Part shown: positions 1 through 64,000 of the stretch, in pieces
Numbering within the stretch: position 1 is the first letter of the stretch
How the letters are laid out: the number at the start of each line of letters is the position of its first letter
NCBI GenBank assembly: GCA_017454295.1
Contig: JAFTDF010000004.1
Coordinates: forward strand, 118,776-182,775
Direction of reading: 5' to 3'
From: Bacilli bacterium
Lineage (GTDB): Bacteria; Bacillota_I; Bacilli_A; RFN20; CAG-826
DNA length: 64,000 bases
Program-made: the position numbers and the translations under genes
The notes under the pieces: generated by a model
Databases searched by the model: none
Seen by the model: only the letters and a program-made list of their open reading frames with translations
Told to the model about the DNA's origin: nothing

Positions 1-540
1 CTCCGTCTTTGGAATAAAACGGTTGAAATGGAAGACGATTCCAAGACCTTCCATTTTGTTTTGGATATTGGTAAGCGTTTCTTTGGGGAACCGCCAATTG
101 GGGATGCCCGTTAAGATGGCTCCTCCCAAAGATGCTTCGCGTTCAAAGATCTCCACGGCATAGCCTTCTTGGGATAAAAACACGGCAGCGGAAAGACTAG
201 CGGGACCCGCACCAATACAGGCCACGGTTTTGCCGTTCGCCGCTTTTCTTTGATAGGGCCATGGATGGGAAGAGAGGCCAAACTCGATCTGCGGAATCGC
301 CACGGGATTCCCTTTGATTCCACGCACGCAAGCGCCTTGGCATTGCCGCTTATGATCGCAAAGCTGGGACGTCAGTTCGGGGAACGGGTTTGTGGAATAC
401 AAAACTCGCGAAGCCTCTTCTTCCTTCCCTTGTTTGACCAGTGCGATGAAGTCACGGATGTGGTTGCCCGTGGGGCATTTCCCTTCGCAACGGGGATTGG
501 GGCAGGAAAGACAGGATTGCGATAAATCGTAGATAGCCAT
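1..540 (-). CDS. GltD-family NADPH-dependent glutamate-synthase-small-subunit-like Fe-S/FAD oxidoreductase; 3-prime end runs off the window
   Basis: Continuous minus-strand frame from the ATG at 540 to the window edge (MAIYDLSQSCLSCPNPRCEGKCPTGNHIRDF ... KTVACIGAGPASLSAAVFLSQEGYAVEIFEREASLGG). It has an N-terminal Cys cluster plus a GxGxxG dinucleotide fold. Track ORFs 111..323 and 250..525 are out-of-frame artefacts of this gene. Confidence 0.7.
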   Translation of the reverse strand, partial: MAIYDLSQSCLSCPNPRCEGKCPTGNHIRDFIALVKQGKEEEASRVLYSTNPFPELTSQLCDHKRQCQGACVRGIKGNPVAIPQIEFGLSSHPWPYQRKAANGKTVACIGAGPASLSAAVFLSQEGYAVEIFEREASLGGAILTGIPNWRFPKETLTNIQNKMEGLGIVFHFNRFIPKTE

Positions 541-566
541 GAAAAGATTATATAAGAGAAAACGTT

Positions 567-1253
567 TTACGCACCTAAATACGCGCAAACAAATTCGGTA
601 AGCTCCTGCTGGCAGGCAGGGAAATTGGCTTCATACTCGCCCGCGGCCCCGGTATCGGAGACAAAGCGGCATGCCAAGAAAGGTTTCTCATAGCAGAAGC
701 AAACTTGGACATAGGCGGCGCTTTCCATATCGACGGAAAGGATACCCGGAAACTTGGCTTGGATATCTTGGATTTTCGCAGAGGAGGCAACGAAGGTGTC
801 GCCAGAAGCGATTTTGCCTTGGGCATGGGCATAGCCGAATTGCTCGCAAACGGCCTCGGCTTTCTGGAGCAAAGAGGCATCGCCCGGAAGCTCGATCATA
901 TTGAGCCCAGAAAGCATTCCGACGGGGTCGCCAACGGCGGAAGTATCCATGTCGTATTGCAAATATGCGGAACCAAAAATGGCGCTTCGCAGACCGGCAC
1001 GGTTGGGATCGAGACTGCCGCCGACCCCGACATTCAAGACCGCATCGATTTGTTCGTCATAACGAGTGAGAACGGCTGCCAAAGCGGAGGCGGCAAAGCC
1101 TTTCCCAACGCCGGAGACCAGCAACAGGAAACGGCATCCTCGGCCTTCCATATGGTAGAGCTTTGAGATTTTCCCAAAGGCTTCTTCGCGGAAAGAAAAA
1201 CGCGCCAATATAGGGCGGATTTCTTTTTCCATTGCGGCGACGAAACAGATCAT
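567..1253 (-). CDS. mtnN: 5-methylthioadenosine/S-adenosylhomocysteine nucleosidase
   Basis: 228 aa with the Pfs/MtnN hallmarks (GVGKG, SVDMESAA) and nucleosidase length. Same strand as the oxidoreductase downstream. Confidence 0.85.
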   Translation of the reverse strand: MICFVAAMEKEIRPILARFSFREEAFGKISKLYHMEGRGCRFLLLVSGVGKGFAASALAAVLTRYDEQIDAVLNVGVGGSLDPNRAGLRSAIFGSAYLQYDMDTSAVGDPVGMLSGLNMIELPGDASLLQKAEAVCEQFGYAHAQGKIASGDTFVASSAKIQDIQAKFPGILSVDMESAAYVQVCFCYEKPFLACRFVSDTGAAGEYEANFPACQQELTEFVCAYLGA

Positions 1254-1271
1254 AAACGGTGCAAAACCCCA

Positions 1272-1865
1272 TTATTCTTTGGGTTCTTGCGGGTTTTCCT
1301 CACGACTTTGGGGTTCTTCGACGGGTTCTTTGTTTTCTTCTTGAGCACGGGCCGCTTCTTCGGCTTGGGCGGCCTCTTCTTCGCGAAGCGCTTCATCAAC
1401 GGCTGTGCCAAGCGAGGGCAACGGACGATACCAGTGATAGAGAATGCTGGCGATATAGAAGAGGGCTAAATAGAGCATGTTCGCCCCTAGGAAATAACGG
1501 AACAAGGGAGAGGTCTCCGCCCCTTCCGGAATATGGACCAAACCATTGGCAAAGGCATAAATGTCGAAGCCGATGACGGTCAACGCGGCGGGCAAGACGC
1601 CAATTTTATCGAAGAAGGAGTTTTTCGCACGACGCTTGGGAGAGGCAAGCATCCAAATGAAATCGATGATGAGCCAAGTGCCGCCGATCAAAGTGACGTA
1701 AGAAAAGGCGTAGCGTTTCCAGTCGGCCACGGAGATGACGTTGGCCAAGAAGAGGGAACCCAAAACAGCGAAGAGGACGGCGAAAATCGCCAGCTCCGCC
1801 GAATAGACGAGTTTGACCTTCTTCATCAAAGATTCTTTCGTAAGAGGTTTCGTTTCTTTTTCCAT
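1272..1865 (-). CDS. hypothetical membrane protein with an acidic Glu/Ala/Gln-rich C-terminal tail
   Basis: Four hydrophobic segments followed by EEAAQAEEAARAQEENKEPVEEPQ. The track ORF opens on GTG at 1919. The internal ATG (MEKETKPL) is taken as the start, but no clear SD was found. Confidence 0.45.
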   Translation of the reverse strand: MEKETKPLTKESLMKKVKLVYSAELAIFAVLFAVLGSLFLANVISVADWKRYAFSYVTLIGGTWLIIDFIWMLASPKRRAKNSFFDKIGVLPAALTVIGFDIYAFANGLVHIPEGAETSPLFRYFLGANMLYLALFYIASILYHWYRPLPSLGTAVDEALREEEAAQAEEAARAQEENKEPVEEPQSREENPQEPKE

Positions 1866-1950
1866 GAGCAAAATATTAATGGGGGCGCGTGCGAAAAGGA
1901 AGAGGAAACGATGTTGCACTTTCCCAGATGATGAGTAGAATACCTACGGT

Positions 1951-2466
1951 ATGAATTACAAAGACTATATTCGCGTCCAAGAAGACTTCCCCAAGAAAGG
2001 GATTTCCTTCAAGGATATTTCCCCTTTGCTGGCCAATGGGGAAGCCTTTTCTCAGGCCATCGCCGAATTGAAAGAGGTTTGCGCCAAATGGAATCCCGAC
2101 GTCATCATCGGGCCCGAGGCGCGCGGCTTCGTCGTGGGCGCCCCGCTTGCCCAAGCCATGGGGAAGGGATTCATCATGGCCCGGAAGAAAGGCAAACTAC
2201 CCGGTGAGATCATCGCCAAAACCTATGGCTTGGAATATGGGACCGACACCATCGAAGTCCCGACCTTCGCCGTGAAGAAAGGGACCCGCGTCGTCATCGC
2301 CGACGATTTGCTGGCCACCGGTGGTACCTTGGCAGCCATCGAATCGATGCTAAAAGAACTCGGCGTCGAAGTCGTGGGCATCGTTACCTTGATCGAGCTG
2401 ACCGATTTGCAAGGTACCAAGCTTCTCTCTTCTCCTTATTTCTCATTGGTTCAATACCCCCATTAA
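1951..2466 (+). CDS. apt: adenine phosphoribosyltransferase
   Basis: 171 aa with the PRTase motif VVIADDLLATGGT and an Apt N-terminus (ISPLLANGEAF). Confidence 0.9.
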   Translation: MNYKDYIRVQEDFPKKGISFKDISPLLANGEAFSQAIAELKEVCAKWNPDVIIGPEARGFVVGAPLAQAMGKGFIMARKKGKLPGEIIAKTYGLEYGTDTIEVPTFAVKKGTRVVIADDLLATGGTLAAIESMLKELGVEVVGIVTLIELTDLQGTKLLSSPYFSLVQYPH

Positions 2467-2486
2467 TTTGGGGGTTTCTTTTTTGG
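2457..2486 (+). terminator. intrinsic terminator after apt (CCCCC-loop-GGGGG then TTTCTTTTTTGG), overlapping the apt stop codon
   Basis: GC stem followed by a T-run directly after the apt stop. The GGAGG site for upp follows. Confidence 0.6.
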
Positions 2487-2496
2487 AGGTTATCCC

Positions 2497-3129
2497 ATGG
2501 AAAAAGTCCACTACATCAATCACCCCGTCCTCACCCATAAGATTTCCATCTTACGGAACAAAAAGACCCGGCCCGCCGTCTTCCGTAACCTGGTGCGGGA
2601 AATCGGTATGATCGAAGCCTACGAAGCGCTTCGCCACCACCCTTCCATTACCAAAGAGGTGGAGACACCTTTGGAAGTCATGGAAGGTCATTTCATCCAA
2701 GATAGCGAAATCTGTTTCGTTTCCATTCTTCGCGCCGGGTTGGAAATGGGCCATGGGGCTCGCGATATCCTGCCCAACGCCTGTGAAGGGTTTATCTCCA
2801 TGGCGCGGGACGAAGTCACGTTCAAGCCCACCCTCTCCTATGTCAAACTCCCTGCCGGCATCAAAAACAAACACACGATCATTCTCGATCCGATGCTAGC
2901 GACCGGCGGTTCTTCGATTGCCGCGGTAAAATTGCTTCGCGAAGCCGGAGCCAACGTGGCCGCCTTCTGTTGCATCATCGCCGCGCCCGAAGGGGTGAAG
3001 GCTTTCGCCGAAGCCTGCCCCGATGTGGAACTCTATGTCGGCGCCCTCGACCGCGAATTAAATGAAAAAGCCTACATCTTACCTGGGTTAGGCGATGCAG
3101 GCGATCGTATCTACAATACCGTCGATTAA
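2497..3129 (+). CDS. upp: uracil phosphoribosyltransferase
   Basis: 210 aa with the Upp signature (ILRAGL, DPMLATGGS). Confidence 0.9.
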   Translation: MEKVHYINHPVLTHKISILRNKKTRPAVFRNLVREIGMIEAYEALRHHPSITKEVETPLEVMEGHFIQDSEICFVSILRAGLEMGHGARDILPNACEGFISMARDEVTFKPTLSYVKLPAGIKNKHTIILDPMLATGGSSIAAVKLLREAGANVAAFCCIIAAPEGVKAFAEACPDVELYVGALDRELNEKAYILPGLGDAGDRIYNTVD

Positions 3130-3680
3130 TCGGCTTTGCGGTCCCAGCGTTCGATTTCGTCTTTGCTGGGAACATAGACATAAGGTACGTTGCGGACGAA
3201 GTTTTTATAGTCGAGCCCATACCCGACGAGGAATTCATTCCCTTCGAGCACGTGGCCCACATAACGGACCTCCACATCGTTGACACGTCCTTGGGGTTTA
3301 TCGAATAACGCACACACGGAAACGGATTTCGGCTGATAGGTCTCTTTGAGGTATTTCGTGAGGAAAGCCATGGATAATCCAGAATCCACGATGTCTTCCA
3401 CAATGATGACGTCTTTCCCTTTTAGCGAAATGGAAACGTCTTTGATCATTTTGATTTGGCCGGTGCTTTTCACCCCTTCGTAGGATTTGACTTGAACATA
3501 ATCGAATTGGGCGTCGATAGAGATGTGTTTCATCAAATCGGCGGTGAAATTCAAAGCCCCATTCATCACGCAAAGTAAAATCGGGGCTTGCTCTTGCTGC
3601 GAAAAGTCCGCGCTGATTTGTGCGCCGAGTCTGGCGGCAATGGCCTCGATTTCCTGCTGGCTTAAAATGAGCTTTTCCAT
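3126..3680 (-). CDS. hpt: hypoxanthine-guanine phosphoribosyltransferase
   Basis: 184 aa with IVEDIVDSGLS in a 6-oxopurine PRTase fold. Its stop overlaps the upp stop (shared TTAA). Confidence 0.9.
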   Translation of the reverse strand: MEKLILSQQEIEAIAARLGAQISADFSQQEQAPILLCVMNGALNFTADLMKHISIDAQFDYVQVKSYEGVKSTGQIKMIKDVSISLKGKDVIIVEDIVDSGLSMAFLTKYLKETYQPKSVSVCALFDKPQGRVNDVEVRYVGHVLEGNEFLVGYGLDYKNFVRNVPYVYVPSKDEIERWDRKAD

Positions 3681-3830
3681 AGACGCATTATACGCCTCTA
3701 AAGAAAGAGAAAATACGCGAATTTGCAGAAGACAAAATCAGCATCGTTTGGAAAGTGACAGCTACATCGTTGCCCTAGGTTTTTTTCACGCGCGTCTAAG
3801 CGTATAATAGAAACGTTAAGGAGCGATTTT
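3681..3830. promoter_or_regulatory. divergent hpt/prs promoter region
   Basis: Minus strand: TATAAT ends 6 nt before the hpt ATG, with no SD (leaderless candidate). Plus strand: TTTTTTTCACGCGCGTCTAAGCGTATAAT, then AAGGAG, 8 nt, then the prs ATG. Confidence 0.55.
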
Positions 3831-4817
3831 ATGAACGAGAACGCTGTCCTCTTCTCCCTCTCGGGAAATCCCGAATTGGCTCAAAACATCGCCGAAAAGC
3901 TCGGCACGAAACTAGCGGATGTTTCCATTCGCCGTTTTCCCTCTGGGGAAACGATCGTTGAGCCGATTAATACCGTGCGTGGTAAACAGGTCTTCATCAT
4001 CCAGCCCACCTGCCCTCCGGTCAACGACAACCTCATGGAAGTTTTGATCTTCGTGGATGCGTTACGTCGCGCCTCCGCCTCGGAAATCAATTTGATTTGC
4101 CCCTACTATGGCTATGCCCGTCAAGACCGCAAGGCAAAACCCCGTCAACCCATCACCGCCGCTTTGGTGGCCCATTTGTTGACCACCGCTGGCGTCGATC
4201 GCGTCGTGACCGTCAACCTTCACGCTTCCCAAATCCAAGGTTTCTTCTCTTGCTTGGTCGACGATTTGACGGCCGTCCCTCTTCTCGGGTCTGCCGTGCT
4301 TGCCCAAAAACCCGACTTAAAGAACACGGTTGTCGTTTCTCCCGACCATGGTGGCGTCAACCGGGCCCGCGACCTAGCCGTGACCTTGGGAAACTGCCCC
4401 ATCGCCATTATCGATAAGCGTCGCAAAGCCTCGCTAGAACCAGAAGTAATGGAAATCATCGGCTCTGTCGCCGGCAAAGATTGCATCATGATCGATGATA
4501 TGATCGATACCGGGCGTTCCGCCTGCGTCGGCGCGAAGGCGTTAAAAGCGGCAGGGGCCAAGTCCGTCTCCATCGCGGCGGTCCACCCCACCTTCTCCGA
4601 TCCTTGTTACGATTATCTTTCCGAAGGCATCTTTGACAATATCGTCGTCACCGACTCGATTCCCTTGCAGCAACGTTTTCTCGACCTCAAAGGATTGCGG
4701 GTCGTCTCCCTGGCTTCGATGCTTGCGGAATGTATCCAACGCATTATCAAAAACGCACCGCTTTCGACGGTTTACGAAGCATACGGAAAACCCGAGAACA
4801 TCAAACGGAAAAAATAA
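3831..4817 (+). CDS. prs: ribose-phosphate pyrophosphokinase (PRPP synthetase)
   Basis: 328 aa; YYGYARQDRK flexible-loop motif and a DTGRS PRPP-binding site. Confidence 0.9.
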   Translation: MNENAVLFSLSGNPELAQNIAEKLGTKLADVSIRRFPSGETIVEPINTVRGKQVFIIQPTCPPVNDNLMEVLIFVDALRRASASEINLICPYYGYARQDRKAKPRQPITAALVAHLLTTAGVDRVVTVNLHASQIQGFFSCLVDDLTAVPLLGSAVLAQKPDLKNTVVVSPDHGGVNRARDLAVTLGNCPIAIIDKRRKASLEPEVMEIIGSVAGKDCIMIDDMIDTGRSACVGAKALKAAGAKSVSIAAVHPTFSDPCYDYLSEGIFDNIVVTDSIPLQQRFLDLKGLRVVSLASMLAECIQRIIKNAPLSTVYEAYGKPENIKRKK

Positions 4818-4845
4818 GCTTCCTCAATCGGAAGCTTTTTTGATT
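4817..4845. terminator. bidirectional intrinsic terminator between prs and the convergent membrane-protein gene
   Basis: AAGCTTCC-tcaatc-GGAAGCTT followed by TTTTTTGATT. Confidence 0.65.
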
Positions 4846-5306
4846 AGTTTTCTGCCGAACACGAAGGTAGATACATAGGCCCCGATGCCCAAGACCATCA
4901 TCACGATGAACCCGGCAAGGACAAACCCGTAATACCAACCCGGCAGAGAGGAGCTATTCGCATAGCGAAGCGTCTGCAATAAGACGGCGGCGATTTCTAG
5001 TCCCATCGTGCCGGCAAGGGCGAGGAAGACATAACGGAGCGAGCGTTTGAAATAAATATGGATGAGGTTGGCGATAAACAACGCCAAACCCCCATAAAAG
5101 ATGATCGTTCCCAAAATGAGGTAGGCGTCCAATTCGCGGGTATAACGGAAATTGATGCAGGTGAGGAAATCATCATAGGCCACCGTGCCCAAAACGGCGC
5201 GCACGCCCATTCCCGTATCCACGGAAATAAAGATTATGCCAAACACAAACACGGCCCCGATAATCGAGATCATCGCAATCCAGAAGCCAGTTTCTCTTTT
5301 ATCCAT
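4824..5306 (-). CDS. hypothetical integral membrane protein
   Basis: 160 aa with 4-5 predicted TM helices. No recognised motif. Confidence 0.5.
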   Translation of the reverse strand: MDKRETGFWIAMISIIGAVFVFGIIFISVDTGMGVRAVLGTVAYDDFLTCINFRYTRELDAYLILGTIIFYGGLALFIANLIHIYFKRSLRYVFLALAGTMGLEIAAVLLQTLRYANSSSLPGWYYGFVLAGFIVMMVLGIGAYVSTFVFGRKLIKKASD

Positions 5307-5371
5307 AATTTTCTACCTCACATATTTTGGACAAGCATGAACGAAAATCAAGGCAAGTTATGAAATAAGGC

Positions 5372-5399
5372 AAAGAAAAAGCCCATCACGAGGATGGGC
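5372..5399 (-). terminator. intrinsic terminator downstream of the 5411..6604 gene
   Basis: Minus-strand reading GCCCATC-ctcgt-GATGGGC followed by TTTTTCTTT. Confidence 0.55.
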
Positions 5400-5410
5400 G
5401 ATTTCGAGGA

Positions 5411-6604
5411 TTAATACTTTCGCATTTTCCCGGAAACGGAATGGACGCGGACCGATCCGCCACGGGATTCGACCAAGGCTTTGGCATAAGCGACGGCTTC
5501 GGCTTGGGTCGGAAGCAGCTTAATGACCTTATCCGAAGAGGCCAATTTAACCGACCATTGTCCGGAAGGATGCTTGGCGATGTGGTAGACACGCGGGCCG
5601 GGGCGTCCAGTGGGGACGGGCGTGGTGATCGCGGGACGGCGGCTGGGTTGCAACTTCTTCTCCGGATTCACGGATGAAGGTTCGGGTTGCGGCTTCGCGG
5701 CAGGCTTCGGAGCGGGTTTGGCAGCGGGTTTCGGAGCGGGCTTGGGCTCTTCCACAGGAATCGGAGCAACGACCGGCTCGGGTTCGGGCTCGGGAGCGGG
5801 TTCCGGCTCGGGCTGCGCTTCGGGTTCAGGAGCGGGTTCTTCCGCTTTCGGAGCTTCGGCGGCAGCGGGTTCGACAAAGGGGGCTTCTTCCACCGGGGCG
5901 GAAGCTTCAAAGTTGGTTTCGGGTTGCGCGGCTTCCTTCGAGCCAATGCGGCGGAGGAAGATCAGCAACAATGCAATCAAGAAGGAGCCAATGACGCAAG
6001 CGGTCATGATGATGTAGTTCAAATAGGTGGTGATATCGCTGAAAACGATGGTCGAGAAGTCAAAGACGAAGAGACCATATTTGTCCCAACCGGGCTGACC
6101 CATAACGGTGAGGGCGATGGCGATGCCACCATAAGCGGCGACGGGGATGATGCCGGTAAAGGCAACATACCAACCGAGTTTGGGCTTGCATTCGAATATG
6201 AAGCTGAGAATGGCAAGGACCGGGGCGATGATGTGCAATTCAAGGGGCCAGGTATAGTCCGTGACGGCAGCCCACCCATTGCCGCCGATGTTCTGGGGGC
6301 AGATGTAGGTAAGAACCATAATCATGGTGACGGCCGAGGCGGTGACGCCCATGAGTTTGAGCGCGGAAACGAACTTCGAACCTTTCTTTCCATTGACGAT
6401 GGTAATGTCCGCGATCAGAGCGGCCAAAGAGGTGACGGCAAGCAAGATCCCACTGTCGACCGTAAAGTATTTCACAGCCTCCGTAATGGTCATGGTTGTC
6501 GTTCCGGGAAGGAATCCCATAATCAGATTGAGCACGGCGAAAACAACGACGCCGATAGTCAATACGTTGAGGATTATGGCAACGATGTGACGACCTTTCT
6601 TCAT
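5411..6604 (-). CDS. membrane protein with a Pro/Glu/Ala/Lys-rich linker and a C-terminal DUF2188-like domain
   Basis: 397 aa with about 6 TM helices, then a PEPEP/KPAPKPAAKP low-complexity region, then PRVYHIAKHPSGQWSVKLASSDKVIKLLPTQAEAVAYAKALVESRGGSVRVHSVSGKMR. AAAGGAG ribosome-binding site 8 nt before the ATG. Confidence 0.6.
   Translation of the reverse strand: MKKGRHIVAIILNVLTIGVVVFAVLNLIMGFLPGTTTMTITEAVKYFTVDSGILLAVTSLAALIADITIVNGKKGSKFVSALKLMGVTASAVTMIMVLTYICPQNIGGNGWAAVTDYTWPLELHIIAPVLAILSFIFECKPKLGWYVAFTGIIPVAAYGGIAIALTVMGQPGWDKYGLFVFDFSTIVFSDITTYLNYIIMTACVIGSFLIALLLIFLRRIGSKEAAQPETNFEASAPVEEAPFVEPAAAEAPKAEEPAPEPEAQPEPEPAPEPEPEPVVAPIPVEEPKPAPKPAAKPAPKPAAKPQPEPSSVNPEKKLQPSRRPAITTPVPTGRPGPRVYHIAKHPSGQWSVKLASSDKVIKLLPTQAEAVAYAKALVESRGGSVRVHSVSGKMRKY
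5690..5860 (-). repeat. imperfect short tandem nucleotide repeats encoding the PEPEPAPEPEP / KPAPKPAAKPAPKP linker
   Basis: Reiterated ggttcgggctcggg and gcgggtttggcagcgggtttcgg units seen in the DNA. Confidence 0.6.
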
Positions 6605-6723
6605 AAAATCTCCTTTTTCAATTTGCCTAATTATACGCCACGCACGTGAATTGTGAATAGTTTCTCATTGTCTTAAAAGCGTGCAAAATCCGCATGTTTA
6701 CGGCTCTTTCTTCGCACCTAAGA

Positions 6724-6758
6724 AACCAAAAAATCACCCCCCTACGGAGAAGGTGATT
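6724..6758. terminator. intrinsic terminator (AATCACC ... GGTGATT with flanking T-runs on both strands) ending the 9206..6790 operon
   Basis: 7-bp GC-containing stem. TTTTTTGGTTT on the minus strand and TTTGTTTTTTG on the plus strand. Confidence 0.6.
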
Positions 6759-6789
6759 CTTTGTTTTTTGTTGGGTTTTTGCGGCTTTT

Positions 6790-8652
6790 TTAAATAGAAC
6801 CATTCATCAAGTCGATCACCAAGAAGACAACGCTGGCAATGAGCAGTAAGACGTTGGGGATGGTGAGCAAGGCACGATAAGCGTTCTTCTTTTGACGTAA
6901 GAGTAACGTAGCGAGTAAGCACATTGCGCCCGCCCCAAGGAAGCCATAGCAATAAGGACCGGTGGCCTCCAAAATTTTCGGGAAGAGGAAGAAGGCCAAT
7001 GCATAAAGGCTGAATAGAATCCCGCTGATGCCAAGGATCTTGGCCCAGACATCCGACCCGCGTTCATCAAAGCCGAAACGACGATGGATGGCAAATAGGG
7101 CGACCGTCACACCGATCACCGGAACGGCAATATAAGATAGACGGTTCACCATGGGCGAGATGTTGGCGGCTTGGGCAACCAAAGGTACCACCACAGCTAA
7201 GACAAGGGGAACGATAATCGCCAAACTCACATAAAGGAGCATCGACATAAAGTCCCAACTCTTGATCACGGTGTTCTTCTCTCGTTTTCCCCAAGGCAAA
7301 CGGATGTTTTCTTGGGTTTCGCCATAAAGATAATGCAGTTCGTCGCAGCCCGACTTCAAAGCAACGCGATGGGCGTGGGGCGAACGGAGCAAATCTTTCT
7401 TAAGCCCACGGAAGGTTTTCTGCTGGGAAGGGGCGAGGTTTTGGGAGAGCTCGTAAAGGGCAGGACCCATCTTTTCGAAATCGCCCCGCTTCTTCTTGCA
7501 ATGGACCAACAGGCTCATCAAGGAGAACTGGCGTTCTTCATCGAGTTGTTGATTCACGGCTTCGCCAAAAACGATCACTATGGTCTCGAAATCGGTTTTC
7601 TTCAATTCCGCGACCAACAATTCGAAATAGGCTTCTTGGAGTTCGGGATCGGCAAGCAAGCGGGCCGTTAAACCTACCGCATATTCTTCATGGAGCAGCA
7701 AAGCCTCGTCTTGGCTTTTGGCGAATTCATAGAAGTCGTCAATGTTCTGGCGTTTGCACTTCTCGACGCCATAGGCGTAATGGAACTCTGCTTCGCTAGG
7801 CAGGGTAAATGCCGCTAGGGCGATGCAGTCCTCGGGAATGTAGTCGCGGTGTTCGTAATAGAAGAGGGCTTGCTCGTAATCGTCCCCTTCGAACGCGGCT
7901 TTGGAAAGATCGTTAAAAGCTCCGTAAACGATTTCCAGGAATTCGTTGCGGCGAGCTTCGGTCCGATTCGAACGCTCCATGCCCGGCTTGGATAGTTCCC
8001 CATCCACCGCAAGGGCGGCAAGGAAATCTTCTTGGGAGAGGATTTGGCCCCGGAATCTGAGCGCGGCATTGGCATAGCCAAAACCAACGAGTTTATCCAA
8101 ATGGTATTGTTTGCTGGCTTCCCCATCGATTTGGGTGCCGAGGTTCTCGGCGATTTGCCGATAAGCATCCATTTTCGCTTCTTCTAAAGCCGGCTGCTCG
8201 GCGCGCAAATTGGCTTCGCCCATGTGGGCATAAACGCAAGCCTTCTCATGACCGAGGATCTCGCGGATAAGCTTTTGGGATTTCAGGGGGATGCCATAAT
8301 CCAAAGGTAGGAATTTGGAATTCAAGGCGTCGATGCCCACAAGCGCTTGCTCGTATTTGCCTTGTTCATCCAACGATTTGACATATTGGAGAACTTCTTC
8401 GAGGTAGGTGGCATAGTAGGCGATGTCTTCTTTGCCTTTGGCGATGTTTTCGATGGGCTTAACGAAAGAGGCCATTTTCTTTTTGGCTTCGAGCAAAGCG
8501 TTGAGATTATCGTGCAAGGCCAATAGGCGTTGTTCGGTCTTTTCCAAATGAATGGAGGCGACGGATTTGATGGCGGAGGCTTCGGCGACGGCTTGGTCGA
8601 GGTCGGCGAGTTGACGCTCAACGAAAGAGGGATTGACTTCGAAATCAGGCAT
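6790..8652 (-). CDS. large hypothetical protein: about 470-aa cytoplasmic alpha-helical domain plus a C-terminal block of 4-5 TM helices
   Basis: The ATG at 8652 is preceded by AGGAGGAACCGCAAA and overlaps the upstream gene stop (coupling). No catalytic motif was recognised. Confidence 0.55.
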   Translation of the reverse strand: MPDFEVNPSFVERQLADLDQAVAEASAIKSVASIHLEKTEQRLLALHDNLNALLEAKKKMASFVKPIENIAKGKEDIAYYATYLEEVLQYVKSLDEQGKYEQALVGIDALNSKFLPLDYGIPLKSQKLIREILGHEKACVYAHMGEANLRAEQPALEEAKMDAYRQIAENLGTQIDGEASKQYHLDKLVGFGYANAALRFRGQILSQEDFLAALAVDGELSKPGMERSNRTEARRNEFLEIVYGAFNDLSKAAFEGDDYEQALFYYEHRDYIPEDCIALAAFTLPSEAEFHYAYGVEKCKRQNIDDFYEFAKSQDEALLLHEEYAVGLTARLLADPELQEAYFELLVAELKKTDFETIVIVFGEAVNQQLDEERQFSLMSLLVHCKKKRGDFEKMGPALYELSQNLAPSQQKTFRGLKKDLLRSPHAHRVALKSGCDELHYLYGETQENIRLPWGKREKNTVIKSWDFMSMLLYVSLAIIVPLVLAVVVPLVAQAANISPMVNRLSYIAVPVIGVTVALFAIHRRFGFDERGSDVWAKILGISGILFSLYALAFFLFPKILEATGPYCYGFLGAGAMCLLATLLLRQKKNAYRALLTIPNVLLLIASVVFLVIDLMNGSI

Positions 8653-8926
8653 TTTGCGGTTCCTCCTCTTCTTCGACGGCAAGGGGGACTTCCAATTTGC
8701 GGAACGCATCTTGGACATCCATATAAGCCAAATTCAAATCGCGAACACCCTGGGAGAAAGCCTGGGTCACGCCGGCTTGGCTTTTAGATAAAGCTTCGGA
8801 GGCGGCGTTGAGCTTCTCCACGGTCTTTTTATGAGAGGTGGCGATTTCCGCTTCTTTTTGTTTGATCACACGGTCGAGATCTCGTGTCTTGGCGCCATAG
8901 ACTTTGGCAAATTCATTCGCAGTCAT
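8645..8926 (-). CDS. small predicted coiled-coil protein (93 aa) with an acidic tail EEEEEPQNA
   Basis: Middle gene of the coupled trio; overlaps neighbours by 14 and 8 nt. Confidence 0.5.
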   Translation of the reverse strand: MTANEFAKVYGAKTRDLDRVIKQKEAEIATSHKKTVEKLNAASEALSKSQAGVTQAFSQGVRDLNLAYMDVQDAFRKLEVPLAVEEEEEPQNA

Positions 8927-9206
8927 CGGGATCTCCTTTCAAACCATAAGCTTGATAGGACGCCAAAATGCTTTCGCAGGCTTTTTGGTCGGCCTCACGG
9001 ATCACTTTTTCGGCGGCGTCTTTTACCCGCTTTTCGGTTTTCTCGATCAACGCATTGACTTGGGCAAGCGTGTCTTCCTGACTCCGCTGATACTCACCAA
9101 GGCCTTCGTCAAATGCCATATCGACGTTTTCATTCAGCGCTTCAATCGCAGCCGCATTGGAAGCGGCCTTCCGCTGGAGCGCCGAAATTTTGGGATTCTT
9201 AGGCAT
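8913..9206 (-). CDS. small predicted coiled-coil protein (97 aa)
   Basis: Strong GAGGGAGG ribosome-binding site 6 nt before the ATG. First gene of the trio. Confidence 0.5.
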   Translation of the reverse strand: MPKNPKISALQRKAASNAAAIEALNENVDMAFDEGLGEYQRSQEDTLAQVNALIEKTEKRVKDAAEKVIREADQKACESILASYQAYGLKGDPDDCE

Positions 9207-9268
9207 AAGAAACCTCCCTCGCTTTTAGACATTTTAACAAGAATGGCGAATTAATAAATCATTATTAA

Positions 9269-10303
9269 TCAGGCTTTGTTGTGCTTTTGGAATGCCGAAG
9301 CCAACATTGGAGAATCCAAGTTGGAAAGATTCTCGAATGTTTCGATGCCAAGCAACAGGAACAAGGCCCCGATTTCAAAAGGCAAGGCAATCGACCAAAG
9401 CGCTTTGGCTTCTTGGGAATATTCGTATTGGTCGGAAAGCAACGAAAGCGTGTCCCGATAAAGTTCCATCGCTTTCTCATATTCCAAATCGGCGGTGCCG
9501 TTTTCCCGAACATAGCCATCGATCATCGTCATGAGTTCGGTTTGCCGGGGAAGGTCAAAGGCCCCTTCACGTAGGAACAAATGAAGCTCTTTGATTTGCT
9601 CCGAATTGAGGTATTTCGATTCTTGAATCGTTTGGCCTTCCGCTGTTTCATCCGGCCAGAAAAGCCTGCAAATCTTCTCTACTTCATCAAAAATCTGAGT
9701 GAATGAGTCGGCTTTTCCATCATAAAGTTCGGTAGTCCCGAATCCATAGGCGGCAAAACAGAAAGGTAGTCCCGCATCCCGTGTCGCCACCCCGTCTTGA
9801 TCGGTGTCGCCGATATAAATGGCGCGTTCGATGCCGTGGCGTTCCATCAAAGCCCGGATGGTCACGGACTTCTCTTTTTTGGTGTCGGACCAACACATAT
9901 GGTCGAGGAATAAGCCGGGGGCCAAAGGCAAGAAGTTTTCGATATAGCCGCTTTGGCAATTGGAGACGATGTAGAGGGGATACCCTGCCTCCTTTAATTT
10001 GGTAAGGGTCTCTAGCTCGTTTTCGAAAAGCTGACCAGGGTGGTTCCTCAGGTATTCCACTTCATAGGCAAAACAGTCGTCGATAAAACGTTTTCTCGCT
10101 TCCGGTTCGAGTTCGCCCAAGGTGATGGAGGCGGCAATTTGGTCCATGGTCCGTCCCATTTGCGAACGAGCCATCTCAGCCGTGATTTCATAGTCACCGG
10201 AAAAATACTGCCGTCCCACGATGGTCCAGGATTCACCCACGGGCTTGCAAGCATCCCATAAGGTGCCATCTAAATCAAAAATCAATGCGGGTTTCGTCTT
10301 CAT
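9269..10303 (-). CDS. HAD-superfamily hydrolase with an extra C-terminal domain of about 140 aa
   Basis: FDLDGTLWD motif I, a downstream SNC motif and a GDTDQD-like motif III. The C-terminal 140 aa has no recognised fold. Confidence 0.7.
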   Translation of the reverse strand: MKTKPALIFDLDGTLWDACKPVGESWTIVGRQYFSGDYEITAEMARSQMGRTMDQIAASITLGELEPEARKRFIDDCFAYEVEYLRNHPGQLFENELETLTKLKEAGYPLYIVSNCQSGYIENFLPLAPGLFLDHMCWSDTKKEKSVTIRALMERHGIERAIYIGDTDQDGVATRDAGLPFCFAAYGFGTTELYDGKADSFTQIFDEVEKICRLFWPDETAEGQTIQESKYLNSEQIKELHLFLREGAFDLPRQTELMTMIDGYVRENGTADLEYEKAMELYRDTLSLLSDQYEYSQEAKALWSIALPFEIGALFLLLGIETFENLSNLDSPMLASAFQKHNKA

Positions 10304-10306
10304 ACA

Positions 10307-11581
10307 TTACCGAAGGGGAAGCAAATCGTTTTCCCAATATCCTTTTAAGAAATTCACCATGGCATCCAAATCCGCCACGCCTTGGGTCTCAACGCAAGAA
10401 TGCATGGCCCATTGGGCGATCCCGATATCGGCGGCGGAGAGGGAGACTTGGGCATTCGAAAGATTGCCGAGGGTGCTGCCGCCAGGCAAATCCGAACGGT
10501 TGCTATATTCTTGAACACCGACACCGGCTTTAAGGCCAATCATCTTGGCATAGGAAGCCGAAAGGGCATCGGAAGTATACTTAGCGTTAGCGTTATATTT
10601 CACGACGATTCCTCCATTGAGACGGACGTTGGTCGTGGGATCGGAAATTTCGGGATAGTTGGGATGGTTGGCGTGGGCATTGTCCACGGAGAATAAGAAT
10701 GAGGAGGCAATAAGCTCTTTCTTTTGGGTTTCATCCAAACCGTAAGCAGCGCAGATTTCTCCAATAAACGTTTCTAAGAAGGTCGAGGCGGCACCTTGCT
10801 TGGTCAAAGACCCCACTTCTTCGTTATCAAAGGAAACAAAAACCTGAATCATATCTTGGTTAGGCTTAGCTTGCGCAAAGGCGAGCGCAGCGGAGTAAGC
10901 GGAGGAAAGATCATCCAGCCGCGGGCTCATTAAGAATTCTTTTTCCAAGCCAACGCAAATGGCTTCTTGGCGGACATAAAGGAAGAGGTCGTGAGCCAAA
11001 AGTTTTCCATTTTGCGCGCCAGCAGCCTGAAGGACCATCTTTTCAAATGCAGGTCCATCGAATTTGCCCTGGGTCAAAACCGGAATCAACTCTTTGGCGG
11101 GGTTATATTCGTGGCCTTTATTGATGGTCCGATCCATGTGGATGCAAAGGCTGGGAATCACCAAAAGGTTTTGGTCGATGTCGACGAGGGCTTGCTTCAT
11201 GGCGCCATTTTCTTCATAGACGATCCGGCCGGCCACGGAAAGCGGACGGTCGAACCAAGTGTGCATGATCATGCCCCCATAGGGCTCGACATTCAGGCTG
11301 ATGATGTCTTTTTTGACAAAAACGGGGTTGGGTTTGAGCTTAAAGGTAGGCGAATCGTTATGGGTCGCGACGATTTTGATCGCTTTGGGTTGTCTTAAGG
11401 GCAACTTCGCTGCCACGAAAGAAGATCCGTTCGCTTGGCGGCGTAGCTTAGCGCCAGGAACAAAACGGTTTTGGGCATCGGCAATCGCATAATCGGCGAA
11501 AAGCGTTTCCAGATTCTTCACCACATGGAAGGGCGAGTGGGAAGCGTTCAATAATTCAATGATTTGGGTGACGTTTGACAT
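10307..11581 (-). CDS. M18-family aminopeptidase (aspartyl aminopeptidase-like)
   Basis: 424 aa with a conserved M18 layout (HxD ... DNEEVGS ... HS). GGAGGTAACGCCC precedes the ATG. Confidence 0.85.
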   Translation of the reverse strand: MSNVTQIIELLNASHSPFHVVKNLETLFADYAIADAQNRFVPGAKLRRQANGSSFVAAKLPLRQPKAIKIVATHNDSPTFKLKPNPVFVKKDIISLNVEPYGGMIMHTWFDRPLSVAGRIVYEENGAMKQALVDIDQNLLVIPSLCIHMDRTINKGHEYNPAKELIPVLTQGKFDGPAFEKMVLQAAGAQNGKLLAHDLFLYVRQEAICVGLEKEFLMSPRLDDLSSAYSAALAFAQAKPNQDMIQVFVSFDNEEVGSLTKQGAASTFLETFIGEICAAYGLDETQKKELIASSFLFSVDNAHANHPNYPEISDPTTNVRLNGGIVVKYNANAKYTSDALSASYAKMIGLKAGVGVQEYSNRSDLPGGSTLGNLSNAQVSLSAADIGIAQWAMHSCVETQGVADLDAMVNFLKGYWENDLLPLR

Positions 11582-11901
11582 GGGCGTTACCTCCGGGCAT
11601 TAAGCATATACCAACGCGCGAAAAGTTGCTCTAAAAACGCCTTTTAGGACCCCAAAAACCATCAAAAAACATAAAAACGGCTGACTATTTTTCACTGAAC
11701 TTTCAAAGTTTTGATAAAGCGCTTTCAATCCAGTTTTCTGTCCTTTTTCAGTCGATGCAGTGCCATTTTCCTCTTTTTAGGAGAGTTCATTTTGGTCTCT
11801 CTTTTTAAGGGTTTCACTCCCCTTTTCATGTTTTTTTCTCTTTTTTGTGGTTTTTCGATTTAACTTGGGTATTATTAAGCCGCCGAAAGGAGGATTTCCA
11901 A

Positions 11902-12915
11902 ATGGCGAACAACAGAAAACCGGTCGTCCCTGTCTTCTTTGGATGCGACCAACGCTTCACACCCTTCCTGAGCGTCGCCCTCATTTCTTTAATCGCGAAC
12001 ACATCCGCCCGGCGTCGTTACGAGATCCATATTCTCCACACCGACATCAACGAAGAAACCCAACGAAAATACCTGGCCTTTGCCAAAAACAACGTCTCGA
12101 TCCAATTCGACGATGTGACCAGCGATATCGCTTCGATCGTCGACCAGCTCCCGATTCGCGACTACTATTCCCCTTCTACCTACTACCGTTTTGTCATCGC
12201 GGCGAATTTCCCGCAATATGACAAAGCCCTTTATATCGATGCCGATACCGCCATCGTCGCCGACGTGGCCAAGCTTTACGACACCAACCTTGGTGACAAC
12301 TATGTCGCCGCCGTCCCCGAAGCCGTCATGAACACCATGGATCCCGCTGGCTTATATGCCGAAAAGGTCCTTGGTATCAACCGCAAGAAATACTTCAATG
12401 CTGGGATGATGCTAATCAACTCCAAGCAGTGGCGAAAAAACGATGTCCTCGGGCAGTTCATCAACCTGATTTCCTTCTACAATTTCGTGGTTGCCCAAGA
12501 TCAGGACTATCTCAACGTCATCTGTAAGAACAAAGTCCATATCCTCCCCCGGAAATGGAATATGGAAGCCATCAAAAACTGGAAGATTTCCGAACACGAC
12601 ATGGGCATCATCCACTATGCTTTTGCCGCCAAGCCCTGGCACGATATCAACTGCCTCTATGGCCAATACTTCTGGAAATACGCTTCCAAATCCCCCGACT
12701 TCATGGAGATCAAATCCCATTTTGCCGGCGTCACTCCGGAAAAGCTCGAAGCGGAAAAGAACGTCGCCCCCGCCGTTTTGGAAATCTGTCTGGCCGAAAT
12801 CGCCCGTCACGACAACTTCCTCCACCGCATCCATTCCAACCGTTATTCCAAGGCTCTTGGCCAACAACCCGTGATCGTTGAGCTCATTTCGCGTCTACGC
12901 GAGAACGAAGCTTAG
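11902..12915 (+). CDS. family 8 glycosyltransferase (LPS alpha-1,3-glycosyltransferase-like)
   Basis: Nucleotide-binding DxD (IDADTAIV) and the GT8 pattern HYAFAAKPW. AAAGGAGG lies 8 nt before the ATG; the longer track ORF start was rejected. Confidence 0.8.
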   Translation: MANNRKPVVPVFFGCDQRFTPFLSVALISLIANTSARRRYEIHILHTDINEETQRKYLAFAKNNVSIQFDDVTSDIASIVDQLPIRDYYSPSTYYRFVIAANFPQYDKALYIDADTAIVADVAKLYDTNLGDNYVAAVPEAVMNTMDPAGLYAEKVLGINRKKYFNAGMMLINSKQWRKNDVLGQFINLISFYNFVVAQDQDYLNVICKNKVHILPRKWNMEAIKNWKISEHDMGIIHYAFAAKPWHDINCLYGQYFWKYASKSPDFMEIKSHFAGVTPEKLEAEKNVAPAVLEICLAEIARHDNFLHRIHSNRYSKALGQQPVIVELISRLRENEA

Positions 12916-12933
12916 TGTTATCATAGTTGCGTC

Positions 12934-13719
12934 ATGGCTGAAAAACTTCCCGACACCATATATTTCAGCGACCCGTTGCACGACGAGTTTTCGACGATGG
13001 AAATCCACGCCGAACACATTGGCAAAGATTATCGCTATATCCGCAACGATACTTTCCTCGGGAAATTAGCCCACTTCTTCTATTTTCGTATCATCGGCAA
13101 GCCTTTGGCTTGGTTTTATCTTAAGTTCAAATTCCGTCATGAAATCGTCGGTAAATGGAAATTAAAACGATATAAGAAGTTCTCGATTTTCCTTTATGGG
13201 AACCACACCCAGATTATTGGGGATGCCCTCATGCCGGCATTCATGGTTTCACCGCGTTCGATCAACGTCATCGTCCATCCCAATAATGTCTTTATTCCCG
13301 GAATCGGGAAATATGTGCCTCACCTTGGCGGACTTCCTCTCCCTGGCGATAAAGAAGCCAAAGCCAATTTCGATAAGGCAATTGATTTGCGCGTCAAGCA
13401 GCATCAACCCATCTTTATCTATCCTGAGGCTCACTTATGGCCCTATTACACCGGGATTCGTCCCTTTGTTTCGGACAGTTTTATTTACCCCGTGTATTAC
13501 GGAATGCCCGTGTTTTGTTTCACCAATACCTATCATGAGCGGAAAAACGGCAAAGTCCGGATCCGTACCTATATCGACGGCCCCTTCTTTGCTAACGGGA
13601 ACCTCAATCCCAAAGAAGCCCGTGAGGATCTACGCAACCGCGTCTATAACCAAATGGTGGAACGGAGCGGCCTAAGCACTTACGAGAAGATCAAATATAT
13701 CGAGAAGAAAAATGGTTAA
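12934..13719 (+). CDS. PlsC/LPLAT-like acyltransferase with an atypical HX5D motif
   Basis: GNHTQIIGD, YPEAHLW and block IV hydrophobics. Paralogous to 14544..15410. Confidence 0.65.
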   Translation: MAEKLPDTIYFSDPLHDEFSTMEIHAEHIGKDYRYIRNDTFLGKLAHFFYFRIIGKPLAWFYLKFKFRHEIVGKWKLKRYKKFSIFLYGNHTQIIGDALMPAFMVSPRSINVIVHPNNVFIPGIGKYVPHLGGLPLPGDKEAKANFDKAIDLRVKQHQPIFIYPEAHLWPYYTGIRPFVSDSFIYPVYYGMPVFCFTNTYHERKNGKVRIRTYIDGPFFANGNLNPKEAREDLRNRVYNQMVERSGLSTYEKIKYIEKKNG

Positions 13720-14542
13720 CCTCCTGTATTGTGGCAACGAAAAAGTCTTCGATGGCATCCTGACAAGTTTGCTATCGGCCGTCAAACGCGACCCGTCTCG
13801 CGATTCGTTCCACGTCTACGTGTTCACCATGGATCTTACGCGCCTCAACCCGGCTTATACCTGCATCTCCGATCGTTTGATTTCGTTCTTGGATGGGGTG
13901 ATGAAATCCTATAACCCCGAGTCCAAAGTCGAAAAAATCGACGTCACCGAGCTTTATGAATCCACCATGGGCCATTCGCCCAACGAAGGCGCTTATTGTT
14001 CGCCTTACACTTTGATTCGCCTTTTGGCGGATCTGGTTCCGAATATGCCGGACCGTCTCCTTTATTTGGATACGGATATCATGTTCAACCGCGATATCCA
14101 TTTGCTTTATGAGCAACCCTTCAACGGGGCGGAATTCGCGGCGGCCAACGACCACTATGGCAAGTATCTCATCAATCCCCGTTATATCAATGCCGGGGTT
14201 TTGCTCTTTGATATGGTCAAATGTCGGGAGACGGGACTATTCGCCAAATCGCGGGATTGGATCAATAAAAAGAAACTGGTCTTCGCCGATCAAAGCGCTT
14301 TGCAACGGGCATGCACCAAAAAACGCCTTCTATCCCAAAAATTCAACGACCAGAAGTTCCTTCACAAAAGCACGGTCGTCCGTCATTTCTCCAAACGTTT
14401 GTTCTGGTTGCCCTACCCCCATACCGACAATATCAAGCAATACCACGTGGAGAAGGTCCACAAAGTATTCCGTTATCATCAATTCGACGATATCTTGGAC
14501 GAATACCTCGTCTTAAAAGCGAAATACGAAGGGGAAGCCTAA
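13712..14542 (+). CDS. family 8 glycosyltransferase (second copy)
   Basis: LDTDIMF DxD and NAGVLLFD motifs. Start overlaps the previous gene by 8 nt. Confidence 0.75.
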   Translation: MVNLLYCGNEKVFDGILTSLLSAVKRDPSRDSFHVYVFTMDLTRLNPAYTCISDRLISFLDGVMKSYNPESKVEKIDVTELYESTMGHSPNEGAYCSPYTLIRLLADLVPNMPDRLLYLDTDIMFNRDIHLLYEQPFNGAEFAAANDHYGKYLINPRYINAGVLLFDMVKCRETGLFAKSRDWINKKKLVFADQSALQRACTKKRLLSQKFNDQKFLHKSTVVRHFSKRLFWLPYPHTDNIKQYHVEKVHKVFRYHQFDDILDEYLVLKAKYEGEA

Positions 14543-14543
14543 C

Positions 14544-15410
14544 ATGATCGAAAAAGATCCCGAAAGATTGGAGGTCATCGCTCGTTACGAAGCCTTGGAA
14601 GCCAAGGGGATTTTCGATTTGGATGTGGAAGAAGATCCCGAAGGAAGTATCATCCTCCCGGGGATGGTGGATTATAAGCAAAAGAAACTCTCCACCAGAA
14701 TCAAAGCCAAATGGACCTTCCATCTGGCTCGTAAATTCCTCAACCGCATCATCAAGAAGGGGCTTCTCGTGATCAAAGATGTCATCGGGGTCGAAAACCT
14801 CGACGATCTCCAAAGCGGCGCCGTCTTAACCTGCAACCATTTCAATGCGCTCGATTCCTTTGCCATGCAAGTGGCCTACGAACGTTCTACCGTTTCGAAA
14901 AAACGCAAGCTCTTCCGGGTCATTCGCGAAGGCAACTACACCTCCTTCCCCGGCTTCTATGGCAAATTGATGCGGGCTTGCAACACCTTGCCCCTATCCT
15001 CCAACATGGCCACCATGAAAGAGTTTCTCGATGGGGTGGATTACCAACTCAAAAAAGGCAACCTCGTCTTGGTCTATCCCGAGCAATCCATGTGGTGGAA
15101 TTATCGTAAACCCAAACCCTTGAAGAAGGGGGCCTTCAACTTCGCCGCGAAAGCCGGCGTACCGGTCGTCCCCATCTTCATTTGCATGGAAGATAGCGAT
15201 CACATCGGCCCCGATGGCTTCCCCGTTCAAGAGATGACCATCTTCGTCGATAAGCCCATTTTCCCCGACTTAAAAAAGAACATCGTCGCCAACACCCAAG
15301 CGATGATGGATGAGAATTATCGACGCTGGAAAACCATCTATGAGGAGTTCTATAAGATTCCTTTGGTTTATACCTGCGATCAGAATAAAAAACCGCAAAA
15401 ACCCAATTAA
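14544..15410 (+). CDS. 1-acylglycerol-3-phosphate-acyltransferase-like (PlsC family)
   Basis: Canonical NHFNALD (HX4D), YPEQSMW and PVVP blocks. Confidence 0.75.
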   Translation: MIEKDPERLEVIARYEALEAKGIFDLDVEEDPEGSIILPGMVDYKQKKLSTRIKAKWTFHLARKFLNRIIKKGLLVIKDVIGVENLDDLQSGAVLTCNHFNALDSFAMQVAYERSTVSKKRKLFRVIREGNYTSFPGFYGKLMRACNTLPLSSNMATMKEFLDGVDYQLKKGNLVLVYPEQSMWWNYRKPKPLKKGAFNFAAKAGVPVVPIFICMEDSDHIGPDGFPVQEMTIFVDKPIFPDLKKNIVANTQAMMDENYRRWKTIYEEFYKIPLVYTCDQNKKPQKPN

Positions 15411-15422
15411 AGGATAAAAAAT

Positions 15423-16181
15423 ATGAGATTTGCCGCGTTTAACGTTAATGGCATTCGCGCCATTTTGGGGAAGGGCTTTGCCGAAAGCTTCTCCGCCCTC
15501 CATCCCGATTTCCTCGTCTTAGGGGAAACCAAGCTTTCCGATCCCAATGCCCCCTTCCCTTATCTTCCGGAAGGCTATTCCGTCTACCACACCGAATCCA
15601 AATTAAGGAAGGGTTATTCCGGCGTTGCGATCTACGCTAAGGAAGCACCGCTCTCCGTCCATTATGGATTAAAGGATGGCAAGTATGACGAGGAAGGCCG
15701 CGTCATCACTTTGGAATATCCCGATTTCTTTTTAGTCGGTGCCTATGTCCCCAATGCCGGCGATGGCCTGAAGCGTCTCGACTTCCGTCTTCAATATGAG
15801 CAAGACCTCGTCTCCTATTTGGATGAACTCGATGCCATCAAGCCCGTCATCTATACCGGCGATTTGAACGTGGCCCACCAAGAAATCGACATCAAGAACC
15901 CCAAAGGCAACGAACGCAATCCCGGCTTCACCATCGAGGAGCGCACCGCCTTCTCCGATTTGCTTTCCCATGGCTATGTGGATACCTATCGTTATCTCCA
16001 CCCCGATACCGTCAAATATTCTTGGTGGAGTTATCGTTTCCACGCCCGCGAAAACAACGCCGGCTGGCGCATAGACTATTTCGTGGTTTCGAAGCGTCTG
16101 CTCCCGCGCGTCAAGGATGCCGAGATCCATAACGACATTTTCGGATCGGACCATTGTCCGGTCACTTTGGATTTGGAATGA
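15423..16181 (+). CDS. xth: exodeoxyribonuclease III
   Basis: 252 aa; FNVNG, GDLNVAH and SDHCPV motifs of the Xth/ExoA EEP nucleases. Confidence 0.9.
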   Translation: MRFAAFNVNGIRAILGKGFAESFSALHPDFLVLGETKLSDPNAPFPYLPEGYSVYHTESKLRKGYSGVAIYAKEAPLSVHYGLKDGKYDEEGRVITLEYPDFFLVGAYVPNAGDGLKRLDFRLQYEQDLVSYLDELDAIKPVIYTGDLNVAHQEIDIKNPKGNERNPGFTIEERTAFSDLLSHGYVDTYRYLHPDTVKYSWWSYRFHARENNAGWRIDYFVVSKRLLPRVKDAEIHNDIFGSDHCPVTLDLE

Positions 16182-16585
16182 TGCGTTTCAAACGGGGCGA
16201 TTTTGTCATTTCCTTAATTGAAAAGGGAACCGTCCGTGAGGGTGATGTCGGCACCATCGATGCCGTCCATTCCGATTCTTACACGGTTGGGTTTTACGCC
16301 ACCGAAGACGCCCTTCTTTATAGCGGAACCTTCTTCGACGAAGAACTCGCCCCTTATCAAAAAGAAGAGGCACGTCCTTCCTTTATCGAGGGCGACATCG
16401 TGGAATTGCTTTGTGACTACCCCTCTTTGCCCCAAGGCAGCGTGGGCGAAATCGTCGCCTCCATCGGGCCGGGAATCTTTGCCATGTCTAGCAGCGTCGA
16501 AGGCGCGGAATTGCCTTTACTGGTCCCCGTGAAAGAAAAAGATTTAAGAAGAATCGGCCACCGCGAAAACGACCACCATCATTAG
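16178..16585 (+). CDS. small hypothetical protein with two tandem beta-domains, each with a GDxV...GTI/GEIV motif (DUF4926-like), and a His-rich tail
   Basis: The ATG overlaps the xth TGA (ATGA). The internal repeat FKRGDFVISLIEKGTVREGDVGTIDAV is echoed by FIEGDIVELLCDYPSLPQGSVGEIVAS. Confidence 0.5.
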   Translation: MMRFKRGDFVISLIEKGTVREGDVGTIDAVHSDSYTVGFYATEDALLYSGTFFDEELAPYQKEEARPSFIEGDIVELLCDYPSLPQGSVGEIVASIGPGIFAMSSSVEGAELPLLVPVKEKDLRRIGHRENDHHH

Positions 16586-16626
16586 TTTTTTCTTCGTTTA
16601 GAGTAGATTGCGTGTATTATTTCCCT

Positions 16627-17331
16627 ATGGGAAAGATCATCATCGAACATTTGCACAAAACCTATCATCCGGGAGAAGAAAACGAAGTCCGGGCTTTAGA
16701 CGACATCAATTTCACCCTTGAAGAAGGGGAATTCGTCGTGATCCTTGGACCTTCCGGGGCTGGAAAATCCACCTTGCTCAACATCATGGGTGGTATGGAT
16801 ACCCCCACTTCCGGTGTCTACGAAATCGCCGGGCGCGACGTCGCCGGGTTTAAGGATAAGGAACTGACGCTCTTCCGTAGGAAAGACGTCGGTTTCGTTT
16901 TCCAATTCTATAACCTTATCGGCAACCTGAACGCTTTGGAAAACGTCGAATTAGCCGCTTCGATCGCCGACGCCCCTTTTGATGCCAAAGAAACTTTAGA
17001 AAAGGTGGGCTTAGGAAAACGTCTCGGCAATTATCCTTCCCAGCTTTCCGGCGGCGAGCAACAACGCACCGCGATCGCCCGTGCCCTTGTGAAAAACCCC
17101 GCGTTGCTTCTTTGCGATGAGCCCACCGGGGCTTTGGATAGTAAAACCGGGGCCTCCATCATCGAATTGCTTTATGGCCTTAGCCGCGATTATAAAAAGA
17201 CCGTCGTCATGGTCACCCATAACGCGGCAATCGCCCAAGTTGGGGACCGCGTCATTCGCATCGCCGATGGCAAAGTCTTATCCAACGAGCTCAACCCCAA
17301 CCCTCTAAAACCGAGTGAGGTAGACTGGTGA
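16627..17331 (+). CDS. ABC transporter ATP-binding protein (MacB/LolD-type)
   Basis: Walker [18 protein letters not shown] signature and Walker [19 protein letters not shown] lies 6 nt upstream of the ATG with no SD. Confidence 0.85.
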
Positions 17332-19904
17332 AAAAGGTCCGCCTGACTTCTTTATTCCTTCGCCTAGCGGGACGTCAAAACCGCAAAGGCTGGGCTATGT
17401 CGGCCGCCGTCGTGGCCATTGGTGGCATCGCCATCACCCTTTTCAGTGGTTTTTTGGCCAATGCCGCTTCTTTGCAAACGCGTTTGGATACGATGATTCC
17501 GCAAAGCTCGCCTGCCGACGTCTATGTCACCACCGATCCCCGTAAGGGTACCGATGCCGCGGAAGCGGATAAATTAGAACATACCATCTCCGGCATCGAT
17601 GCGATCGAATCCCGTTTCTATACCTATTCCACCTTGGCGAGCAAAAACGCCTTGATGGTCATCGAGCCCAACCTCCCGTCTTTAGGCCATCCCTATGAAT
17701 ATCCCCTGCTTGGGAAGAACCATAGCCAAGAACACTACTTCCTCGTCAACGACTTCCTTACCCACAAATCCACCGCGGTGAGCGAAGAGGATGCCATCCA
17801 TGTGGACGAAGACGTCAAAGTCATGTTGCCGATGGCCGGTTTTTCCCTTGATTCCAGCATGATCGATTCCTTGTCGCTTTTCCTAAAAGCCGGCAAGACC
17901 AATCCCTTTGCCCAAGATAATTTAGAACTCCATTTCACGATCACGGGCACGATGAAACACCTTGAAAACGCGGCAATGGGCACCTTCAATCCTACGACCT
18001 TTTTGGTTTCCTCTTCCTATTTCCGCGACACCTTGCGCGACACCTTGCTCGATTGTTTCACCGAAACCGGCGTCCGTTTGATTTGGGAGCTCGGCTTCCA
18101 CAACAAACTCGGCTGGGGTGATGGCGATCCCTATGGGAGCACGGTGAACTTCCCTTTATCCAACCAATTCTTGTTGAAACTCGCCCCCGGTGTGTCGCCC
18201 GCCGAAACCAAGACGAAAGTCCAAGCCTATTTTGCCAATAAACCCGCGAATAACCTCTATCAGGTTCAAACCTTGGATGAACTCACTTCCATTTCATCGG
18301 TACGGACCGAATTATCGCAGGCTTGGCAATTAACCTTCGTCTTCCCCGTGGTCTTCTTTGCCGTCGCGTTGCTGGTGATTTTGATTTCCGTACGCCAGAT
18401 GATCTTGCGAGAACGAATCGATATTGGCACCTTTAAAGCCCTCGGGATCAACCAGCGGGAAATCCACCGCCACTACGCTTTGAAAACTTTTATTTTGGTG
18501 GCTCTAGGGACCCTGGCTGGGGAAATCATCGGCCCAATGCTCGTCCCTGCGATTTTAGGCAACAAATACAATATCCTTTATTCTTTACCAAGTCGCCAAT
18601 ACGTCTTCCCCGTGTGGCAGTGTTTGCTCGCCGCCGCTGTATTTATCGGGGTGGCGTTGCTCGTCACGTATTTGGTATCTCGCCGCGAGATTAAGCGCAA
18701 GCCCGTCGAATCCATGCGTGGGGAAGCGCCCACGAAAAAGAACTCCTCTTCGGTAGGAAAACGGAAAAGTGGTTTCTTCGGCCTTTCTGCGAAAATGGCC
18801 GGGCGCAGCATCGGCAGCGATTGGGTCCGCACCTTGATGGTCATCATCGGCGTCATGGGCTGCACGGCTTTGCTTTGCTGCGGCTATGGCATCGAAGATA
18901 CCGTCCATTATGGCGTGGATACCGATCCGATGATCGTTTCCGGCGCCGACATTACCGTAGCCCTCATTGAAAACCGCAGCGTCGAAAAGCTGACCAACGA
19001 CCTCAATATCCTCGACGAAAACGGCCAGCCCTTGGTTTATGGCTATCAACTCTATTCCCGTCAGAATGAGAACATCCGCTCCGAAAAGGATTCTTACTTC
19101 ACGACCATCTATGCCTTAAATGATTACACGCTGGTCTCTGGGCAGAGTGGAAAGATCCATTTCCATAAGGAGTTCCCAGTCGACCAAGTCGTCATCTCCG
19201 AAAAAGTCGCCCGCGCTTTGCAAGTCAGCAAAGGCCAAACCATCACGTTTAACCTTGGCGAAGCAACCGTCACCGCTTCAGTGTTCGACACCTTGCCCAT
19301 CTTCTTCTCCAATGGCGTTTACATCCATGCCGATTCGCCCTTACTAGGCGCCAATACGGTGAAGGCGTTCAACTCGGTGTGGTTAGATGCCGTCCCGGGC
19401 AAAGCAAACGAACTTGAAACCAAAGCCGCGTCGATTCCTTCGGTCGCCGTTTGCGATACCGAAGTGAAATGGCGCACCCGTGTCTCGGAAGTTATGTCTT
19501 CGGTATTAGTCATGACCAACGCGATTAAGGTCTTCGCTTTCCTGCTTGCCGCAGTCGTCCTTTATAACTTAGGGTTGTTGAATTTCCAAGAACGGCAACG
19601 GGAAATCGCCACCATGAAGGTCTTGGGTTTCAAAGGGCGTGAGATCATGGTCTCCCTTTTCATCGAGACGTTGTTCCTCACTTTGATTGGGATCCTCTTA
19701 GGGCTCGCCGTGGGATTCCCCTTCACGAAGTTGGTCTTGTTCATTAACCAAGTCGAGCTCGTCGACTTCCTCTATACCGTCGCCCCACTTTCTTACCTCA
19801 TCTCTTTTGCCTTTACCTTCGTCTTAAGCGCCGTCACCACTTTCTTACTAGGGGGACGGATTCGCAAAATCATGGCGGTCGAATCGCTCAAATCCGTGGA
19901 ATAG
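17328..19904 (+). CDS. ABC transporter permease with two FtsX/MacB-type modules (858 aa)
   Basis: GTG start overlaps the ATPase stop. There are 4+4 TM helices with large extracytoplasmic domains after TM1 of each half. Confidence 0.8.
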   Translation: MKKVRLTSLFLRLAGRQNRKGWAMSAAVVAIGGIAITLFSGFLANAASLQTRLDTMIPQSSPADVYVTTDPRKGTDAAEADKLEHTISGIDAIESRFYTYSTLASKNALMVIEPNLPSLGHPYEYPLLGKNHSQEHYFLVNDFLTHKSTAVSEEDAIHVDEDVKVMLPMAGFSLDSSMIDSLSLFLKAGKTNPFAQDNLELHFTITGTMKHLENAAMGTFNPTTFLVSSSYFRDTLRDTLLDCFTETGVRLIWELGFHNKLGWGDGDPYGSTVNFPLSNQFLLKLAPGVSPAETKTKVQAYFANKPANNLYQVQTLDELTSISSVRTELSQAWQLTFVFPVVFFAVALLVILISVRQMILRERIDIGTFKALGINQREIHRHYALKTFILVALGTLAGEIIGPMLVPAILGNKYNILYSLPSRQYVFPVWQCLLAAAVFIGVALLVTYLVSRREIKRKPVESMRGEAPTKKNSSSVGKRKSGFFGLSAKMAGRSIGSDWVRTLMVIIGVMGCTALLCCGYGIEDTVHYGVDTDPMIVSGADITVALIENRSVEKLTNDLNILDENGQPLVYGYQLYSRQNENIRSEKDSYFTTIYALNDYTLVSGQSGKIHFHKEFPVDQVVISEKVARALQVSKGQTITFNLGEATVTASVFDTLPIFFSNGVYIHADSPLLGANTVKAFNSVWLDAVPGKANELETKAASIPSVAVCDTEVKWRTRVSEVMSSVLVMTNAIKVFAFLLAAVVLYNLGLLNFQERQREIATMKVLGFKGREIMVSLFIETLFLTLIGILLGLAVGFPFTKLVLFINQVELVDFLYTVAPLSYLISFAFTFVLSAVTTFLLGGRIRKIMAVESLKSVE

Positions 19905-19915
19905 GAGGAATGACC

Positions 19916-21169
19916 ATGAAACATGTCGCCCCGCTCATCTTCTTACTCGCCCTCTCCGGGCTCTCCGCTTGCTCTAGCCAAGTGATCCCCGATGTGACCA
20001 ACATCACCTTCAGCCGGAACGAACTCACGCTGACCAAAGAGGACACCTATTCGTTAAAAGTCACGGTGGAAGGTGGGCCCAAGCCCGTCGTCTTCTGGAG
20101 TTCCAACGAAGCCGTCGCCACCATCGACAAAGATGGCCTCGTCACCGCTAGAAACAAAGGCAATGCCACCTTGATGGCCATTTGTGATTCCAAGCAGGCG
20201 TTTTGCTATCTCACCGTCAACGATAAACCCGTCGAAACCGAGGTGAAACTCCGCAAAGGCGGCTTAAAACTGGAGTTTGCGGCCCCCACCATCGGCCTAC
20301 CTTCGAATACCTTTGATGCCCCCATCGATTTCTTCCAGGAGACCAGCGACGATGACATCACTTTCGATGCGAAAATCGTTATGGGAAGGACCACACCCGA
20401 GCAAGCTTATGCCAATGTCCAAACGATTCGCGGCGCGTTAGCGTATTGGTCCGGCCCCAAAGATTCGGTGGTCAAAGCCTATGATGACTTGCTTGCCAAA
20501 GCCGATGCCGACCCCGCCAAAAAAGGCGAAATCTTAGCCAACGAATCCTGGCATTTCGCGCGATTTGACGATGTGGCTTTCTCCGCCTTAACCACCGTCG
20601 AAGAAGGCAAAGAAACCGGGCGCGCCATCCGCCGTATCAACTTTGCCGACAATTCTTTGCTTTCCTTATTGACCAACATGGAGAAAGCGAACATCTCCTT
20701 CAAAGACATCTACGATTCCAATTGGCGTGGTTTCTTCGATCGCCTCACCCAGCCCGATGGCACCTATCCTTCTGAGAAAACCAAAACGGATAGCACCAAA
20801 TACGGCACGTTGATCGGGGACTTGATCTCCGCCGTGTCCACCGGCTTTACCATCACCAAAGGGGCCACGGAAACCTCCGAATCCTATACCATCTCTTTCC
20901 CCGAGGAAACCCGGACTTCCCTCAACGCTTGGTTTAGTAAGCACAAAGACACCCTGCATTTGATCAACGTCCCCTCCTTAGACAAATTGGATGTCGTTTT
21001 GACTTTTGGCAAAACCAGCGATGCCTTCCTTGGTTTTGTCGTCGATTCTGCCTACCACGTTGGCGAAACCGCCAATGCCATCAAAGTCACCTACACCTTA
21101 GCCGAAAGCAGCGAGCCCGCCCCCAAAGACACCCTCCAAAATCTTCACGAAGCCAGCAAGCTGTGGTAA
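19916..21169 (+). CDS. lipoprotein with an N-terminal Ig-like (Big_2-type) domain, partner of the ABC system
   Basis: Signal peptide with lipobox LSAC. The Big_2-like segment is SLKVTVEGGPKPVVFWSSNEAVATIDKDGLVTARNKGNATL. GGAGGA lies 7 nt before the chosen ATG. Confidence 0.65.
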   Translation: MKHVAPLIFLLALSGLSACSSQVIPDVTNITFSRNELTLTKEDTYSLKVTVEGGPKPVVFWSSNEAVATIDKDGLVTARNKGNATLMAICDSKQAFCYLTVNDKPVETEVKLRKGGLKLEFAAPTIGLPSNTFDAPIDFFQETSDDDITFDAKIVMGRTTPEQAYANVQTIRGALAYWSGPKDSVVKAYDDLLAKADADPAKKGEILANESWHFARFDDVAFSALTTVEEGKETGRAIRRINFADNSLLSLLTNMEKANISFKDIYDSNWRGFFDRLTQPDGTYPSEKTKTDSTKYGTLIGDLISAVSTGFTITKGATETSESYTISFPEETRTSLNAWFSKHKDTLHLINVPSLDKLDVVLTFGKTSDAFLGFVVDSAYHVGETANAIKVTYTLAESSEPAPKDTLQNLHEASKLW

Positions 21170-21172
21170 GGC

Positions 21173-21201
21173 TTGACGAGTCTAAATAGATTGCATACAA
21201 T
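21173..21201 (+). promoter_or_regulatory. sigma-70-type promoter TTGACG-17-TACAAT for the gpx operon
   Basis: Both hexamers, a 17-nt spacer and a GGAGG ribosome-binding site before the ATG at 21227 are seen directly. Confidence 0.6.
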
Positions 21202-21226
21202 TTATCTATCCATTGGAGGTAAATTT

Positions 21227-21697
21227 ATGTCCACCATCTATGACTACACCGTCAAAAACCAACAAAACCAAGACGTCAATCTTTCCGAATACCAAGGCAA
21301 GGTCGTTTTGATCGTCAACACCGCCACCGGCTGCGGCTTCACCCCGCAATACGAAGGGCTCCAAAAGCTCTACGATACCTATAAGGATCAAGGATTCGTG
21401 ATTTTGGATTTCCCCTGCAATCAATTCTTCGGCCAAGCCCCCGGCACCGATGAGGAAATCCACTCCTTCTGCACCCTCAAATACAACGTCTCCTTCCCCC
21501 AATTCCATAAAATCGACGTCAACGGGAAAAACGCCGACCCCCTCTATGTCTTCTTAAAGAGTCAAAAGAAGGGCCGCATCAAATGGAACTTCTCCAAATT
21601 CTTAATCAACCGTAAGGGCGAAGTCGTGGCCCGTTATGGTTCCATGGCCAAACCCGAATCCTTCGAAAAGGATATCCAAGACGAACTCGCCAAATAA
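21227..21697 (+). CDS. gpx: glutathione peroxidase-family thiol peroxidase
   Basis: Catalytic Cys context NTATGCGFT and the WNF motif; 156 aa. Confidence 0.85.
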   Translation: MSTIYDYTVKNQQNQDVNLSEYQGKVVLIVNTATGCGFTPQYEGLQKLYDTYKDQGFVILDFPCNQFFGQAPGTDEEIHSFCTLKYNVSFPQFHKIDVNGKNADPLYVFLKSQKKGRIKWNFSKFLINRKGEVVARYGSMAKPESFEKDIQDELAK

Positions 21698-21700
21698 GCT

Positions 21701-22135
21701 ATGCAGGAGCAACTTCGTTTACAAAACCAGCTTTGCTTTCCCCTTTACGCCGTCTCCAAAGCCGTCACTCGTTTGTATCTGTCTTACCTAACGCCCCTTG
21801 GGATCACCTATACCCAGTATGTCGTTTTCCTCGTCTTGTTCGAGCAAGATGGCATCCGGGTGAAAGAACTGGGCAAACGCCTCTTCTTAGACTCGGGCAC
21901 TTTATCTCCCTTATTGGAGAAACTGGAAAAGCAAGGTTATGTCGAAAAGGGCAAAAGTCTCGATAAGCGGGAACGCATCGTGACCCTTACCGCGAAAGGG
22001 AAAGCACTGGAGGCCACCCTCGCCCCGATTCCTTTTCAAATCGCTTCGCGCTTGCAATTGAACGAGGATGAGGCCAAAACTTTATACACGTTATCCTATC
22101 GTTTATTAAACCAATTGGAGGAAGACCATGAATAG
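21701..22135 (+). CDS. MarR-family transcriptional regulator (OhrR-like)
   Basis: Winged-helix region DSGTLSPLLEKLEKQGYVEKGKSLDKRERIVTLTAKG. Confidence 0.8.
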   Translation: MQEQLRLQNQLCFPLYAVSKAVTRLYLSYLTPLGITYTQYVVFLVLFEQDGIRVKELGKRLFLDSGTLSPLLEKLEKQGYVEKGKSLDKRERIVTLTAKGKALEATLAPIPFQIASRLQLNEDEAKTLYTLSYRLLNQLEEDHE

Positions 22136-23237
22136 GGAAAAGGAAATCGTCAAAGTCTCATTCATCGGCATCATCGGCAATGTGCTGCTGGTTGTCTTTA
22201 AGGCCATCGTCGGCATTTTCGCCCATTCGGTCTCCATCATCCTCGACGCGGTGAATAACCTCACCGATGCCCTTAGTTCCGGCATTACCATCGTCGGCAC
22301 CAAGCTCTCCACCAAACGCCCTGATAAGAAACACCCCTATGGCCATGGGCGGGTCGAATACCTGACTTCCGCGATCATCGCCGTTATCATCCTTGCCGCC
22401 GGCGGCACCGCCATCTATGAATCCATCAAATCTCTCATCGACAAAACGGAAGCGACTTACGAGATCTATTCTTTCGTCATCATCGGGGTGGCCGTCCTAG
22501 TCAAAATCGGATTGGGCCTCTTCTTCCGTTATAAGGGGAAGAAACTTCGCTCCGAGCCCTTAAAAGGCAGCGGGATCGACGCCTTATTCGATGCGATTCT
22601 TTCCTTGTCCACCTTAGTGGGCGCCATCATCTCCAAATACACCGGCGTCCATCTCGAAGGGTATCTTGGTATCCTCATCGGTTTGTTCATCCTCAAAAGC
22701 GGGATCGACGTCTTACGTTCTTCCTTCTCCCTCATCATCGGGGAACGGATCGATCCTGCGCTAAGCAAACAGCTGAAAGAGGAAATCAAAGGCTTCCCGG
22801 AAGTCCATGGCGTCTATGACCTCATCGTCAATAACTATGGCGAACACCGTTCCATCGGCAGCGTCCATATCGGCGTCGACGAAACCCTCCAAGCCAAAGA
22901 AATCCAACGCATCGAACGGGAAATCCAGGAACTGGTGTTCACCAAATACGGCATCATCCTGACCGTGGGGATCTATGCGGAGAACCAAAGCAACGAACTC
23001 GCTGTCAAAATTAAGGAAGCGTTAATGCAAGAAGTGCGCAAATACCCAACGATTTTGCAGATTCACGGCTTTTATTTGGACGAAGCCAAAAAGACGGTGA
23101 CCTTTGATATCGTCTTCGATTTCGAGGAAAAGGATTATCAAAACATCAAGAATTCCATCCTCCAATCGTTGCAAGAAGCTTATCCAAATTTCCACTTCGT
23201 CTGCGTCATCGACCAAGATATCTCCCTGTCGATTTAA
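22128..23237 (+). CDS. cation diffusion facilitator (CzcD/FieF-type) efflux transporter with a C-terminal cytoplasmic domain
   Basis: HSVSIILDAVNNLTD and HPYGHGRVE motifs. GGAGGAAG ribosome-binding site; start overlaps the marR end. Confidence 0.85.
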   Translation: MNREKEIVKVSFIGIIGNVLLVVFKAIVGIFAHSVSIILDAVNNLTDALSSGITIVGTKLSTKRPDKKHPYGHGRVEYLTSAIIAVIILAAGGTAIYESIKSLIDKTEATYEIYSFVIIGVAVLVKIGLGLFFRYKGKKLRSEPLKGSGIDALFDAILSLSTLVGAIISKYTGVHLEGYLGILIGLFILKSGIDVLRSSFSLIIGERIDPALSKQLKEEIKGFPEVHGVYDLIVNNYGEHRSIGSVHIGVDETLQAKEIQRIEREIQELVFTKYGIILTVGIYAENQSNELAVKIKEALMQEVRKYPTILQIHGFYLDEAKKTVTFDIVFDFEEKDYQNIKNSILQSLQEAYPNFHFVCVIDQDISLSI

Positions 23238-23313
23238 ATCCGAGTGCATCGCCCTTGCTTTTTACAGGCAGGGGCGTATCTTATATCGGTTAGTTAATCT
23301 AACTTAACTTATT

Positions 23314-24132
23314 ATGAATATCACACTCACGACCATCATCGGCATCTCGATCATCTTCCTGGCTACCACCTTGGGCAGCGCCTTCGTCTTTTTTCTTAGG
23401 AAAAGCGAAATCTCGCCACGTCTGAGTCAAATCCTCACCGGCCTCGCCGCAGGCATCATGCTCTCCGCTTCTTTTTTCTCATTGCTACTGCCAGCGATCA
23501 AAATGGAAGTCACCTATATGCCCTCTTGGCTGGTGGCCGCGATCTCCGTGCTCCTCGGGGCGGCCTTCCTCTGGGGCATCGATCACTTGCTCCCCCACCT
23601 CCATGTTGCCCAAGGCAAGGAAGAAGGGTTAAAGAATCCGCGGATGAATAAGACCGCGAAGATGTTTTTGGCCGTTACGATCCACAATATTCCCGAAGGT
23701 TTATCCGTTGGGATCGCCTTTGGGGTGGCTTTGGCTTTCAACCGCGATCATCCAGGCGAGGCCGCTTCCATCGCCGCATTAAGCGGGGCCTTGTCTCTTG
23801 CCATCGGGATTGCCTTGCAAAATATCCCCGAAGGCGCCGTCGTCTCCTTACCCGTCAAAGTGGAAACCAAATCCACGGGAAAAGCCTTCTTATTCGGCAC
23901 CCTTTCCGGCGCCGTGGAACCCATCGCCGCCGTCGTTGGGCTATTCTTAGCCTTCTCCATTCAAGCCATCATGCCCTGGGCACTTTGCTTCGCCGCCGGA
24001 TGTATGATTTACGTCATCGCCGAGGAGATGATTCCCGATGCCAAAGGCGACCCCACCCACCACGATGGGGTGTGGGCCTTCCTCATCGGCTTTGTCATCA
24101 TGATGGTTTTAGACATTGCCTTCGGCGAATAA
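23314..24132 (+). CDS. ZIP-family metal importer (ZupT-like)
   Basis: HNIPEGLSVGIAF and LQNIPEGAVV signature helices. Confidence 0.85.
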   Translation: MNITLTTIIGISIIFLATTLGSAFVFFLRKSEISPRLSQILTGLAAGIMLSASFFSLLLPAIKMEVTYMPSWLVAAISVLLGAAFLWGIDHLLPHLHVAQGKEEGLKNPRMNKTAKMFLAVTIHNIPEGLSVGIAFGVALAFNRDHPGEAASIAALSGALSLAIGIALQNIPEGAVVSLPVKVETKSTGKAFLFGTLSGAVEPIAAVVGLFLAFSIQAIMPWALCFAAGCMIYVIAEEMIPDAKGDPTHHDGVWAFLIGFVIMMVLDIAFGE

Positions 24133-24151
24133 GGGTAGTTAAATTATCCTC

Positions 24152-24853
24152 ATGACCGAAACCAAACGCCTCATTGAATCCACCTTAGTGGATCATTCCC
24201 AAAAACTAAAATTGCCCGCCTTATTCGGCTTATTCCAAGACATCGCCACCGCCGATGCCGAACAAATCGGCTTTGGCCACGCCAATACCACCGATCAAGG
24301 AAAACTCTGGGTCTTTACCCGCGTCTATGTCGAAATTCCCGAATACCCGCCCTATCTTTCCGTGTCGAACTTCTTCACCTATCCAGGCAACCGCAAGGTC
24401 TTTGCCTTCCCCCGCCACTTAAAAGTGACCTCCCAATATGGAAAGGTGCAAGCTCGGATCTCTTCGATTTGGGCTTTGATTGACGCCGCCTCTCGCAAAC
24501 TTATTTTCAAGCCCGATCTTCCCGAAGTCGAAGGCCATCAAGAAGAGGGGGAACTTCCTCTTCCCGGCAAAGTCGTTCCCACCACCGCTTCCTTTGCCTA
24601 TTCCCGCCGCATCCGCCATAGCGATATCGATATCAACGGCCATTTAAACAACACCCGTTATATCGAAATGATCGTCGATCTCCACGACGAGGCTTTTTAT
24701 CAGCATAAAGAAATCGCCTCCCTCCTCATCAATTTCGAGACGGAATCTTCCGAGGGGGAGACGATCGAGATCTACGCTAACGAAGACGGGACCTATGTCT
24801 ATGGCAAATGCGATGACCGCCTTTGCTTCGAGGCCAATCTTACCTATCGTTAA
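24152..24853 (+). CDS. acyl-ACP thioesterase-family protein
   Basis: Double hotdog with a conserved N-x-H (DINGHLNNTRY) in the second half. Confidence 0.65.
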   Translation: MTETKRLIESTLVDHSQKLKLPALFGLFQDIATADAEQIGFGHANTTDQGKLWVFTRVYVEIPEYPPYLSVSNFFTYPGNRKVFAFPRHLKVTSQYGKVQARISSIWALIDAASRKLIFKPDLPEVEGHQEEGELPLPGKVVPTTASFAYSRRIRHSDIDINGHLNNTRYIEMIVDLHDEAFYQHKEIASLLINFETESSEGETIEIYANEDGTYVYGKCDDRLCFEANLTYR

Positions 24854-25740
24854 TCCAGCTTGACCAATTCGTATTCGCGGCTGCCAAGTCCGAGTTTTTC
24901 GGCGGCTTCGAGAATATGTTCGGCGTGGCGGGAAGCCATCCGCTCGATGAGATCGGCTTTGCCCGGGTCATCGGCGTTTTTCACCGCATCAACGCAAGCT
25001 TGGTCAAGTGCCACCGGATCGATGGAGGCAAAGATGCCGAGGTCGGCCATTTTGGGTTCGGCCGGATTGGAATCGCAATCGCAATCCACCGACAGACGGT
25101 TGGCGACGTTGATATAGACCATGTTCTTCGCCCCGACGTAATCGGTGACTGCACGGACGGCGTCGGCCATGGATTCGAGGAAATCATCTTGGTCGGCGAT
25201 ATAGGGTTTTTGCCAGCAATCCTTGGAGGAAGTGGTCCGTCCCGCGGAATGGATATAGGCTTTTCCATGGGTCGAGCCAATGCCGATGGAGATATTCTTT
25301 AGGGCTCCGCCGAAACCACCCATCATATGGCCTTTGAAATGGGAAAGGATCAAGAAGGATTGGTAATCGTCGATATGATCGCCGACGATATCGTGGTCGA
25401 GATGGAATCCCCGCGACACGGGAATCTCCTTTTCACCGAATTCATCCATCAAATCGACGGGGAAACGGGGACGGAAGCCATGGGCTTCAATGGTGGCCCA
25501 ATGTTTGTTTTTCTCTTCGCGCGATCCCCCATAGGCGGTGCAGCATTCGACGATGGTGCCTTCGAGTTGGTCCACCAGTGCCCCGATAAGTTCGGGCTTA
25601 AGGTAGTTATGGCCTCCCATTTCGCCGGTGGAAATCTTCACCCCGATATTGCCATTTAATTCCCGTGGTAAGACCTCATAGATCCTCACGAGGTTTTCAG
25701 GGGTGATATCTTTGATAAAGTAAACGATTGGCTTGCTCAT
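24850..25740 (-). CDS. DUF362-domain protein
   Basis: The internal ATG (MSKPIVYF) is preceded by AAGGAG plus an 8-nt spacer. The longer track ORF start was rejected. Contains a CDCD motif. Confidence 0.7.
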   Translation of the reverse strand: MSKPIVYFIKDITPENLVRIYEVLPRELNGNIGVKISTGEMGGHNYLKPELIGALVDQLEGTIVECCTAYGGSREEKNKHWATIEAHGFRPRFPVDLMDEFGEKEIPVSRGFHLDHDIVGDHIDDYQSFLILSHFKGHMMGGFGGALKNISIGIGSTHGKAYIHSAGRTTSSKDCWQKPYIADQDDFLESMADAVRAVTDYVGAKNMVYINVANRLSVDCDCDSNPAEPKMADLGIFASIDPVALDQACVDAVKNADDPGKADLIERMASRHAEHILEAAEKLGLGSREYELVKLD

Positions 25741-25893
25741 AAAAATACTCCTTATCATCCATATTCTAATGGATGCCCCAATTCCCCGTAAGAGGAAGAA
25801 TCTAAGACGGGCCTTGCAAAATTCACCCTGCACAAATCCGCTTGGGAGTGTTATATTATGGCGCGGCTTTCCAAGAGGAAGGCCAAACCCCAT

Positions 25894-25980
25894 GGCCCCC
25901 TGGTGGAATGGTAGACGCGATGGACTCAAAATCCATTATCTGATGAGGATGTGTCGGTTCGAGTCCGACGGGGGCCACCA
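25894..25980 (+). tRNA. tRNA-Leu (anticodon CAA), class II with a long variable arm, CCA encoded
   Basis: GGCCCCC acceptor arm paired with GGGGGCC-A-CCA, D-arm GGAATGGTAGAC, anticodon loop CTCAAAA, T-arm GTCGGTTCGAGTCCGAC. Confidence 0.85.
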
Positions 25981-25992
25981 TGGAAGACTCAC

Positions 25993-26018
25993 CTCTCGAT
26001 TGCGGGAGGTTTTCTTTT
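25993..26018 (+). terminator. intrinsic terminator after tRNA-Leu (CCTCTCG-att-CGGGAGG then TTTTCTTTTG)
   Basis: Stem-loop followed by a T-run, directly downstream of the tRNA. Confidence 0.55.
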
Positions 26019-26085
26019 GCACAAAACGAAATCATCCTTTTTTAATAAAAAAGAAAGGTTACAATTAAACAACAAGAGGTCACCT

Positions 26086-27012
26086 ATGAAACATTTAATC
26101 GTCGTCAACGTTAACGCCGGCGGCTTCAATGAGCAATTTGAAGCCCAAATCAAAACCGCTTTCGAAGGTTTGGATTACGAAATCTACAAAACCACCGGAC
26201 CCAAAAGCGTCATCCCCTATCTCAAAGACTATTTGAAGAAGCACACCAAAGACACCGTCCGCGTCTATGCCTGCGGTGGCGATGGTACCGTCCACGAAGT
26301 CGTCAATGGCTGCGTCGGTGCCAAAAACGTCGAAATCGCCATCTATGCCATCGGTACCGGCAACGATTTCGTCAAAATCTATGGCGGGAAAGAAAAATTC
26401 CAAGATTTCAAAACCTTAATCGAAGGCAAAGCCTCCCCCATCGACATTTCCGAAATCCAAGGTGGGGATTTGCAAGAGCCCCTATATTCGGTCAACGTCA
26501 TCAACTTCGGCTTCGATGCCATCGTCGGGGCCATGGGCAACTACTATAAGGAACATGGCCTTCCCGAAGCCGCCCAAAAGAAGGGCCTCGGCCCCTATGA
26601 CTACGCCTTGAAGAACGATGCCATGAAACATGGTCGCTTCAACGATATAGAAGTCTATGCCGATGGCGAAAAGCTCAACGAAAAGCAAATGCTCCTTGCC
26701 ACCTTGGCCCAAGGCCAATACGTCGGCGCCAAGTTCCGTTGCGCCCCCAAGTCCGACAATACCGACGGCTTGATCGACGTCTGCGTCCTCAAGACCATGA
26801 CCTTCCTTGGTCTAGGTATGATCATCGGCACCTATACCAAAGGCAAACACCTCGACCGCAAGCGGCGCAAAATCGTCTATCGTCAAGCCAAGGAAATCAA
26901 AATGGTTTCCCCCAAGGACTTCGATGTCTGCGTCGATGGCGAAATGATCAAAGGCAACAACTTCACCGTGAAGGTCTGCCCCGGTGCCATCGCCTTGGTC
27001 TTACCCAAGTAA
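26086..27012 (+). CDS. DagK/YegS-family lipid kinase
   Basis: DAGK_cat motif ACGGDGTVHEVVNG. AAGAGG ribosome-binding site before the ATG. The N-terminal track extension (GTG inside the tRNA) was rejected. Confidence 0.8.
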   Translation: MKHLIVVNVNAGGFNEQFEAQIKTAFEGLDYEIYKTTGPKSVIPYLKDYLKKHTKDTVRVYACGGDGTVHEVVNGCVGAKNVEIAIYAIGTGNDFVKIYGGKEKFQDFKTLIEGKASPIDISEIQGGDLQEPLYSVNVINFGFDAIVGAMGNYYKEHGLPEAAQKKGLGPYDYALKNDAMKHGRFNDIEVYADGEKLNEKQMLLATLAQGQYVGAKFRCAPKSDNTDGLIDVCVLKTMTFLGLGMIIGTYTKGKHLDRKRRKIVYRQAKEIKMVSPKDFDVCVDGEMIKGNNFTVKVCPGAIALVLPK

Positions 27013-27063
27013 ATCAATCCCTCATGGCTGGCCAAACGCCAGCCTTTTCTTTATCCTTTTCCC

Positions 27064-27810
27064 ATGGGCTATCAAGAAAAGAACATCCAAACCATCGAAC
27101 GCTGGATCGAAGAAGGTTGGCGTTGGGGTATCCCCATCGACCACACGACCTTTGAACGGGCCAAAGACGGCGATTTCGAAATGCTATTAACCCCCACTCG
27201 TCCCATCCCCCATACTTGGCTTGGGGACCTACAGGGGAAACGGGTGCTTGGATTAGCCGCCGGCGGTGGCCAGCAAATGGCCCTATGCGCCGCCATGGGC
27301 GCCAAATGCACCGTTCTGGACTATTCGGCAAAGCAATTAGAAGCGGACGCCTCTATCGCCAAACGGGAAGGTTATGAAATCACCCTCGTCCAAGCGGATA
27401 TGTCCAAACCCCTGCCCTTCGAAGACGAATCGTTCGATCTCATCATCCATCCCGTCTCCAATTGCTATATCGAAGAAGTTTTGCCTCTTTGGAAAGAATG
27501 CCGTCGTGTATTAAAACCGGGAGGCCGTCTTTTATCCGGCCTCGATATTGGGACCAATTACATCGTCGACGAAAACGAAGAGCGGGTCATCAACCACCTC
27601 CCCTTCAATCCCCTTCGCGATGTCGAACAAGCAGCTCAACTAGAACAACAAGATGGCGGCATCCAATTCAGCCACACCATTGACGAACAGCTTCGGGGCC
27701 AATTACAAGCGGGTTTTATTTTGATTGACTTATTCGAAGACTATAACGAAGAAGGCCGATTGGCCGAACTTCATATTCCTTCTTTTGTTGCCACTTACGC
27801 GAAAAAATAA
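27064..27810 (+). CDS. class I SAM-dependent methyltransferase
   Basis: Motif I VLGLAAGGG, acidic post-I LDYS, motif IV-like DLII, then LKPGGRLL. Confidence 0.8.
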   Translation: MGYQEKNIQTIERWIEEGWRWGIPIDHTTFERAKDGDFEMLLTPTRPIPHTWLGDLQGKRVLGLAAGGGQQMALCAAMGAKCTVLDYSAKQLEADASIAKREGYEITLVQADMSKPLPFEDESFDLIIHPVSNCYIEEVLPLWKECRRVLKPGGRLLSGLDIGTNYIVDENEERVINHLPFNPLRDVEQAAQLEQQDGGIQFSHTIDEQLRGQLQAGFILIDLFEDYNEEGRLAELHIPSFVATYAKK

Positions 27811-27823
27811 GCTGGTTTTGCGC

Positions 27824-29641
27824 CTATTCTTTGCAATCTGCAAGGAAAACAAGCGAGTTTTCGTAACCGGCTTCAAGACGACTATTGGTGAGTTTTTCCG
27901 GATGGAAGCCCACATAGAAAGCCAGTTCGGCGGAAAGGCCAATGAAATAAGACCCAGGGAATAATAGCCAAGGCAAAACGCCGTTATAGCCGATGGCGGC
28001 CCCACCGATGGCTTGAAAGACAAAAGCGAATACATAGAAGCAAAGTTCCGCCCCCACCACTTGGGGATCGACGTGGCGGATCAAACAATACAACACCAAG
28101 CCGATCAAATAGAGCAGGCCCACGCCTTCGACGATGAAATAACCAGCAAAGGAATAACCGAGGAACAACGCGATATTCAAAATCAGGATCATGGCATAGC
28201 TGCAAGCCCGTAACCAAGGGAACCCTTGTTTCGGGGGATAGGCGACTTTGGTGGTTTCTTCTTTCAAATGGTTGGGACTAAGCCAGGGGAGGATCACGAT
28301 GAAGGCATAGCCGATGCTTTCCACCATCGCGTCGAAAAGGGAGGCGCTTTCGATGAAGCCGCGTGCCACCAAAGGCAAAGCCAAAATCAAATAAAAGACA
28401 TGGTCCTTCATCGCGCCTTTGCAGGAACGGGCGAAGCGATAACCAAGATATCCTAGCAAAGCCCCGAAAGCGGCCAATCTCAATAAGCCACCGCGTCCCA
28501 AGATTTCCAAAGCGACATTATGGGCCGTGCCATAGGAAGGCACATCCATGGCCACCGACATCAAATAGGAATAAATGACGTCCCCTTGGCCAAATAGCCA
28601 ATACACGGTCCCTTGATTGGTGAGGGCAAGCGAATCCTTCCAGATCGCCGCACGCGTGCCGACATTCGACCCTTCCCCGTTTTGAAAGAAAGAGGCCAAG
28701 GCGTTCCAGAAGGAAGCAAAGAAATTGGGTTTAGCGATGGCAAGCACCACCACACCGACAACGCCCACGGCAACGATGCCTAAGGGAATCGCCGCCTTCT
28801 TCCACGCGAAGGTTTTCTCTTGCTTGCGCCGGATGAGACGATAAACCATCAAAGAGGCGATGACGAAGACGGCCATCAGCAAGGAGGCTTTGCTGCCGGA
28901 GAAAAGAATCATCACGGCAAAGAAGACCATCATCAAATAACGCCACGGGCGGCCAAAACGTTCTAGTAACGCGGCCTCGGCGAATAAGGCCAGCAGCAAA
29001 TAATTCCCATACACGTTTTTACTGCCGGTATAGGAAACGATATTCGCGGAGAAAATGCCCTCGTTTAAGGCTTTGCCATATTCCCCCGCTTCGGTAAAGA
29101 GGCTATAAAGGGCCATCGATAGGCCTAGAAGAATCAAAATCTCATAGATCCAGGACCCACTATATTTGTTCTTTTTCCCGGCGGGGAAGAAACTGAAAAA
29201 CAAAAACAGCGTGAAACTCGTCAACACCCCGGAGACGAAAGCCTGCCCGGCGATTTGGTATTGATAATCGGGAATGGTGATGGACCCTTTGACGCCGGTG
29301 AAGGAATAGAAATTCTTATGGCAAAGCACGGCAATGAGGTTCCCGATGCCATAAACGGCGAAAATCCCCAAGAGCACATAGTCGATTTTGACATGGAAGA
29401 CCCTGATACCCATGAAGACATAAACGACCCCGACCAAAAAGGCGGCGGCGGCGAGGGTATAGAAGACCTCCAAGCGATAGAGATATTGGAATTCCGGGGT
29501 GAAACGGAATAACGGGATTTGGATAGCACAGCAAGAAAACACGGCGAACATCACAAACAGGAATTGATACCAAAAATAAGGCAATTCCGCGGCGGTCTCA
29601 GATCGAGTTGCATAACGTTGTTTCGCGCGTGCAAATAGCAT
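27824..29641 (-). CDS. O-antigen ligase / Wzy_C-family polytopic membrane protein (605 aa)
   Basis: More than 12 TM helices with a central loop carrying LFSGSKASLL, which is O-antigen-ligase-like. Confidence 0.6.
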   Translation of the reverse strand: MLFARAKQRYATRSETAAELPYFWYQFLFVMFAVFSCCAIQIPLFRFTPEFQYLYRLEVFYTLAAAAFLVGVVYVFMGIRVFHVKIDYVLLGIFAVYGIGNLIAVLCHKNFYSFTGVKGSITIPDYQYQIAGQAFVSGVLTSFTLFLFFSFFPAGKKNKYSGSWIYEILILLGLSMALYSLFTEAGEYGKALNEGIFSANIVSYTGSKNVYGNYLLLALFAEAALLERFGRPWRYLMMVFFAVMILFSGSKASLLMAVFVIASLMVYRLIRRKQEKTFAWKKAAIPLGIVAVGVVGVVVLAIAKPNFFASFWNALASFFQNGEGSNVGTRAAIWKDSLALTNQGTVYWLFGQGDVIYSYLMSVAMDVPSYGTAHNVALEILGRGGLLRLAAFGALLGYLGYRFARSCKGAMKDHVFYLILALPLVARGFIESASLFDAMVESIGYAFIVILPWLSPNHLKEETTKVAYPPKQGFPWLRACSYAMILILNIALFLGYSFAGYFIVEGVGLLYLIGLVLYCLIRHVDPQVVGAELCFYVFAFVFQAIGGAAIGYNGVLPWLLFPGSYFIGLSAELAFYVGFHPEKLTNSRLEAGYENSLVFLADCKE

Positions 29642-29687
29642 GACAATAGGATAGTCACCTTTTCCTTCAATTTCAAACTACCCAGGA

Positions 29688-29723
29688 GGAAAAAGAAAAA
29701 CACGCACCGCCAGACGATGCGTG
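29688..29723 (-). terminator. intrinsic terminator downstream of the tRNA-Leu/tRNA-Arg pair (9-bp stem CACGCATCG/CGGTGCGTG then TTTTTCTTTTT on the minus strand)
   Basis: Stem-loop and T-run seen directly. The plus strand also carries a T-run, so it may be bidirectional. Confidence 0.6.
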
Positions 29724-29735
29724 ATTACTTCTTTT

Positions 29736-29812
29736 TGGCGCGCCCGAGCCGACTCGAACGGCTGGCCTCAACCTTCGGAGGGTTGCACTCTATCCAACTG
29801 AGCTACGAGCGC
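29736..29812 (-). tRNA. tRNA-Arg (anticodon CCG), CCA encoded
   Basis: Minus-strand read GCGCTCGTAGCTCAGTTGGATAGAGTGCAACCCTCCGAAGGTTGAGGCCAGCCGTTCGAGTCGGCTCGGGCGCGCCA. Confidence 0.8.
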
Positions 29813-29819
29813 GTATGTA

Positions 29820-29906
29820 TGGTGCCCAAGGTGAGATTTGAACTCGCACTGCTGTTAACAACTCGCCCCTGAAACGAGCGCGTCTACCGTTCCGCCACTT
29901 GGGCAC
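29820..29906 (-). tRNA. tRNA-Leu (anticodon CAG), class II, CCA encoded
   Basis: Minus-strand read GTGCCCAAGTGGCGGAACGGTAGACGCGCTCGTTTCAGGGGCGAG...GTTCAAATCTCACCTTGGGCACCA. Anticodon loop TTCAGGG with U33 and G37. Confidence 0.75.
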
Positions 29907-29922
29907 GTGCACTACTATACCC

Positions 29923-30849
29923 TTATCGGAGGAAAAAGTCGATTATGGCTTTGATGATTTCCGGATCGTCTTGGTTGAGACGACGATAGTCGATTTCATA
30001 GCCGGCCTCACGGTCCACTGCGGCCATCTTTCGTTTTTGGAACACTTCCTCGTAATAGGCGCAAGAGGCATCCGTCCAATAGGGTTGATGTCCCCTGCCT
30101 TTGACTTCGAGGAAATGCACTTTGGGATTGGTGACGTGCTTTTGGAAATGGTAGAGGCATTCCGCGGTCAAACAAGTCGTATCCTTCTCCCCTTGGATAT
30201 AGAGGACTTCCGCCTCGGCTTGATTGAGTAAATCGGTGGCATCCACAACCCCCACTTCCCCATAATGACGACGGAGATAGCGGCACAATGGTCGATGGAG
30301 TTTTTTCACCGCCGGGGAGGCCCATTCCATAATGGAGGGGATGGAACGGAAGCCGGCGATGGAAACGACTTTTACCACGTGATATTGCTTTTGCAAAGCT
30401 AATAACGCGGCAAATCCGCCCCAAGAATGCCCAAAGGCATAACGGGACAAGCCTTGGGCCAAAGGCTCTTGGTCCAAAAATGCAAAGAAGGCTTGTTGGT
30501 CAAGTCCCACTTGCGCCAAGTTGCCGATGCCTTTGCCTTCCGACATCATCGAGCCGGTGTTGTCATAGGCATAGACGAGGAATCCTTGCTTTGCCATGGC
30601 GCAGATCTCTTGGGTATAGGATTCATGTCCCGCCCCGATGCCGTGGAAAAAGACCATGACGCCCCGATAGGGACCGTTGCCATAGAAGTAACGCTTCCCA
30701 TACAGGCGGTTATTGCCGGAGAGGAAGGAAAAAGAGGTGTTTTCTGCGCCGAAATCCCGCCCTTTGAAGTAGCGGATTTGAGGAGCGCCATCACCCCGAT
30801 ATCCGAGGGCTTTGGCGATATTTCGACCGATGATCCACTCCAAAATCAT
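29923..30849 (-). CDS. alpha/beta-fold hydrolase (dienelactone-hydrolase / S9-like)
   Basis: Nucleophile elbow GHSWGG and an HGIGAGHE oxyanion region. The ATG at 30849 overlaps the GH3 stop (ATGA). The track TTG extension was rejected. Confidence 0.7.
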   Translation of the reverse strand: MILEWIIGRNIAKALGYRGDGAPQIRYFKGRDFGAENTSFSFLSGNNRLYGKRYFYGNGPYRGVMVFFHGIGAGHESYTQEICAMAKQGFLVYAYDNTGSMMSEGKGIGNLAQVGLDQQAFFAFLDQEPLAQGLSRYAFGHSWGGFAALLALQKQYHVVKVVSIAGFRSIPSIMEWASPAVKKLHRPLCRYLRRHYGEVGVVDATDLLNQAEAEVLYIQGEKDTTCLTAECLYHFQKHVTNPKVHFLEVKGRGHQPYWTDASCAYYEEVFQKRKMAAVDREAGYEIDYRRLNQDDPEIIKAIIDFFLR

Positions 30850-33230
30850 TTGCGGCGCACCGGGACAAAGAAGTGCCAAATCGCCCGTAGATAATGGCCA
30901 TTGGCGGCATCGATGACCGCTTGGATCATCTTGGGGCGGAGTCCGCCCATGGATAAGTTACGAAGCGGCATCTCGTAGAGGAAGCGTTCCATGTCCTTGC
31001 GAACGCCCCCTTCTCCGGTAAAACGTTTCCGGAAGGCTTTGATGATGGTTTTCCCAACCAAGGTATAACGGGTATTCTCAATCGTGGAATTCCGATTGAA
31101 AGGACGGTTGCTGCGGTCGCGTTCGACGGGAATGGTATGGCCTAGAAGCTCTTCGAAGTCGTTATCGTAGGAGAGGAAGCCGTCTTCGGGAAGATGGTAA
31201 TAGACTGGGCAACGGGCTCTTAAGGAAGGGCAAACGTCATCGCTTAAAACATTCAGTTTGACTTGGCTGCGGACGGCGGTGCAGTCATCGCAAAGTTGGA
31301 TCGCGTATTCGCCCGCTTCGACCTTCCAGCAGCTCTCAGCGATATCGTAATGGGCGAAATCCTCATAACGGATTTCCAGATGGACGGTTTTGCGCTCCCC
31401 GGGTTCTAAGGCCACTTTCTTAAACGCGATTAAGGTACGAAGGGGCTTAAAGACGTTTTGTTTGGGTGGCTCTTGGTAGATTTGCACCAAGGCCTTGCCG
31501 CTGATTAAGGAGACGTTTTCGACTTCCACGGCGACATCAAGGAGTTCCCCCTTGCCGATTTTCTTCGCCGAAATCGCGGGGGCGCCGTATTTGAATTTGG
31601 CATAGCTTAAGCCATGGCCAAAGGGATAATTGACCTCTTTCCCACTGGAAAGATAGTAACGGTAACCGACATAAATCGATTCGCGGTATAAGGAGACGGC
31701 CTCGGCCCCAGGATAAAAACCAAAGGAAGGCACGTCATAAGCCCGCCGCGGCCAGGTCTCGGCCAAATGGCCGGAAGGCGAGGCTTTGCCTAAGAGAATG
31801 CGGTAGATGGCTTCGCCACCCCCTTCTCCCGGCAAATAGGTCAATAAGATGGCCTTGGCCTTGTCTTTAAAGGGCAATTCCACCGGCGCCCCGACATTAA
31901 GGACGACAATGATGTTCTGATTGACTTCGTAGATTTGGTTGAACAAGGAAATCTGTTCTTCAGGCAAATGCAAATCGGCGCGGTCATAACCTTCGCTTTC
32001 GTCGGTATGGTCGAGCCCCATGAACAAGATGACGCGACCGCCACGGGAGGCCAAGTCGACGGCATCGATGGCCAGTTTCTCATCATCGGGTTTTCCATCG
32101 AGTCGATAGCCCGGGGCGAAGAAGGTCGAGGTTTCCCCGTTCCAAGTGATGGCGCTGCCTAAGAAGGTATTCACATGGATCGGCGTTAATTTGGAGGAAC
32201 CGCCCCCTTGGAAATTGGGGGTGCGGGCAAGTTCGCCGATAATGCAGGTTTGCTTTAAGGAGCGAAGTGGCAAAATACCCTCGTTTTTCAATAAGACGCA
32301 AGATTCGGTCGCGGCTTTGATGGATAATTCGTGGGCCTCGCTTTCGCGGCAATGCTCGTAACGGACCTTACTATGGCAACGATTGAGCAATTTCACGATC
32401 CGTTCCACCGAATCGTCCACCGCCTCTTTCGCAAGCACGCCCGTCGACATCGCCCGTTTCAATTGAATTTGCCGGGAATAAGGACCGGGCATTTCGATAT
32501 CCAAACCATGGTTATGGGAGAGGATGTAATCATTGGTGCCGCCCCAATCCGACATCACGACGCCGTCGAATTTCCATTCGCCTTTGAGGATATCTTTGAG
32601 CAAATAGTCGTTATCCGAAGCATAGACCCCGTTGATTTTGTTATACGAGGACATGATCGACCAAGGATGGCCTTCCTTGACGGCGATTTCGAAGGGCTTG
32701 AGATAGATTTCGTGGAGGGCCCTTTGGTCGACGATGGAGTCGTTGATCATGCGGTGCCCTTCTTGGTTATTGCAGGCAAAATGCTTTAGACACGCCCCAA
32801 CGCCTTGGCTTTGGATGCCCGAAACAAAAGCGGCGCCTAGTTTCCCCGCCACGAGGGGATCCTCGGAATAATATTCGAAATTACGGCCGCAGAGGGGATT
32901 GCGTTTGATATTGATGCCAGGGGCCAAGAGCAAATGGGTGCCCGCATCGCGGCAGATCCGACCCATGGTTTTACCGACTTCGGTGACCAATTCTTCGTCA
33001 AAGCTTGAGGCCAAAGCGCAGGGCCCGGGGAAGCAAACCGAGGGCTCGCTTTTGGCATCGCCCACCGTGGATTCGTCTTTAAAGCGGACGAGGCCAAAGG
33101 GACCGTCGTGGACTTCGACGTCTTCGATCCCCAGCCGGGGAATTCCATGGAAATGCCAATTGCCCTGGCCATAAAGCAAAGCGGCTTTTTCGCCAGGATG
33201 CAAGGTATCGAGTTTCTTTTTGCGTGCCAT
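30846..33230 (-). CDS. glycoside hydrolase family 3 beta-glucosidase (BglX-like)
   Basis: GH3 motifs KHFACNNQE and GVVMSDWGG, plus a C-terminal Fn3-like domain. Start set at the internal ATG (MARKKKLDTLHPGEKAALLYGQGNWHF). Confidence 0.85.
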   Translation of the reverse strand: MARKKKLDTLHPGEKAALLYGQGNWHFHGIPRLGIEDVEVHDGPFGLVRFKDESTVGDAKSEPSVCFPGPCALASSFDEELVTEVGKTMGRICRDAGTHLLLAPGINIKRNPLCGRNFEYYSEDPLVAGKLGAAFVSGIQSQGVGACLKHFACNNQEGHRMINDSIVDQRALHEIYLKPFEIAVKEGHPWSIMSSYNKINGVYASDNDYLLKDILKGEWKFDGVVMSDWGGTNDYILSHNHGLDIEMPGPYSRQIQLKRAMSTGVLAKEAVDDSVERIVKLLNRCHSKVRYEHCRESEAHELSIKAATESCVLLKNEGILPLRSLKQTCIIGELARTPNFQGGGSSKLTPIHVNTFLGSAITWNGETSTFFAPGYRLDGKPDDEKLAIDAVDLASRGGRVILFMGLDHTDESEGYDRADLHLPEEQISLFNQIYEVNQNIIVVLNVGAPVELPFKDKAKAILLTYLPGEGGGEAIYRILLGKASPSGHLAETWPRRAYDVPSFGFYPGAEAVSLYRESIYVGYRYYLSSGKEVNYPFGHGLSYAKFKYGAPAISAKKIGKGELLDVAVEVENVSLISGKALVQIYQEPPKQNVFKPLRTLIAFKKVALEPGERKTVHLEIRYEDFAHYDIAESCWKVEAGEYAIQLCDDCTAVRSQVKLNVLSDDVCPSLRARCPVYYHLPEDGFLSYDNDFEELLGHTIPVERDRSNRPFNRNSTIENTRYTLVGKTIIKAFRKRFTGEGGVRKDMERFLYEMPLRNLSMGGLRPKMIQAVIDAANGHYLRAIWHFFVPVRRK

Positions 33231-33341
33231 AACGTAGTTATTATGCGCAATTGCGCGATAAAGGTAAAGCCAAACGACCGAAATCGAAGAATATGCGTCT
33301 TCGATGCGCAGGAAAAGGAAATCCTCTACAATAGGGCCGTT

Positions 33342-33836
33342 ATGAAAAAGACCATTTATCTTGCCGGTGGATGCTTCTGGGGCGTCCAAGCCTACTTCGA
33401 TCAATTAAAAGGGGTCCTCTCGACCCGCGTGGGATACGCTAACGGCGCCACCGCCTTCCCCAAATACGAGGAAGTCAAAACCGGGAAAACCGGCCATGCC
33501 GAAACCGTAAAGATCGATTACGAGGATTCCGAAATCACCCTCACCGAACTATTGGAACATTATCTGCGTTTCGTCGATCCCTATTCTTTGAATAAGCAAG
33601 GACATGACGAAGGCACCCAATACCGCACCGGGGTCTATTACACCGATGTCCTCGATGGCGTCGATGCGGAAGTTTATCTCAATGAGAAATGCGGGAAGGA
33701 ACACAAAATCGAAATCGAGAAGATGCTGAATTTCTTCCCTGCTGAAGCCTATCACCAAGACTATTTAAAGAAAAATCCAGGTGGATATTGCCACGTGGAT
33801 TTGTCCTTAGCCAAAGCAAGCGAGAAAAAGAACTAA
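33342..33836 (+). CDS. msrA: peptide-methionine (S)-S-oxide reductase
   Basis: GCFWG active-site motif; 164 aa. Confidence 0.85.
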   Translation: MKKTIYLAGGCFWGVQAYFDQLKGVLSTRVGYANGATAFPKYEEVKTGKTGHAETVKIDYEDSEITLTELLEHYLRFVDPYSLNKQGHDEGTQYRTGVYYTDVLDGVDAEVYLNEKCGKEHKIEIEKMLNFFPAEAYHQDYLKKNPGGYCHVDLSLAKASEKKN

Positions 33837-33892
33837 GAATGAATTGAAAAACCCGCGGCTTAACGTCACGGGTCAAAGTCCAAAGAGAAAAA

Positions 33893-34522
33893 CTAGAAAA
33901 ACTCTTCTTCTAGACGTAGACAAAGATAGTGATAGATGGGTAAATGCAGTTCCTGAACCTTAAAGGTTTCGCTTTCGTCTACGGCGATGGTCATATCGGC
34001 GATTTGCTTGAGTTCGCCACCGCTTCTGCCGGTCAAACCTAAAACTTTTAAACCCAAGGCTTTGGCGCATTGGGCACCTAAAGAGACGTTGCGGGCATTC
34101 CCCGAAGTGGAGATGCCCAAAAACACATCGCCCGGCTTGCCAAGGACGTTGACTTGTTGGGCATATACGAGTTCCGCACCATGAGGGACGTCATTGGCGA
34201 AGGCGGTATTGAGCCCGGCATGATTATGCAAAGCGATGGCGGGAAAGCCTTCCTGAAGTTCATCGCATAATAGCTGGCCGTCTTTTTGTCGAAGCAAATT
34301 AGCCGCTTTCGATTGAGGCACGGTCCGTTTCTTTTTAAATCCCTTCATCAGTTCGCCGACGATATGATCGGCATCGGCGCAGCTGCCACCGTTACCGCAA
34401 ACCAAAAGCTTGCCGCCGTTTTGGTAGCACGCCTTCAAAACCGCATAAGCGGCTTCGATTTGGTCTTTGCTAGAAGCGAGGACCGGATAACGTTGTATGA
34501 GATCTTCGATGGTATATTGCAT
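33893..34522 (-). CDS. gmhA: SIS-domain phosphoheptose isomerase
   Basis: VCGNGGSCADADH motif and length match GmhA. Confidence 0.7.
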   Translation of the reverse strand: MQYTIEDLIQRYPVLASSKDQIEAAYAVLKACYQNGGKLLVCGNGGSCADADHIVGELMKGFKKKRTVPQSKAANLLRQKDGQLLCDELQEGFPAIALHNHAGLNTAFANDVPHGAELVYAQQVNVLGKPGDVFLGISTSGNARNVSLGAQCAKALGLKVLGLTGRSGGELKQIADMTIAVDESETFKVQELHLPIYHYLCLRLEEEFF

Positions 34523-35532
34523 TAATCTAAGGCTCCGTCGACGTCATAGTTCTCGGGTTGATAATAGAAGACCTGGGTCCCTTCGTTTTCGAATTGGAAG
34601 GGAACTTCCAAAAGGTCTTTGAGTTCGGTGCGAAGCGGCACACGTTTGCCATGGGGCACGTAGAAGAGGAGGAATCCCCCACCGCCGGCGCCGAGGAGTT
34701 TGCCGCCAAGGGCACCCGCTTTCAGGGCACGCTCATAGATCTTATCGATCGCCGAAGTGGAAACGGAAGAACTAAGGGATTTCTTCAATTGCCAAGATTC
34801 ATTGAGCAAGCGACCGAAATCATCGAAATCGGAGGTCGGGCTTTCCAAAATCTCTTGGGCTTTGTCCACCATCTCCAGAATCTTTTCAAGAGAAGGCTTC
34901 CGGTCCACTTTTTCCGCGAGTAAATCCTTTTGGATTTCGGAAGAGTTTCTCGTAAAGCCGGTGAAGAATAGCATCAAACGGCGATTGAGTTCTTTCTTCC
35001 TTGTCGGGGAGATGATGATGGGGTGCACCGTATAACCATGACGGTCGAAATCAATACGATTCAAGCCACCGAACGCCGCGGCGATTTGGTCTTGCCAGCC
35101 GCCCGCTTCGTTGCAAAGGGTGCGTTCTAGATAGATCGCATCGTCGGCCAATTCCTTTTTGGAACGGTATTTGCCTTTCAAGCAATAGAAAGCATTAAGC
35201 ATCCCTACCGCAAAGGAAGAGGAAGTGCCTAAGCCCGTCCGAGCCGGAAGGTCGGCATCATAAGAGAGGCGAAGCTCATGCATATCGAGCATCTTCATCG
35301 CGTTGCGGATAGCGGGATGATCGATTTCCTCGATGCTATTGACCCGTTCCGTCTGGGAATAGACGAGTTCGGTCGTATAGTCAAAGAAACGGGGCAAATG
35401 CCGAACATTGACGTAAGCATACTTATCAAAGGTGGTCGAAATGACGGCGCCCCGGCTCTTTTCGAAGAACTCAGGAATATCGGTGCCTCCGCCAAAGAAG
35501 GACATACGAAATGGCGTTCTGGTGATGATCAT
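34522..35532 (-). CDS. hddA: GHMP-family sugar kinase resembling D-glycero-D-manno-heptose 7-phosphate kinase
   Basis: N-terminus MIITRTPFRMSFFGGGTD and the GHMP ATP loop PARTGLGTSSS. Confidence 0.65.
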   Translation of the reverse strand: MIITRTPFRMSFFGGGTDIPEFFEKSRGAVISTTFDKYAYVNVRHLPRFFDYTTELVYSQTERVNSIEEIDHPAIRNAMKMLDMHELRLSYDADLPARTGLGTSSSFAVGMLNAFYCLKGKYRSKKELADDAIYLERTLCNEAGGWQDQIAAAFGGLNRIDFDRHGYTVHPIIISPTRKKELNRRLMLFFTGFTRNSSEIQKDLLAEKVDRKPSLEKILEMVDKAQEILESPTSDFDDFGRLLNESWQLKKSLSSSVSTSAIDKIYERALKAGALGGKLLGAGGGGFLLFYVPHGKRVPLRTELKDLLEVPFQFENEGTQVFYYQPENYDVDGALD

Positions 35533-35542
35533 GGTTGGAATA

Positions 35543-35571
35543 GAAAAAAGGCCGAAAGAAGACTTCCGACC
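35543..35571 (-). terminator. intrinsic terminator directly after gpmA (GGTCGGAAG-tctt-CTTTCGGCC then TTTTTTCTATT)
   Basis: Stem-loop and T-run seen on the minus strand. Confidence 0.55.
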
Positions 35572-35578
35572 ATAGGGA

Positions 35579-36289
35579 TTAGAGATAGTACTTTTGGATG
35601 ACGCTGAGGTCGGCTTCGTTGAGCTCGTAGACGAGCGGTTTGCCCGTCGGGATTTCCACGGAGATGATTTGATCGGGGGTCAGATGTTCAAGCATCATGA
35701 CGATGGCACGGAGGGAGTTGCCATGGGCGGCGATCAAGACTTTCTTCCCGGCTTTGATTTCGGGGGCGATCTTTTCGTCGAAATAGGGTTTCACACGAGC
35801 CGCGGTGTCGATGAGGCATTCGGTCAAAGGGCAATCCTCGATGGTCATTTCGCCTTTGGCGATGAGATCCTGATAGATCTTTTGGTTGCCCGGCCAGCGT
35901 TCGTCGTCCTTGGTTAAGGCAAGAGGCGGTACGTCGGCGCTACGACGCCAGATGTGGACTTGCTCGTCGCCCCACTTCTGAGCGGATTCAGCTTTGTTGA
36001 GGCCTTGAAGAGCGCCATAGTGACGTTCATTCAAACGCCAGGAATAGAATTTGGGGACGCTGTCCCATTCACCCATTTCTTTGAGGGCATATTCCATGGT
36101 TTTGTTGGCACGTTCAAGCGAAGAGGAGAAAGCGATATCGAACGAATACCCTTTCGCTTTGAGCAGTTGCCCGGCTTCGTGGGCTTCACGAACGCCTTGT
36201 TCGGAAAGGTGGACATCTGTCCAACCAGTGAAAAGATTCTTGAGGTTCCATTCGGATTGACCGTGACGGATAAGAACTAATTTGACCAT
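35579..36289 (-). CDS. gpmA: 2,3-bisphosphoglycerate-dependent phosphoglycerate mutase
   Basis: RHGQSEWN and FTGWTDVHLSEQG motifs; 236 aa. Confidence 0.9.
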   Translation of the reverse strand: MVKLVLIRHGQSEWNLKNLFTGWTDVHLSEQGVREAHEAGQLLKAKGYSFDIAFSSSLERANKTMEYALKEMGEWDSVPKFYSWRLNERHYGALQGLNKAESAQKWGDEQVHIWRRSADVPPLALTKDDERWPGNQKIYQDLIAKGEMTIEDCPLTECLIDTAARVKPYFDEKIAPEIKAGKKVLIAAHGNSLRAIVMMLEHLTPDQIISVEIPTGKPLVYELNEADLSVIQKYYL

Positions 36290-36353
36290 TTTTGGCTCCT
36301 TATTTTTCTGTGTGCAATTATAGCAAGTATGGGCGGGTGCGCAAATAAGCGCG

Positions 36354-37673
36354 TTATTTCCCTAGGAAATCGATGATTTGCTCGGCCATGTAATCCAACA
36401 TCTCGTGGGTCATACCGGGATAGACGCCGATCCAGAAGGAATTGTTCATGATTTCATCGGTGACCTTCAAATCACCGACGACGCGGTAACCTTCCCCGCT
36501 TTCCCGCATCTGATCGAAGCAAGGATGGCGGAGCAAGTTCCCGGCAAAGAGGTTGCGGGTTTGGACACCATGGGATTCGAGATAACCGGTCATGTCGTTG
36601 CGGGTATAGGGCGCTTTCACATAGATGAGGAAGCCAAACCAGGAAGGATCGGCATTCTTCGTCGGCTCGGGAAGGATGATCTTATCGGCAACGCATTCGA
36701 GTTTTTCACGGAGATATTTCCAGTTCTCTTTACGCTTCTCGATGAAACCAGGGAGCTTTTCCAACTGGGCCACACCAACCGCGGCTTGCATCTCGGTAAT
36801 CTTGAGGTTGTAGCCGAATTCGGAATAGACGTATTTATGGTCAAAACCATAAGGCAAAGTGCCAAATTGACCGGTAAAGCGATGGCCGCAGAAATTATCT
36901 TTGCCCGAGGGGCAGATGCAATCGCGCCCCCAATCACGGAAGGATTTGCAGATACGGTTCAATAACGGATTGTTGGTATAGACGGCACCACCTTCGCCCA
37001 TCGTCATATGGTGGGCGGGATAGAAGGAGGAGGTTCCGATGTCGCCAATGGTGCCGGTATATTTCCATTCACCATCGATGAAATACTTGGTGCCTAAGGC
37101 ATCGCAGTTATCCTCAATCAACCAAAGGTTGTGCTTTTTGCAGAAATCGCGGACCGCCAAAAGGTCAAAGGCGTTGCCTAAGGTATGGGCGATCATGACC
37201 GCCTTGGTCTTGGGGCTAAGGGCCGCTTCCAATTGGTCGACGTCGATTTCATAACTGGGGAGTTTCACGTCGACGAAAACGGGAACGGCACCGTATTGGA
37301 TCATCGGGGTGACGGTGGTCGGGAAGCCGCAGGCAACGGTAATGACTTCGTCGCCGCGTTTGATTTGCCGTTCTTTTAAAGAAGGGGAAGTCAGCGTCAT
37401 AAACGCCAAAAGGTTAGCGCTAGACCCGGAAGTCGTCGCCAAGCAGAAGCGGGCACCGAGGAACTTCGCGAAATTCTTCTCGAACATCTCCACATAGCGG
37501 CCGGCGGTCAACCAAAAATCCAATGAGCTATCAACCAAATTCACCATTTCCTTCTCGTCGTAAACACGAGAGGCGTAGTGAATATAATCGCCTTTCACAT
37601 AAGGCTTTTTGTGGGCTTGTTGCTCTTGGAAATACTCCTTAACCAATACAAGGATTTGCTGACGTTTGTCCAT
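36354..37673 (-). CDS. rfbH: CDP-4-keto-6-deoxy-D-glucose 3-dehydrase (E1; RfbH/DdhC/AscC family, PMP and 2Fe-2S dependent)
   Basis: DegT fold with His in place of the PLP lysine (FYPAHHMTMGEGG) and a C-x-C-x7-C cluster motif (DCICPSGKDNFC); 439 aa. Confidence 0.8.
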   Translation of the reverse strand: MDKRQQILVLVKEYFQEQQAHKKPYVKGDYIHYASRVYDEKEMVNLVDSSLDFWLTAGRYVEMFEKNFAKFLGARFCLATTSGSSANLLAFMTLTSPSLKERQIKRGDEVITVACGFPTTVTPMIQYGAVPVFVDVKLPSYEIDVDQLEAALSPKTKAVMIAHTLGNAFDLLAVRDFCKKHNLWLIEDNCDALGTKYFIDGEWKYTGTIGDIGTSSFYPAHHMTMGEGGAVYTNNPLLNRICKSFRDWGRDCICPSGKDNFCGHRFTGQFGTLPYGFDHKYVYSEFGYNLKITEMQAAVGVAQLEKLPGFIEKRKENWKYLREKLECVADKIILPEPTKNADPSWFGFLIYVKAPYTRNDMTGYLESHGVQTRNLFAGNLLRHPCFDQMRESGEGYRVVGDLKVTDEIMNNSFWIGVYPGMTHEMLDYMAEQIIDFLGK

Positions 37674-37754
37674 AGGGTTCTCCGTAAAGTTTCTTTAAGA
37701 AAGCGACCCCATTTTATACTAATCGCCAAGGGAAAACCACCATGCGTTATGCGT

Positions 37755-37777
37755 AAACAAAAAGGCGGATAACCGCC
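37755..37777 (-). terminator. intrinsic terminator after rfbG (GGCGG-ttat-CCGCC then TTTTTGTTT on the minus strand)
   Basis: Seen directly. It separates rfbF-rfbG from rfbH, which has its own TATAAAAT plus GGAG start region. Confidence 0.5.
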
Positions 37778-37784
37778 TTTGGTA

Positions 37785-38852
37785 TTAATTTTGGAAGAAT
37801 TCCCGGATTTCCTTGTCGGTTTCTTCGAGTAGGGCTTTCCGGTCTCCGGAGAGATAGACTTTCGTCCAATCGGCGACGAGCTTAAGGGCTTCGTCGATAT
37901 GGGTCCTCGGCTTCCAGCCAAAGACCCGTTTAATCTTCCCTGCGTCAAGTTTGAGGAAGTTGGCTTCGTGAGGGCCATTTGGATCCCCCACTTCCCAAGT
38001 GGCCTCGGGGCCATAAATCGCATCGAATTTTTGGATGAGATCACCTGTGGTGACGCAATCGCAATCGTCTGGTCCGACATTGTAATAGCCTGCGTGCGAG
38101 AAATCCTCATATTGGGCTTGGGCGATGGTCAGATAAACAAGCAACGGTTCCAGAACGTGCTCATAGGGGCGGGTGGAATTGGGATTACGGACAAATAGAG
38201 GTTTTCCCGCTTCGATGGCGCGGACGGCATCCGGAATGATACGGTCTAAAGCGAAATCCCCACCGCCGATGACGTTGCCGGCGCGGCAAGTAGAAACCGG
38301 AAGTTTAATCGGGTCGAAGAATGACTTCTTGTAAGAATGAGTCACGAGTTCCGAACAAGATTTGGAATTGGAGTAGGGATCGTACCCATCCAAAGGCTCG
38401 TCTTCGGTGAAGGCATGACCAGGGATATCGTTATTCAAATAGACCTTATCGGTGGTGACGTTGACCACGGATTTAACAAAGTTGGAGGTGCGCACCGCTT
38501 CCATCACATTCGCAGTGCCGATGACATTGGTTTCGTAGGTATATAGGGGTTCTTGATAAGACAAACGCACCAAAGGTTGAGCCGCCAAATGGAGGATGAT
38601 TTCCGGCTTATATTCATCCACGACCGCCTTAAAATGGGGATAATCGCGGATATCGCCGATGATGGAAATCATCTGGTCTTTTAGGCCAAGCAAGTCGAAT
38701 AAAGCGGGTTTGGTCGGGGGTTCCAAAGAATACCCCACCACTTTGGCACCGGCCAAAATCAAGATTCTCGATAACCAAGAACCTTTAAAGCCGGTATGAC
38801 CGGTGATGAGGACGGTTTTTCCTTTGTAAAAGGATAAGCTGAAATTAGTCAT
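37785..38852 (-). CDS. rfbG: CDP-glucose 4,6-dehydratase
   Basis: TGHTGFKGSWL Rossmann motif and YxxxK region. Start taken at MTNFSLSF (ATGACTAA overlap with the rfbF stop). The track M1 start 21 nt upstream is possible. Confidence 0.8.
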   Translation of the reverse strand: MTNFSLSFYKGKTVLITGHTGFKGSWLSRILILAGAKVVGYSLEPPTKPALFDLLGLKDQMISIIGDIRDYPHFKAVVDEYKPEIILHLAAQPLVRLSYQEPLYTYETNVIGTANVMEAVRTSNFVKSVVNVTTDKVYLNNDIPGHAFTEDEPLDGYDPYSNSKSCSELVTHSYKKSFFDPIKLPVSTCRAGNVIGGGDFALDRIIPDAVRAIEAGKPLFVRNPNSTRPYEHVLEPLLVYLTIAQAQYEDFSHAGYYNVGPDDCDCVTTGDLIQKFDAIYGPEATWEVGDPNGPHEANFLKLDAGKIKRVFGWKPRTHIDEALKLVADWTKVYLSGDRKALLEETDKEIREFFQN

Positions 38853-39621
38853 CCCAGGTCTTCCACGGGGCATCGCCCTCTTCCCACAGCTGCTCTAAGT
38901 AATCCTTATCGCGCTTGGTATCCATGCACTGCCAGAATCCTTTGTGATGGTAGGCAGCAGCCTTCTTGTCGGCGACGAGTTTGCCAATGGGGCCTTTTTC
39001 GAAGACCGTTTTATCCCCGGCGATGTATTTGATGACTTCCGGTTCGCAAACCATGAAACCGCCGTTGATCAAGGAACCATCTTGAATGGACTTTTCGCGG
39101 AACGCTTCAAGGGTTCCGTCTTTTCCGACTTCGATAATACCTTTGGTTTGGGACAAAGCGATGGAGGTGATGGTAATGGCCTTGCCGGTTTTCTTATGGA
39201 AGGCGAGAAGCTTATTTAAATCCACATCAGAAACGGCATCACCATAAGTCAGCATAAACGGCTCATTGCCGATATATTCCGCTGCCCGCTTGATACGACC
39301 GCCGGTCATGGTATTGAGCCCGGTGTCGAGAACGGTGACACGCCAAGGCTCGGCATGCTTTGCATGGACGATGACTTCATTATTCACCATATCGAAGGTG
39401 ACGTCGGAATGATGAAGGAAATAATTATTGAAATATTCCTTAATGACATATTGCTTATAGCCACCAAGAATCACGAAGTCATTGAAACCGTATTCGGAAT
39501 AATGCTTCATGATGTGCCAAATGATCGGCATATTGCCGATTTCAATCATGGGTTTGGGTTTGAACTGGGATTCTTCGCTGATGCGGGTCCCGTAACCACC
39601 GGCAAGGATTAATACTTTCAC
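38845..39621 (-). CDS. rfbF: glucose-1-phosphate cytidylyltransferase
   Basis: ILAGGYGTRI motif and the cytidylyltransferase-specific insertion WRVTVLDTGLNTMTGGRIKR; 258 aa. Confidence 0.85.
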   Translation of the reverse strand: MKVLILAGGYGTRISEESQFKPKPMIEIGNMPIIWHIMKHYSEYGFNDFVILGGYKQYVIKEYFNNYFLHHSDVTFDMVNNEVIVHAKHAEPWRVTVLDTGLNTMTGGRIKRAAEYIGNEPFMLTYGDAVSDVDLNKLLAFHKKTGKAITITSIALSQTKGIIEVGKDGTLEAFREKSIQDGSLINGGFMVCEPEVIKYIAGDKTVFEKGPIGKLVADKKAAAYHHKGFWQCMDTKRDKDYLEQLWEEGDAPWKTWDD

Positions 39622-39740
39622 AAAGACACCTCTCGGATATTCGTGGACAAATTATATCAAATTGTCTCATTTAGATAAAAGCGAATCGACGCAAACCAAT
39701 CCCATTGGATTCGAATAATATTCGAAATGTAAAAGAGCTT

Positions 39741-41003
39741 CTATTCTTGGCTTTCCGGGTTCTCATTGGAAACGCGGCAGTTTTTGTTTTCCAAGACAAC
39801 AATCAAAACGAGACACAATGCGACTTCCACGCCTTCTGCAATCACCAAAGCATAAGACATCCCATCCATATAGAGCCCCTGGCACATCGGATAGGATATC
39901 GCCGCGCAGATGGCCAACCCCAGCGCAGCGGCAATCATCGTTTCCTTCCGCTTTCCCATGGCTCCCAAAATCTGCGTGACCACCGTCACCATCGCCGTGA
40001 AGGAGGTGGCGATGATGGCGCCTTTGAACACATAGGCATAGGGCATGATGATGTCACCGTAAACAAGTTTCAAAGCCCAGTCGCCGAGCCAAACGACGCC
40101 CAAGAACACCGCAGAGCAGAATGCAATCGCGACGAACACCACAAGCCCTGTGAATTTGAGAAAACCAGCCTTCTCTTTTTGCTCGTGGAGTTTGGCAAAA
40201 CGCGGCACCAGAGGCAGCATGACGGCGGACGCAACCGTCTGAATCAAAACGGCGATGTTCGCAATGGACGAGTAATAGCCAAGCTGTTCCGTGTCATAGA
40301 TTTTTTCAAAGAAAATACGGGGAAGCGAAGGCAATACGTTAGAAAGCAGCAAGAGAACGAAAAGCGGGAAGCAAGAAATCAAAACGGATTTGAGGGTTTT
40401 CCACGAATAAGCACGCCACTGAATGCGGAAACCAACCGCCTTTTTCGCCACGAATATATCCACCAAAGCCATGGCAATCCCGACCAAGGAAAGACCGATC
40501 AACGACCAGATCAACGATTTCGTCAAAACGGCAATCGCGGCGAAGATCCCCACGGAAAAAAGGCCTTTAATCGTCAACGTGATGCCACCCAAATATAGTT
40601 TGGAGTGCTTTTGCAAAACGCCTTGGTAGATATCGGAGACCAATTCGGTCCCTTTATAGACGTAATAAATCATGATGGCTGCGATGATCGACCAGGAGTA
40701 TTGCAAAGCAAGGCAATAGCCAAAGCAAATGAGAAAGCTGATTCCGGTGAGGATGAAACGAGAAATCACGTAATCGCTATCCGAATGTTCGTTGTTGACG
40801 TCGGCGGCATACCTCAATCGGAGATAATAGTTCCCAAACGACATCGCGATATTCGAAGCGACCAAGGCAAGGGTCAGCACACCCTGTGCCTCGACACTGA
40901 TGAATTTGGTGGTGAAAACCGTAATCAGCCAAAGCCCAAACAAATAGGCGAACTGCCCGATGAGGTTCCAAATCAACTCTTTACCTAAAGCACCCTTTTT
41001 CAT
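39741..41003 (-). CDS. polysaccharide flippase of the MOP/Wzx family
   Basis: 420 aa with 12 predicted TM helices, in glycan-locus context. Confidence 0.65.
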   Translation of the reverse strand: MKKGALGKELIWNLIGQFAYLFGLWLITVFTTKFISVEAQGVLTLALVASNIAMSFGNYYLRLRYAADVNNEHSDSDYVISRFILTGISFLICFGYCLALQYSWSIIAAIMIYYVYKGTELVSDIYQGVLQKHSKLYLGGITLTIKGLFSVGIFAAIAVLTKSLIWSLIGLSLVGIAMALVDIFVAKKAVGFRIQWRAYSWKTLKSVLISCFPLFVLLLLSNVLPSLPRIFFEKIYDTEQLGYYSSIANIAVLIQTVASAVMLPLVPRFAKLHEQKEKAGFLKFTGLVVFVAIAFCSAVFLGVVWLGDWALKLVYGDIIMPYAYVFKGAIIATSFTAMVTVVTQILGAMGKRKETMIAAALGLAICAAISYPMCQGLYMDGMSYALVIAEGVEVALCLVLIVVLENKNCRVSNENPESQE

Positions 41004-41021
41004 GGTTGTTTCTTTCTGGGA

Positions 41022-41933
41022 CTACTTCAAAGACGCGGCGACTTTCCGGATGCCTTCTTCGAAAGAAACGGTTGGGGCCCATCCGGTATCTTTCTTCAGT
41101 TCATCGACATGGGCACACATCTTCATGATTTGGTTGGGGGGATATTCAAGGGCGCCGAATTCGATCGGCAAATTAATGCCGAGCCATTGCGGAATCGGTT
41201 CGACGAAGCTACGAATCGTGCCGGTCACGCCACTGCCAAGTTCATAGGTCTTTCCATCAAGGCCCTTATCCGCGACGGCGGCGATAGCCCGCACCGCATC
41301 TTCGGTGTAGAGGAAATCCCAAATCTGCTCGCATTTAGTGAGTTTGGGAGACTCGCCTTTGAGCAAGGTGCTAACGATATATTGGGTCAACGATCCAGCA
41401 CCGGAAAAGGGACCATAGACCGAGAAAATACGAATCCAATTAAAGCGGATGCCGATCTGGCTGGCTTTGAGTTTTCCAAGCTGTCCCGCGGCGAGTTTGG
41501 CCATGCCGTATCCGGTTACTGGCATTAGCGGGCGATCCTCGGATTCGACGCCCTTGCCGTATTCAGCTTGGGATCCGGCGCCGACGAAGGCCTTGCAGCC
41601 CATACGTTTGGCCAAATCCAGGGCATCCATGACCCCTTTGATGTTTTGCACTTGAAGGGTGGTGTCGTCACGATTGGGGCCGAAGGTTCCGGCCCAGGAT
41701 AGATGAATGAAGGCATCGCAATCGGTGGGAATCTGCATCAGAGATGAATAATCCGTTAGGAGGCAATCGATGAAGGTAATCCGCTCGGGGTGGGAATAGG
41801 CTTTCGGGTTGGTGATTCCCGGCATATTCAGCAGCACACAATCGACGCCTTCCGAAGTGAACAGATTGGTTAAAGCCACGCCAATGGTTCCGGTGGCTCC
41901 CGAGATGACGACTTTTTTCAAATGATATGCCAT
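41022..41933 (-). CDS. NAD(P)-dependent extended-SDR epimerase/reductase (CDP-paratose/abequose-synthase-like or YerF-like)
   Basis: GATGTIG Rossmann motif and a YGMAK catalytic Y-x3-K; 303 aa. Confidence 0.7.
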   Translation of the reverse strand: MAYHLKKVVISGATGTIGVALTNLFTSEGVDCVLLNMPGITNPKAYSHPERITFIDCLLTDYSSLMQIPTDCDAFIHLSWAGTFGPNRDDTTLQVQNIKGVMDALDLAKRMGCKAFVGAGSQAEYGKGVESEDRPLMPVTGYGMAKLAAGQLGKLKASQIGIRFNWIRIFSVYGPFSGAGSLTQYIVSTLLKGESPKLTKCEQIWDFLYTEDAVRAIAAVADKGLDGKTYELGSGVTGTIRSFVEPIPQWLGINLPIEFGALEYPPNQIMKMCAHVDELKKDTGWAPTVSFEEGIRKVAASLK

Positions 41934-42109
41934 AAATCAGCCTCGTTTTGTTGTTTCAAAGGTCCTCCCTATTCTATACCGATTGGAGTTCTCTCCCAAC
42001 TGGCTTTTTCGCAATAACAGGTTTCCTCCTGTTTTCAAATATAGAAAACAAAGGGCTTTTGTAGTAATGTATCCTTGCGATTTGTAAACCACCCACAAAG
42101 GAGATTCCT

Positions 42110-42880
42110 ATGCAAGTAGTCATTTTGGCAGGAGGGGAGGGCATCCACCTTCCGGGCAGCGGCATCACCACCGCCAAGGGTATGGTCAACGTTGGCAATC
42201 AGCCCATTTTGTGCCATATCATGGACCAATTCTCCGCTTATGGCCTCAACGATTTCGTCATTTGCGCCGGCAAACACCAAATGGAAATCAAGCAGTTTTT
42301 CCTCGATTACTATGTCCGAAATAACGATATCCTTGTCGATTTGGGAAGCAATACCGCCACCATTGAAACCAACCGGAAGAAACAATGGCGCGTACGCGTT
42401 GTCGATACTGGCGTCAACGTTGCCACCGGCGGACGCTTGAAGCGGGTGGCTTCCTATTTAAACCCGAAAGAGCCTTGCTTGGTTGCTTATGCTGATACCT
42501 TGGCCGATGTCGATATCAAATCTTTGATTGAACAGCATATTTCTAGCGGAAAAAAGGCAACCATAACCACTTATAACGCCTCCCAGAAATTCGGCGTCGT
42601 CGAAACCAAGCCCGATGGAACCGTCACTCAGTTCCGGAGCCGTAACGCCCAAAGCCTTTCGCTCATTAATATCGGGTTCATGGTTTTGGATCCTTCCGTG
42701 CTTGATTTGATCAACGGAGACGATATCGTCTTGGAAAAATACCCGTTGGAAGAGCTCGCGCGTCAAGGCCAGCTCGGCGCTTATGTCCATGAAGGTTTCT
42801 ACAGCAAACTTGACACATTAAACGACAAAGTCATGCTCGATAACCTCTTTGCAACCGGGCAAATTAAATTCGGTGCCTGA
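42110..42880 (+). CDS. divergent paralogue of glucose-1-phosphate cytidylyltransferase lacking the canonical G-x-G-T-R loop
   Basis: Shares the RfbF-specific insertion (WRVRVVDTGVNVATGGRLKR), but the N-terminus reads ILAGGEGIHLPGSGITTAKG. AAAGGAGA ribosome-binding site. Confidence 0.65.
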   Translation: MQVVILAGGEGIHLPGSGITTAKGMVNVGNQPILCHIMDQFSAYGLNDFVICAGKHQMEIKQFFLDYYVRNNDILVDLGSNTATIETNRKKQWRVRVVDTGVNVATGGRLKRVASYLNPKEPCLVAYADTLADVDIKSLIEQHISSGKKATITTYNASQKFGVVETKPDGTVTQFRSRNAQSLSLINIGFMVLDPSVLDLINGDDIVLEKYPLEELARQGQLGAYVHEGFYSKLDTLNDKVMLDNLFATGQIKFGA

Positions 42881-42882
42881 TT

Positions 42883-44649
42883 ATGACCAAAGGTTTCCTT
42901 TACGACGGACATTTGTTTTACGCGGATCTCTCGTTGGTTTCTTTGGAATCTCACTATCGCCTTTTCACCAAAGACAGTTACGAGGAAATCGTTGAACCGG
43001 AAGATATTTTCCACGCCAAGTCTTTTCGTTTAATCCTCGAGGACTATATCGAAAGTCTCATTGATCAAGACGCTGAACTATATGATTTCTTTGCCCGAGG
43101 GCTCTCAGACCCCATCCGTGGTTTGACGTCATTGACTTCCCTCTTCTCCAACGTAACCAGAACCAACGTCATCAAAGACTATCCCCAATATGAATCCGTT
43201 CTTTCCGACGGCGGCTTGAACTTCATGCGGTTCGTCGAAGGCTTTTTGCGTTTTTATCTATCTCGGGAACGGTTTGGATTCCTCAAAGCCGGACCGGGGA
43301 TGGATTTCGACCGCTTGAAATTGAAACTCCGCACGTTCCGGGCCACCTTGCTTCATCTCTTTCACAAAGTGGAGACCAACGTGCTAGAAAAACCGATTTC
43401 CGTCGAAAGCGAGCTCAATGTCGGCTTCTCCTGTGGACTCCTCGTCGACGATAGCCCCATTCGTTTCGAAGGCAACTATGCTTATCTCAACGATGTTCTC
43501 TTCGTGAAAGACGCCTATCTCGCCTTGCCTTATACGACTTCCACCAAAAAGAATAAACGCATTGGCGTCTATCAGCCCTCCCCCACTCCTTTGGCGAAGG
43601 AGCTGGATATCGATCCTTCCGAATTCCTATGCATCCCCATTTACTGTGGGTCGAGCCTCGTCTACTTTTATTTCAATGTCCATAACCTGAATAACGTCAT
43701 CGGCATTCTCAATCTTTTCACGAAGGTTCCTTATACCGAGCTGGAAGGAAAGAAGCCAGACATCATCGTCATCTTTGGTGGAAATAAAGGCGAATCCACT
43801 GGCACCTACTACTACGATGGGGATGGGGATTTCCTCGTCGGCTATGTTTCCGAAACCGAAGACGCCGATTATTTCGGCTACGTGAAAAAACTCATCCTCA
43901 CTTTGCACAACACGAGGATGATCAACCAAGGGTATCTGCCCATCCACGGCTCGATGATGGATATCATCATGAAGTCCGGCAAAGAAGTCAAAATCGTCAT
44001 CATGGGCGACTCTGGGGCTGGCAAATCCGAATCCATCGAAGCTTTCCGCAAGTTGGCAAAAGAATATCTAAAAGACATCAAAATCATCTTTGACGATATG
44101 GGCACCCTCTTCCTGACCAAGGACGGCGTCCGCGCTAGCGGAACCGAATCCGGCGCTTTTGTCCGTATCGACGACCTCGATATCGGATATGCGTTCTCCC
44201 ATATCAACGATTCCATTATTTATAATGCCGATCGGACCAATGCCCGCATCGTCTACCACGCCACCCCGTATGACGAAGTGGTCACCAAATGGCCCGTCGA
44301 TATCTTCCTTTATGCCAACAACTACGAAAAGAGCGAGGAAGGAATCCGCTTCCCCGAATCTTGGGAAGAAGTGGCCACCATTTGCGAAGAAGGCAAACGC
44401 ATGGCCAAAGGCACCACGGGAGAAGTCGGAATCGTCTCCTCTTATTTCGCCAACCCTTTCGGCCCCGTTCAAAACAAAGAAAAGACCCAAGAGTTGGTTA
44501 AGGAATACTTTGCCACAATGGCCAAGGACGGGACATCGTTAGGCATCATCTATACGCAACTCGGGTTGGAGAATATGAGCAAAATCGGCCCGGAGTTAGC
44601 CGCGAAAAAATTATTTGAATGGATCAATCAAAGCGAGGAAAAGCAATGA
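42883..44649 (+). CDS. 588-aa protein: novel N-terminal domain of about 330 aa fused to an HprK/P-like (PEPCK-fold) P-loop kinase domain
   Basis: The segment LPIHGSMMDIIMKSGKEVKIVIMGDSGAGKSESIEAFRKL...IIFDDMGTLF matches the HprK pattern IHG..v..G.gvLi.GdSGvGKSE..L...GH.LvaDD. Starts 2 nt after the rfbF-paralogue stop; the next gene start overlaps its stop (ATGA). Confidence 0.6.
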   Translation: MTKGFLYDGHLFYADLSLVSLESHYRLFTKDSYEEIVEPEDIFHAKSFRLILEDYIESLIDQDAELYDFFARGLSDPIRGLTSLTSLFSNVTRTNVIKDYPQYESVLSDGGLNFMRFVEGFLRFYLSRERFGFLKAGPGMDFDRLKLKLRTFRATLLHLFHKVETNVLEKPISVESELNVGFSCGLLVDDSPIRFEGNYAYLNDVLFVKDAYLALPYTTSTKKNKRIGVYQPSPTPLAKELDIDPSEFLCIPIYCGSSLVYFYFNVHNLNNVIGILNLFTKVPYTELEGKKPDIIVIFGGNKGESTGTYYYDGDGDFLVGYVSETEDADYFGYVKKLILTLHNTRMINQGYLPIHGSMMDIIMKSGKEVKIVIMGDSGAGKSESIEAFRKLAKEYLKDIKIIFDDMGTLFLTKDGVRASGTESGAFVRIDDLDIGYAFSHINDSIIYNADRTNARIVYHATPYDEVVTKWPVDIFLYANNYEKSEEGIRFPESWEEVATICEEGKRMAKGTTGEVGIVSSYFANPFGPVQNKEKTQELVKEYFATMAKDGTSLGIIYTQLGLENMSKIGPELAAKKLFEWINQSEEKQ

Positions 44650-46466
44650 AAGTCAAATTCTCGACCTATTTAGCAAAATGGTTGGTGGATCATGGCATCA
44701 CCACCAACTTCACCGTTCCTGGCGGCGGCGCTATGCATTTAAACAACTCCTTTGCGGCTGAGCCGGGTTTGAAGAACGTCTTCGTCCAGCATGAGCAAGC
44801 TGCTTCCATCGCCGCCGAAGGGTATTACCGCGAATGCAATCGTCTGCCTTTGGTTTGCGTGACCACCGGCCCGGGTGGGACCAACGCCATCACCGGCGTC
44901 CTTGGCGCATGGCTGGATTCTATTCCGATGTTAGTCATTTCCGGTCAGGTCAAATGGAGCACCACCGTCGCTTCCACCGGTTACCCTATGCGGATTTTCG
45001 GCGACCAAGAATACGATATCACGAAGCCCATGGCCCATATGACCAAATACGCCATGATGCTCACCGTTCCCGAAATGGCGCTTTACCATGTCGAAAAAGC
45101 CATCTATTTGGCCACCCATGGTCGCCCTGGACCAGTGTGGCTGGATATGCCTCACAACATCCAAGCGGCGATGATTGATCCCGACGAACTCATCCACTTC
45201 AATCCCGAAGAGCTCGCCAACACCAACCCCGGACCCGTTTCCGATCAAGTCATCGATTTACTCATCGAAAAGATCAAAGCCGCCAAGCGCCCCGTGCTTT
45301 ATAGCGGCATCGAAGTCCGCACCAGCGGTGATTACAAAGCCTTCCGTCAGCTTGTGGAACGCCTCAATATTCCCGTCGTCACCAGTTTTGATGGTGTCGA
45401 TATGTTAGAAGATTGCCATCCTTTGCACGCTGGCCGCGCTGGCGATGTCGCCACGCGCTATGGCAACTGGGCCGTCCAAAATAGCGACTTCCTGCTCGTG
45501 TTAGGTTCTCGTCTAGGCATCCGTCAGGTATCCTATGCCACCAAAACCTGGGCTCGAGAAGCCTTTGTGGCGATGGTCTATCCGGATTCTTTGGAGCTCA
45601 CCAAACCCAATGTCCATGTGGAGTTGCCGATCCGTGCCACCTATCAGGATTTCCTGGCCAAAATGCTCGCAAAAGTCCAGCAGCCGATGGAAAAACGCCA
45701 AGAATGGTTGGATATCATCGCCAAATGGAAAGAAGATTACCCCTTGGTCAGCGATCAGCAAAAAGCCCAAAAAGAACCGGCGAATATCTACGCCTTCTTT
45801 GAAGCGTTCTCCAAACTCTTGCCGGAAAATACCACCACCGTTGCATCAAACGGGTCTTGTGAAGCCGTCGGCGGAGCCGCCTACCAAATGAAAAAAGGCG
45901 GACGCTTCATCATCAACTCGGGTGCCGCTTCCATGGGCTATGGTTTGCCCGCGGCCATCGGCGCCGCGTTTGCTAACGGCAAAGAAGTCATCTGCCTCGA
46001 AGGCGATGGTTCCATCCAAATGAATTTGCAGGAACTCCAAACCATGGTGTTCCATCAGTTGCCGATCAAAATCGTCCTCATCAATAACGAAGGCTACCAT
46101 TCCATGCGGCAAACCCATGCCAATCTCTTTAAGGACTATCCCGCGAATGGTATCGGGCCGGAAAGCCAAGACCTGAGCTTCCCCAATATGGAAAAAATCG
46201 CTGGTGCCTATGGCATCCCCTACTTCAAAGTCACCAAAAACGAAGAAACCGAGTCCGTCAGCAAAGCCTTCCTTGCCCACAAGGGCTATGCCTTAATGGA
46301 AGTGTTCGTGGACAAAGACCAATTCTTCTTCCCCAAGCCTTCCGCGATGCGGCTCCCCGATGGAACGCTCATCTCGCCGCCGCTTGAAGACATGGCGCCC
46401 TTCCTCCCGCGGGAAGAACTCGAAAAAATCATGATCATCCCCCTCGTTGATAACCAAAAGAAATAA
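44646..46466 (+). CDS. thiamine-diphosphate-dependent acetolactate-synthase-like enzyme (YerE-like branched-sugar-forming candidate)
   Basis: 606 aa. N-terminal Pyr domain, central TPP_enzyme_M domain and a C-terminal ThDP-binding GDGS-x24-NN motif (LEGDGSIQMNLQELQT...LINNEGY). GAGGAAAAG ribosome-binding site. Confidence 0.75.
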   Translation: MKVKFSTYLAKWLVDHGITTNFTVPGGGAMHLNNSFAAEPGLKNVFVQHEQAASIAAEGYYRECNRLPLVCVTTGPGGTNAITGVLGAWLDSIPMLVISGQVKWSTTVASTGYPMRIFGDQEYDITKPMAHMTKYAMMLTVPEMALYHVEKAIYLATHGRPGPVWLDMPHNIQAAMIDPDELIHFNPEELANTNPGPVSDQVIDLLIEKIKAAKRPVLYSGIEVRTSGDYKAFRQLVERLNIPVVTSFDGVDMLEDCHPLHAGRAGDVATRYGNWAVQNSDFLLVLGSRLGIRQVSYATKTWAREAFVAMVYPDSLELTKPNVHVELPIRATYQDFLAKMLAKVQQPMEKRQEWLDIIAKWKEDYPLVSDQQKAQKEPANIYAFFEAFSKLLPENTTTVASNGSCEAVGGAAYQMKKGGRFIINSGAASMGYGLPAAIGAAFANGKEVICLEGDGSIQMNLQELQTMVFHQLPIKIVLINNEGYHSMRQTHANLFKDYPANGIGPESQDLSFPNMEKIAGAYGIPYFKVTKNEETESVSKAFLAHKGYALMEVFVDKDQFFFPKPSAMRLPDGTLISPPLEDMAPFLPREELEKIMIIPLVDNQKK

Positions 46467-46476
46467 GGAGAATCCC

Positions 46477-47484
46477 ATGAACATCACCGTACTTGATTGC
46501 ACCCTTCGCGACGGTTGCTATATCTGCAACTCCAACTTTGGCGCGGACACCATTCGCGGCATCATTCAAAAACTCGAACAAGCCGGCACCGAAATCATCG
46601 AAATCGGCTGGCTGAAAGACAAAGCCCATACCCCGGGGACCGCCTTCTATCATTTACCCGAAGACGCTAAGCAATACATGGGCAAGAAAGACCCCCACTT
46701 CTCTTATGTCGTGATGATCGACTGGGACCGTTATAACCTCGACAATTTACCCGTCAATGACGGCACCGCGATCGATGCGATCCGTGTGGTCTTCCCCCAC
46801 GGCAAACATCATGAAGGCATCGAAGTCGGCAAAGCCGTGAAAGCCAAAGGCTATGACCTTTATCTGCAAGCCGCCAACACGCTTGCGTATAGCAACGAAG
46901 ACCTCATCGATCTTTGTGCTTGCATCAACGAAGCCAAACCCATCGCCATTTCCATCGTCGATACCTTTGGAGCCATGTATCCCGAAGACCTGAAGCGTAT
47001 CGCCGAAGTGATGGATGCCCATTTGGATCCGGAAATCAAAATCGGATTCCATTCCCATAACAACCAGCAATTGTCTTTTGCCCTTTCCATCCAATTTGCG
47101 GAAATGTTCCAAAACTCCAAGCGGGACATCATGATCGATGCTTCCTTGACCGGCATGGGCCGCGGCGCGGGCAACACCACCACCGAATTGCTCATCTCTT
47201 ACCTCAACCGCAAGCAAGGCAAGAACTACGACATGAATGCGATTCTTGCCGCGATCGACCAATATATGGTCCCTCTGCAAAAACAATACGAATGGGGTTA
47301 TTCCATTCCTTACTTCATCTCCGGCACCCACTGCGCCCACGTCAATAACTTGGCTTACCTCCTTGAGAAGCATCAAGCCAGCAACGAAGACATCTGGGAC
47401 ACGTTTGAAAACGAGAAACCCGAAGATCGTCTCAAATACGATTACGACGTGCTCGAAGCCTGCTATCAATCTCGGAAAAAATAA
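46477..47484 (+). CDS. HMGL-like (DRE-TIM metallolyase) aldolase/synthase
   Basis: N-terminal LDCTLRDGCY, as in 4-hydroxy-2-oxovalerate aldolase / isopropylmalate-synthase-like enzymes. HSHNN metal site. AAGGAG ribosome-binding site. Confidence 0.7.
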   Translation: MNITVLDCTLRDGCYICNSNFGADTIRGIIQKLEQAGTEIIEIGWLKDKAHTPGTAFYHLPEDAKQYMGKKDPHFSYVVMIDWDRYNLDNLPVNDGTAIDAIRVVFPHGKHHEGIEVGKAVKAKGYDLYLQAANTLAYSNEDLIDLCACINEAKPIAISIVDTFGAMYPEDLKRIAEVMDAHLDPEIKIGFHSHNNQQLSFALSIQFAEMFQNSKRDIMIDASLTGMGRGAGNTTTELLISYLNRKQGKNYDMNAILAAIDQYMVPLQKQYEWGYSIPYFISGTHCAHVNNLAYLLEKHQASNEDIWDTFENEKPEDRLKYDYDVLEACYQSRKK

Positions 47485-48120
47485 ATGAAAGTCTTTTACG
47501 ATTTGGATGGGACGTTGCTCGACTCTAAGGGTGAAATCGTCTACACGATTGAAAAAGCTTTGGAGGAGAATGGCTTTTCTCTTGCCGATGCGATCCATCC
47601 GATTCGTATCGGTCCGCCCCTGAAGCAGATTCTTTTGAATTCCTATCCAGAAGGTTTCTTTTCGGAAGAGGACCTTGCCAAAATCAACCGTTCCATGCGG
47701 CGGATTTACGATAGTTCCGATTACCATATGACCCCGCCCTACCCAGGAGTGGTAGAACTTTTGGCTACCACCCCCTACGAGAGTTATGTGCTGACGAATA
47801 AGCCGCACTCCGCCACCGATCGGATAGTGGAAATCAAGGGGTGGTCCAAGTATTTCAAAGGGATCTTTGTTCCCGACTCCTCCAAAGGAGAGAGCAAGGA
47901 AACGATTCTGCGGGACCTCAAAAAACAATTCCCAAACGAGACGATCGTAATGGTTGGCGACACCATCAGTGACACGGGCTCCGCCCAAAAAGCTGGCGTG
48001 AAAGCCGTTGGCGTCCTTTGGGGCGAAGGAACGAAAGAAGAGCTGCTTCCTACGGAACCGGACTATTGTGTTTCGTCCTTAGACGACTTAAAACGAGCTC
48101 TGATCGAATTGGCTAGATAA
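47485..48120 (+). CDS. HAD-superfamily phosphatase (phosphoglycolate-phosphatase-like subfamily IA)
   Basis: YDLDGTLLDS motif I, T/S motif II and GDTISD motif III. The ATG abuts the aldolase stop. Confidence 0.75.
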   Translation: MKVFYDLDGTLLDSKGEIVYTIEKALEENGFSLADAIHPIRIGPPLKQILLNSYPEGFFSEEDLAKINRSMRRIYDSSDYHMTPPYPGVVELLATTPYESYVLTNKPHSATDRIVEIKGWSKYFKGIFVPDSSKGESKETILRDLKKQFPNETIVMVGDTISDTGSAQKAGVKAVGVLWGEGTKEELLPTEPDYCVSSLDDLKRALIELAR

Positions 48121-48141
48121 TCGAAAATAGCGGCAACCTTT

Positions 48142-49965
48142 TCACCCGCCAAAGGAAACGATATAGAGTCCTAAATCGCGAATATCTGCGCCCGTGCCTT
48201 CCTTGGAAGGGTTATAGGTAAAATCAGGCAACAGCTGAATTGTATTCATTTGGCCTTTTTTGATAGGCAAATCATAATCGAAACCGCCTTCGATCGAATA
48301 ATGGGTCAGGACAATCTCTCCGTTAACGATGGCGGTCACGCCATTGGCCGGACGATTGGGAAAACGGACATCTTCAATTTGAACATTCAAGGTTTCTCGG
48401 TCTCCATAAACAAGGGTCTCAAAAGAAGCGAGGGTCCATTTGGTCAAAATGTTTTTCCTACTGGCATTTTGAACATAAGTAACCGCCCCTCCTCGAACCA
48501 TGTATAAGGCGATACTTGGGTTTCCGGATGCATATTGTGAGATTTGATCTAAGTCAACGAGGTGCCACTTCTCCAAATCCCATTGCGGAATGAGCCCACC
48601 CAAAGAATTTTGGCTTTGGCGATCGGCGGCCACCAATAGTTCCGTCGCGCCCAACGCCTTGTAATGGTCCAAAATGGAATGCTGGAAATAAAGAGCCTGA
48701 TCGGCGCCGTCGTCGATGTAATAATGGACCTTATTATTGATGGTGTAAACGCCGGTTCCAATGACACCAAGAGCCACCAGCAAAGATAAACCAAACGAAA
48801 TATAGGGCCGCGGTTTTTGGTAGATGGGGCCAGAGGCGTCGGTGCCCTTCTTTTTTATCTCCAAATACGAGCAAAGATTGGCAATCGAGAATGCGCAAAG
48901 CGCAAACAAGAACATTTGACTCGTAAACATCCATCGCGGCTCGACACGGCCGGTGGAAACCGACCCACCGGCAGCAGTGAAACCGTAGAACACCCCGATG
49001 GCAAGGAAGATAAAGGAGTTTGCGAACCGCTTCTTTTTTAGATCCAAAACAAAGAGAACCAATCCCATCAAGACGATGGCCAAAAGCAGAATTCCCGTGG
49101 CCGCGAAAACAAAGCGATGCCAATCATCCAGCATGGCATTGGTAACGCCGGAAAGATACCAGACATCATCGTAGAGAGTGAATGTATTGACGAGCAGTTT
49201 AAAGAAGTTTCGGAAAATCGAAGCGATATCCCAGACAATGGACGCACCCGTAGCGGCCATTAAGGTGCCACGGGAAATCCAAAGCCGATCCACCAAGAAA
49301 ACGGCAACAATGCCCGCGGAAATCCCGGCGAATAGCAATTTCCGTTTCCAACCCGCAAAACCAATGAGAGCGGCAATGACAGGGACGGCAAACAAAAGGA
49401 TATAACGTTCGTGGGACCAACAAGCAAGCAACGTAAAAACGGCGCTCAAGACCAGCCAAACCCCATGGCCCCGATTCCGAATGAAACGGATCATAAAGAA
49501 TAATGCTAGCGCGGCCATACCCAAGGCCAAGGATTCCATGATGCCGAAATACCCGGCGTAATAGTACCAATTCAGTCGCGAGAATAACGCGGCGGCAGAG
49601 AAGATGGCGGCTAAAAGGCAGGAACCGCTCGCCTCTTTAAAAAGAATGAACAACGCTACGATGGTAAGGGCAAAGAACAACGATGCATAGACAAGCAATG
49701 GAGTTGTGGCATGGCCGAACATCGTAAACCCGAGCCCCATGAAAAATGCGGTAACTGGCCGGTGATCGAAAAAGAAATATTCAAAAAAGTTATATTTGGT
49801 AAATAGGACATATTCGTTCCCATCGTCGATGATGAGATAGGAGGTTGGGAAAAAATGATGGGAAAGCGTCCAGATCGTCGGCCAAAGCACAGCAATGGCG
49901 GCAACAAAGCCAATGCCATACCAGAACCACCGGTTACGTACGATCTTCAAAAGGCCATCACGCAT
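48142..49965 (-). CDS. polytopic membrane protein with a C-terminal extracytoplasmic domain (GT-C-like glycosyltransferase/oligosaccharyltransferase candidate)
   Basis: About 11 TM helices, then a soluble domain of about 230 aa. The ATG at M12 has GGGAGA 10 nt upstream. The TTG track start was rejected. Confidence 0.55.
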   Translation of the reverse strand: MRDGLLKIVRNRWFWYGIGFVAAIAVLWPTIWTLSHHFFPTSYLIIDDGNEYVLFTKYNFFEYFFFDHRPVTAFFMGLGFTMFGHATTPLLVYASLFFALTIVALFILFKEASGSCLLAAIFSAAALFSRLNWYYYAGYFGIMESLALGMAALALFFMIRFIRNRGHGVWLVLSAVFTLLACWSHERYILLFAVPVIAALIGFAGWKRKLLFAGISAGIVAVFLVDRLWISRGTLMAATGASIVWDIASIFRNFFKLLVNTFTLYDDVWYLSGVTNAMLDDWHRFVFAATGILLLAIVLMGLVLFVLDLKKKRFANSFIFLAIGVFYGFTAAGGSVSTGRVEPRWMFTSQMFLFALCAFSIANLCSYLEIKKKGTDASGPIYQKPRPYISFGLSLLVALGVIGTGVYTINNKVHYYIDDGADQALYFQHSILDHYKALGATELLVAADRQSQNSLGGLIPQWDLEKWHLVDLDQISQYASGNPSIALYMVRGGAVTYVQNASRKNILTKWTLASFETLVYGDRETLNVQIEDVRFPNRPANGVTAIVNGEIVLTHYSIEGGFDYDLPIKKGQMNTIQLLPDFTYNPSKEGTGADIRDLGLYIVSFGG

Positions 49966-51166
49966 GGGGCGATGTCTCCCGACGACGATGAATCGCAAAC
50001 TCTATGGGGTTGACGATTAAAAGCAAAGCCTCCGCCACAAGCGAAGCAGCAAGGAACATCTCGCCATAATAGAACTGTTTCCCATGATGGAACCCGAATA
50101 AGAACAACATCAGAATCAACGAGGGGAGATAGCGTAAAGTGCGCCACTGATTACGGCTGCAAATCAAGAGCAGGAAAACGGGCAGGCAATAGGCGCAAGA
50201 ATAGGTGCCGGCGGTCCCCGGGAAGAACATCATTGCAAGAAAACACACCAAGGCCGATTCATAATCTTCCTTCGTGAAGAACAAAGCCAAGAGCACCACT
50301 ACCAAAAGCGCCAATTGCAAGATGGTGGCCCCAGTTCCTTGGATTGCGCCATTTCCAATGAAAAGCATCACAATATTTGAGAGGAACGGATTGGTGGTTT
50401 GTCCTTCCGAAAATAGAAATACCTGGCGAATTAGCAAATAGCAGCCTTCCGCTCCACCGTATACTACAAAAGGCACAAAGAACAGTAGCATGGAATAAAC
50501 CGCGGTTTTCACAAAACCGATGTAGTCTTTTTTCTTCAATAGAAAAAACGCAAAGACAACGGGATAGATTTTAATGGTAATTGAAAGGGCCAAGGCGAAA
50601 ATTGACAATTCGCGAACCCACGCCTTGTCGTGATCCCGGTAAGCAAAGAAAGCGACCAATAGCACGACGGAGGCAAGCAAAACGTTCCCCCGTTCAAAAG
50701 CGTAAAGCAAGGGATATGAGATCAGACAAAGGAGGAACACGAGCAAAGAAACGCCTTTTCTTTCGTTCCGGAGCAAGCGCCGAATGGAAAAATACAAAAC
50801 GATGGCGCAGGTTAGGAAGAATAACGTCAACTCAATCATGGCCGGGGCACATTGCCGCATCAAATAGCGCTGTTCAAAGGGGAGGCGAAGGATATTATCC
50901 GGCACGAATTTACTCATGAAATGGAAATACAGCGCCACCAACGGAGGGTAAATCGTGTGGTATTCCGTATAAGTGTTAAGTTCGGCATTATCGCGGACCG
51001 AATTCAAGTAGTCCATGAAGATATCCGCGCCACCATAGAAGAATACATCGGCATAAAAATTCTTATTGGTGAGCACGCCGGCGACAAAAACACTGACGAA
51101 AGAAGTGGCAAGAAGGATGGCCATCACCAGCAAGAACACCAAAGAAGGTTTCACATATTTCCTCAT
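49958..51166 (-). CDS. DUF2029/GT87-like polytopic membrane glycosyltransferase candidate (paralogue of 58177..59442)
   Basis: Shared motifs with the paralogue: FERGN, KIYPVVF, LLKKK. Confidence 0.55.
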   Translation of the reverse strand: MRKYVKPSLVFLLVMAILLATSFVSVFVAGVLTNKNFYADVFFYGGADIFMDYLNSVRDNAELNTYTEYHTIYPPLVALYFHFMSKFVPDNILRLPFEQRYLMRQCAPAMIELTLFFLTCAIVLYFSIRRLLRNERKGVSLLVFLLCLISYPLLYAFERGNVLLASVVLLVAFFAYRDHDKAWVRELSIFALALSITIKIYPVVFAFFLLKKKDYIGFVKTAVYSMLLFFVPFVVYGGAEGCYLLIRQVFLFSEGQTTNPFLSNIVMLFIGNGAIQGTGATILQLALLVVVLLALFFTKEDYESALVCFLAMMFFPGTAGTYSCAYCLPVFLLLICSRNQWRTLRYLPSLILMLFLFGFHHGKQFYYGEMFLAASLVAEALLLIVNPIEFAIHRRRETSPHA

Positions 51167-52950
51167 TGGACCCCTCCTTTAAAATTCATGCTGGTAAGGA
51201 AAAAATACAACGGACGGATGTCCTCGGTTTCCTCAACCTTTTTATCAAAAATGCATTGGATAAAATAATTCTCGTTTTTATTGAAGTTAGGCAAAGACAC
51301 CTCGTTTTGGTTTTCGGTGCAAGCAGCATGATATTTCTCCACTCCGTCGACATAAATCGTCATCGTACCGCCGAATTGTGCATCGGTAATGAACCAATGG
51401 AAGAACAGGGTCTCGCTATCTCCAGAGTTCAAAAGCACACGGAAATTCTCGCCACACCAATGGTCAAATGCCGGATCCTGGGGCGCTTGATACCCGCTTA
51501 ATCCGTAATAATAACCCGTTGTATAAAAATCATTGGTGATTGGGGCGGTAGAGAACATATCAAAACGGTTCTTACGCAGGGTGGTGACGTAATTAAAGGA
51601 CTCTTGTTGGTTCAAGCCGATGCAACTGTTTCCTTCGTCGTCAACCGCAATATCAGCCGGCTTGCCCGCCGTTTTTAAAGCATATAAGGCTTGAGGATCC
51701 GAGTTCCAAAAACCATAACGGGCCGTCCCATAGGAACCAAGGGCAGACACCGAGACGCAAATCGCTAAGAGAACCGCCCCGCAACCAACGAGCAAATTGG
51801 TCCGATCTTTTTTTCCTTCGCGGGCTGGCCGATGGGAGAAGAAAGTTTTGAGGTCGCAAGCACAAAGCGTGGCACCGGCAAGGAAAAACAACGTGAATGC
51901 CGCATCGTAATCGTTGGCCATAGGATGGGCATTGAATAAACCGTGCCACAAACACAGGGAAATCAGTCCGATTTTCGCCAAAAAGGGAACCAGCGAATCG
52001 GCAAGCCCACGACGGACATCCAAAACGCAACAAGCCACGAGGCAGGCAAACATAATGGAACCAAAGAGAATAATCCCAACGTGGATGAGTTTCGCCAAAA
52101 GCTGAAGAGCCGCGATATCCGTCTTCCAAATCGTTAGGCTCCCGAACGAATTCGGCGCCAAAGAAGAGAGGACGTTGAGTAGATAATCTTTGAAAGAGAA
52201 GTCAGAAAAGCTGGGTAAAAGCGAAGAACCGGATGCCCAATAAATCGATTGATGGGCAATAAAAAGGATTGCCGAAACGGCGAAAAGAATGAGCGCGTTG
52301 CGCCGTCTTAGGCCTTTTACCCACGAGTAGACCAAATAAGCAAAACCCATCAGTAAGGCGATGAATGTGAAGCTTGATGCAAGCAAGAAACAGGAAAGCA
52401 CCGAGAAAGCACAAGGGAGGATCCAGTATTTAAGACGCGGGTTCTCATTGGACAAGAAGCGTCGTAATGACCAGAAATAACCTAGCAAAACAAGCGCGGA
52501 GAGATAAAGATAAGGGCCGGAAGGGGAACTGTTTCCGTTGAGTGGGTTAAAGAAGACAAAGCCGAAGAAAAACAGGCCGACGACCCGCAAGTAGAAAGGT
52601 GTTTGTTCGCCGATTAATAGCCGACCGGCAAAAATCCAATATAAGATGGCCAATACCACATAGATCAAGGCAAGGCCGAAACGGAAAAAGCCTGAGGGTC
52701 CTAACCAGCGGATGAACGGTTCGAAAAAAAGCAATCCGTTCCCTTGGGAAGTCCATAGACCGTTATTCTCAGAAATCGCATGGAACCATCCCTGCGTTTC
52801 AGGGATTGCGAAGAAAAAATAAAGGAAAGTTCCGATTCCGAAAACCAGGGCGGAAAGAAGCCAGAGGAAGGGCTCTTTCTTAAGGTGGCTTAGGAAAGAC
52901 GTCCAACAAGTGACTAAACTGGGTTTTTGTGGCAAATCAGTCGTCGTCAT
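51163..52950 (-). CDS. polytopic membrane protein with a C-terminal extracytoplasmic domain (GT-C-like)
   Basis: 595 aa; GAGGAGGAGAGG ribosome-binding site. Similar architecture to 48142..49965. Confidence 0.55.
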   Translation of the reverse strand: MTTTDLPQKPSLVTCWTSFLSHLKKEPFLWLLSALVFGIGTFLYFFFAIPETQGWFHAISENNGLWTSQGNGLLFFEPFIRWLGPSGFFRFGLALIYVVLAILYWIFAGRLLIGEQTPFYLRVVGLFFFGFVFFNPLNGNSSPSGPYLYLSALVLLGYFWSLRRFLSNENPRLKYWILPCAFSVLSCFLLASSFTFIALLMGFAYLVYSWVKGLRRRNALILFAVSAILFIAHQSIYWASGSSLLPSFSDFSFKDYLLNVLSSLAPNSFGSLTIWKTDIAALQLLAKLIHVGIILFGSIMFACLVACCVLDVRRGLADSLVPFLAKIGLISLCLWHGLFNAHPMANDYDAAFTLFFLAGATLCACDLKTFFSHRPAREGKKDRTNLLVGCGAVLLAICVSVSALGSYGTARYGFWNSDPQALYALKTAGKPADIAVDDEGNSCIGLNQQESFNYVTTLRKNRFDMFSTAPITNDFYTTGYYYGLSGYQAPQDPAFDHWCGENFRVLLNSGDSETLFFHWFITDAQFGGTMTIYVDGVEKYHAACTENQNEVSLPNFNKNENYFIQCIFDKKVEETEDIRPLYFFLTSMNFKGGVQ

Positions 52951-53899
52951 TGATCCTCTCCTCCTCTACGACGAAAGGCCGATGGAGGACACGCGTGTTG
53001 ATTTGCAAGACATATTCGCCCACCATGCCCAAGAAGAAGAGGATGATGCCGGTGAAGATGGCCGAGGAAGTAATAATCGGATAAACAATGCTCGGATGGG
53101 CGGTGCCATTGGCGATCGCGATAAAAAGGAACACCAGATACACCACAAGGCCGGCAAAGCCAAGGAATCCGAGGAACGCGCCGACAAACGTGGCGATGCG
53201 GACGAAGAACTTGGTATAAGAAGTGATGCCATTCATGGCCATGTCGTAAAGGGTACCGAAATTGTTGTGGCTCTTGCCGGCACGACGTTCGGGTTGGACA
53301 TATTCAATGCGGGTCATCTTGTAGCCGAGTTCGGCAACGATGCCACGCATATAGGGGTAAGGATCGTCGAGGCCGGCCAACACCTGAATAAAACTTTGGT
53401 CATACAGCCCAAAACCCGTGAAATTCTCGATTTGTTCAACATCGGAGATCCGGTGGATAATGTGGTAATAAAGCTTCCGGATGGCGTGCACGATGGGGTT
53501 GGTTTTGCTCTTTTTCTTCGTGCCGACGATGACACGATAGCCTTCTTCCCATTTATGGACGAACTCGGGAATTAATTCCGGGGGGTCTTGGAAGTCGGCG
53601 CACATCAGCATCACCAAATCGCCCTTAGCTTGCGTTAGCGCATGATAGGGAGAACGGATATGCCCGAAGTTTTTGGCATTAAAAATGCAACGTACGTCTT
53701 TGTCCTCTGCGCAAATCTCACGCAATAAAGCCCGTGTATTATCGGTAGAGCAGTTATCAATAAAAAGGATTTTGGTCCGATAATTCGGTAATTGTTCGTT
53801 GGTGACCCGACGAATTTCGGCCACTAAAGGTTTGACGTTTTCCTCTTCGTTGTAGCAGCCAATAACGATCTCCAATGTCTTTTTAGTTTCTTGGTCCAT
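52937..53899 (-). CDS. GT2 polyprenyl-phosphate glycosyltransferase (GtrB/DPM1-like) with two C-terminal TM helices
   Basis: DxD (IDNCSTD), a DPM1-like catalytic core, and a C-terminal membrane anchor. Confidence 0.85.
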   Translation of the reverse strand: MDQETKKTLEIVIGCYNEEENVKPLVAEIRRVTNEQLPNYRTKILFIDNCSTDNTRALLREICAEDKDVRCIFNAKNFGHIRSPYHALTQAKGDLVMLMCADFQDPPELIPEFVHKWEEGYRVIVGTKKKSKTNPIVHAIRKLYYHIIHRISDVEQIENFTGFGLYDQSFIQVLAGLDDPYPYMRGIVAELGYKMTRIEYVQPERRAGKSHNNFGTLYDMAMNGITSYTKFFVRIATFVGAFLGFLGFAGLVVYLVFLFIAIANGTAHPSIVYPIITSSAIFTGIILFFLGMVGEYVLQINTRVLHRPFVVEEERINDDD

Positions 53900-54057
53900 A
53901 AGAATTCCGGTGAATATTTATATTCAATAACTCCGGATAGACTATGGCACAAAACAGCATCAATGCCAAGACAAACCTGAGCACAAGATGCCAAGGAGGA
54001 GACCCAATATGGTTTTCATCGTCCGCAACTGCGCTTTTTTGATAAACTATCGGCGAA

Positions 54058-55140
54058 ATGAAAACGAAATTCCACATTGATGTGCTTGATCTCTTGCGTT
54101 TCCTCGCAACAATGTTCGTTTTTTGTTTGCATGGGCGCGGTTTCGTTCCTGAATTGAATCAGCGGACCGACACATGGATTGGACGTTATTTCTACCTGCC
54201 TGCTTGGGCAGGTGTCTGGATTTTTCTTTTTCTTTCGGGGTTTTTGTTCGCCCTCGCCATGCAAAACAACCGATACGGAATCTTGAATGAAAAGGGCGGC
54301 ATCAATTTCAAAAATCTTGGTTGGTTCTATCTCTCGCGCCTCATTCGTTTTGGAGGGCTCTATTTCTTCTACCTTCTTCTGTTTGAGTTGTTCAGCCGCG
54401 GTGGGTTTATCATTTCTAATCCCCAAGTTGGATTAAGAGTGATTTTCTTCTGTTTTGACGGTAATGGCGGAGTCTCGGAAACCGGCCATCTTTGGTATAT
54501 CTCCACCGCTATTCAACTCTACGTTTTGATGCCTTTCATCTATTTCGGATTCCACCACCTTGCAAAAAAGTGGCCCAAGACCCCTTTATTAGCCTTTTTT
54601 GTTATAATGGCGCTTGGGTTTGCTTGGCGCGTTGGAACCAAAGACGCCGATATTGATTGGTACACTTGGATTTATGCCTTCTCCTTATCAAATCTCGATT
54701 TGGTGTGTTGCGGAATGCTGTTAGCATTCCTGCTTCCTGCGTTCTCGGCCTCAAAGGTACACAAGATTCTTTCTGCCCTCTTGTTTACAGGGCTTGTCGT
54801 TTATAACTCCTATATTTATGCAATCGGCGATTTATATATCTACCAACGCGTTTTGCCCTCGGCTTACCTTTTGCTTTGTTCTTATCTCGTCCTCGCTTTC
54901 TATAAACCGGTACGTGGAACCGGATTCTTCGCTTTCTTTAGTAAATATTCCTATGGTTTCTATATTTTTCACGTCGCTTGCTTCCACTTGGCTTCGGCGA
55001 TTCTACTAAAGACTGGTTGGGGTCTCGGACCTTATGGCGCAACGGTTTTTGTTTATCTATTAGCTTTTAGCTTTGCTCTGGGGGTTTCTTATTTCTGCAC
55101 AAAATACATCCGTTTCCCAAACATTAGGAGGTCGGCCTAA
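54058..55140 (+). CDS. acyltransferase family 3 (OatA-like O-acyltransferase) membrane protein
   Basis: 10 TM helices; N-terminal FDLLRFLATMFVFCLHG motif. Confidence 0.8.
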   Translation: MKTKFHIDVLDLLRFLATMFVFCLHGRGFVPELNQRTDTWIGRYFYLPAWAGVWIFLFLSGFLFALAMQNNRYGILNEKGGINFKNLGWFYLSRLIRFGGLYFFYLLLFELFSRGGFIISNPQVGLRVIFFCFDGNGGVSETGHLWYISTAIQLYVLMPFIYFGFHHLAKKWPKTPLLAFFVIMALGFAWRVGTKDADIDWYTWIYAFSLSNLDLVCCGMLLAFLLPAFSASKVHKILSALLFTGLVVYNSYIYAIGDLYIYQRVLPSAYLLLCSYLVLAFYKPVRGTGFFAFFSKYSYGFYIFHVACFHLASAILLKTGWGLGPYGATVFVYLLAFSFALGVSYFCTKYIRFPNIRRSA

Positions 55141-56084
55141 TGAACCTGGCAGTTTGGACTTGTTTTGCTTTGTTGCTCACCGGCTTGCCACGGCCCCTTC
55201 CTCTCGGCCAGTCCTCCGAGCACGGCACTAAGGACAATCCCTATATCATTTCCTCCGCTGCAGATTTAACGGATTTAGCCAAAGCGGTGAATGAAGAAGG
55301 GCGTTCTTTTCGCAACCAATGGTTCGTCCAAAGTTCCGATATCGATTTAGCTGGAGTCGACTTCATCCCCATCGGTACTTTTGATTCCCAGGCCCATTTT
55401 GAAGGTATTTACGATGGCGACGGCCACGTTCTGAAAAATCTTTCTATTAACCGCGTAGATAACGCCGGCTTATTCGGCGCTCTTGGCGGCGTAGTGATGA
55501 ACCTTGGCATCGAAAGCGGCAACATACATGGGGCTTGCACAGGTGCGTTTAGTTCTCACTCTTCTTCCTCCGATGCCTTAATTTTTAATTGTTATAACAA
55601 GGCAAACGTCAGCGGTGGACGGGCTGGCGGTATCGCCGATAACTTCAATGGAACGATTCTATCCTGCTATTCCGATTGCGTTTTATCTGGTGGAGAAATC
55701 GGTGGACTCGTTTCTTACGCGGCAGCGCGAATTTCTTTTTCCTTTTGCGCCAACAACGAGCCGTTCCCCCCTGGTGTCAACATCGGCCAAAATTGCTATC
55801 GCGTCGCTACGGAGGAAAGCAGCCAAACTGCCGAAAAGCTGAATCAGAGTCTTTATTCTGTTTCCACGCACGGTTTAGCTTTCTCCAACGCCAATACTTG
55901 GATTTCCGAAGCGGGTGAATTAAAACAAAAGGGGAAAGCCCAGTTTGATCTTTGGCGCTACCTAGGAGCTAATTGGCTCAACCTTTTGCCCTATGGCTTT
56001 GCCTTCCTTTCTATCAGCGGCATCTGCGTTGGCTGGGGCATCGGTGTCAACAAAGCTAAAAAGAAAGCGCAAAACGAGGAGTAA
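55140..56084 (+). CDS. exported GLUG-motif protein with a C-terminal TM anchor
   Basis: Signal peptide, repeated G-L/I-x-G motifs (AGLFGALGGVVMNLG, RAGGIADNFNGTI) and a C-terminal TM plus KKAQNEE. AGGAGG ribosome-binding site. Confidence 0.55.
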   Translation: MNLAVWTCFALLLTGLPRPLPLGQSSEHGTKDNPYIISSAADLTDLAKAVNEEGRSFRNQWFVQSSDIDLAGVDFIPIGTFDSQAHFEGIYDGDGHVLKNLSINRVDNAGLFGALGGVVMNLGIESGNIHGACTGAFSSHSSSSDALIFNCYNKANVSGGRAGGIADNFNGTILSCYSDCVLSGGEIGGLVSYAAARISFSFCANNEPFPPGVNIGQNCYRVATEESSQTAEKLNQSLYSVSTHGLAFSNANTWISEAGELKQKGKAQFDLWRYLGANWLNLLPYGFAFLSISGICVGWGIGVNKAKKKAQNEE

Positions 56085-56091
56085 GATAAAC

Positions 56092-57258
56092 ATGATGAAC
56101 TCCACCAAACGACTAGACTATCCCGACATTTTCAAAGGCATCGCCATTTTGCTGATGGTAATCGGCCATTGCGGAGGCGACAACTGGTTTGTTGGTTTTG
56201 TCTACGGGTTTCATATGCCCGCCTTCTTCTTCATCACCGGCTTCCTCACCGATTTCAAGAAAGGAACGACGGCTTCGTTCGCGGTCAAGCGTTTCCTCAC
56301 CTTGCTCGTTCCGTTCTTTTTCATCTGTTTCCTATTCCTTTCGATCAAATCCTTGTTACTGTTGATTCCCGGATATGTCTCCCCGTTTGGATGGCAAGAC
56401 ATTTCTTATGGCGATGCTTTACGGCTGCTTTTTACCAGAGGGGACGCCTATAGCCAACCCTTGGGTGCGATGTGGTTCCTTCCGGCTTTATTCTTTGCTT
56501 CCCTGATCATAAAGTTTTTGGTAAAGGCGTGCGAAGGGAAACGATGGCTGGTGTTCATCTTCTCTTCGATTCTTTGTGCGTTAGGGTTCTATTTGATTTC
56601 CATCGAATATGCCGATTTTATTTGGTTGCTTCGCCCCAAGCACGTCCTCATCGCCCAATACTTCATTTGCCTTGGTTGGCTCGTTGGGCAGTCACCATTA
56701 ACCCGCAAGTTCCTAAATAAAGAGCACATCTGGGTTCCGGCAATCTGCTTTGCCGTGACGTTCACGCTCTCTTTGCTTCTCTCTTTGGTTGGCCATTACC
56801 GCCTAGATATGTCCGAATGCTTCTATCCGAAACCGACCTGGCTTGTCCTCGTGTCTCCTTTATCGGGGTCGTTGATGCTTCTATCCTTGTCCGTTTTGAT
56901 TTCGGCACTTCCAAAATACGTGGCCAAGCCTTTCGTTTCTCTAGGCAGGGCAAGCCTGGCCATTATGGTGTTCCACTTCCTTGGTATGAAGTTATTCGGT
57001 TTGTTTTTGGTCGGCATCGGTCACTATGAATACCAAGCGATCTTCCCGGTCGTACCGCCCGATGGAGCGCTAGGCATTGTCCGTTTCGCGTATGTGGTAT
57101 TGTCGATTGCGTTCTCAATTGGCCTTTACGAAGGATTACGAAGGATTCCGGTGGCCAATGCTTTGTTCGGGTTAAATCCCCGATACGCGAATATCGTCGG
57201 CGAAAAAGTCGAAAACAAAATCATCAATCTTACAAAGGAACCGGATTCCGGGATTTAA
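56092..57258 (+). CDS. acyltransferase family 3 membrane protein (second copy)
   Basis: YPDIFKGIAILLMVIGHCGG motif; GAGGAG ribosome-binding site. Start at an internal ATG. Confidence 0.8.
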   Translation: MMNSTKRLDYPDIFKGIAILLMVIGHCGGDNWFVGFVYGFHMPAFFFITGFLTDFKKGTTASFAVKRFLTLLVPFFFICFLFLSIKSLLLLIPGYVSPFGWQDISYGDALRLLFTRGDAYSQPLGAMWFLPALFFASLIIKFLVKACEGKRWLVFIFSSILCALGFYLISIEYADFIWLLRPKHVLIAQYFICLGWLVGQSPLTRKFLNKEHIWVPAICFAVTFTLSLLLSLVGHYRLDMSECFYPKPTWLVLVSPLSGSLMLLSLSVLISALPKYVAKPFVSLGRASLAIMVFHFLGMKLFGLFLVGIGHYEYQAIFPVVPPDGALGIVRFAYVVLSIAFSIGLYEGLRRIPVANALFGLNPRYANIVGEKVENKIINLTKEPDSGI

Positions 57259-58193
57259 TCTTTTTTCGCTTTTTTGCGGCAAGCCATCACGGTGATAACG
57301 ATTGCCGTGGCCACCAAAGCAAGGTAAGGAAGCAAAGGCACAAGCCACATTTTCAAGAACGTGAAGAAACGGAAACCCATTTTTTCTGTTTGGCCAAACA
57401 CCCCGTTTTCATAGGCCCAGCCATTGGTGGCGGCACGGGAAATCAGGTTCCCAACGCCTTCGTAAGAGTAACGGTTTAGCGAATTGGCGACGGATTCGTC
57501 CAGATAAAGGACTTGTTCGCAATCCATAAGGTCCTTTTGTCCCGCCGGAAACGGGGAGAAAGTCGCATAACAATGGGACGCGGAAAAAACGCTATACGAG
57601 CAAATACCTCCCCTTGCTTCGGTGCCGAGCAAAAAGCAATCGGACGCGCAGCAAATGATGGCACCGTTAAAATTATCGGCGATTCCCCCGGTACGGAGGC
57701 CGTCTAGGCGATTATTCAGAGCGTAGCAATTGAAAACCACCGCATCGATAGAGGCGGAATGGCTTGTAATGGATCCCGCGCAGGAGCCGGAAATAAAGGA
57801 ATCGATGACACCCAAATTCATGCAGATCCCGCCTAATTGCCCGAAAAAACCGCCAAAACCCGCTCGATCGACGTTCATGTGTGAAATGGTATGCCCGTCA
57901 CCATCATAAACGCCGAGGAAATAGGAAGCAGAGTCTTCTAATCCGACGGGCACCCATTCATCGTTTTCCAAATCAATGTCGTTGGTTTGCCGAAAAACCC
58001 TGCCTTCAAAGCCCTCTCCATCGTTCACTAAGTCAGCAAAGGTAAACAAGTCTTCCTTCGTCGCTATTAGGTAAGGATTCTCCGCCGTCCCTTCACCGGA
58101 AAAAGGCGTCGATGAAGACGGGGCGAAAGGAGACGTTCCGGCTGAACAAGAGACCAAGAAGAAGAGCAATACAAGGCTACGCAGCGATTTCAT
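57255..58193 (-). CDS. GLUG-motif lipoprotein with a C-terminal TM anchor (paralogue of 55140..56084)
   Basis: Lipobox LVSC. Collinear with the paralogue through NPYLI..DL...A.LVN, DIDL, YDGDGH, RAG.GG.FG.LGG..MNLG. GAGGAAAG ribosome-binding site. Confidence 0.55.
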   Translation of the reverse strand: MKSLRSLVLLFFLVSCSAGTSPFAPSSSTPFSGEGTAENPYLIATKEDLFTFADLVNDGEGFEGRVFRQTNDIDLENDEWVPVGLEDSASYFLGVYDGDGHTISHMNVDRAGFGGFFGQLGGICMNLGVIDSFISGSCAGSITSHSASIDAVVFNCYALNNRLDGLRTGGIADNFNGAIICCASDCFLLGTEARGGICSYSVFSASHCYATFSPFPAGQKDLMDCEQVLYLDESVANSLNRYSYEGVGNLISRAATNGWAYENGVFGQTEKMGFRFFTFLKMWLVPLLPYLALVATAIVITVMACRKKAKKD

Positions 58194-59442
58194 GTTCTTT
58201 CCTCTTTGAAATACGTTGCGAAATCGCCTGCCCATAAGCGGAAGCAAGCATGACGATGATCGAGCAATTGATAAGTAACGTTCCGTGATCGATGGCTCCG
58301 GGACGGTAGCGGGAATAATTGAACACAGCCGGTAGCGCCATCGGCGTCAGGATCAGGAGTAGGCAAATGAAGGGCAATACATTGGTCCAATTCAGTTTTG
58401 GTTCTTCCTTTAACAAATAAAGCAAAGGGACGACGAAGAAAATCAACGTATACGTGTAGGAGAAAGTAGGAACCCAAATGCAAAGCATGACCAAGGAAAG
58501 GGTTCGTTGATAATCGGTTTCCGCCAAGAAGAACAACGGCAACGTGAAAACGGCGGCGACGATACCAGCCACGAGCGGCGTTATGACGATGGTTCCACCG
58601 CTTAATTCGGCAGCGATGGAAAAGAGGTTCAGGAATGAGAACCCATGGGCCGAACCCAAATTCGTCAAAGCCTGATATTCGCCTAGTTCGCGGATATAAT
58701 CCATCATCCGAACGAAATCCCCTAAGCCATGGAAAGCGAAGAAAGGAAGGAAAAACACCAAAACCCCAAGGACGGCTAGCAGTCCTGCTTCCCAAAACCG
58801 CTTTTTTAAAAGCACCAATAAGCCAAATACGGCAGGATAGATTTTCAAAGCGGCCGAAACGGCCAAGCAGAAATAAGCGACGATGCGCAAAGGAAGCTTT
58901 TCGGAATCGTAGAGCAAAAGGAAGGATAAGAGGAACACCAACGCCAGGATAATGAAATTGCCACGCTCCAAAGCAAAAAGGAACGGGCCCGAGAAAACAA
59001 AAGCCGTAGCGAAGAGATATTTCCCTTTATGCCCTTTGGGGGAAAAAGCGAGGATACATAGAAACGCTCCGAGAATACAAACCAAAATAAAGAACAAAAA
59101 CCCGATTCCGGCCGGGGTATATTCCCGCAAGGAATAGGAATCGATAATCACATAATCTCCAGGAATGAGTCGATAAAGGAAAGAAAAGATCAGCAAGATG
59201 AGAGGCGGGTAATTCGATTTAAAGGAATAGGGATCTCCGTTCACCACCCGGGGCAGGATGTTGAAATAGTCCATGAATAGGTCGTGATAATCCCGTGAGA
59301 AATAGGATTCCATGGCCAATCCATGGGTCGCTAGCACAATGATCCAATAAATAACCCCAAGGGCGATCAAAGACAAAGCAAAGAGGAACGAGGTGTCGCT
59401 TTCGAGGAAAAAGGCTTTCGTCTTTTCGAGGAAGCGGTGCAT
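58177..59442 (-). CDS. DUF2029/GT87-like polytopic membrane glycosyltransferase candidate
   Basis: ALERGNFIIL, KIYPAVF, LLKKRF motifs. AAGAGGA ribosome-binding site before the ATG. Confidence 0.55.
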   Translation of the reverse strand: MHRFLEKTKAFFLESDTSFLFALSLIALGVIYWIIVLATHGLAMESYFSRDYHDLFMDYFNILPRVVNGDPYSFKSNYPPLILLIFSFLYRLIPGDYVIIDSYSLREYTPAGIGFLFFILVCILGAFLCILAFSPKGHKGKYLFATAFVFSGPFLFALERGNFIILALVFLLSFLLLYDSEKLPLRIVAYFCLAVSAALKIYPAVFGLLVLLKKRFWEAGLLAVLGVLVFFLPFFAFHGLGDFVRMMDYIRELGEYQALTNLGSAHGFSFLNLFSIAAELSGGTIVITPLVAGIVAAVFTLPLFFLAETDYQRTLSLVMLCIWVPTFSYTYTLIFFVVPLLYLLKEEPKLNWTNVLPFICLLLILTPMALPAVFNYSRYRPGAIDHGTLLINCSIIVMLASAYGQAISQRISKRKEHEIAA

Positions 59443-59444
59443 GA

Positions 59445-60599
59445 TCAAATCCTCTTAATAAAACGTTCCAATCTCTCGATGCCATCAGCCAATTCTTCGA
59501 CGGCCGAAGCATAGGAGACGCGGATAAAGCCTTCCCCGCTATCGCCAAAGGCGTTCCCGGGGACGACAATCAGTTTTTCTTGTTCCAAAAGCTCTAAGCA
59601 GAATTGCTCGGAAGACTTTCCGTAATTCCCGATATAAGGGAAAAGATAGAAAGCGCCTTTGGGTTCAAAGCAAGGAATCCCGATGCGTTTAAATTCGCCT
59701 AGCATGAATTTACGGCGATCGTCATAATCCTCGCGCATCGCCACCACATCATTTTGGCCGTGGCGTAATGCCTCCAAGGCCGCATATTGGGCAGGGGTGG
59801 GCGCGCACATGATGACGTATTGATGGATTTTGATCATTTGTTTCATGATCGAAGCCGGTGCCAAAGTGTATCCCAAACGCCAACCAGTCATGGAAAAGGC
59901 CTTGGAAAAACCGTTGACGTAGATACACCGCTCTTTCATGCCCGGGAAAGAGGCGATCGAAACATGATTGCTTCCATAGGTAAGCTCGGAATAGATCTCG
60001 TCGGTAATCACCAAAAGGTCATGCTCGATGAGAATGGGCACGATCGCTTCAAGATCGGCTTTCTCCATAATGGCCCCAGTAGGGTTATTGGGGTAATTCA
60101 AAATGATGGCTTTGGTTTTCGGGGTGATGGCGGCTTCAAGTTCGGCGGGGGTTAAACGGAATTCGTTTTTCGCTTGTAAAGGGATCGTCTTCACAATCCC
60201 ACCCACCATGGTGACTTCGGCCGGATAGGCGACATAGGAAGGCTGGGGAATAATCACTTCGTCTCCCGGCTCGATGCAAGCCCGAATCGCCAAATCGATG
60301 GCTTCGGAGCCGCCCACGGTTACCAGTACTTCGTTATCTTCGTAGTCCAAACCGTATTTCTTTTTGACCCAGGAACGAATTTCCTGGCGTAAGGCAGGCA
60401 TGCCTTGGTTGGATGTATAGAACGTATTCCCTTCGATCAAAGAACGGCTCCCCGCTTCGGTAATGTGGGCAGGGGTATCGTAATCAGGTTCCCCCACTCC
60501 TAAGGAAATGCATCCTTCGATCGTGGAAGCGAGGTCGAAGAACTTGCGGATGCCGGAAGGCTTAATGCCACGGATAACCTTGCTGGTGAAGTCTTTCAT
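59445..60599 (-). CDS. class I/II PLP-dependent aminotransferase (aspartate-aminotransferase-like)
   Basis: PLP-lysine motif NGFSKAFSMTGWRLGY. Start set at MKDFTSKVIRGIKPSGIR. The upstream track extension covers a TATAAT box. Confidence 0.75.
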   Translation of the reverse strand: MKDFTSKVIRGIKPSGIRKFFDLASTIEGCISLGVGEPDYDTPAHITEAGSRSLIEGNTFYTSNQGMPALRQEIRSWVKKKYGLDYEDNEVLVTVGGSEAIDLAIRACIEPGDEVIIPQPSYVAYPAEVTMVGGIVKTIPLQAKNEFRLTPAELEAAITPKTKAIILNYPNNPTGAIMEKADLEAIVPILIEHDLLVITDEIYSELTYGSNHVSIASFPGMKERCIYVNGFSKAFSMTGWRLGYTLAPASIMKQMIKIHQYVIMCAPTPAQYAALEALRHGQNDVVAMREDYDDRRKFMLGEFKRIGIPCFEPKGAFYLFPYIGNYGKSSEQFCLELLEQEKLIVVPGNAFGDSGEGFIRVSYASAVEELADGIERLERFIKRI

Positions 60600-60687
60600 A
60601 AGTGTAACGTTGAGATTATATCTCATTCCGAAGATAACAAGTGGAAATCTTCAATTTGGGGAGAATGCGCTTCATTGGTCTTTAAAG

Positions 60688-60740
60688 TTTTATACTTTGT
60701 ATAAAAACATTTTTGCCACGGTGAGGCAAAAATCTTTTGA
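60688..60740 (+). repeat. repeat unit copy 1: palindrome TTTTATAC-ttt-GTATAAAA plus the TTTTGCC...GGCAAAA dyad; a decayed copy of a yhcG internal segment
   Basis: About 80% identical at DNA level to 61460..61515 inside yhcG. Confidence 0.6.
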
Positions 60741-60796
60741 GTGGAGTCCATGAGGCGTTAAATGGCGGTGTCTAATGAGCCGCCGTTGATAAGGAC

Positions 60797-60818
60797 GTCC
60801 CCTAAAGGGGAGATTTTT
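60797..60818 (+). terminator. orphan plus-strand intrinsic terminator (TCCCCT-aa-AGGGGA then GATTTTTT)
   Basis: Seen directly. No intact plus-strand gene lies upstream. Confidence 0.4.
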
Positions 60819-60947
60819 TACGCAGTGAGTAAAATATCTTCCACGCTTTGGCGTTTGCCAACAAACACTTTGATTGAATGACGGCTCCACAAGCCAAAGC
60901 AAAAAGTGAATCCATGGATGTTCTTTCAAAACTTATCAATAATTTTT

Positions 60948-61000
60948 CTTTATACATAGTATAAAGAGATATTCTCATCACTGACGAGAAAATCTTTCTT
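60948..61000 (+). repeat. repeat unit copy 2 (CTTTATAC-ata-GTATAAAG plus the TTCTCATCA...ACGAGAA dyad)
   Basis: Same architecture as copies 1, 3 and 4. Confidence 0.55.
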
Positions 61001-61060
61001 CACATGAGTTCTTAACGTGCATTTTGTTTTTGTGGTTCGTAGTCCAAGATAATGCGTTTT

Positions 61061-61115
61061 CTTTATACTAGGTATAAAGAGATTGTGTCCTCGGTGAGGC
61101 AACAATCTTTTCTTT
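61061..61115 (+). repeat. repeat unit copy 3 (CTTTATAC-tag-GTATAAAG plus a degenerate dyad)
   Basis: Same architecture; lies 113 nt after copy 2. Confidence 0.55.
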
Positions 61116-61177
61116 GAATCTTTTTTCTCAAAACGCAGTCCTTCCTACGTATAAGAATGTAGGAGCAGTTCTACGCA

Positions 61178-62254
61178 ATGAAAGAACTAACGAATCTAAA
61201 TTTCGACATCAAAGAAACGGATCAAATACTGGATGACGTAAGCGCGATCATCCAGCAAAGCCAAACGATTGCTTATCGGGCAATCGATTATGTGCTGCTG
61301 CGCCGCAACTGGCTAATCGGCAAGCGCATCCATGAAGAAGAACTAAAAGAAACGAGAAAAGAAAACTATGGATTGAAAATTATCAAGACTCTTTCCGAGG
61401 AGTTAACCATAAGATTTGGAAAAGGGTTCAACCAGTTTTCGCTCTATCGATGTTTGAAATTTTATACCTTGTATAAAAACATTTTCACTACACTGTCGCA
61501 AAAATCTTTATTGAGCTGGAGTCATTATGCTTTGCTGATAAAAATAAGCGATTCTCAAGCCCGGGAATGGTACGAGAAACAGGCTCTGGAATCCTCCTGG
61601 AGCGTCCGTACCCTCCAACGGAACATCGAAACCCAATACTACTATCGCATCCTTGCTTCGCAAAACAAACAGCCGATCATCCAAGAAATGCAGCAAAAGA
61701 CCTCCGACCCACGCCTTAACAAGCTCGAACACATCAAGAATCCCGTTATCTTAGAATTCCTCGGTCTATCCCCAAACGATTCTTTGTTGGAAAGCACTTT
61801 GGAATCCGCGATCATCTCCAATCTGCGGAAAATGCTCTTGGAGCTTGGCAAAGGATATGCCTTTGTCGGGCGGCAATACCGAATCCAAACAGAAGCGAGG
61901 GATTACTATGTCGACCTTGTCTTTTACAACTATATTCTCAAATGCTTTGTACTCATCGATTTGAAAGTGGGAAGAATTGAGCATCAAGATGTGGGCCAGA
62001 TGGATATGTATGTCCGAATGTTCGATAAACTCATTAAATCCGAAAGCGACAATCCCACATTAGGCATCGTCCTTTGCTCCGAGACCGATGCCGATATCGC
62101 CCGTTATTCGATTCTGGAAGGCAACGAGCGATTATTTGCCAGCAAATACAAACTCTACTTACCAAATGAAGGGACGTTAAAAGCGGAAATCGAATATCAA
62201 AAAGAACTCTACTACCTCACGCACGAAGATGAACAAACCGAGGAAACGAAATGA
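61178..62254 (+). CDS. yhcG: YhcG-family (DUF1016) PD-(D/E)xK nuclease-like protein
   Basis: 358 aa. The C-terminal restriction-endonuclease-like core is YYVDLVFYNYILKCFVLIDLKVGRIEHQDVGQMDMYV. Repeat copy 4 lies at 61460..61515 inside the N-terminal domain. Confidence 0.7.
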   Translation: MKELTNLNFDIKETDQILDDVSAIIQQSQTIAYRAIDYVLLRRNWLIGKRIHEEELKETRKENYGLKIIKTLSEELTIRFGKGFNQFSLYRCLKFYTLYKNIFTTLSQKSLLSWSHYALLIKISDSQAREWYEKQALESSWSVRTLQRNIETQYYYRILASQNKQPIIQEMQQKTSDPRLNKLEHIKNPVILEFLGLSPNDSLLESTLESAIISNLRKMLLELGKGYAFVGRQYRIQTEARDYYVDLVFYNYILKCFVLIDLKVGRIEHQDVGQMDMYVRMFDKLIKSESDNPTLGIVLCSETDADIARYSILEGNERLFASKYKLYLPNEGTLKAEIEYQKELYYLTHEDEQTEETK

Positions 62255-62285
62255 ATGCCAAATGCATATGAAATAGTGAGATTTG

Positions 62286-62312
62286 CAAAAAAGAAAACCC
62301 GGCAACGCCGGG
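62286..62312 (-). terminator. intrinsic terminator after the DUF308-like gene (CCCGGC-gtt-GCCGGG then TTTTCTTTTTTG on the minus strand)
   Basis: Seen directly. Confidence 0.55.
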
Positions 62313-62333
62313 AATCTTTCGAAATCGAGTAAC

Positions 62334-62861
62334 TTATTTCTTTTGGAGCTTCTTCGGATCGACGAAGGCCAAGACGACCACGACGACACCAAGGGCGATC
62401 ATGACGCCACCAACGATGTACCAGAAGACTTTCTGGAAATCGGGGATGCCAAGATACAACGCCGTGAAGAGCACAAGCAACGCCCCAATCACGAGAAGGC
62501 CAATGCCATAAACCGGCGCCTTCTTCACGATGGCGTAGATGCCAAGGGCAGCCAAACCAAAGCCAAGGCCCATGATGATGAAAATCATCAAGCCGATAAG
62601 CATGGCGAAGCTAAGCTTCTGAGCAAACAAAGCAACGGCCACGGTGATTAGGATTGACGCCATGATGACAAAGCCGACCGGCAAGGGCATCTTCTTCGAG
62701 ATGGCATAGCCAGCGAAGCAAAGCAATAAAAGCCCCGCGACGAGCGAAACGACGCCGAAATAGATATCCACGGTCGTTCCGACACCGCAAACGATCACCA
62801 AAATGCCAAGGACGGCAAGGAAGATGCCTTCGATTACGGTGCTGAGTTTCTTATTATCCAT
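62334..62861 (-). CDS. small integral membrane protein (HdeD/DUF308-like, 6 TM)
   Basis: 175 aa, almost entirely hydrophobic helices. KKLQKK tail. Confidence 0.55.
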   Translation of the reverse strand: MDNKKLSTVIEGIFLAVLGILVIVCGVGTTVDIYFGVVSLVAGLLLLCFAGYAISKKMPLPVGFVIMASILITVAVALFAQKLSFAMLIGLMIFIIMGLGFGLAALGIYAIVKKAPVYGIGLLVIGALLVLFTALYLGIPDFQKVFWYIVGGVMIALGVVVVVLAFVDPKKLQKK

Positions 62862-62965
62862 GGTTGATTCTCCTTTCTTGCGGGCAAGATTATATCACTA
62901 TCTTTGATAGTTGCGGCGCCTTTCTTAGACTTTCCTGCGAATTGGGAAAAGAAGATAATTGGGAT

Positions 62966-63646
62966 ATGAAGTTTGGCCCCGTCTTTTTCATGATTGCGAT
63001 GCTCCCCTGCTTCGCTTCGTGCGATCAGCAAGAGACCACCACGATCATTTTGGCGCGGCATGGACAAACCCAAGCCAACGTAGATTCTATTCTTGCCGGA
63101 AGACGCCTCGACGCCACATTAACCGAGACTGGTATCGCCCAGGCAAAACGCCTTGGCCAAGCCTTATCTGCCCAAACGTTTTCCGCCTTTTATTGTTCGA
63201 CGCTTACCCGCACCTATGAAACCGGCAACTATGCCTTAGCAGCAATACCAAATCAGCCCACACTCGAAGCCACGAAACTAAGCGGTCTCGACGATGTCGA
63301 TTATGGCCAGGCAACTGGACTTACCGAAGCAGAAGCCGCCAAACAATTCGACGGAACTGGATTCCCTGCGGATTTCGGGCCGATCGATGATGCAAATTTC
63401 AAACCCAAGTTCACCGAAGAAAACACCTATCAATGGTTTGCTCGGTTCGAAGGCGCGTTAAAAGAAATCGGCGCCAAGGAAAAAGGACACCGGGTGCTTG
63501 TGGTAAGCCATGGCGCCTCTTACTATTGGGGGCAACTCCATTTCGGCGCCGATAAAGTTACGGGATTTGGCAATGCCGCTTATGCGGAAATCACATTCCG
63601 AAACGGGGAATTCTCACTCGTTTCGTGGCATAGCCAACTCAACTGA
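62966..63646 (+). CDS. exported histidine-phosphatase-superfamily (phosphoglycerate-mutase-like) lipoprotein
   Basis: Lipobox FASC followed by the catalytic RHGQT motif; VVSHG near the C-terminus. Confidence 0.65.
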   Translation: MKFGPVFFMIAMLPCFASCDQQETTTIILARHGQTQANVDSILAGRRLDATLTETGIAQAKRLGQALSAQTFSAFYCSTLTRTYETGNYALAAIPNQPTLEATKLSGLDDVDYGQATGLTEAEAAKQFDGTGFPADFGPIDDANFKPKFTEENTYQWFARFEGALKEIGAKEKGHRVLVVSHGASYYWGQLHFGADKVTGFGNAAYAEITFRNGEFSLVSWHSQLN

Positions 63647-63700
63647 CGATTTCATTGCGGCTCAACTGCTTTTTTCGCGTAATATTGATCGTCTTTATGG

Positions 63701-64000
63701 TTATCCGTAGACCTTAATTCCGTCCTTTAATACCTCACGAAGCAAATCTGGATTTCCGGCCAATGCCTCGACCCGCACCAAATCTATTTTTTTATGAAGA
63801 ACGTTGCGAATTCTTTCCGCCAAGCCGGCTACGCGAATGCCCGTCAAAGAAGTGCACAGACATAAATCTACATCACTTTCTGCGGTCGCGTATCCTTTGG
63901 CGTAGCTCCCAAACAAATAACAAAACTCTACTTCGTCGGGATACTCGGATTTGAACAAGGCGGCCAACTCTTGTTGAATGCGTTCGGGACTTAGAACGCC
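63701..64000 (-). CDS. MntA-type (Pol-beta-like) nucleotidyltransferase; N-terminus beyond the window
   Basis: CYLFGSYAKGYATAESDVDLCL matches the minimal nucleotidyltransferase GS-x9-13-D-x-D motif. The frame stays open to the window edge. Confidence 0.6.
   Translation of the reverse strand, partial: GVLSPERIQQELAALFKSEYPDEVEFCYLFGSYAKGYATAESDVDLCLCTSLTGIRVAGLAERIRNVLHKKIDLVRVEALAGNPDLLREVLKDGIKVYG

Follow-up and report, generated by a model that had tools for sequence, protein, structure and literature searches.

The E. coli HAD phosphatase PgpC has its own membrane anchor, as the enzyme described below would. PgpC, PgpP (YqeG) of Bacillus and Staphylococcus, and yeast Gep4 are HAD enzymes that act on lipid head groups and meet their substrate at the cytoplasmic face of the membrane; PgpP is defined by a HAD-IIIA domain of the YqeG type (COG2179) (PMC11804483). 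A second group of HAD phosphatases, subfamily IA, is represented by the structures 2hsz, 2nyv, 2ah5, 3d6j and 3qu2 (BT2127). Helical proteins that work at the membrane include TPR/alpha-solenoid adaptors such as BamD and LapB/YciM, which are tethered to it, and the PspA/IM30/Vipp1 proteins, which are cytoplasmic and encoded with a membrane protein. In the WXG100 systems, EsxA and EsxB are two tandem, co-translated helical proteins of ~95 aa.

The window analyzed here (the whole stretch of 64,000 nucleotides) contains a locus that can be compared with each of these systems. Its first gene encodes a HAD phosphatase fused to a helical domain that we call X; it is followed by two small genes, S1 and S2, and by L, which encodes a membrane-anchored helical protein (Table 1). 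Residues 1–220 of the fusion protein (HAD-X) share fold, cap type and catalytic motifs with the five HAD-IA enzymes named above, but identity is just 17–22% and none of those enzymes bears an X extension; the best sequence matches of the window HAD are structural-genomics proteins of unknown substrate. Whereas PgpP is a HAD-IIIA/YqeG protein, the enzyme of the window belongs to the C1-capped HAD-IA type (COG0546/Gph-like), and the PgpP and PgpC models were unmatched. PgpP, PgpC and Gep4 also come without X, S1, S2 and L partners, and a lipid substrate is only a candidate for the module. The cytoplasmic part of L would resemble the TPR adaptors in being a membrane-attached helical solenoid, with BamD as its best compact structural match. 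However, L is anchored by five C-terminal transmembrane (TM) helices, where the adaptors have a lipid anchor or a single TM helix at the N-terminus, its Foldseek matches reached only E ~1e-2, and no Pfam TPR family was matched by 43 L members at E<=0.1. S1 and S2 recall EsxA/EsxB in size and arrangement and, with L, the pairing of PspA with a membrane protein, but they have 89–112 aa across loci against ~220 aa in PspA and no detectable homology to it, and they lack the W-x-G motif of WXG100 proteins.

Table 1. Features of the module in the window (positions are those of the window)
Feature	Coordinates	Strand	Remarks
HAD-X fusion	9269..10303	-	344 aa; MBQ9457027.1, NCBI 'HAD family hydrolase'; first gene of the module
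HAD-IA phosphatase core with helical C1 cap	9644..10303	-	Residues 1-220
X domain	9272..9643	-	HAD-X residues 221-344; four predicted helices
X hydrophobic helix, putative membrane anchor	9350..9415	-	Residues 297-318; helical in AlphaFold2 model, pLDDT 80-88
Spacer HAD-X/S1	9207..9268	-	62 nt; sequence read directly; contains GAGGGAGG
Possible extended -10 element, TGTTAAAAT	9239..9231	-	Our own reading; unscored by the promoter scan
S1	8913..9206	-	97 aa; MBQ9457026.1, hypothetical; acidic, soluble, pI 4.7
S2	8645..8926	-	93 aa; MBQ9457025.1, hypothetical; acidic, soluble, pI 5.2
L	6790..8652	-	620 aa; MBQ9457024.1, hypothetical; membrane-anchored helical protein
L N-terminal helices (8-31, 37-96)	8365..8631	-	Residues 8-96; AlphaFold2 pLDDT 45-80, least confident part
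L compact alpha-helical solenoid	7327..8355	-	Residues 100-442; pLDDT mostly >90; TPR/HEAT-like in shape only
L most conserved stretch, beside the membrane	7252..7392	-	Residues 421-467; LLRSPxAHKxxxKS...H.L.GE...P.GK...K.WD
L five TM helices	6805..7260	-	Residues 465-616; 465-495, 500-526, 531-556, 562-584, 591-616 (AlphaFold2)
L cytoplasmic TM2-TM3 loop, RFGxDERGS	7054..7080	-	Residues 525-533
Intrinsic-terminator-like hairpin	6727..6763	-	16-pair stem then TTTTTTG; 27 nt past the L stop codon

S1, S2 and L are real genes, all on the minus strand. A preliminary description had treated them as a coupled trio, and its overlaps of 14 nt (S1/S2) and 8 nt (S2/L) are borne out by the coordinates. 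The strong ribosome-binding site that it placed before the trio was located as GAGGGAGG at 9220..9213, 6 nt ahead of the S1 ATG, and the clean terminator closing the operon corresponds to the hairpin and T-run at 6763..6727. S2 and L have AGGAG/GGAGG sites of their own, each located within the preceding gene. A scan of the HAD-X/S1 spacer found no terminator-like site on the same strand. The length of L had been given as 621 aa because the stop codon was counted, and the actual figure is 620 aa. A longer L reading frame (642 aa) is possible from 8718; the start is MPD in all homologs and in the NCBI annotation MBQ9457024.1 (620 aa).

The preliminary description was thus right about the genes and their tight coupling, but the conserved unit is larger than a trio and comprises HAD phosphatase, X (~130 aa), S1, S2 and L. 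When the conserved neighborhood was checked, this order was found in 21 of 21 related loci; locus L010 shows no HAD gene directly upstream of X. Fourteen of these loci were reached through L and 7 independently through X, by a pattern scan of a metagenome collection with a narrower X alignment; in these 7 the order holds as far as each contig reaches. The only recognizable enzyme of the system was missing from the earlier trio because HAD is fused to X in the upstream gene of the window. Among the 14 loci, L identity drops to 18–25% with the order still kept, while the flanking genes vary from locus to locus. The S1/S2 and S2/L junctions lie between -26 and +5 nt in all 14. In these fully examined loci S1, S2 and L are all kept, and hence they are not chance ORFs; dN/dS values against the L001 orthologs (0.12 for S1, 0.17 for S2 and 0.16 for L) show purifying selection. 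HAD and X occur as a single polypeptide in two separate clades, one formed by the window, L001, L002, L005, L006 and L019, and the other by L014 with P0185; the unfused L004, L007 and L013 branch between them.

Two neighboring genes were considered and rejected as members. The DUF2188 membrane protein gene that follows L lies outside the operon, because the terminator and a promoter-like site of its own (6657..6630) separate it from L. The M18 aminopeptidase gene precedes HAD-X by 3 nt in the window but was excluded, since it is adjacent in the window clade only and lies elsewhere in L014. A DUF2188-type gene follows L in 10 of the 14 loci. An Rfam search of the window returned three tRNAs only, distant from the locus.

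The L family forms 45 clusters (50% identity) among 1.84 billion representatives, and its members nearly all have 615–639 aa. A second word-indexed homolog search, with the 43-sequence L profile, gave the same 7 proteins as the first and nothing further. All carriers of the module that were found are little-known uncultured bacteria of gut and rumen, the named ones being 'Bacilli bacterium' metagenome-assembled genomes and Candidatus Enteromonas (order RFN20, family CAG-826). Family CAG-826 is predicted to lack peptidoglycan, and RFN20 and related uncultured Bacilli take an intermediate place in the evolution of mycoplasma-like cells from walled Firmicutes (PMC10868615).

The enzymatic part of the module is clear at the level of subfamily. 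PF13419 (HAD_2) matched HAD-X with E=1.4e-16 over residues 7–182, and the catalytic residues D10/D12 (DxDGT), S114, K145 and D166/D170 do not vary among 30 sequences. Motifs I–IV, a Rossmannoid core and the helical C1 cap place the protein in subfamily IA of the HAD superfamily. In Foldseek searches the HAD part matched phosphoglycolate-phosphatase/pyrophosphatase-like HADs (E 2e-10, target-normalised TM-score 0.76–0.82 over ~220 columns); the AlphaFold2 model of HAD-X had pLDDT 88.6 and pTM 0.71. Every NCBIfam equivalog model scored far below its cut-off: the best Gph score was 45 bits where NF009695 requires 225, and PpaX reached 21.5 where 218 is required. The enzyme is not PgpP/YqeG, as no YqeG model was among the NCBIfam matches at E<=0.001, and the generic HAD-SF-IIIA domain reached 33 bits against a cut-off of 44.6. 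Free ~212-aa enzymes of the same HAD subfamily, with 43–49% identity, are widespread in organisms named Lachnospiraceae/Eubacteriales, and the subfamily therefore works elsewhere without X, S1, S2 and L.

In alignments, the C-terminal ~124 aa of HAD-X correspond to the ~130-aa X proteins that L004 and L007–L013 encode as separate genes. This region is predicted to contain helices at 234–245, 251–267, 273–288 and 297–318 (AlphaFold2), and its conserved motifs are YLSxxQ and (L/I)xDxFVRxNGxADxEY; all 20 complete X sequences end in Ala. The best 19-residue Kyte-Doolittle window of X scored 1.56–2.56 in 14 of 14 sequences, compared with at most 1.0 in S1 and S2. It is possible that the hydrophobic helix inserts into the membrane or into the helix bundle of L; alternatively, it could form the core of a soluble bundle. 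X had no Pfam match in 13 members and no PDB match.

For L, the preliminary description had proposed a helical cytoplasmic region followed by 4–5 TM helices. The AlphaFold2 model (pLDDT 79.8) is all-helical, and the model and the distribution of K+R together give five TM helices. Mean K+R counts in the family (43 members) were 5.1, 2.1 and 3.4 on the inferred inner side and 0.3, 0.3 and 0.3 on the outer side. This pattern fits an N-terminus inside and a C-terminus outside, and by the positive-inside rule the N-terminal 460 residues would lie in the cytoplasm. Against PDB, the N-terminal helices gave coiled-coil noise matches only. The solenoid showed weak resemblance to known structures, with a best Foldseek E of 9e-3 and a target-normalised TM-score of 0.49 to BamD; further weak matches of L were to designed repeat proteins and HAT/TPR spliceosome subunits (E 9e-3 to 0.2). 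One L member matched the coiled-coil family TPR_MLP1_2. The strongest conservation within L is at the membrane-cytosol interface. At about 20% overall identity, the 43 sequences all share K433 and G455, and nearly all have R423, S424 and A427; in the TM2-TM3 loop, D529 and E530 never vary and G527 and S533 hardly do.

S1 and S2 are also conserved in detail, with D29 and Q43 invariant in S1, F57 invariant in S2, and N40 and N65 near-invariant in S2 across the 14 loci. Both have the acidic tails noted previously, S1 ending in ...GDPDDCE and S2 in ...EEEEEPQNA. Their earlier label of 'coiled-coil' proteins is only an inference from composition and weak spectrin/coiled-coil noise matches. Spectrin-repeat matches of S2 were sub-threshold (5 of 13 members, best E 0.0035), and ZapB and DivIC appeared as noise at E~0.1 in 2 of 13 members only.

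Family searches agreed with the earlier statement that S1, S2 and L show no assignable motif, and X behaved in the same way: none of the four matched a Pfam, NCBIfam, PADLOC, PHROGs or PDB family. Searches run member by member (13 S1, 13 S2, 13 X and 43 L sequences) yielded scattered coiled-coil noise only, and PDB sequence and profile searches with all four gave such matches as hemagglutinin HA2, spike heptad repeats and designed coils. PADLOC-DB had no S1 or S2 match and only noise for L (GajB, E 0.019; LmuB, E 0.042). The best PHROGs match (E 0.005) was a family of unknown function, and the best Foldseek match in BFVD had E 1e-2. We also considered whether X, S1, S2 and the L N-terminus are paralogs; this was rejected because hhalign probabilities were at most 2.6%. 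The novelty of X, S1, S2 and L is real, four of the five parts resembling nothing described, and their functional role is unproven.

We tentatively favor, at somewhat less than an even chance, a reading in which a lineage-specific module of five components, three of them S1, S2 and L, probably forms a complex attached to the inner surface of the cell membrane, where it would tether or control a small-molecule HAD phosphatase. The coupling makes a stoichiometric complex, as predicted in the preliminary description, plausible. L would supply the anchor with its five TM helices, the conserved charged site at the interface, a platform formed by the solenoid and a pair of long helices at its N-terminus. 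X would be a small helical protein whose single hydrophobic helix enters the membrane or the L helix bundle, and S1 and S2 would be soluble acidic helical subunits kept in fixed ratio with L through translational coupling. The catalytic part would be the C1-capped HAD-IA phosphatase, of a type acting on small phosphorylated molecules. The scaffold might hold or gate this phosphatase at the membrane surface, such that a membrane-proximal small substrate is dephosphorylated; this could be a lipid head-group intermediate or some metabolite that is passed on there. A bolder version, possible but doubtful, is that X, S1, S2 and L are an undescribed membrane machine, invented in wall-deficient RFN20 Bacilli, which captured a housekeeping HAD phosphatase and placed it at the membrane, and which is unrelated to Psp, ESCRT-III, division and secretion systems. 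If this is true, the machine might, for example, act on a lipid or glycolipid step made critical by wall loss, either completing or regulating it.

Could the helical proteins be structural instead, with HAD a mere operon neighbor? S1, S2, X and L might form a membrane-attached helical lattice for shape, division or membrane organization in wall-less bacteria. At least one carrier, Candidatus Enteromonas, belongs to family CAG-826, which is predicted to be peptidoglycan-deficient (PMC10868615). The four proteins share a helical, acidic character, the N-terminal helices of L are long, and the occurrence of the HAD subfamily without the module and the weak spectrin-repeat matches of S2 fit this view as well. 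However, the two separate HAD-X fusions argue that HAD is a physical part of the system, no match to EzrA, DivIVA, GpsB, SepF, ZapA or other division families was found in Pfam and NCBIfam, and cell-division genes are not nearby in any of the 14 loci. We consider a purely structural scaffold unlikely.

The preliminary description had suggested membrane remodelling or stress sensing as the function, and no result specifically favors either. A sensor of membrane state or stress would have L respond to tension, lipid composition or osmotic stress by way of its interface motif and five TM helices, with S1 and S2 as regulatory partners and HAD-X activity as the regulated output. Osmotic control is a need of wall-deficient cells, a gene for an MscS-type mechanosensitive channel lies divergently upstream in L010, L011 and L014, and the charged conserved motif of L is exactly at the membrane interface. 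However, this neighbor is present in 3 of 14 loci only, no component has a sensor, kinase, transcription-factor or nucleotide-second-messenger domain, and the evidence is circumstantial throughout. Such a role appears quite improbable to us.

That the module is a diverged form of a known system (PspA/IM30/ESCRT-III repair, a WXG100/type VII substrate pair with a membrane component, or anti-phage defence) is highly improbable: S1 and S2 do form a tandem of ~90–110-aa helical proteins like EsxA/EsxB, and Wadjet JetABC lies directly downstream of L in L009 and L012, but no PspA/Vipp1-type match, which would have made the trio a known system, came up (PspA_IM30 (PF04012) and Snf7 were absent for window S1, S2 and L at E<=1 and among the families listed for 13 S1, 13 S2 and 43 L members), S1 and S2 are under half the PspA length, PF06013 (WXG100) was absent among the matches listed for them, W-x-G occurs in 0 of 14 S1 and 0 of 14 S2 sequences and S1 is without any Trp, no FtsK/SpoIIIE-type ATPase (EssC/EccC) or other type VII secretion gene was found within 5–8 kb on either side of the 14 loci, PADLOC gave no support, and a module that diverges vertically and keeps stable synteny with housekeeping genes on the chromosome does not look like a defence island.

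Animal guts and rumen commonly harbor RFN20 and related uncultured Bacilli, and how the membrane is organized and maintained in such cells when they have no wall is poorly understood. The reach of the finding is limited by its narrow distribution (45 clusters). Within these organisms, we describe a conserved, selected five-gene module in which four orphan families are tied to a phosphatase by two independent fusions. It offers a concrete and testable entry point, because the fusion names an enzyme to assay and L names a membrane site. Even if the favored model of a membrane-tethered phosphatase is wrong, X, S1, S2 and L are four new protein families with a clear co-occurrence rule, and this rule would improve the annotation of proteins that are now 'hypothetical' in every carrier genome.

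Contigs carrying ever more distant homologs of L, the large protein with a C-terminal membrane anchor, were compared down to 18–25% identity (among them L001, L002 and L004–L014; L019 and P0185 are further loci). The two small genes S1 and S2 preceded L in every examined locus. However, the conserved unit is larger than the trio of the preliminary description: X, a protein of ~126–133 aa without a Pfam family, always accompanied S1, S2 and L, and a HAD_2 hydrolase (~210 aa) was located upstream of X in 13 of the 14 loci. Across the 14 loci, every S1/S2 and S2/L junction lay between -26 and +5 nt, and the X/S1 junction between -4 and +130 nt. A search of JGI metagenomes seeded with X only yielded seven loci, each arranged HAD-X-S1-S2-L as far as the contig extends. 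The surrounding genes differed by locus (M18 peptidase, ROK, ABC transporter, MscS, JetABC, MarR, DUF2188/DUF1508 membrane proteins); thus, the constant block is the module itself.

In the window, the last ~124 residues of the 344-aa HAD gene product align with free-standing X, and HAD and X are therefore fused. The fusion was found in the window clade (L001, L002, L005, L006, L019) and also in a distant Enteromonas branch (L014, P0185). Since the unfused L004, L007 and L013 branch between these groups, HAD and X must have fused twice independently, or else fission has occurred repeatedly.

The overlaps of 14 nt (S1/S2) and 8 nt (S2/L) were as described before, and the ribosome-binding site and the terminator-like hairpin 3' of L were also recovered (see table). 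L has 620 rather than 621 residues, as the stop codon had been counted in; a longer in-frame ORF from 8718 had no backing in homologs or NCBI annotation. The exact S1, S2 and L proteins are NCBI entries IJU64_00735, IJU64_00740 and IJU64_00745, all hypothetical, from a "Bacilli bacterium" MAG (193.6-kb contig). Because dN/dS against the orthologs in L001, whose L is 72% identical, was 0.12 (S1), 0.17 (S2) and 0.16 (L), the three are genuine genes. Between HAD-X and S1, the window scan detected no terminator-like site; a sequence read there by eye is a possible, unproven extended -10 element.

All four catalytic motifs were present in HAD (residues 1–220) and invariant over 30 sequences. The AlphaFold2 model of HAD-X (pLDDT 88.6, pTM 0.71) resembled C1-capped small-molecule phosphatases in Foldseek (phosphoglycolate phosphatase, BT2127 pyrophosphatase, CbbY; E~1e-10), with matches spanning only ~220 columns. 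The window HAD reached none of the specific-enzyme (equivalog) models, and assignment to PgpP/YqeG (family defined in PMC11804483) was rejected on family-model comparison. Free-standing enzymes of the HAD subfamily, recognizable by the signature SNCQxGYIE, are widespread: matches at E<1e-10 numbered 2309, and those labelled Lachnospiraceae and Eubacteriales share 43–49% identity.

X (residues 221–344 of HAD-X) has four predicted helices, the last of which (297–318) is hydrophobic; the Kyte-Doolittle 19-residue maximum was 1.56–2.56 in 14 of 14 sequences. The motifs YLSxxQ and DxFVRxNGxADxEY are kept, and neither Pfam nor PDB gave a match. All 20 complete X sequences end in Ala, mostly as P-x-A-COOH. 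As X and S1 lie up to 130 nt apart, gene overlap does not explain this residue, which may serve as a signal for recognition or processing.

The architecture first proposed for L agrees with an all-helical AlphaFold2 model built on 8 sequences (pLDDT 79.8; >90 over most of residues 130–440): two long N-terminal helices at low confidence, a well-modelled solenoid (100–442) and five hydrophobic helices at 465–616. Lys plus Arg in 43 members was 5.1 before TM1, 2.1 in the TM2-3 loop and 3.4 in the TM4-5 loop versus 0.3 on the other side, so the large N-terminal part is predicted to be cytoplasmic. Beyond the start Met, only K433, G455, D529 and E530 are invariant; the first two lie in a membrane-proximal stretch with near-invariant R423, S424 and A427, and the others in the TM2-TM3 loop RFGxDERGS. 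No Pfam family, TPR included, was detected in the 43 members, and PDB sequence searches gave no match; Foldseek returned generic solenoids only (E >= 9e-3), and nothing from BFVD.

S1 and S2 are acidic (pI 4.3–5.8), and no hydrophobic segment was found in either. Searches gave no family match; the sole recurrent match was a sub-threshold spectrin repeat (5 of 13 S2 sequences). Their putative helical nature is suggested by composition and such weak matches. Comparison of S1 and S2 with each other, X and the L N-terminus as paralogs was negative. In L001, the closest relative, the S2 ortholog has 173 aa, with an extra ~85-residue Glu/Pro-rich acidic tail absent in the window.

L relatives numbered only 7 in a word-indexed search of 5.8 billion proteins, and 45 when 1.84 billion cluster representatives were searched exhaustively with a profile (40 of 45 at E<1e-30; almost all 615–639 aa and matching end-to-end). 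A GTDB pattern scan of 185,579 species genomes, sensitive to close relatives only, added one carrier, a reindeer-rumen "uncultured Bacilli bacterium". The samples were rumen and gut metagenomes. One carrier is named Candidatus Enteromonas sp., a genus equivalent to GTDB UBA733, family CAG-826, order RFN20 (PMC8035907). Peptidoglycan deficiency is predicted for this family (PMC10868615).

Directly 3' of L, 10 of 14 loci have a gene of the same build as the DUF2188 gene (DUF2188 or DUF1508 end), so a loose link between this gene and the module is possible; the window copy is preceded by a near-consensus promoter-like site of its own. A 320-aa ORF antisense to the DUF2188 gene (5687..6649, plus), rich in Gly, Arg and Phe, shadows the low-complexity linker and is not a gene. 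The 160-aa membrane protein appears to be a split or shortened form of the L013 TM-linker-DUF1508 architecture. The M18 aminopeptidase is probably co-transcribed with the module in the window clade; it sits elsewhere in L014 and is therefore not a member. Members of the window clade, as well as L013, keep the GT8 cluster beside the module. These loci and L007 also have genes of nucleotide salvage (prs, several phosphoribosyltransferases, UPRTase, PNP_UDP_1) clustered a few kb away from it. Three distant loci have an MscS-type mechanosensitive channel gene and an uncharacterized gene divergently upstream, and both low-GC carriers have complete Wadjet-like JetA/JetB/JetC directly 3' of L. Three large window ORFs had no Pfam match at E<=1e-5.

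Coordinates of the module, its signals and neighboring features
Feature	Locus	Coordinates	Strand	Length	Remarks
S1	window	9206..8913	minus	97 aa	
S2	window	8926..8645	minus	93 aa	
L	window	8652..6790	minus	620 aa	
Ribosome-binding site	window	9220..9213			GAGGGAGG; 6 nt 5' of S1 start
Terminator-like site	window	6763..6727			16-pair hairpin and T-run
Candidate extended -10	window	9239..9231			TGTTAAAAT
X C-terminal Ala site	window	9272..9286	minus		
DUF2188 protein	window	5411..6604	minus	397 aa	polytopic membrane N-terminus, long Pro/Glu/Ala-rich linker, C-terminal DUF2188
Promoter-like site, DUF2188 gene	window	6657..6630			TTCACA-16-TATAAT
Membrane protein	window	4824..5306	minus	160 aa	homologous to N-terminal TM part of 536-aa L013 protein
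TM, acidic linker, DUF1508 repeats	L013	9230-10840		536 aa	
M18 aminopeptidase	window	10307..11581	minus		NF002759, 433 bits; ends 3 nt before HAD-X start
Divergent GT8 cluster	window	11845..16181	plus		two GT8 glycosyltransferases, 261-aa uncharacterized gene, acyltransferase, Exo_endo_phos protein; labels from syntenic gene calls in L001, L002
Nucleotide-salvage region	window	567..4817			prs (3831..4817) alone confirmed, others called in related loci; also L001, L002, L005, L013
Large ORF	window	42883..44649	plus	588 aa	
Large ORF	window	48142..49998	minus	618 aa	
Large ORF	window	51163..52950	minus	595 aa	
S2 acidic tail	L001	7751-8008			
MscS and 147-179-aa gene	L010	3366-4968			
MscS and 147-179-aa gene	L011	2491-4212			
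MscS and 147-179-aa gene	L014	5178-6907			
JetA/JetB/JetC	L009	7992-13235			
JetA/JetB/JetC	L012	7883-13116			

The module brings together one enzyme, two proteins that could be anchored in the membrane and two small soluble proteins, all co-inherited and co-translated; the enzyme is repeatedly found fused to one of the anchor proteins. From these features we infer a complex at the inner face of the membrane, in which L would be the platform, X the tether, HAD the catalytic output, and S1 and S2 accessory subunits in fixed ratio. S1 and S2 might contact L at its N-terminal helices, which are poorly modelled, or attach to its solenoid through their acidic tails. C1-capped HADs take small substrates, not proteins; therefore, HAD would be expected to dephosphorylate a small, membrane-proximal phospho-compound. 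A precedent for membrane-proximal HAD logic comes from PgpP, PgpC and Gep4, which act in phosphatidylglycerol synthesis (PMC11804483); their particular substrate serves here as an analogy. We put this reading forward tentatively. A structural scaffold of wall-less cells, to which HAD would be incidental, is unlikely. A membrane-stress sensor is rather less probable. A diverged known system, e.g., Psp, T7SS or defense, is very improbable.

The feature is real, strongly conserved and larger than first described, and no relative could be detected among systems described so far. A narrow phyletic range limits the reach of the finding. The phosphatase-containing membrane complex is what we infer as its function; as a kind of gene module it is new.

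Follow-up and report, generated by a model that had tools for sequence, protein, structure and literature searches.

Four open reading frames, all on the + strand, occupied positions 11902-15410 of the window, by which we mean the whole 64,000-nt stretch of Bacilli bacterium DNA analyzed (GCA_017454295.1 JAFTDF010000004.1:118776-182775). They ran in the order GT8a, ATa, GT8b and ATb, a family-8 glycosyltransferase (GT8) preceding an acyltransferase (AT) twice over (Table 1). The junctions were tight, with gaps of +18 nt (GT8a/ATa) and +1 nt (GT8b/ATb) and an overlap of -8 nt (ATa/GT8b), in agreement with the close or overlapping four-gene layout given in a preliminary description of this DNA.

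Table 1. Features of the cassette and its surroundings, in window positions
Feature	Position	Strand	Description
Intergenic region	11582..11901	+	320 nt, divergent M18 aminopeptidase gene to GT8a
GT8a	11902-12915	+	337 aa, family-8 retaining-type glycosyltransferase; PF01501
ATa	12934-13719	+	261 aa, divergent GPAT/PlsC-fold acyltransferase
GT8b	13712-14542	+	276 aa, divergent family-8 glycosyltransferase; start overlaps ATa stop
ATb	14544-15410	+	288 aa, PlsC-superfamily acyltransferase; PF01553
xth (exodeoxyribonuclease III)	15423..16181	+	TIGR00633, E 6e-85; 12 nt 3' of ATb

A Shine-Dalgarno sequence, AAAGGAGGA, was read at 11886-11894 ahead of the ATG of GT8a, and the cassette promoter presumably lies in the intergenic region. 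A consensus promoter scan of the + strand gave no convincing match 5' of GT8a, and no Rfam elements were found there. Housekeeping genes flanked the cassette (the M18 aminopeptidase gene and xth), and no HorA-type ABC gene was present within it. The xth gene is probably co-transcribed with the cassette in this lineage; it followed ATb only in close relatives (L002-L005) and lay outside the conserved cassette. Flanking genes lacked conservation, which gives the cassette the look of an autonomous unit.

Glycosyltransferases and acyltransferases

GT8a (156.9 bits, E 9e-46) and GT8b (52.2 bits, E 8.6e-14) both cleared the Pfam gathering cut-off of PF01501, 24.3 bits. The DxD motif of GT8a was IDADT, and Y.D.D, QD.DYLN and H....PW were kept at ≥95% in 71 sequences. 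GT8b carried LDTDI as its DxD motif, with conserved NAGV and RHFS; across 74 sequences LYLD.D, NAGV and FAD..A were conserved. The solved structures nearest GT8a were WbbM (6u4b, 1.7e-22) and LgtC (1g9r, 7e-21), and GT8b matched LgtC at 0.008. As family-8 members, both enzymes are predicted to carry out alpha (retaining) transfer from a UDP-sugar.

ATb matched PF01553 at 58.8 bits (E 6.4e-16; cut-off 23). The window's ATa fell under that cut-off (12.5 bits, E 0.13); all 29 ATa family members scanned matched the profile at E ≤ 1, the best at 2.5e-7, and profile comparison of ATa with ATb (hhalign) gave 98% probability and E 1.2e-13. The AlphaFold model of ATa (pLDDT 88) matched PlsC, PatA, LpxM and GPAT1, and that of ATb (pLDDT 87) matched GPAT, PlsC, PatA and LpxM; Foldseek matches at E ≤ 0.001 were to PatA, PlsC, LpxM and GPATs only. 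Both models have the GPAT/PlsC alpha/beta fold. The best query-normalized TM-scores were to PlsC for ATa (5kym, 0.52) and to plastid GPATs for ATb (1k30 and 8ia1, 0.51), all scores being low (0.41-0.56) with little difference among the GPAT, PlsC and PatA matches. The GT8 and PlsC-like assignments made earlier were therefore correct, that of ATa through profile and fold matches.

Both acyltransferase motifs reported earlier proved invariant. ATb has the HX4D motif NHFNALD (NHFxxxD), the same in 25 sequences, followed by YPEQSMW (motif III PE) and VPVVP (VPxxP motif IV). In ATa, H91-x5-D97 (GNHTQxxxDA) was invariant in 29 of 29 sequences and HX5D recurred in homologues from Lactobacillaceae, Treponema and the Roseburia plasmid, so ATa departs from the classical HX4D spacing; it also carries YPEAHxWP (YPEAHLW in the window). 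The spacing had been called atypical, which is right with respect to HX4D but overlooks precedents: SqdA, OlsF-N and SalA share a strictly conserved HX5D, and all three are lyso-lipid acyltransferases that attach the second acyl chain of a lyso-lipid other than a phospholipid. The spacing shared by ATa and these enzymes could be convergent.

Database names suggest phospholipid-synthesis acyltransferases, and weak matches were obtained to TIGR00530 and Aas-type models. It is nevertheless very improbable that the two proteins simply acylate lysophosphatidate or glycerol-3-phosphate for phospholipid synthesis, with the GT8s as unrelated neighbors. NCBIfam equivalog scores for PlsC were far too low, ATb reaching 43.3 bits against TIGR00530 (cut-off 102.95) and 16.8 against PRK15018 (cut-off 501) and ATa matching neither. 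Arg159 of TmPlsC coordinates the phosphate of lysophosphatidate (PMC8319176); when YPEQSMW and YPEAHLW were aligned with FPEGTRS of 5kym, ATb had Met and ATa had Leu at the position of this PEGTR Arg. Because the phosphate-binding residue is absent from both proteins, they are probably not lysophosphatidate acyltransferases. Covalent fusions with GT8 and GT4 domains (described below) and the accessory, plasmid-borne state of the cassette in Lactobacillaceae also speak against housekeeping roles.

No signal peptides or transmembrane segments were found in any of the four proteins. In 19-residue hydropathy windows nothing clearly exceeded the usual transmembrane threshold, the maximum (1.61) falling in ATb, on its buried motif IV strand. 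These observations weigh against the view that the enzymes, instead of building a discrete membrane glycolipid, modify a wall polymer, the chain of lipoteichoic acid, an oligosaccharide that is secreted, or a protein. Such a target is improbable also because the GPAT/PlsC fold acylates lipids in every structural match here, and because a flippase, polymerase or undecaprenyl-phosphate transferase was not conserved beside the cassette. GT8s elsewhere do glycosylate proteins and polysaccharides, GlyE (5gvv) and WbbM being among the GT8a matches, and the beer-spoilage literature labels homologues of the cassette 'phospholipid or cell wall biosynthesis' genes. Judged from the encoded proteins, the product is probably a lipid, and the cassette most likely builds an acylated membrane glycolipid.

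Distribution, gene order and fusions

GT8s had been described as uncommon in such an arrangement, a view that did not hold: at least 588 cassette loci were present in a collection with one genome per species. Carriers were Bacilli, Clostridia, Erysipelotrichaceae, Acholeplasmatales and Treponema, mostly gut and rumen bacteria, with genome labels including Roseburia, Agathobacter, Lachnospira, Ruminococcus and Treponema from the human, pig and ruminant gut. Carriers in culture include Treponema sp. C6A8, Roseburia sp. 831b, L. brevis and P. claussenii. The ATa family comprised 325 clusters (50% identity) at E ≤ 1e-30, and a tblastn search of plasmids found homologues solely in Firmicutes. Relatives of ATb at 54-58% identity likewise lay in full cassettes.

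All four genes were clustered in nearly all of 80 related loci examined, showing that their grouping is not due to chance. Their order varied. Strict alternation, to which significance had been attached, was present in only 6 of the 80; the commonest orders were ATa-GT8b-GT8a-ATb and GT8a-ATb-ATa-GT8b. In the alternating order, the ATa-GT8b pair sits exactly at the GT8a/ATb junction that is fused in other loci. Strict alternation is a lineage-specific rearrangement without mechanistic meaning.

Fusions were frequent. GT8a and ATb formed a single protein in 47 of the 80 loci, including those of most Clostridia, and the conserved N-terminal helix region of ATb served as the linker. ATa was fused to GT8b in P0259, P0262 and P0373; the GT8 domain of P0259 was 48% identical to GT8b (E 4e-88). 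ATa was also found fused to a GT4 domain weakly resembling DAG- or glycolipid-utilizing transferases, whose best NCBIfam matches, far under the curated cut-offs, were IagA/BgsA (the LTA glycolipid-anchor transferase) and MGlcDAG synthase. Because of the clustering across phyla and the GT8a-ATb and ATa-GT8b fusions, the four enzymes appear to act stepwise on one molecule, as the preliminary description had proposed. The glycolipid it named as product is still the best guess.

Candidate product and route

We tentatively propose that the cassette encodes one self-contained pathway to a neutral alpha-glycosyl acyl-lipid, made head group first with two acylations. The model is the alphaproteobacterial SqdD/SqdA route to sulfoquinovosyl-diacylglycerol. 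Reactions would take place at the cytoplasmic face of the membrane, with UDP-hexose and activated fatty acids as donors. GT8a would place an alpha-hexose on a small glycerol-type acceptor. ATb, the acyltransferase fused to GT8a in most Clostridia and nearest in fold to the soluble GPATs, would then add the first acyl chain, and ATa, as an HX5D 'lyso-lipid' acyltransferase whose nearest fold is PlsC, would add the second. Finally, GT8b would transfer a second alpha-hexose to give a dihexosyl-diacylglycerol-type lipid. The Treponema order, GT8a-ATb-ATa-GT8b, is collinear with these steps. Step order, first acceptor and head-group-first route were derived jointly from sequence comparisons and, as a set, have somewhat less than an even chance of being right. 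That the cassette has two acyltransferases fits a diacyl lipid, which carries two acyl chains.

The cassette contains no enzyme supplying free glycosyl-glycerol, that is, no reductase or phosphatase analogous to SqdC or GgpP, which counts against the head-group-first route and favors a PIM-like decoration of an existing lipid. The acceptor would then be DAG, or a glycosyl-DAG or lipoteichoic-acid anchor supplied by housekeeping GT4/GT28 enzymes. Each module would add one alpha-hexose and then esterify a fatty acid to a sugar hydroxyl, as PimA, PatA and PimB' do in mycobacteria, ending in an oligoglycosyl-DAG with three or four acyl chains. We regard this as a serious possibility, though doubtful. 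The two GT+AT modules are paralogous and each is known as a fusion, and known bacterial GT8s mostly lengthen sugar acceptors (WaaO, LgtC, WbbM). PatA, the mannose-6-O-acyltransferase of PIM synthesis, gave the top Foldseek E-value for ATa and ATb alike, but the best TM-scores went to PlsC and GPAT, and PatA belongs with LpxL and LpxM to PF03279, which neither ATa nor ATb matches. The fusions of GT4 to ATa, given the affinities of their GT4 domain, are no less compatible with acylation of the sugars of a DAG-based glycolipid than with a head-group-first route; the characterized HX5D enzymes, however, all acylate a lipid backbone and no sugar. Acylated glycosyl-DAGs for which no acyltransferase is known occur in Firmicutes and Acholeplasma. 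Base glycolipids differ among the phyla that carry the cassette, and decoration would presuppose an acceptor common to them all.

For the head-group-first route, lactobacilli pose a complication, since they already make glycosyl-DAG with GT4 enzymes and a second route would be partly redundant there. In its most extended form the proposal is rather unlikely: a pathway independent of phosphatidate and DAG, using ordinary hexoses, in which a soluble acceptor of the glycerol type receives a sugar and then two acyl chains (a route so far known only for sulfoquinovosyl-DAG in Alphaproteobacteria), which has spread horizontally among the Firmicutes and spirochaetes of gut and rumen, and which is the real biochemical basis of the envelope adaptation linked to horA in beer-spoilage bacteria.

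Comparison with known systems

Homologues of all four genes lie beside horA on plasmids pPECL-8 of Pediococcus claussenii and pUCCLBBS124_D of Levilactobacillus brevis, a distant relationship absent from the preliminary description. The window proteins matched these plasmids in tblastn at E 1.7e-53 to 1.8e-30 with 31-37% identity (GT8b-like 33%, ATa-like 37%, GT8a-like 34%, ATb-like 31%). The ATa-like protein retains ANHTQPLGDA (HX5D) and YPEAHVWPYYTKIRPF, and the horA-set proteins are cytoplasmic, as in the window. The horA set differs in residing on plasmids, in being interrupted by the ABC transporter gene horA, which runs on the opposite strand, and in its order, GT8b / horA / ATa-GT8a-ATb; the window cassette lacks horA and is bordered by housekeeping genes. 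Of the five genes flanking horA, four were each transcribed more than 3-fold above horA itself in beer (PMC3765258), and the horA-linked homologues occur specifically on plasmids of beer spoilers (PMC6533708 Table 6). For gtfD15, a GT8 gene of a beer-spoilage plasmid, involvement in hop tolerance is named in the title of a paper devoted to it. Beer-induced transcription and the hop-tolerance link are documented for the Lactobacillaceae set only, and at 31-37% identity the transfer of that role to the window cassette is weak. By analogy with these homologues, the lipid would remodel the envelope and make it less permeable to membrane-active lipophilic acids and ionophores.

The locus thus presents what is probably an orphan lipid pathway of four enzymes, recurring at the many places counted above, whose distant homologues are the conserved, beer-induced neighbors of horA; a part for them in hop tolerance has been pointed out but never explained. 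Naming the product would define a new class or decoration of bacterial membrane lipid and could account for tolerance of membrane-active acids and ionophores. It would also bear on head-group-first glycolipid synthesis outside Alphaproteobacteria.

The top sequence matches of GT8a and GT8b were the LPS-core and O-antigen GT8 alpha-hexosyltransferases WaaO/RfaI, LgtC and WbbM, with which they have DxD, NAG and DQD-type motifs in common. Unlike those enzymes, the cassette GT8s have no LPS context; most hosts are monoderm Firmicutes, or Treponema. Scores were far under the equivalog cut-offs (94 against 461 bits). With GPAT/PlsC-fold enzymes the acyltransferases have the fold in common (TM-scores 0.46-0.56), and ATb contains their His-Asp catalytic motif, PE motif III and VPxxP motif IV; they differ from PlsC in the replaced phosphate Arg (Met/Leu), in the HX5D of ATa and in being fused to glycosyltransferases elsewhere. 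The PIM system of Mycobacterium resembles the proposed scheme in that peripheral cytoplasmic enzymes alternately glycosylate and acylate one membrane lipid. Its transferases are GT4 enzymes acting on phosphatidylinositol, whereas those of the cassette are GT8s; PatA is of the LpxL family (PF03279), while ATa and ATb match PF01553 only and resemble PatA at the level of fold.

The SQDG route of Rhizobiales and Rhodobacterales likewise pairs a GT8-type transferase with a strict-HX5D acyltransferase, proceeding head group first with acyl-ACP. SqdD, the partner of SqdA, is glycogenin-like (GT8-type) and glycosylates a C3 acceptor ahead of acylation (bioRxiv 10.1101/2022.08.18.504050), and the SqdD/SqdC/SqdA pathway has been reported as limited to Alphaproteobacteria. 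Neither SqdB (UDP-sulfoquinovose synthase) nor SqdC (reductase) was found in the cassette or recurrently in the flanks of the 80 loci. The SQDG route has one glycosyltransferase and one acyltransferase, whereas the cassette has two of each.

Organization of the cassette

The four genes were tightly arranged, with an 18-nt gap, an 8-nt overlap and a 1-nt gap at the successive junctions, and xth began 12 nt downstream of ATb. The GT8a start assigned in the preliminary description was right because a strong Shine-Dalgarno sequence precedes ATG 11902. Genes for an M18 aminopeptidase and a HAD hydrolase were divergently transcribed upstream. Promoter and terminator consensus scans around the cassette were uninformative, and no regulatory RNA was detected upstream by Rfam. 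The ORFs, the Pfam matches, the family evidence for ATa and the invariant HX5D and HX4D motifs confirmed that the four-gene glycosyltransferase/acyltransferase cassette is real. Genes for an acyl-ACP thioesterase and a lipid kinase were located 9-11 kb downstream, indicating that the host handles acyl-ACP and diacylglycerol-type lipids.

Cassette genes and other features of the window (window coordinates)
Feature	Position	Strand	Description
ORF, 642 aa	6790-8718	-	no Pfam match; long hydrophilic N-terminal part, multi-span hydrophobic C-terminus
Shine-Dalgarno sequence	11886-11894		AAAGGAGGA
GT8a	11902-12915	+	337 aa; PF01501, E 9e-46
ATa	12934-13719	+	261 aa; acyltransferase by family, profile and model
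GT8b	13712-14542	+	276 aa; Pfam GT8, E 8.6e-14
ATb	14544-15410	+	288 aa; PF01553, E 6.4e-16
ABC exporter	16612-19904		MacB/FtsX-type, 1.2 kb downstream of cassette
Acyl-ACP thioesterase	24152-24853
Lipid kinase	25951-27012		DagK/YegS family
Membrane protein	27824-29641	-	Wzy_C (O-antigen-ligase-like)
Sugar-nucleotide/polysaccharide cluster	~34500-46500		GHMP kinase, DegT aminotransferase, 4,6-dehydratase-type epimerase, TPP-dependent enzyme
ORF	39741-41003		no Pfam match (this and the next two ORFs: 420-618 aa)
ORF	42883-44649		no Pfam match
ORF	48142-49998		no Pfam match
ORF, 595 aa	51163-52950		no Pfam match

Enzyme folds and motifs

The DxD and other family motifs were retained by both GT8 enzymes across >70 homologues, and the nearest solved structures to GT8a were WbbM and LgtC. 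ATa by itself gave no significant match in Pfam or NCBIfam and none to PDB sequences, either as a single sequence or as a profile. PF01553 was touched by all 29 of the ATa family members scanned (best E 2.5e-7), and profile-profile comparison matched ATa to ATb with 98% probability. The AlphaFold model of ATa (pLDDT 88) matched only PatA, PlsC, LpxM and GPAT1 at E <= 0.001, and H91-x5-D97 (HX5D) was invariant throughout the family. Together these results showed that ATa is a true member of the acyltransferase superfamily. HX5D had been presented as unusual in the preliminary description; the motif is shared by SalA, SqdA and the N-domain of OlsF (PMC8319176; bioRxiv 10.1101/2022.08.18.504050), so its uniqueness was unsupported. 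It is strictly conserved in SalA (PMC8319176). Sinorhizobium meliloti SqdA has it in common with the OlsF N-domain and SalA, and HX5D enzymes stand apart from HX4D enzymes in a phylogenetic tree (bioRxiv 10.1101/2022.08.18.504050).

In ATb, HX4D was invariant and PlsC motifs I, III and IV were recognisable; searched alone against PDB sequences, the protein gave spurious matches only. By query-normalised TM-score, the best match of ATb was a soluble plastid GPAT (0.51) and that of ATa was PlsC (0.52), the differences being small. Profile alignment placed YPEQSMW of ATb on FPEGTRS of T. maritima PlsC, where YPEAHLW of ATa aligned too. Arg159 of the PlsC motif is reported to coordinate the phosphate of lysophosphatidate (PMC8319176). 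ATb and ATa have another residue at this Arg, as does SalA, an enzyme whose substrate is a non-phospholipid (PMC8319176). Scores against the NCBIfam PlsC models were far under the cut-offs, and an ordinary PlsC function is highly improbable. No clear transmembrane segment was found in any of the four proteins by the Kyte-Doolittle 19-residue mean, whose highest value (1.61) fell on a buried ATb strand, indicating that the proteins are cytoplasmic or peripheral.

Distribution, gene orders and horA-linked homologues

When one genome per species was scanned, ATa relatives were found at no fewer than 588 loci, and the rarity stressed in the preliminary description was therefore not borne out. Among the best 80 of these at least 588 loci, GT8a, GT8b and ATb nearly always adjoined ATa. 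The commonest order, ATa-GT8b-GT8a~ATb (47 of 80), carried a fused protein of 585-620 aa with PF01501 and PF01553; it was mostly found in Clostridia, the exceptions being single loci with the labels Bacilli, Erysipelotrichaceae, spirochaete and unclassified. The unfused form occurred at six loci in Clostridia and Erysipelotrichaceae. Treponema and other spirochaetes had GT8a-ATb-ATa-GT8b (nine loci, two with a second GT8b copy). The order in the window, GT8a-ATa-GT8b-ATb, was limited to 6 of 80 loci (close relatives and one Erysipelotrichaceae MAG), so the earlier stress on strict alternation found no support. ATa-GT8b only was seen at seven loci (three at contig ends), and partial sets at five, of which four were at contig ends (two ATa-GT8b-GT8a, two ATa only and one in which the GT8a~ATb fusion preceded ATa). 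The C-terminus of GT8a and the N-terminus of ATb from the window aligned to opposite sides of the fusion linker; the window order thus resembles a GT8a|ATb junction with an ATa-GT8b pair lodged in it.

Among 1.84 billion cluster representatives searched, 325 ATa-family clusters were recovered at E <= 1e-30, and two further architectures came to light, ATa~GT8b and GT4~ATa. The GT8 domain of one ATa~GT8b protein, P0259, was 48% identical to GT8b. Stand-alone GT4~ATa fusions of ~640 aa (P0293, P0321 and P0327; loci L086-L089) were found where the other cassette genes were absent, and the weak best NCBIfam matches of their GT4 domain were glycolipid-anchor transferases (IagA/BgsA, MGlcDAG synthase). 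Full cassettes were found again around ATb relatives of 54-58% identity. The idea that the GT8a/ATb module is commonly independent of ATa/GT8b was not supported, as all three ATb relatives on long contigs were in full cassettes. Because of this conservation and the fusion anatomy, while the flanks vary, the functional unit is a four-gene set of two pairs, each able to fuse covalently.

Local variants included a tandem second GT8b at two spirochaete loci (L038 7745-8575; L072 7731-8561), an extra degenerate GT8 domain fused ahead of ATb at three Clostridia loci (L016, L040 and L063, about 8560-10190) and, at one locus, ATb followed by a third acyltransferase gene of PF01553 (L091 6848-7720). 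Two contigs were labelled Desulfovibrionaceae (L024) and Bacteroidaceae (L057); the former shared the neighbours of spirochaete locus L039 and the latter the Treponema order, and both MAG labels are probably binning errors.

The genes flanking the cassette were not conserved, and no extra conserved partner (flippase, reductase or CDP-alcohol transferase) was found there. Sporadic neighbours were DegV, ABC exporters, a TPR protein (Treponema) and a divergently transcribed XRE-type HTH protein whose tail is hydrophobic. The XRE-family HTH_3 protein, hydrophobic in its C-terminal half, lay just upstream of ATa at L006, L010, L012, L016, L040, L048 and L063; others were located at L081/L082 (4629-5330) and L086 (1999-2562), including upstream of a GT4~ATa fusion. 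We regard this protein as a candidate for a membrane-linked regulator. In three Clostridia loci (L029 9371-10213, L035 4109-4987, L048 9475-10314) the cassette adjoined a gene for DegV, a fatty-acid-binding protein of FakB type; such a gene was also present on the L. brevis horA plasmid (L085 1302-2150), a hint that the pathway draws on exogenous fatty acids. An ABC exporter was near the cassette in three unrelated contexts: the window, L091 (7846-11301; an adaptor, ABC and MacB set directly after the cassette) and the Lactobacillaceae version, in which horA, the hop-resistance transporter gene (L083 4861-6612), was located within the cassette.

A protein search of plasmids gave ATa-like matches on plasmids of the beer-spoilage species Pediococcus claussenii, P. 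damnosus, P. inopinatus, Levilactobacillus brevis, Loigolactobacillus backii, Fructilactobacillus lindneri and Secundilactobacillus paracollinoides. Homologues of all four window genes flanked horA on pPECL-8 and pUCCLBBS124_D, with a GT8b-like gene (33% identity) on one side and ATa-like (37%), GT8a-like (34%) and ATb-like (31%) genes on the other; the ATa-like protein retained HX5D. These horA-flanking genes have been assigned to lysophospholipid acyltransferase and GT8 families (PMC4394401), and four of five were each transcribed >3-fold above horA in beer (PMC3765258). Genes specific to beer-spoiler plasmids include those for two glycosyltransferases, two acyltransferases and DegV (PMC6533708 Table 6). 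The L. brevis gene gtfD15 is a GT8 according to a secondary citation of Feyereisen et al. (2020); as the 15th CDS of the plasmid, it would correspond to the GT8b-like gene. No product of the horA-flanking genes was reported in the literature searched. A 243-kb plasmid of Roseburia sp. 831b (L084) carried a divergent unfused ATa-GT8b-GT8a-ATb set at 7001-10437, 32-37% identical to that of the window, and a second ATa match was reported in its record. The window system is a distant variant, rearranged and carried on the chromosome, of a gene set that earlier work had noted in beer-spoilage bacteria. On the sole basis of the distant horA-linked homologues, its role may by analogy be envelope hardening against lipophilic weak acids or ionophores.

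Candidate pathway and comparison with known systems

The stepwise pathway proposed in the preliminary description was broadly right, given the conserved four-gene unit and reciprocal fusions. Taken with the lipid-type fold of the acyltransferases, these features point to a single glycolipid pathway as the best and a probable reading of the cassette; a wall polymer or other non-lipid target is improbable. Within the glycolipid reading, we tentatively prefer a head-group-first route, in which the enzymes would act in the order GT8a, ATb, ATa and GT8b. Exactly two acyltransferases would then serve two chains, and the steps run parallel to the gene order of Treponema and to both fusion types; the route also agrees with the GT8 plus HX5D precedent and fits the GPAT-like (ATb) versus PlsC-like (ATa) structural leanings. 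The main rival, and a somewhat doubtful one, is that a DAG-based glycolipid already present is decorated in a PIM-like manner, with acylation of the hexoses; in its favour are the PatA matches, the paralogous glycosyltransferase-acyltransferase modules, the fusions of GT4 to ATa and the absence of an enzyme to supply glycosyl-glycerol. Nothing about this cassette came up when the literature on GT8 enzymes, acyltransferases and glycolipids of Firmicutes, Lachnospiraceae or Clostridia was searched. The cassette is widespread in gut anaerobes and is a worthwhile, not extraordinary, target.

Glycogenin belongs to GT8 in the CAZy classification. SqdD, a glycogenin-like transferase, places a sugar on a C3 acceptor, after which SqdA acylates sulfoquinovosyl-(monoacyl)glycerol with acyl-ACP (bioRxiv 10.1101/2022.08.18.504050). 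Rhizobium GT8 genes matched by GT8a in a plasmid tblastn search were considered as SqdD and rejected, since they sit in a polysaccharide cluster and not in an sqd operon. For a GT8 paired with an HX5D acyltransferase, SqdD/SqdA offers the nearest functional precedent, the likeness of ATa to SqdA being known at the motif level. In enzyme logic, the window cassette resembles both SqdD/SqdA and PimA/PatA.

Follow-up and report, generated by a model that had tools for sequence, protein, structure and literature searches.

Positions 27824 to 59442 of the window, i.e., the whole 64-kb stretch of DNA that was analyzed, had been described in the original prediction as a glycosylation island. Glycan genes are indeed present, but they share the interval with genes that have nothing to do with glycosylating the surface: an alpha/beta hydrolase and a GH3 glycoside hydrolase (29923 to 33404, minus strand; Pfam and gene calls on the source contig), neither of which is a biosynthetic part of the glycan system, and the housekeeping genes msrA (33342 to 33836, plus strand; PF01625, E = 1.3e-53) and gpmA, encoding 2,3-BPG-dependent phosphoglycerate mutase (35579 to 36289, minus strand; NF010713, 327.5 bits against an equivalog cutoff of 305), with a terminator-like hairpin directly downstream of gpmA (35550 to 35571). 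The first gene (27824 to 29641, minus strand), predicted to be O-antigen ligase-like, encodes a polytopic protein of 605 residues and about 11 transmembrane (TM) helices that resembles O-antigen ligases and polymerases and belongs to the Wzy_C family (PF04932, 45.7 bits; cutoff, 31.7). ARAGORN located the expected tRNA-Arg(ccg) (29736 to 29812) and tRNA-Leu(cag) (29820 to 29904), both on the minus strand and followed by their own terminator-like hairpin (29701 to 29723), as well as tRNA-Leu(caa) (25894 to 25980, plus strand), which lies outside the locus with no visible link to it. Genes for a GmhA-like SIS isomerase and an HddA-like GHMP kinase (33893 to 35532, minus strand; TIGR00441, 141 bits, and NF049969, 151 bits, both below cutoff) possibly constitute a heptose-phosphate branch, judging from these similarities. 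Further glycosyl and lipid genes, namely, two GT8 genes, an acyltransferase gene, and DAGK, are found to the left of position 27824.

The anticipated nucleotide-sugar synthesis is borne out by three minus-strand genes whose products each exceed their NCBIfam cutoffs: RfbH, the CDP-6-deoxy-4-keto-glucose 3-dehydrase or E1 (36354 to 37673; NF011936, 708 bits; cutoff, 423); RfbG, CDP-glucose 4,6-dehydratase (37785 to 38873; TIGR02622, 395.7 bits; cutoff, 278); and RfbF, glucose-1-phosphate cytidylyltransferase (38845 to 39621; TIGR02623, 362 bits; cutoff, 300). RfbH has FYPAHH at the site of the Schiff-base lysine, which is thus replaced, together with a C-x-C-x7-C cluster motif, both of which we take to be E1 features; a partner E3 reductase (RfbI/AscD) turned up neither in the 64-kb window nor in any related locus. 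A short-chain dehydrogenase/reductase (SDR; 41022 to 41933, minus strand; PF01370), best matched in the PDB by GDP-6-deoxy-D-lyxo-4-hexulose reductase (2pk3, E = 1.2e-15), is a candidate sugar ketoreductase of the YerF/ErwF type. Five plus-strand genes follow. The first encodes a second RfbF-like sugar-1-phosphate nucleotidyltransferase (42110 to 42880; TIGR02623, 248.8 bits, below the cutoff of 300), a paralogue of RfbF with 42% identity. The next product is a 588-residue PEPCK/HprK-like P-loop protein with the motif GDSGAGKSE (42883 to 44649), which matches no Pfam model and has more than 1,800 homologues, some of them named PEP carboxykinase by NCBI; its gene lies within the cassette in three related loci of other genomes (L002, L003, and L009) and alone in other genomes. 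Beyond it are a ThDP carboligase resembling YerE, ErwE, and JanthE (44619 to 46466), an HMGL-like pyruvate aldolase of the DmpG/BphI type (46447 to 47484; PF00682), and a HAD-IA phosphatase (47485 to 48120; PF13419).

The ThDP enzyme carries the GDG...NN motif at residues 467 to 495, and its best PDB match is JanthE (8rph, 407 bits, versus 226 bits for acetolactate synthases), a characterized YerE-like carboligase that accepts ketones (PMC12188165; PMC12247030). The aldolase is closest to NF006049 and TIGR03217 (4-hydroxy-2-oxovalerate aldolase), both below cutoff, and matches PDB entries 3dxi, 4lrs, and 1nvm; by analogy with ErwI, the BphI-like aldolase of the erwiniose cluster (PMC9306805), it is a candidate for producing the 4-hydroxy-2-oxo acid that would serve as donor. 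The published erwiniose cluster, with its CDP-keto-dideoxy sugar genes, ErwE, the reductase ErwF, and ErwI, has the same parts list as the present locus, except that no ErwJ-type acetaldehyde dehydrogenase was found here (PMC9306805). The sugar genes agree with the YerE/ErwE scheme by which acyl-branched 3,6-dideoxyhexoses are made. Elsewhere, the SDR gene adjoins the ThDP gene in L011 to L013 and L015 to L017, and in L009 the genes for RfbH, SDR, the nucleotidyltransferase, the 588-residue protein, the HMGL-like aldolase, the HAD phosphatase, and the ThDP enzyme form one codirectional block beside Wzx and GT87 genes.

The membrane module contains a 420-residue polytopic protein with at least nine TM helices (39741 to 41003, minus strand) and no Pfam match of its own. 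Because its homologues at 43 to 56% identity carry PF01943, and PF13440 and MatE occur in more distant ones, it is a divergent Wzx/MOP protein, in agreement with the predicted Wzx flippase, the flippase activity itself being presumed from this kinship. Its gene accompanies the ThDP cassette in L003, L008, L009, L011 to L013, and L016. The predicted GtrB-like GT2 (52937 to 53899, minus strand; PF00535) is confirmed as a full-length homologue of GtrB (PDB 5ekp, E = 9e-37) with two C-terminal TM helices; its best NCBIfam models, PgfS and ArnC, both score below cutoff, and GtrA is absent. We know of no GtrB-type enzyme that uses a CDP-sugar. Both predicted DUF2029-like proteins are GT87 enzymes above the Pfam cutoff of 25: copy a (49958 to 51166, minus strand; PF09594, 53.3 bits), with an invariant D52 in its first loop, and copy b (58177 to 59448, minus strand; 55.8 bits), whose gene closes the variable locus on the right.

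Three large polytopic proteins with C-terminal outer domains had also been predicted, along with at least three GT-C-like transferases. Proteins of 605, 618, and 595 residues are present, but the 605-residue Wzy_C protein has no C-terminal outer domain, its large loop being internal, between a TM helix ending at residue 302 and one starting at residue 415. As for the transferases, the two GT87 enzymes are secure, whereas the 618-residue protein (48142 to 49998, minus strand), which does end in an outer domain, matches PMT_2 only below cutoff (E = 2.8e-4) and the 595-residue protein (51163 to 52950, minus strand) matches no family model. The aspartates D58 and D59 in the first outer loop are invariant in the alignment of the 618-residue family, and on this DD motif and the subthreshold Pfam match the protein is a candidate GT-C transferase; its AF2 model is too poor to add to this (pLDDT of 44). 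The 595-residue orphan comes from a very rare family (9 cluster representatives among 1.84 billion), no member of which matches Pfam. Its AF2 model (pLDDT of 74) ends in a beta-sandwich weakly like CBM6/35 and gave no GT-C match in the PDB. As hhalign relates the two families with 97.6% probability, the 595-residue protein is a distant paralogue of the 618-residue protein without the DD motif. The genes for GT2, the 595-residue protein, GT87 copy a, and the 618-residue protein overlap one another, and this module recurs in L002, L003, and L010; in L003, GT87 and the 618-residue protein are fused into one.

When the GT2 was searched against 185,579 species genomes, 10 loci were recovered. All eight loci whose contigs reach far enough have a YerE-like ThDP gene no more than 10 kb from the GT2 gene, and RfbF, RfbG, and RfbH are all present in six of these eight, the other two (L017 and L018) being on contigs shorter than 8 kb; in L010, too short for the ThDP count, RfbF and RfbG are still visible before the contig ends. 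All 10 loci encode a polytopic protein with at least eight TM helices. The hosts are Erysipelotrichaceae, "Ca. Enteromonas," Christensenella intestinihominis, Christensenellaceae, Lachnospiraceae, and the candidate phylum "Ca. Magasanikiibacteriota," the closest relatives of the GT2 being from Erysipelotrichaceae and "Ca. Enteromonas" metagenome-assembled genomes. In Erysipelotrichaceae, Christensenellaceae, Lachnospiraceae, and "Ca. Magasanikiibacteriota," the GT2 gene neighbors this pathway along with genes for a Wzx-like protein and polytopic membrane proteins, which implies that the branched sugar is transferred in lipid-linked form outside the cytoplasm. The predicted lipid-linked, outward-facing glycosylation is thus upheld by the joint presence of a GtrB homologue, a Wzx/MOP-like protein, two GT87 enzymes, and a PMT_2-like protein, an association repeated in many genomes.

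With a probability of about 60%, we read the region as a chromosomal, strain-variable cell-envelope glycan locus of uncultured rumen Bacilli (labeled "Bacilli bacterium" by NCBI) that works by the following route, whose steps we infer from the genes observed. RfbF, RfbG, and RfbH would convert glucose-1-phosphate to CDP-4-keto-3,6-dideoxy-D-glucose, while the HMGL-like aldolase would make a 4-hydroxy-2-oxo acid, which the YerE/ErwE-like ThDP enzyme would decarboxylate and add to C-4 of the keto-sugar. The SDR would next reduce the carbonyl newly formed on the branched sugar, leaving a rare acyl-branched sugar like erwiniose or yersiniose in CDP-activated form. The GtrB-type GT2 would load this sugar onto polyprenyl phosphate on the cytoplasmic side of the membrane, and the Wzx/MOP-like protein would flip the lipid-linked sugar; there is a precedent for three-component systems that include a MOP/MATE-type flippase (PMC11127046). 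Outside the membrane, the two GT87 enzymes and the 618-residue PMT_2-like protein would transfer the sugar to its acceptor, with the 595-residue paralogue lacking DD perhaps serving as a partner or acceptor-binding subunit. Two Acyl_transf_3 acyltransferases may O-acylate the product, and the Wzy_C protein may polymerize or ligate a glycan. Candidates for the acceptor are wall polysaccharides, lipoglycans or glycolipids, and surface proteins; no initiating phosphoglycosyltransferase is encoded in the 64 kb, so the pathway that builds the acceptor is not seen there. Besides this gap, the missing E3 reductase, ErwJ-type dehydrogenase, and GtrA and the want of a known CDP-sugar-using enzyme of the GtrB type, it counts against the scheme that it has no step for the second RfbF-like transferase, the 588-residue PEPCK-like protein, the HAD phosphatase, or GmhA/HddA.

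A classical Wzx/Wzy-dependent heteropolysaccharide locus (capsule, secondary wall polymer, or O-antigen-like) would use the same sugar differently: a cytoplasmic Leloir transferase would place the branched CDP-sugar on an Und-PP unit, Wzx would flip it, Wzy_C would polymerize or ligate it, and GT2 and GT-C would add only an ordinary hexose side branch. Wzx-like and Wzy_C proteins are both encoded here, two GT8 genes lie 16 kb leftward, L008 and L020 have a Bac_transf initiating transferase and an extra GT2, and Leloir transferases are used in all known branched-sugar clusters (PMC9306805). Nonetheless, we consider this explanation unlikely: positions 27.8 to 59.4 kb contain no phosphoglycosyltransferase, chain-length regulator, or cytoplasmic Leloir transferase, the only transferases adjoining the pathway in L011 to L013 are a GtrB-like GT2 and a GT87-like protein, and the adjacency of GT2 and ThDP genes across several families and phyla is hard to explain for a GT2 using an unrelated UDP-hexose. 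Another candidate acceptor arises from the right part of the locus, where two acyltransferase genes (PF01757) flank that of an anchored 314-residue exoprotein (54058 to 57258, plus strand), followed by a gene for a 330-residue lipobox protein with a C-terminal anchor and, by sequence reading, a GLUG/IgA1-protease-like region (57255 to 58247, minus strand; weak match to PDB 3n6z, E = 8e-5). GT2 and GT-C might O-glycosylate these two GLUG-like exoproteins, or other surface or S-layer proteins, in parallel with streptococcal Pgf and GtrB/GT-C systems. In keeping with this, no NCBIfam model matches the GT2 better than PgfS, the PMT_2-like protein is similar to protein mannosyltransferases, the two exoproteins (paralogues at 38% identity, with signal peptide or lipobox) are encoded among the transferase genes, homologues accompany GT2 in L014 and L016, and there is a published precedent (PMC12041528). 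Yet the Ser/Thr/Pro-rich stretch after the lipobox of the 330-residue protein is short, acyltransferase rather than GT-C genes are the partners of the exoprotein genes, and the exoproteins are missing from most GT2-anchored loci, making O-glycosylation rather improbable; it concerns the acceptor only and is compatible with the branched-sugar route.

The original prediction had instead suggested that these 31 kb or so were acquired horizontally, as a genomic island flanked by and integrated beside tRNA genes, an origin to which we give very little credence. tRNA-Arg and tRNA-Leu do lie close to the left end, but tRNAs occur on that side only, and the pair is inside the claimed interval, between its first and second genes. 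No integrase, recombinase, or transposase was found among the scanned ORFs, and no tRNA-derived (att-like) repeat elsewhere in the 64-kb window. GC content is flat (0.49 versus 0.51), and the dinucleotide distance delta* separating the island from the left half is 21.8. Codon usage from 27.8 to 48 kb is the same as that of the left half (B of 0.089 versus 0.077 ± 0.014 for random splits). A mild shift, with lower C3 and higher T3, does give 48.1 to 59.4 kb the most deviant codon usage of any nine-gene block in the window (B of 0.245 versus a median of 0.126), in favor of acquisition, but it runs on into the conserved right flank, and the interval as originally drawn is surpassed in deviation by another contiguous block of genes. 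The presence of gpmA and msrA likewise speaks against an island, as does a rumen relative at 78% nucleotide identity, collinear from 41158 to 62970 (21.9 kb including the right flank).

Altogether, nothing in this analysis shows arrival as a tRNA-targeted mobile island. The right flank (59445 to 63646; Pfam) encodes a class I/II aminotransferase, a YhcG nuclease, a 175-residue protein, and a His_Phos_1 protein, in an order kept in L002 and L021 at 78% nucleotide identity. L021 is as close in this flank, but its homology ends exactly at 59447, beyond which it holds different glycan genes; the predicted right end, 59442, was therefore accurate, and of the synteny picture, one relative shares the locus and another only its flank. 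This difference to the left of 59447 between relatives with a common flank, which an island would also produce, marks a surface-glycan locus whose content is replaceable, whose place in the chromosome is conserved, and whose right end is a sharp breakpoint. The glycan locus is a known kind of system with its parts in an unusual combination.

The window is a stretch of a 192-kb metagenome scaffold (XIEF21-1_SAMN15829940 scaffold_124), the proteins of which carry the NCBI label 'Bacilli bacterium' and locus tags IJU64_009xx. The order of the genes was taken from Pfam and NCBIfam scans of the window ORFs; GC content is ~0.50 throughout the window. Immediately to the left of the interval 27824-59442, for which a cell-surface glycosylation island had been predicted, are genes for a DAGK and a methyltransferase, and tRNA-Leu(caa) is at 25894-25980 on the plus strand. 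The interval opens with the gene of a Wzy_C protein (27824-29641), followed by tRNA-Arg(ccg) (29736-29812) and tRNA-Leu(cag) (29820-29904), both on the minus strand, and then by an alpha/beta hydrolase and a GH3 gene. On the strand opposite to GH3 is msrA, after which come a GmhA-like isomerase, an HddA-like kinase, gpmA (35579-36289; above its equivalog cut-off), RfbH (708 bits), RfbG (396 bits), RfbF (362 bits), a 420-aa polytopic protein (39741-41003, minus strand) and an SDR. A run on the opposite strand encodes a second RfbF-like transferase, a 588-aa soluble protein without family (42883-44649), an ALS-like ThDP enzyme, an HMGL-like aldolase and an HAD phosphatase. The remainder comprises an overlapping minus-strand set encoding a GT2 (52937-53899), a 595-aa polytopic protein (51163-52950), a GT87 protein (GT87a, 49958-51166) and a 618-aa polytopic protein (48142-49998); a plus-strand group in which the gene of a 314-aa protein stands between two Acyl_transf_3 genes; and an aminotransferase, a second GT87 protein (GT87b, 58177-59448) and a 330-aa protein on the minus strand. 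The scans recover most of the genes that had been named, and the parts list of the original prediction was therefore largely right; its Wzx call was borne out through homologues only, and its GT-C calls for the two GT87 proteins alone.

RfbF, RfbG and RfbH all exceed NCBIfam equivalog cut-offs, which defines the route to CDP-4-keto-3,6-dideoxy-D-glucose, and the RfbH sequence has FYPAHH (His for Lys) and C-x-C-x7-C, which we take to be features of E1, the Cys motif presumably being that of an iron-sulfur protein. Among solved structures, the ThDP enzyme is closest to JanthE (8rph, 407 bits), with acetolactate synthases at ~226 bits and PpYerE (5ahk) at 208, and the canonical GDG...NN motif is present. 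By sequence, the enzyme falls in the YerE-like subclass and is predicted to accept ketones, as does JanthE, a characterised YerE-like carboligase (PMC12188165). YerE-like enzymes decarboxylate a 2-oxo acid and add the product to CDP-4-keto-3,6-dideoxy-D-glucose, with ErwE favouring 4-hydroxy-2-oxo acids (PMC12247030). In the erwiniose cluster, the keto-sugar genes are accompanied by those for ErwE, ErwJ, a reductase (ErwF) and a BphI-like pyruvate aldolase (ErwI) (PMC9306805). The HMGL-like aldolase of the window belongs to the 4-hydroxy-2-oxovalerate aldolase family, below equivalog cut-offs, and the SDR is closest to a sugar 4-ketoreductase; in L009, a related locus, RfbH, the SDR, the NTP-transferase, the 588-aa protein, the aldolase, the HAD protein and the ThDP enzyme are encoded in one block. 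We infer that the product would be an acyl-branched 3,6-dideoxy sugar in CDP-activated form, the branch of which exceeds acetyl in length.

This gene set is like the YerE, ErwE and MMAR_2332 clusters, which make yersiniose A in Yersinia pseudotuberculosis, erwiniose in Pectobacterium atrosepticum and caryophyllose in Mycobacterium marinum, in that it combines genes for CDP-4-keto-3,6-dideoxyglucose with a YerE-like ThDP enzyme and with candidates for the BphI/DmpG-type aldolase and the SDR reductase (PMC9306805). It differs from them in lacking E3 and ErwJ within the window and in having the second RfbF-like transferase, the PEPCK-like P-loop protein and the HAD phosphatase in addition. Furthermore, the host here is of a Bacilli lineage, whereas those of the known clusters are proteobacterial or mycobacterial, and the transferase is a GtrB-type GT2 with GT-C proteins, whereas the known clusters use a Leloir GT.

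No E3 reductase of the ferredoxin-reductase type (RfbI/AscD/DdhD) was found among the window ORFs scanned, nor was an E3 gene found beside RfbH in seven related loci (L009, L011-L013, L015, L016 and L019), though the iron-sulfur motif is kept; in L015 (Christensenella), the candidate gap gene where E3 might be expected encodes a PfkB kinase. The E3 gene could lie elsewhere in the genome. An ErwJ-type dehydrogenase was absent from the window and from every related locus. The 588-aa protein has an HprK/PEPCK-like P-loop (GDSGAGKSE) and >1800 homologues, with no Pfam model; some NCBI records name members of this family 'PEP carboxykinase', and many members are stand-alone. In this lineage it belongs to the branched-sugar cassette, and it is encoded alone in Clostridium and on a 1.47-Mb metagenome contig, and a PDB sequence search with it gave nothing useful. 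Together with the second RfbF-like transferase, the HAD protein and the GmhA/HddA pair, it is left as a gap in the pathway, with no step assigned. A phosphonate or MEP-like reading of the cassette of NTP-transferase, P-loop protein, ThDP enzyme, aldolase and HAD phosphatase was considered and dropped, because no PEP mutase is present and because the ThDP enzyme is a full three-domain protein of the YerE/ALS type that co-occurs with RfbH.

The GT2 protein matches PF00535 and aligns over its full length (residues 8-310) with GtrB (5ekp, E 9e-37), followed by ArnC and DPMS, and its C-terminal part contains two TM helices (245-263 and 275-293); its description as GtrB-like is thereby confirmed. 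The 420-aa protein has no Pfam match of its own, and homologues with 43-56% identity carry PF01943, more distant ones carrying PF13440 and MatE. No GtrA-size membrane gene fits into the tightly packed locus. When 185,579 species genomes were scanned with the GT2, 10 loci with 48-74% identity were recovered from Erysipelotrichaceae, Christensenellaceae, Lachnospiraceae and Ca. Magasanikiibacteriota. In all eight loci with contigs that reach far enough, the GT2 gene has a YerE-like ThDP gene no more than 10 kb away, and RfbF, RfbG and RfbH are all encoded in six of these eight, the other two (L017 and L018) being on contigs of <8 kb; L010, one of two loci that end early, has RfbF and RfbG before the contig end. 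An SDR and a Wzx-like gene are usually also near the GT2 gene, and across loci the Wzx/MOP-like gene co-varies with the branched-sugar pathway. A polytopic protein with at least 8 TM helices is encoded in every one of the 10 loci; in Ca. Enteromonas, for example, it is GT87-like, and in the cultured Christensenella intestinihominis AF73-05CM02 (L015) it is a PMT_2 protein of 975 aa. The latter strain also has RfbF, RfbG, RfbH, ThDP, SDR, GT2 and Wzx-like genes.

Three or more GT-C-like transferases had been predicted for the island. Two GT87 proteins score above the Pfam cut-off and have an invariant Asp (D52) in the first outer loop; the 618-aa protein falls below the PMT_2 cut-off, and the 595-aa protein has no family match. 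PimE has its catalytic Asp in the first loop. The window proteins are like the mycobacterial GT87 enzymes, i.e., PimE and the polyprenyl-phosphomannose-dependent LM/LAM mannosyltransferases, in family and in the invariant first-loop Asp, and those enzymes use lipid-linked donors outside the membrane. Unlike PimE-type enzymes, to which their similarity is at family level only, they come from a Bacilli host, and one copy is fused to a 618-aa family protein in the related locus L003; the GT87 donor here is probably not mannose. A PDB sequence search with GT87a returned nothing useful, and the same was true of the 618-aa protein. In the family of the latter, a DD pair located twelve residues past TM1 is invariant; this comes in addition to the PMT_2 match below cut-off. 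In L003 (1877-4903), the GT87 and 618-aa family proteins form a single ORF of 1008 aa, and this fusion links the two proteins functionally. Judged from sequence, the 618-aa protein is a probable GT-C enzyme.

The 595-aa protein is an orphan: a word-indexed search of 5.8 billion proteins gave one homologue, HMMER, run exhaustively against 1.84 billion cluster representatives, gave 9 matches, and no relative was found among the 185,579 species genomes. None of the nine family members has a Pfam match. Profile comparison by hhalign nevertheless aligned this family with the 618-aa family over 525 columns (97.6% probability, E 2.9e-12), with S-Q in place of the 618-aa DD. An AF2 model of the 595-aa protein from the 9-sequence alignment (pLDDT 74) has ~11 helices and a confident C-terminal beta-sandwich, for which Foldseek found weak CBM6/35/51 matches in the PDB (E >=0.01); the model of the 618-aa N-terminal domain aligned with the 595-aa family was unusable (pLDDT 44). 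No GT-C structure is among the 50 best PDB matches listed for the 595-aa model, and none matched it with E <= 0.001. The protein has neither a recognisable GT-C family signature or fold nor a conserved acidic residue aligned in the first outer loop, and it may serve as a partner that either lacks catalytic activity or has a different one.

In the simplest reading of these data, the GtrB subfamily would charge polyprenyl phosphate with the branched sugar, the Wzx-like protein would flip the lipid-linked sugar, and GT-C enzymes would transfer it outside the cell. As an undescribed pathway of gut Firmicutes and at least one candidate-phylum lineage that starts from a CDP-activated branched sugar, has its own GtrB subfamily and includes the uncatalogued 618/595-aa family among its GT-C proteins, this reading is tentative, and we give it a probability of about 0.35. 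The broader prediction of a lipid-linked, outward-facing glycosylation system is supported and sharpened by the GtrB-type GT2, the GT87 pair and the recurring neighbourhood of GT2, ThDP and Wzx-like genes. No phosphoglycosyltransferase, cytoplasmic Leloir GT or chain-length regulator was found in 27.8-59.4 kb, two GT8 genes being at 11.8-14.5 kb, so the acceptor pathway is not visible in the interval. With regard to a Wzx/Wzy system, a divergent Wzx-like protein and a Wzy_C family protein are present, the latter being compatible with either a polymerase or a ligase role.

Outside the interval, one plus-strand run at 11845-16181 encodes two GT8 proteins, an unassigned 261-aa protein, a PlsC-type acyltransferase and an EEP-family phosphatase; considered together with the DAGK (25951-27012), it may represent a cluster for glycolipid or anchor synthesis from which an acceptor would be provided. 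Grouped at 16612-21169 are a MacB-type ABC ATPase, an 858-aa FtsX permease and a Big_2 surface protein, and a fused ABC/FtsX gene similar to this pair is near the GT2 gene in Ca. Enteromonas (L012, 5122-7896). Four sizeable ORFs of the left half (6790-8718, 1272-1919, 4824-5306 and 12934-13719), one of them of 642 aa, have no Pfam match.

Gtr systems include the GtrA/GtrB/GtrC O-antigen glucosylation of Shigella and Salmonella and, in Gram-positive bacteria, CsbB/GtcA/YfhO, which acts on lipoteichoic acid, and PgfS/PgfM1/PgfM2 of Streptococcus mutans. Their logic is that a lipid-phosphate-linked monosaccharide donor is used outside the membrane (PMC11127046, PMC7389260). The locus is like them in its GtrB-type GT2 with two C-terminal TM helices and in the adjoining polytopic proteins of GT-C type. 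Unlike them, it has a Wzx/MOP-like protein instead of a small GtrA/GtcA flippase, a CDP-activated branched dideoxy sugar is predicted to take the place of UDP-Glc or UDP-GlcNAc as donor, and it has several GT-C candidates (two GT87 proteins and the 618/595-aa pair) rather than one. For the pentofuranose of Citrobacter youngae O1/O2, a polyprenyl-phosphoribose synthase, a MATE-family flippase and a GT136 GT-C enzyme have been described (PMC11127046). Both there and here, a flippase of the MOP/MATE superfamily is proposed for a polyprenyl-phosphate-linked monosaccharide, with a GT-C enzyme in the final outward transfer (PMC11127046). The C. youngae synthase is PRPP-dependent, whereas lipid charging here would be by the GtrB-type GT2, and the sugar and the GT-C families differ.

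We compared the window with related contigs, among them two rumen contigs. The first of the two, L002, aligns with window positions 41158-62970 at 78.3% nucleotide identity as a single collinear block that includes the right flank. At the protein level, the sugar-synthesis genes are 85-96% identical, GT2 96% and GT87b 91%, and the corresponding values are 61% for the 595-aa protein, 68% for the 618-aa protein, 75% for GT87a and 74-76% for the two anchored exoproteins; thus, exposed or specificity proteins (61-76% aa identity) diverge faster than sugar-synthesis genes (85-96%). These two exoproteins, of 314 aa (55140-56084) and 330 aa (57255-58247), are paralogues with 38% identity, and both carry a signal peptide or lipobox in addition to a C-terminal TM anchor; one of them weakly matches a GLUG/'IgA1 protease' structure (3n6z). 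Their genes alternate with the two AT3 acyltransferase genes, and homologues adjoin GT2 in L014 and L016; the proteins could be acyltransferase partners or glycosylation substrates.

The second rumen contig, L021, shares the right flank (aminotransferase 91%, YhcG 85% and the 175-aa protein 83%, plus His_Phos), with 77.8% nucleotide identity to window positions 59447-63615. The His_Phos_1 protein of this conserved flank (62864-63646) is a second, distant paralogue of gpmA, with 30% identity. Left of 59447, homology breaks sharply, and the right end of the predicted island is therefore a real breakpoint. The genes to the left of it in L021 are different, encoding an AT3 acyltransferase, a Wzx (56% identity), a 618-aa protein with weak GT87 similarity and a GT_STM0557_N protein, such that the same site holds a different glycan locus and not an empty site; synteny is kept in the right flank of both contigs, but the content of the interval is not in L021. 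Further reshuffles of the same modules are found in L003, L008, L009 and L020. Defence or abortive-infection-type genes, including AAA_21/AAA_15 ATPases, Fic, AIPR and a UvrD-like helicase, abut the glycan locus in L020 (12478-21299) and L008 (17459-21296). For the left flank, a metagenome scan with the Wzy_C protein gave no match in relatives, and one with GH3 gave only proteins of <=46% identity. Replaceable O-antigen and capsule cassettes between conserved genes are well known, e.g., galF-gnd in Enterobacteriaceae and dexB-aliA in pneumococci. The locus is like these in its conserved right flank, its sharp breakpoint and the different glycan sets of relatives that are equally close in the flank, and unlike them in its embedded housekeeping genes and the near absence of a GC drop. 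Altogether, the region acts like an exchangeable glycan cassette whose place in the chromosome is fixed.

The original prediction had also described the island as flanked by tRNA genes and had taken this adjacency to suggest horizontal acquisition. The tRNAs are on the left side only, and the tRNA pair is inside the interval, with its own terminator-like hairpin. No integrase, recombinase or transposase was found among the window ORFs scanned, and no 13-mer of either tRNA region is repeated in the window except for one 18-nt match. This exact direct repeat (25882-25899 and 49455-49472), for which a chance origin is unlikely, was rejected as an att site on account of its position, one copy reaching into the 5' end of tRNA-Leu(caa) and the other sitting within the 618-aa gene. 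The interval also contains the housekeeping genes gpmA and msrA; gpmA is the next gene downstream of RfbH, in the same orientation, and is followed by a terminator-like hairpin.

Composition did not set the interval apart either. Gene GC is 0.494 in the interval versus 0.508 to the left, the dinucleotide distance (delta*) is 21.8 with no local peak, and GC3 is 0.591 versus 0.627 (standard deviation 0.04). The codon-usage distance between the interval and the rest (0.133) lies within that of contiguous blocks of the same size (0.065-0.175), and only a mild shift at 48.1-59.4 kb agrees with a distinct composition. Codon usage at 27.8-48 kb is the same as in the left half (0.089 versus 0.077 +/- 0.014 for random splits); within the interval, the deviation is confined to 48.1-59.4 kb (0.245 versus a median of 0.126), with fewer C-ending and more T-ending codons, and the trend runs on into the right flank. 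Membrane-protein composition was rejected as its cause, because membrane genes of the left half keep high C3. Given one-sided tRNAs, no integrase, no att-like repeat and flat GC, horizontal acquisition is unsupported as originally formulated. The evidence is against a tRNA-linked island in that form; the locus is nevertheless a variable cassette.

As a finding from a genome scan, this glycan locus is fairly ordinary. What is new is the predicted combination of Gtr-type three-component glycosylation with a YerE-type branched-sugar pathway, both kinds being already known. To our knowledge, YerE-type sugars have so far come only from Gram-negative lipopolysaccharides, mycobacterial lipooligosaccharides and some antibiotics. 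If the proposal is true, the locus would encode the first CDP-sugar-dependent polyprenyl-phosphate glycosyltransferase and would give the first evidence for such branched-chain sugars in the Firmicutes envelope. The YerE-like carboligase and the aldolase may also interest biocatalysis, in which tertiary alcohols are made with such enzymes (PMC12247030). If the coupling holds, the cultured C. intestinihominis offers a simpler version of the pathway. The surface glycans of uncultured rumen and gut Firmicutes, which determine phage receptors, host recognition and serotype-like diversity, are almost unknown. The same coupling would extend the donor range of GtrB-type enzymes to CDP-activated branched sugars and would place YerE-type sugars in common gut commensals too.
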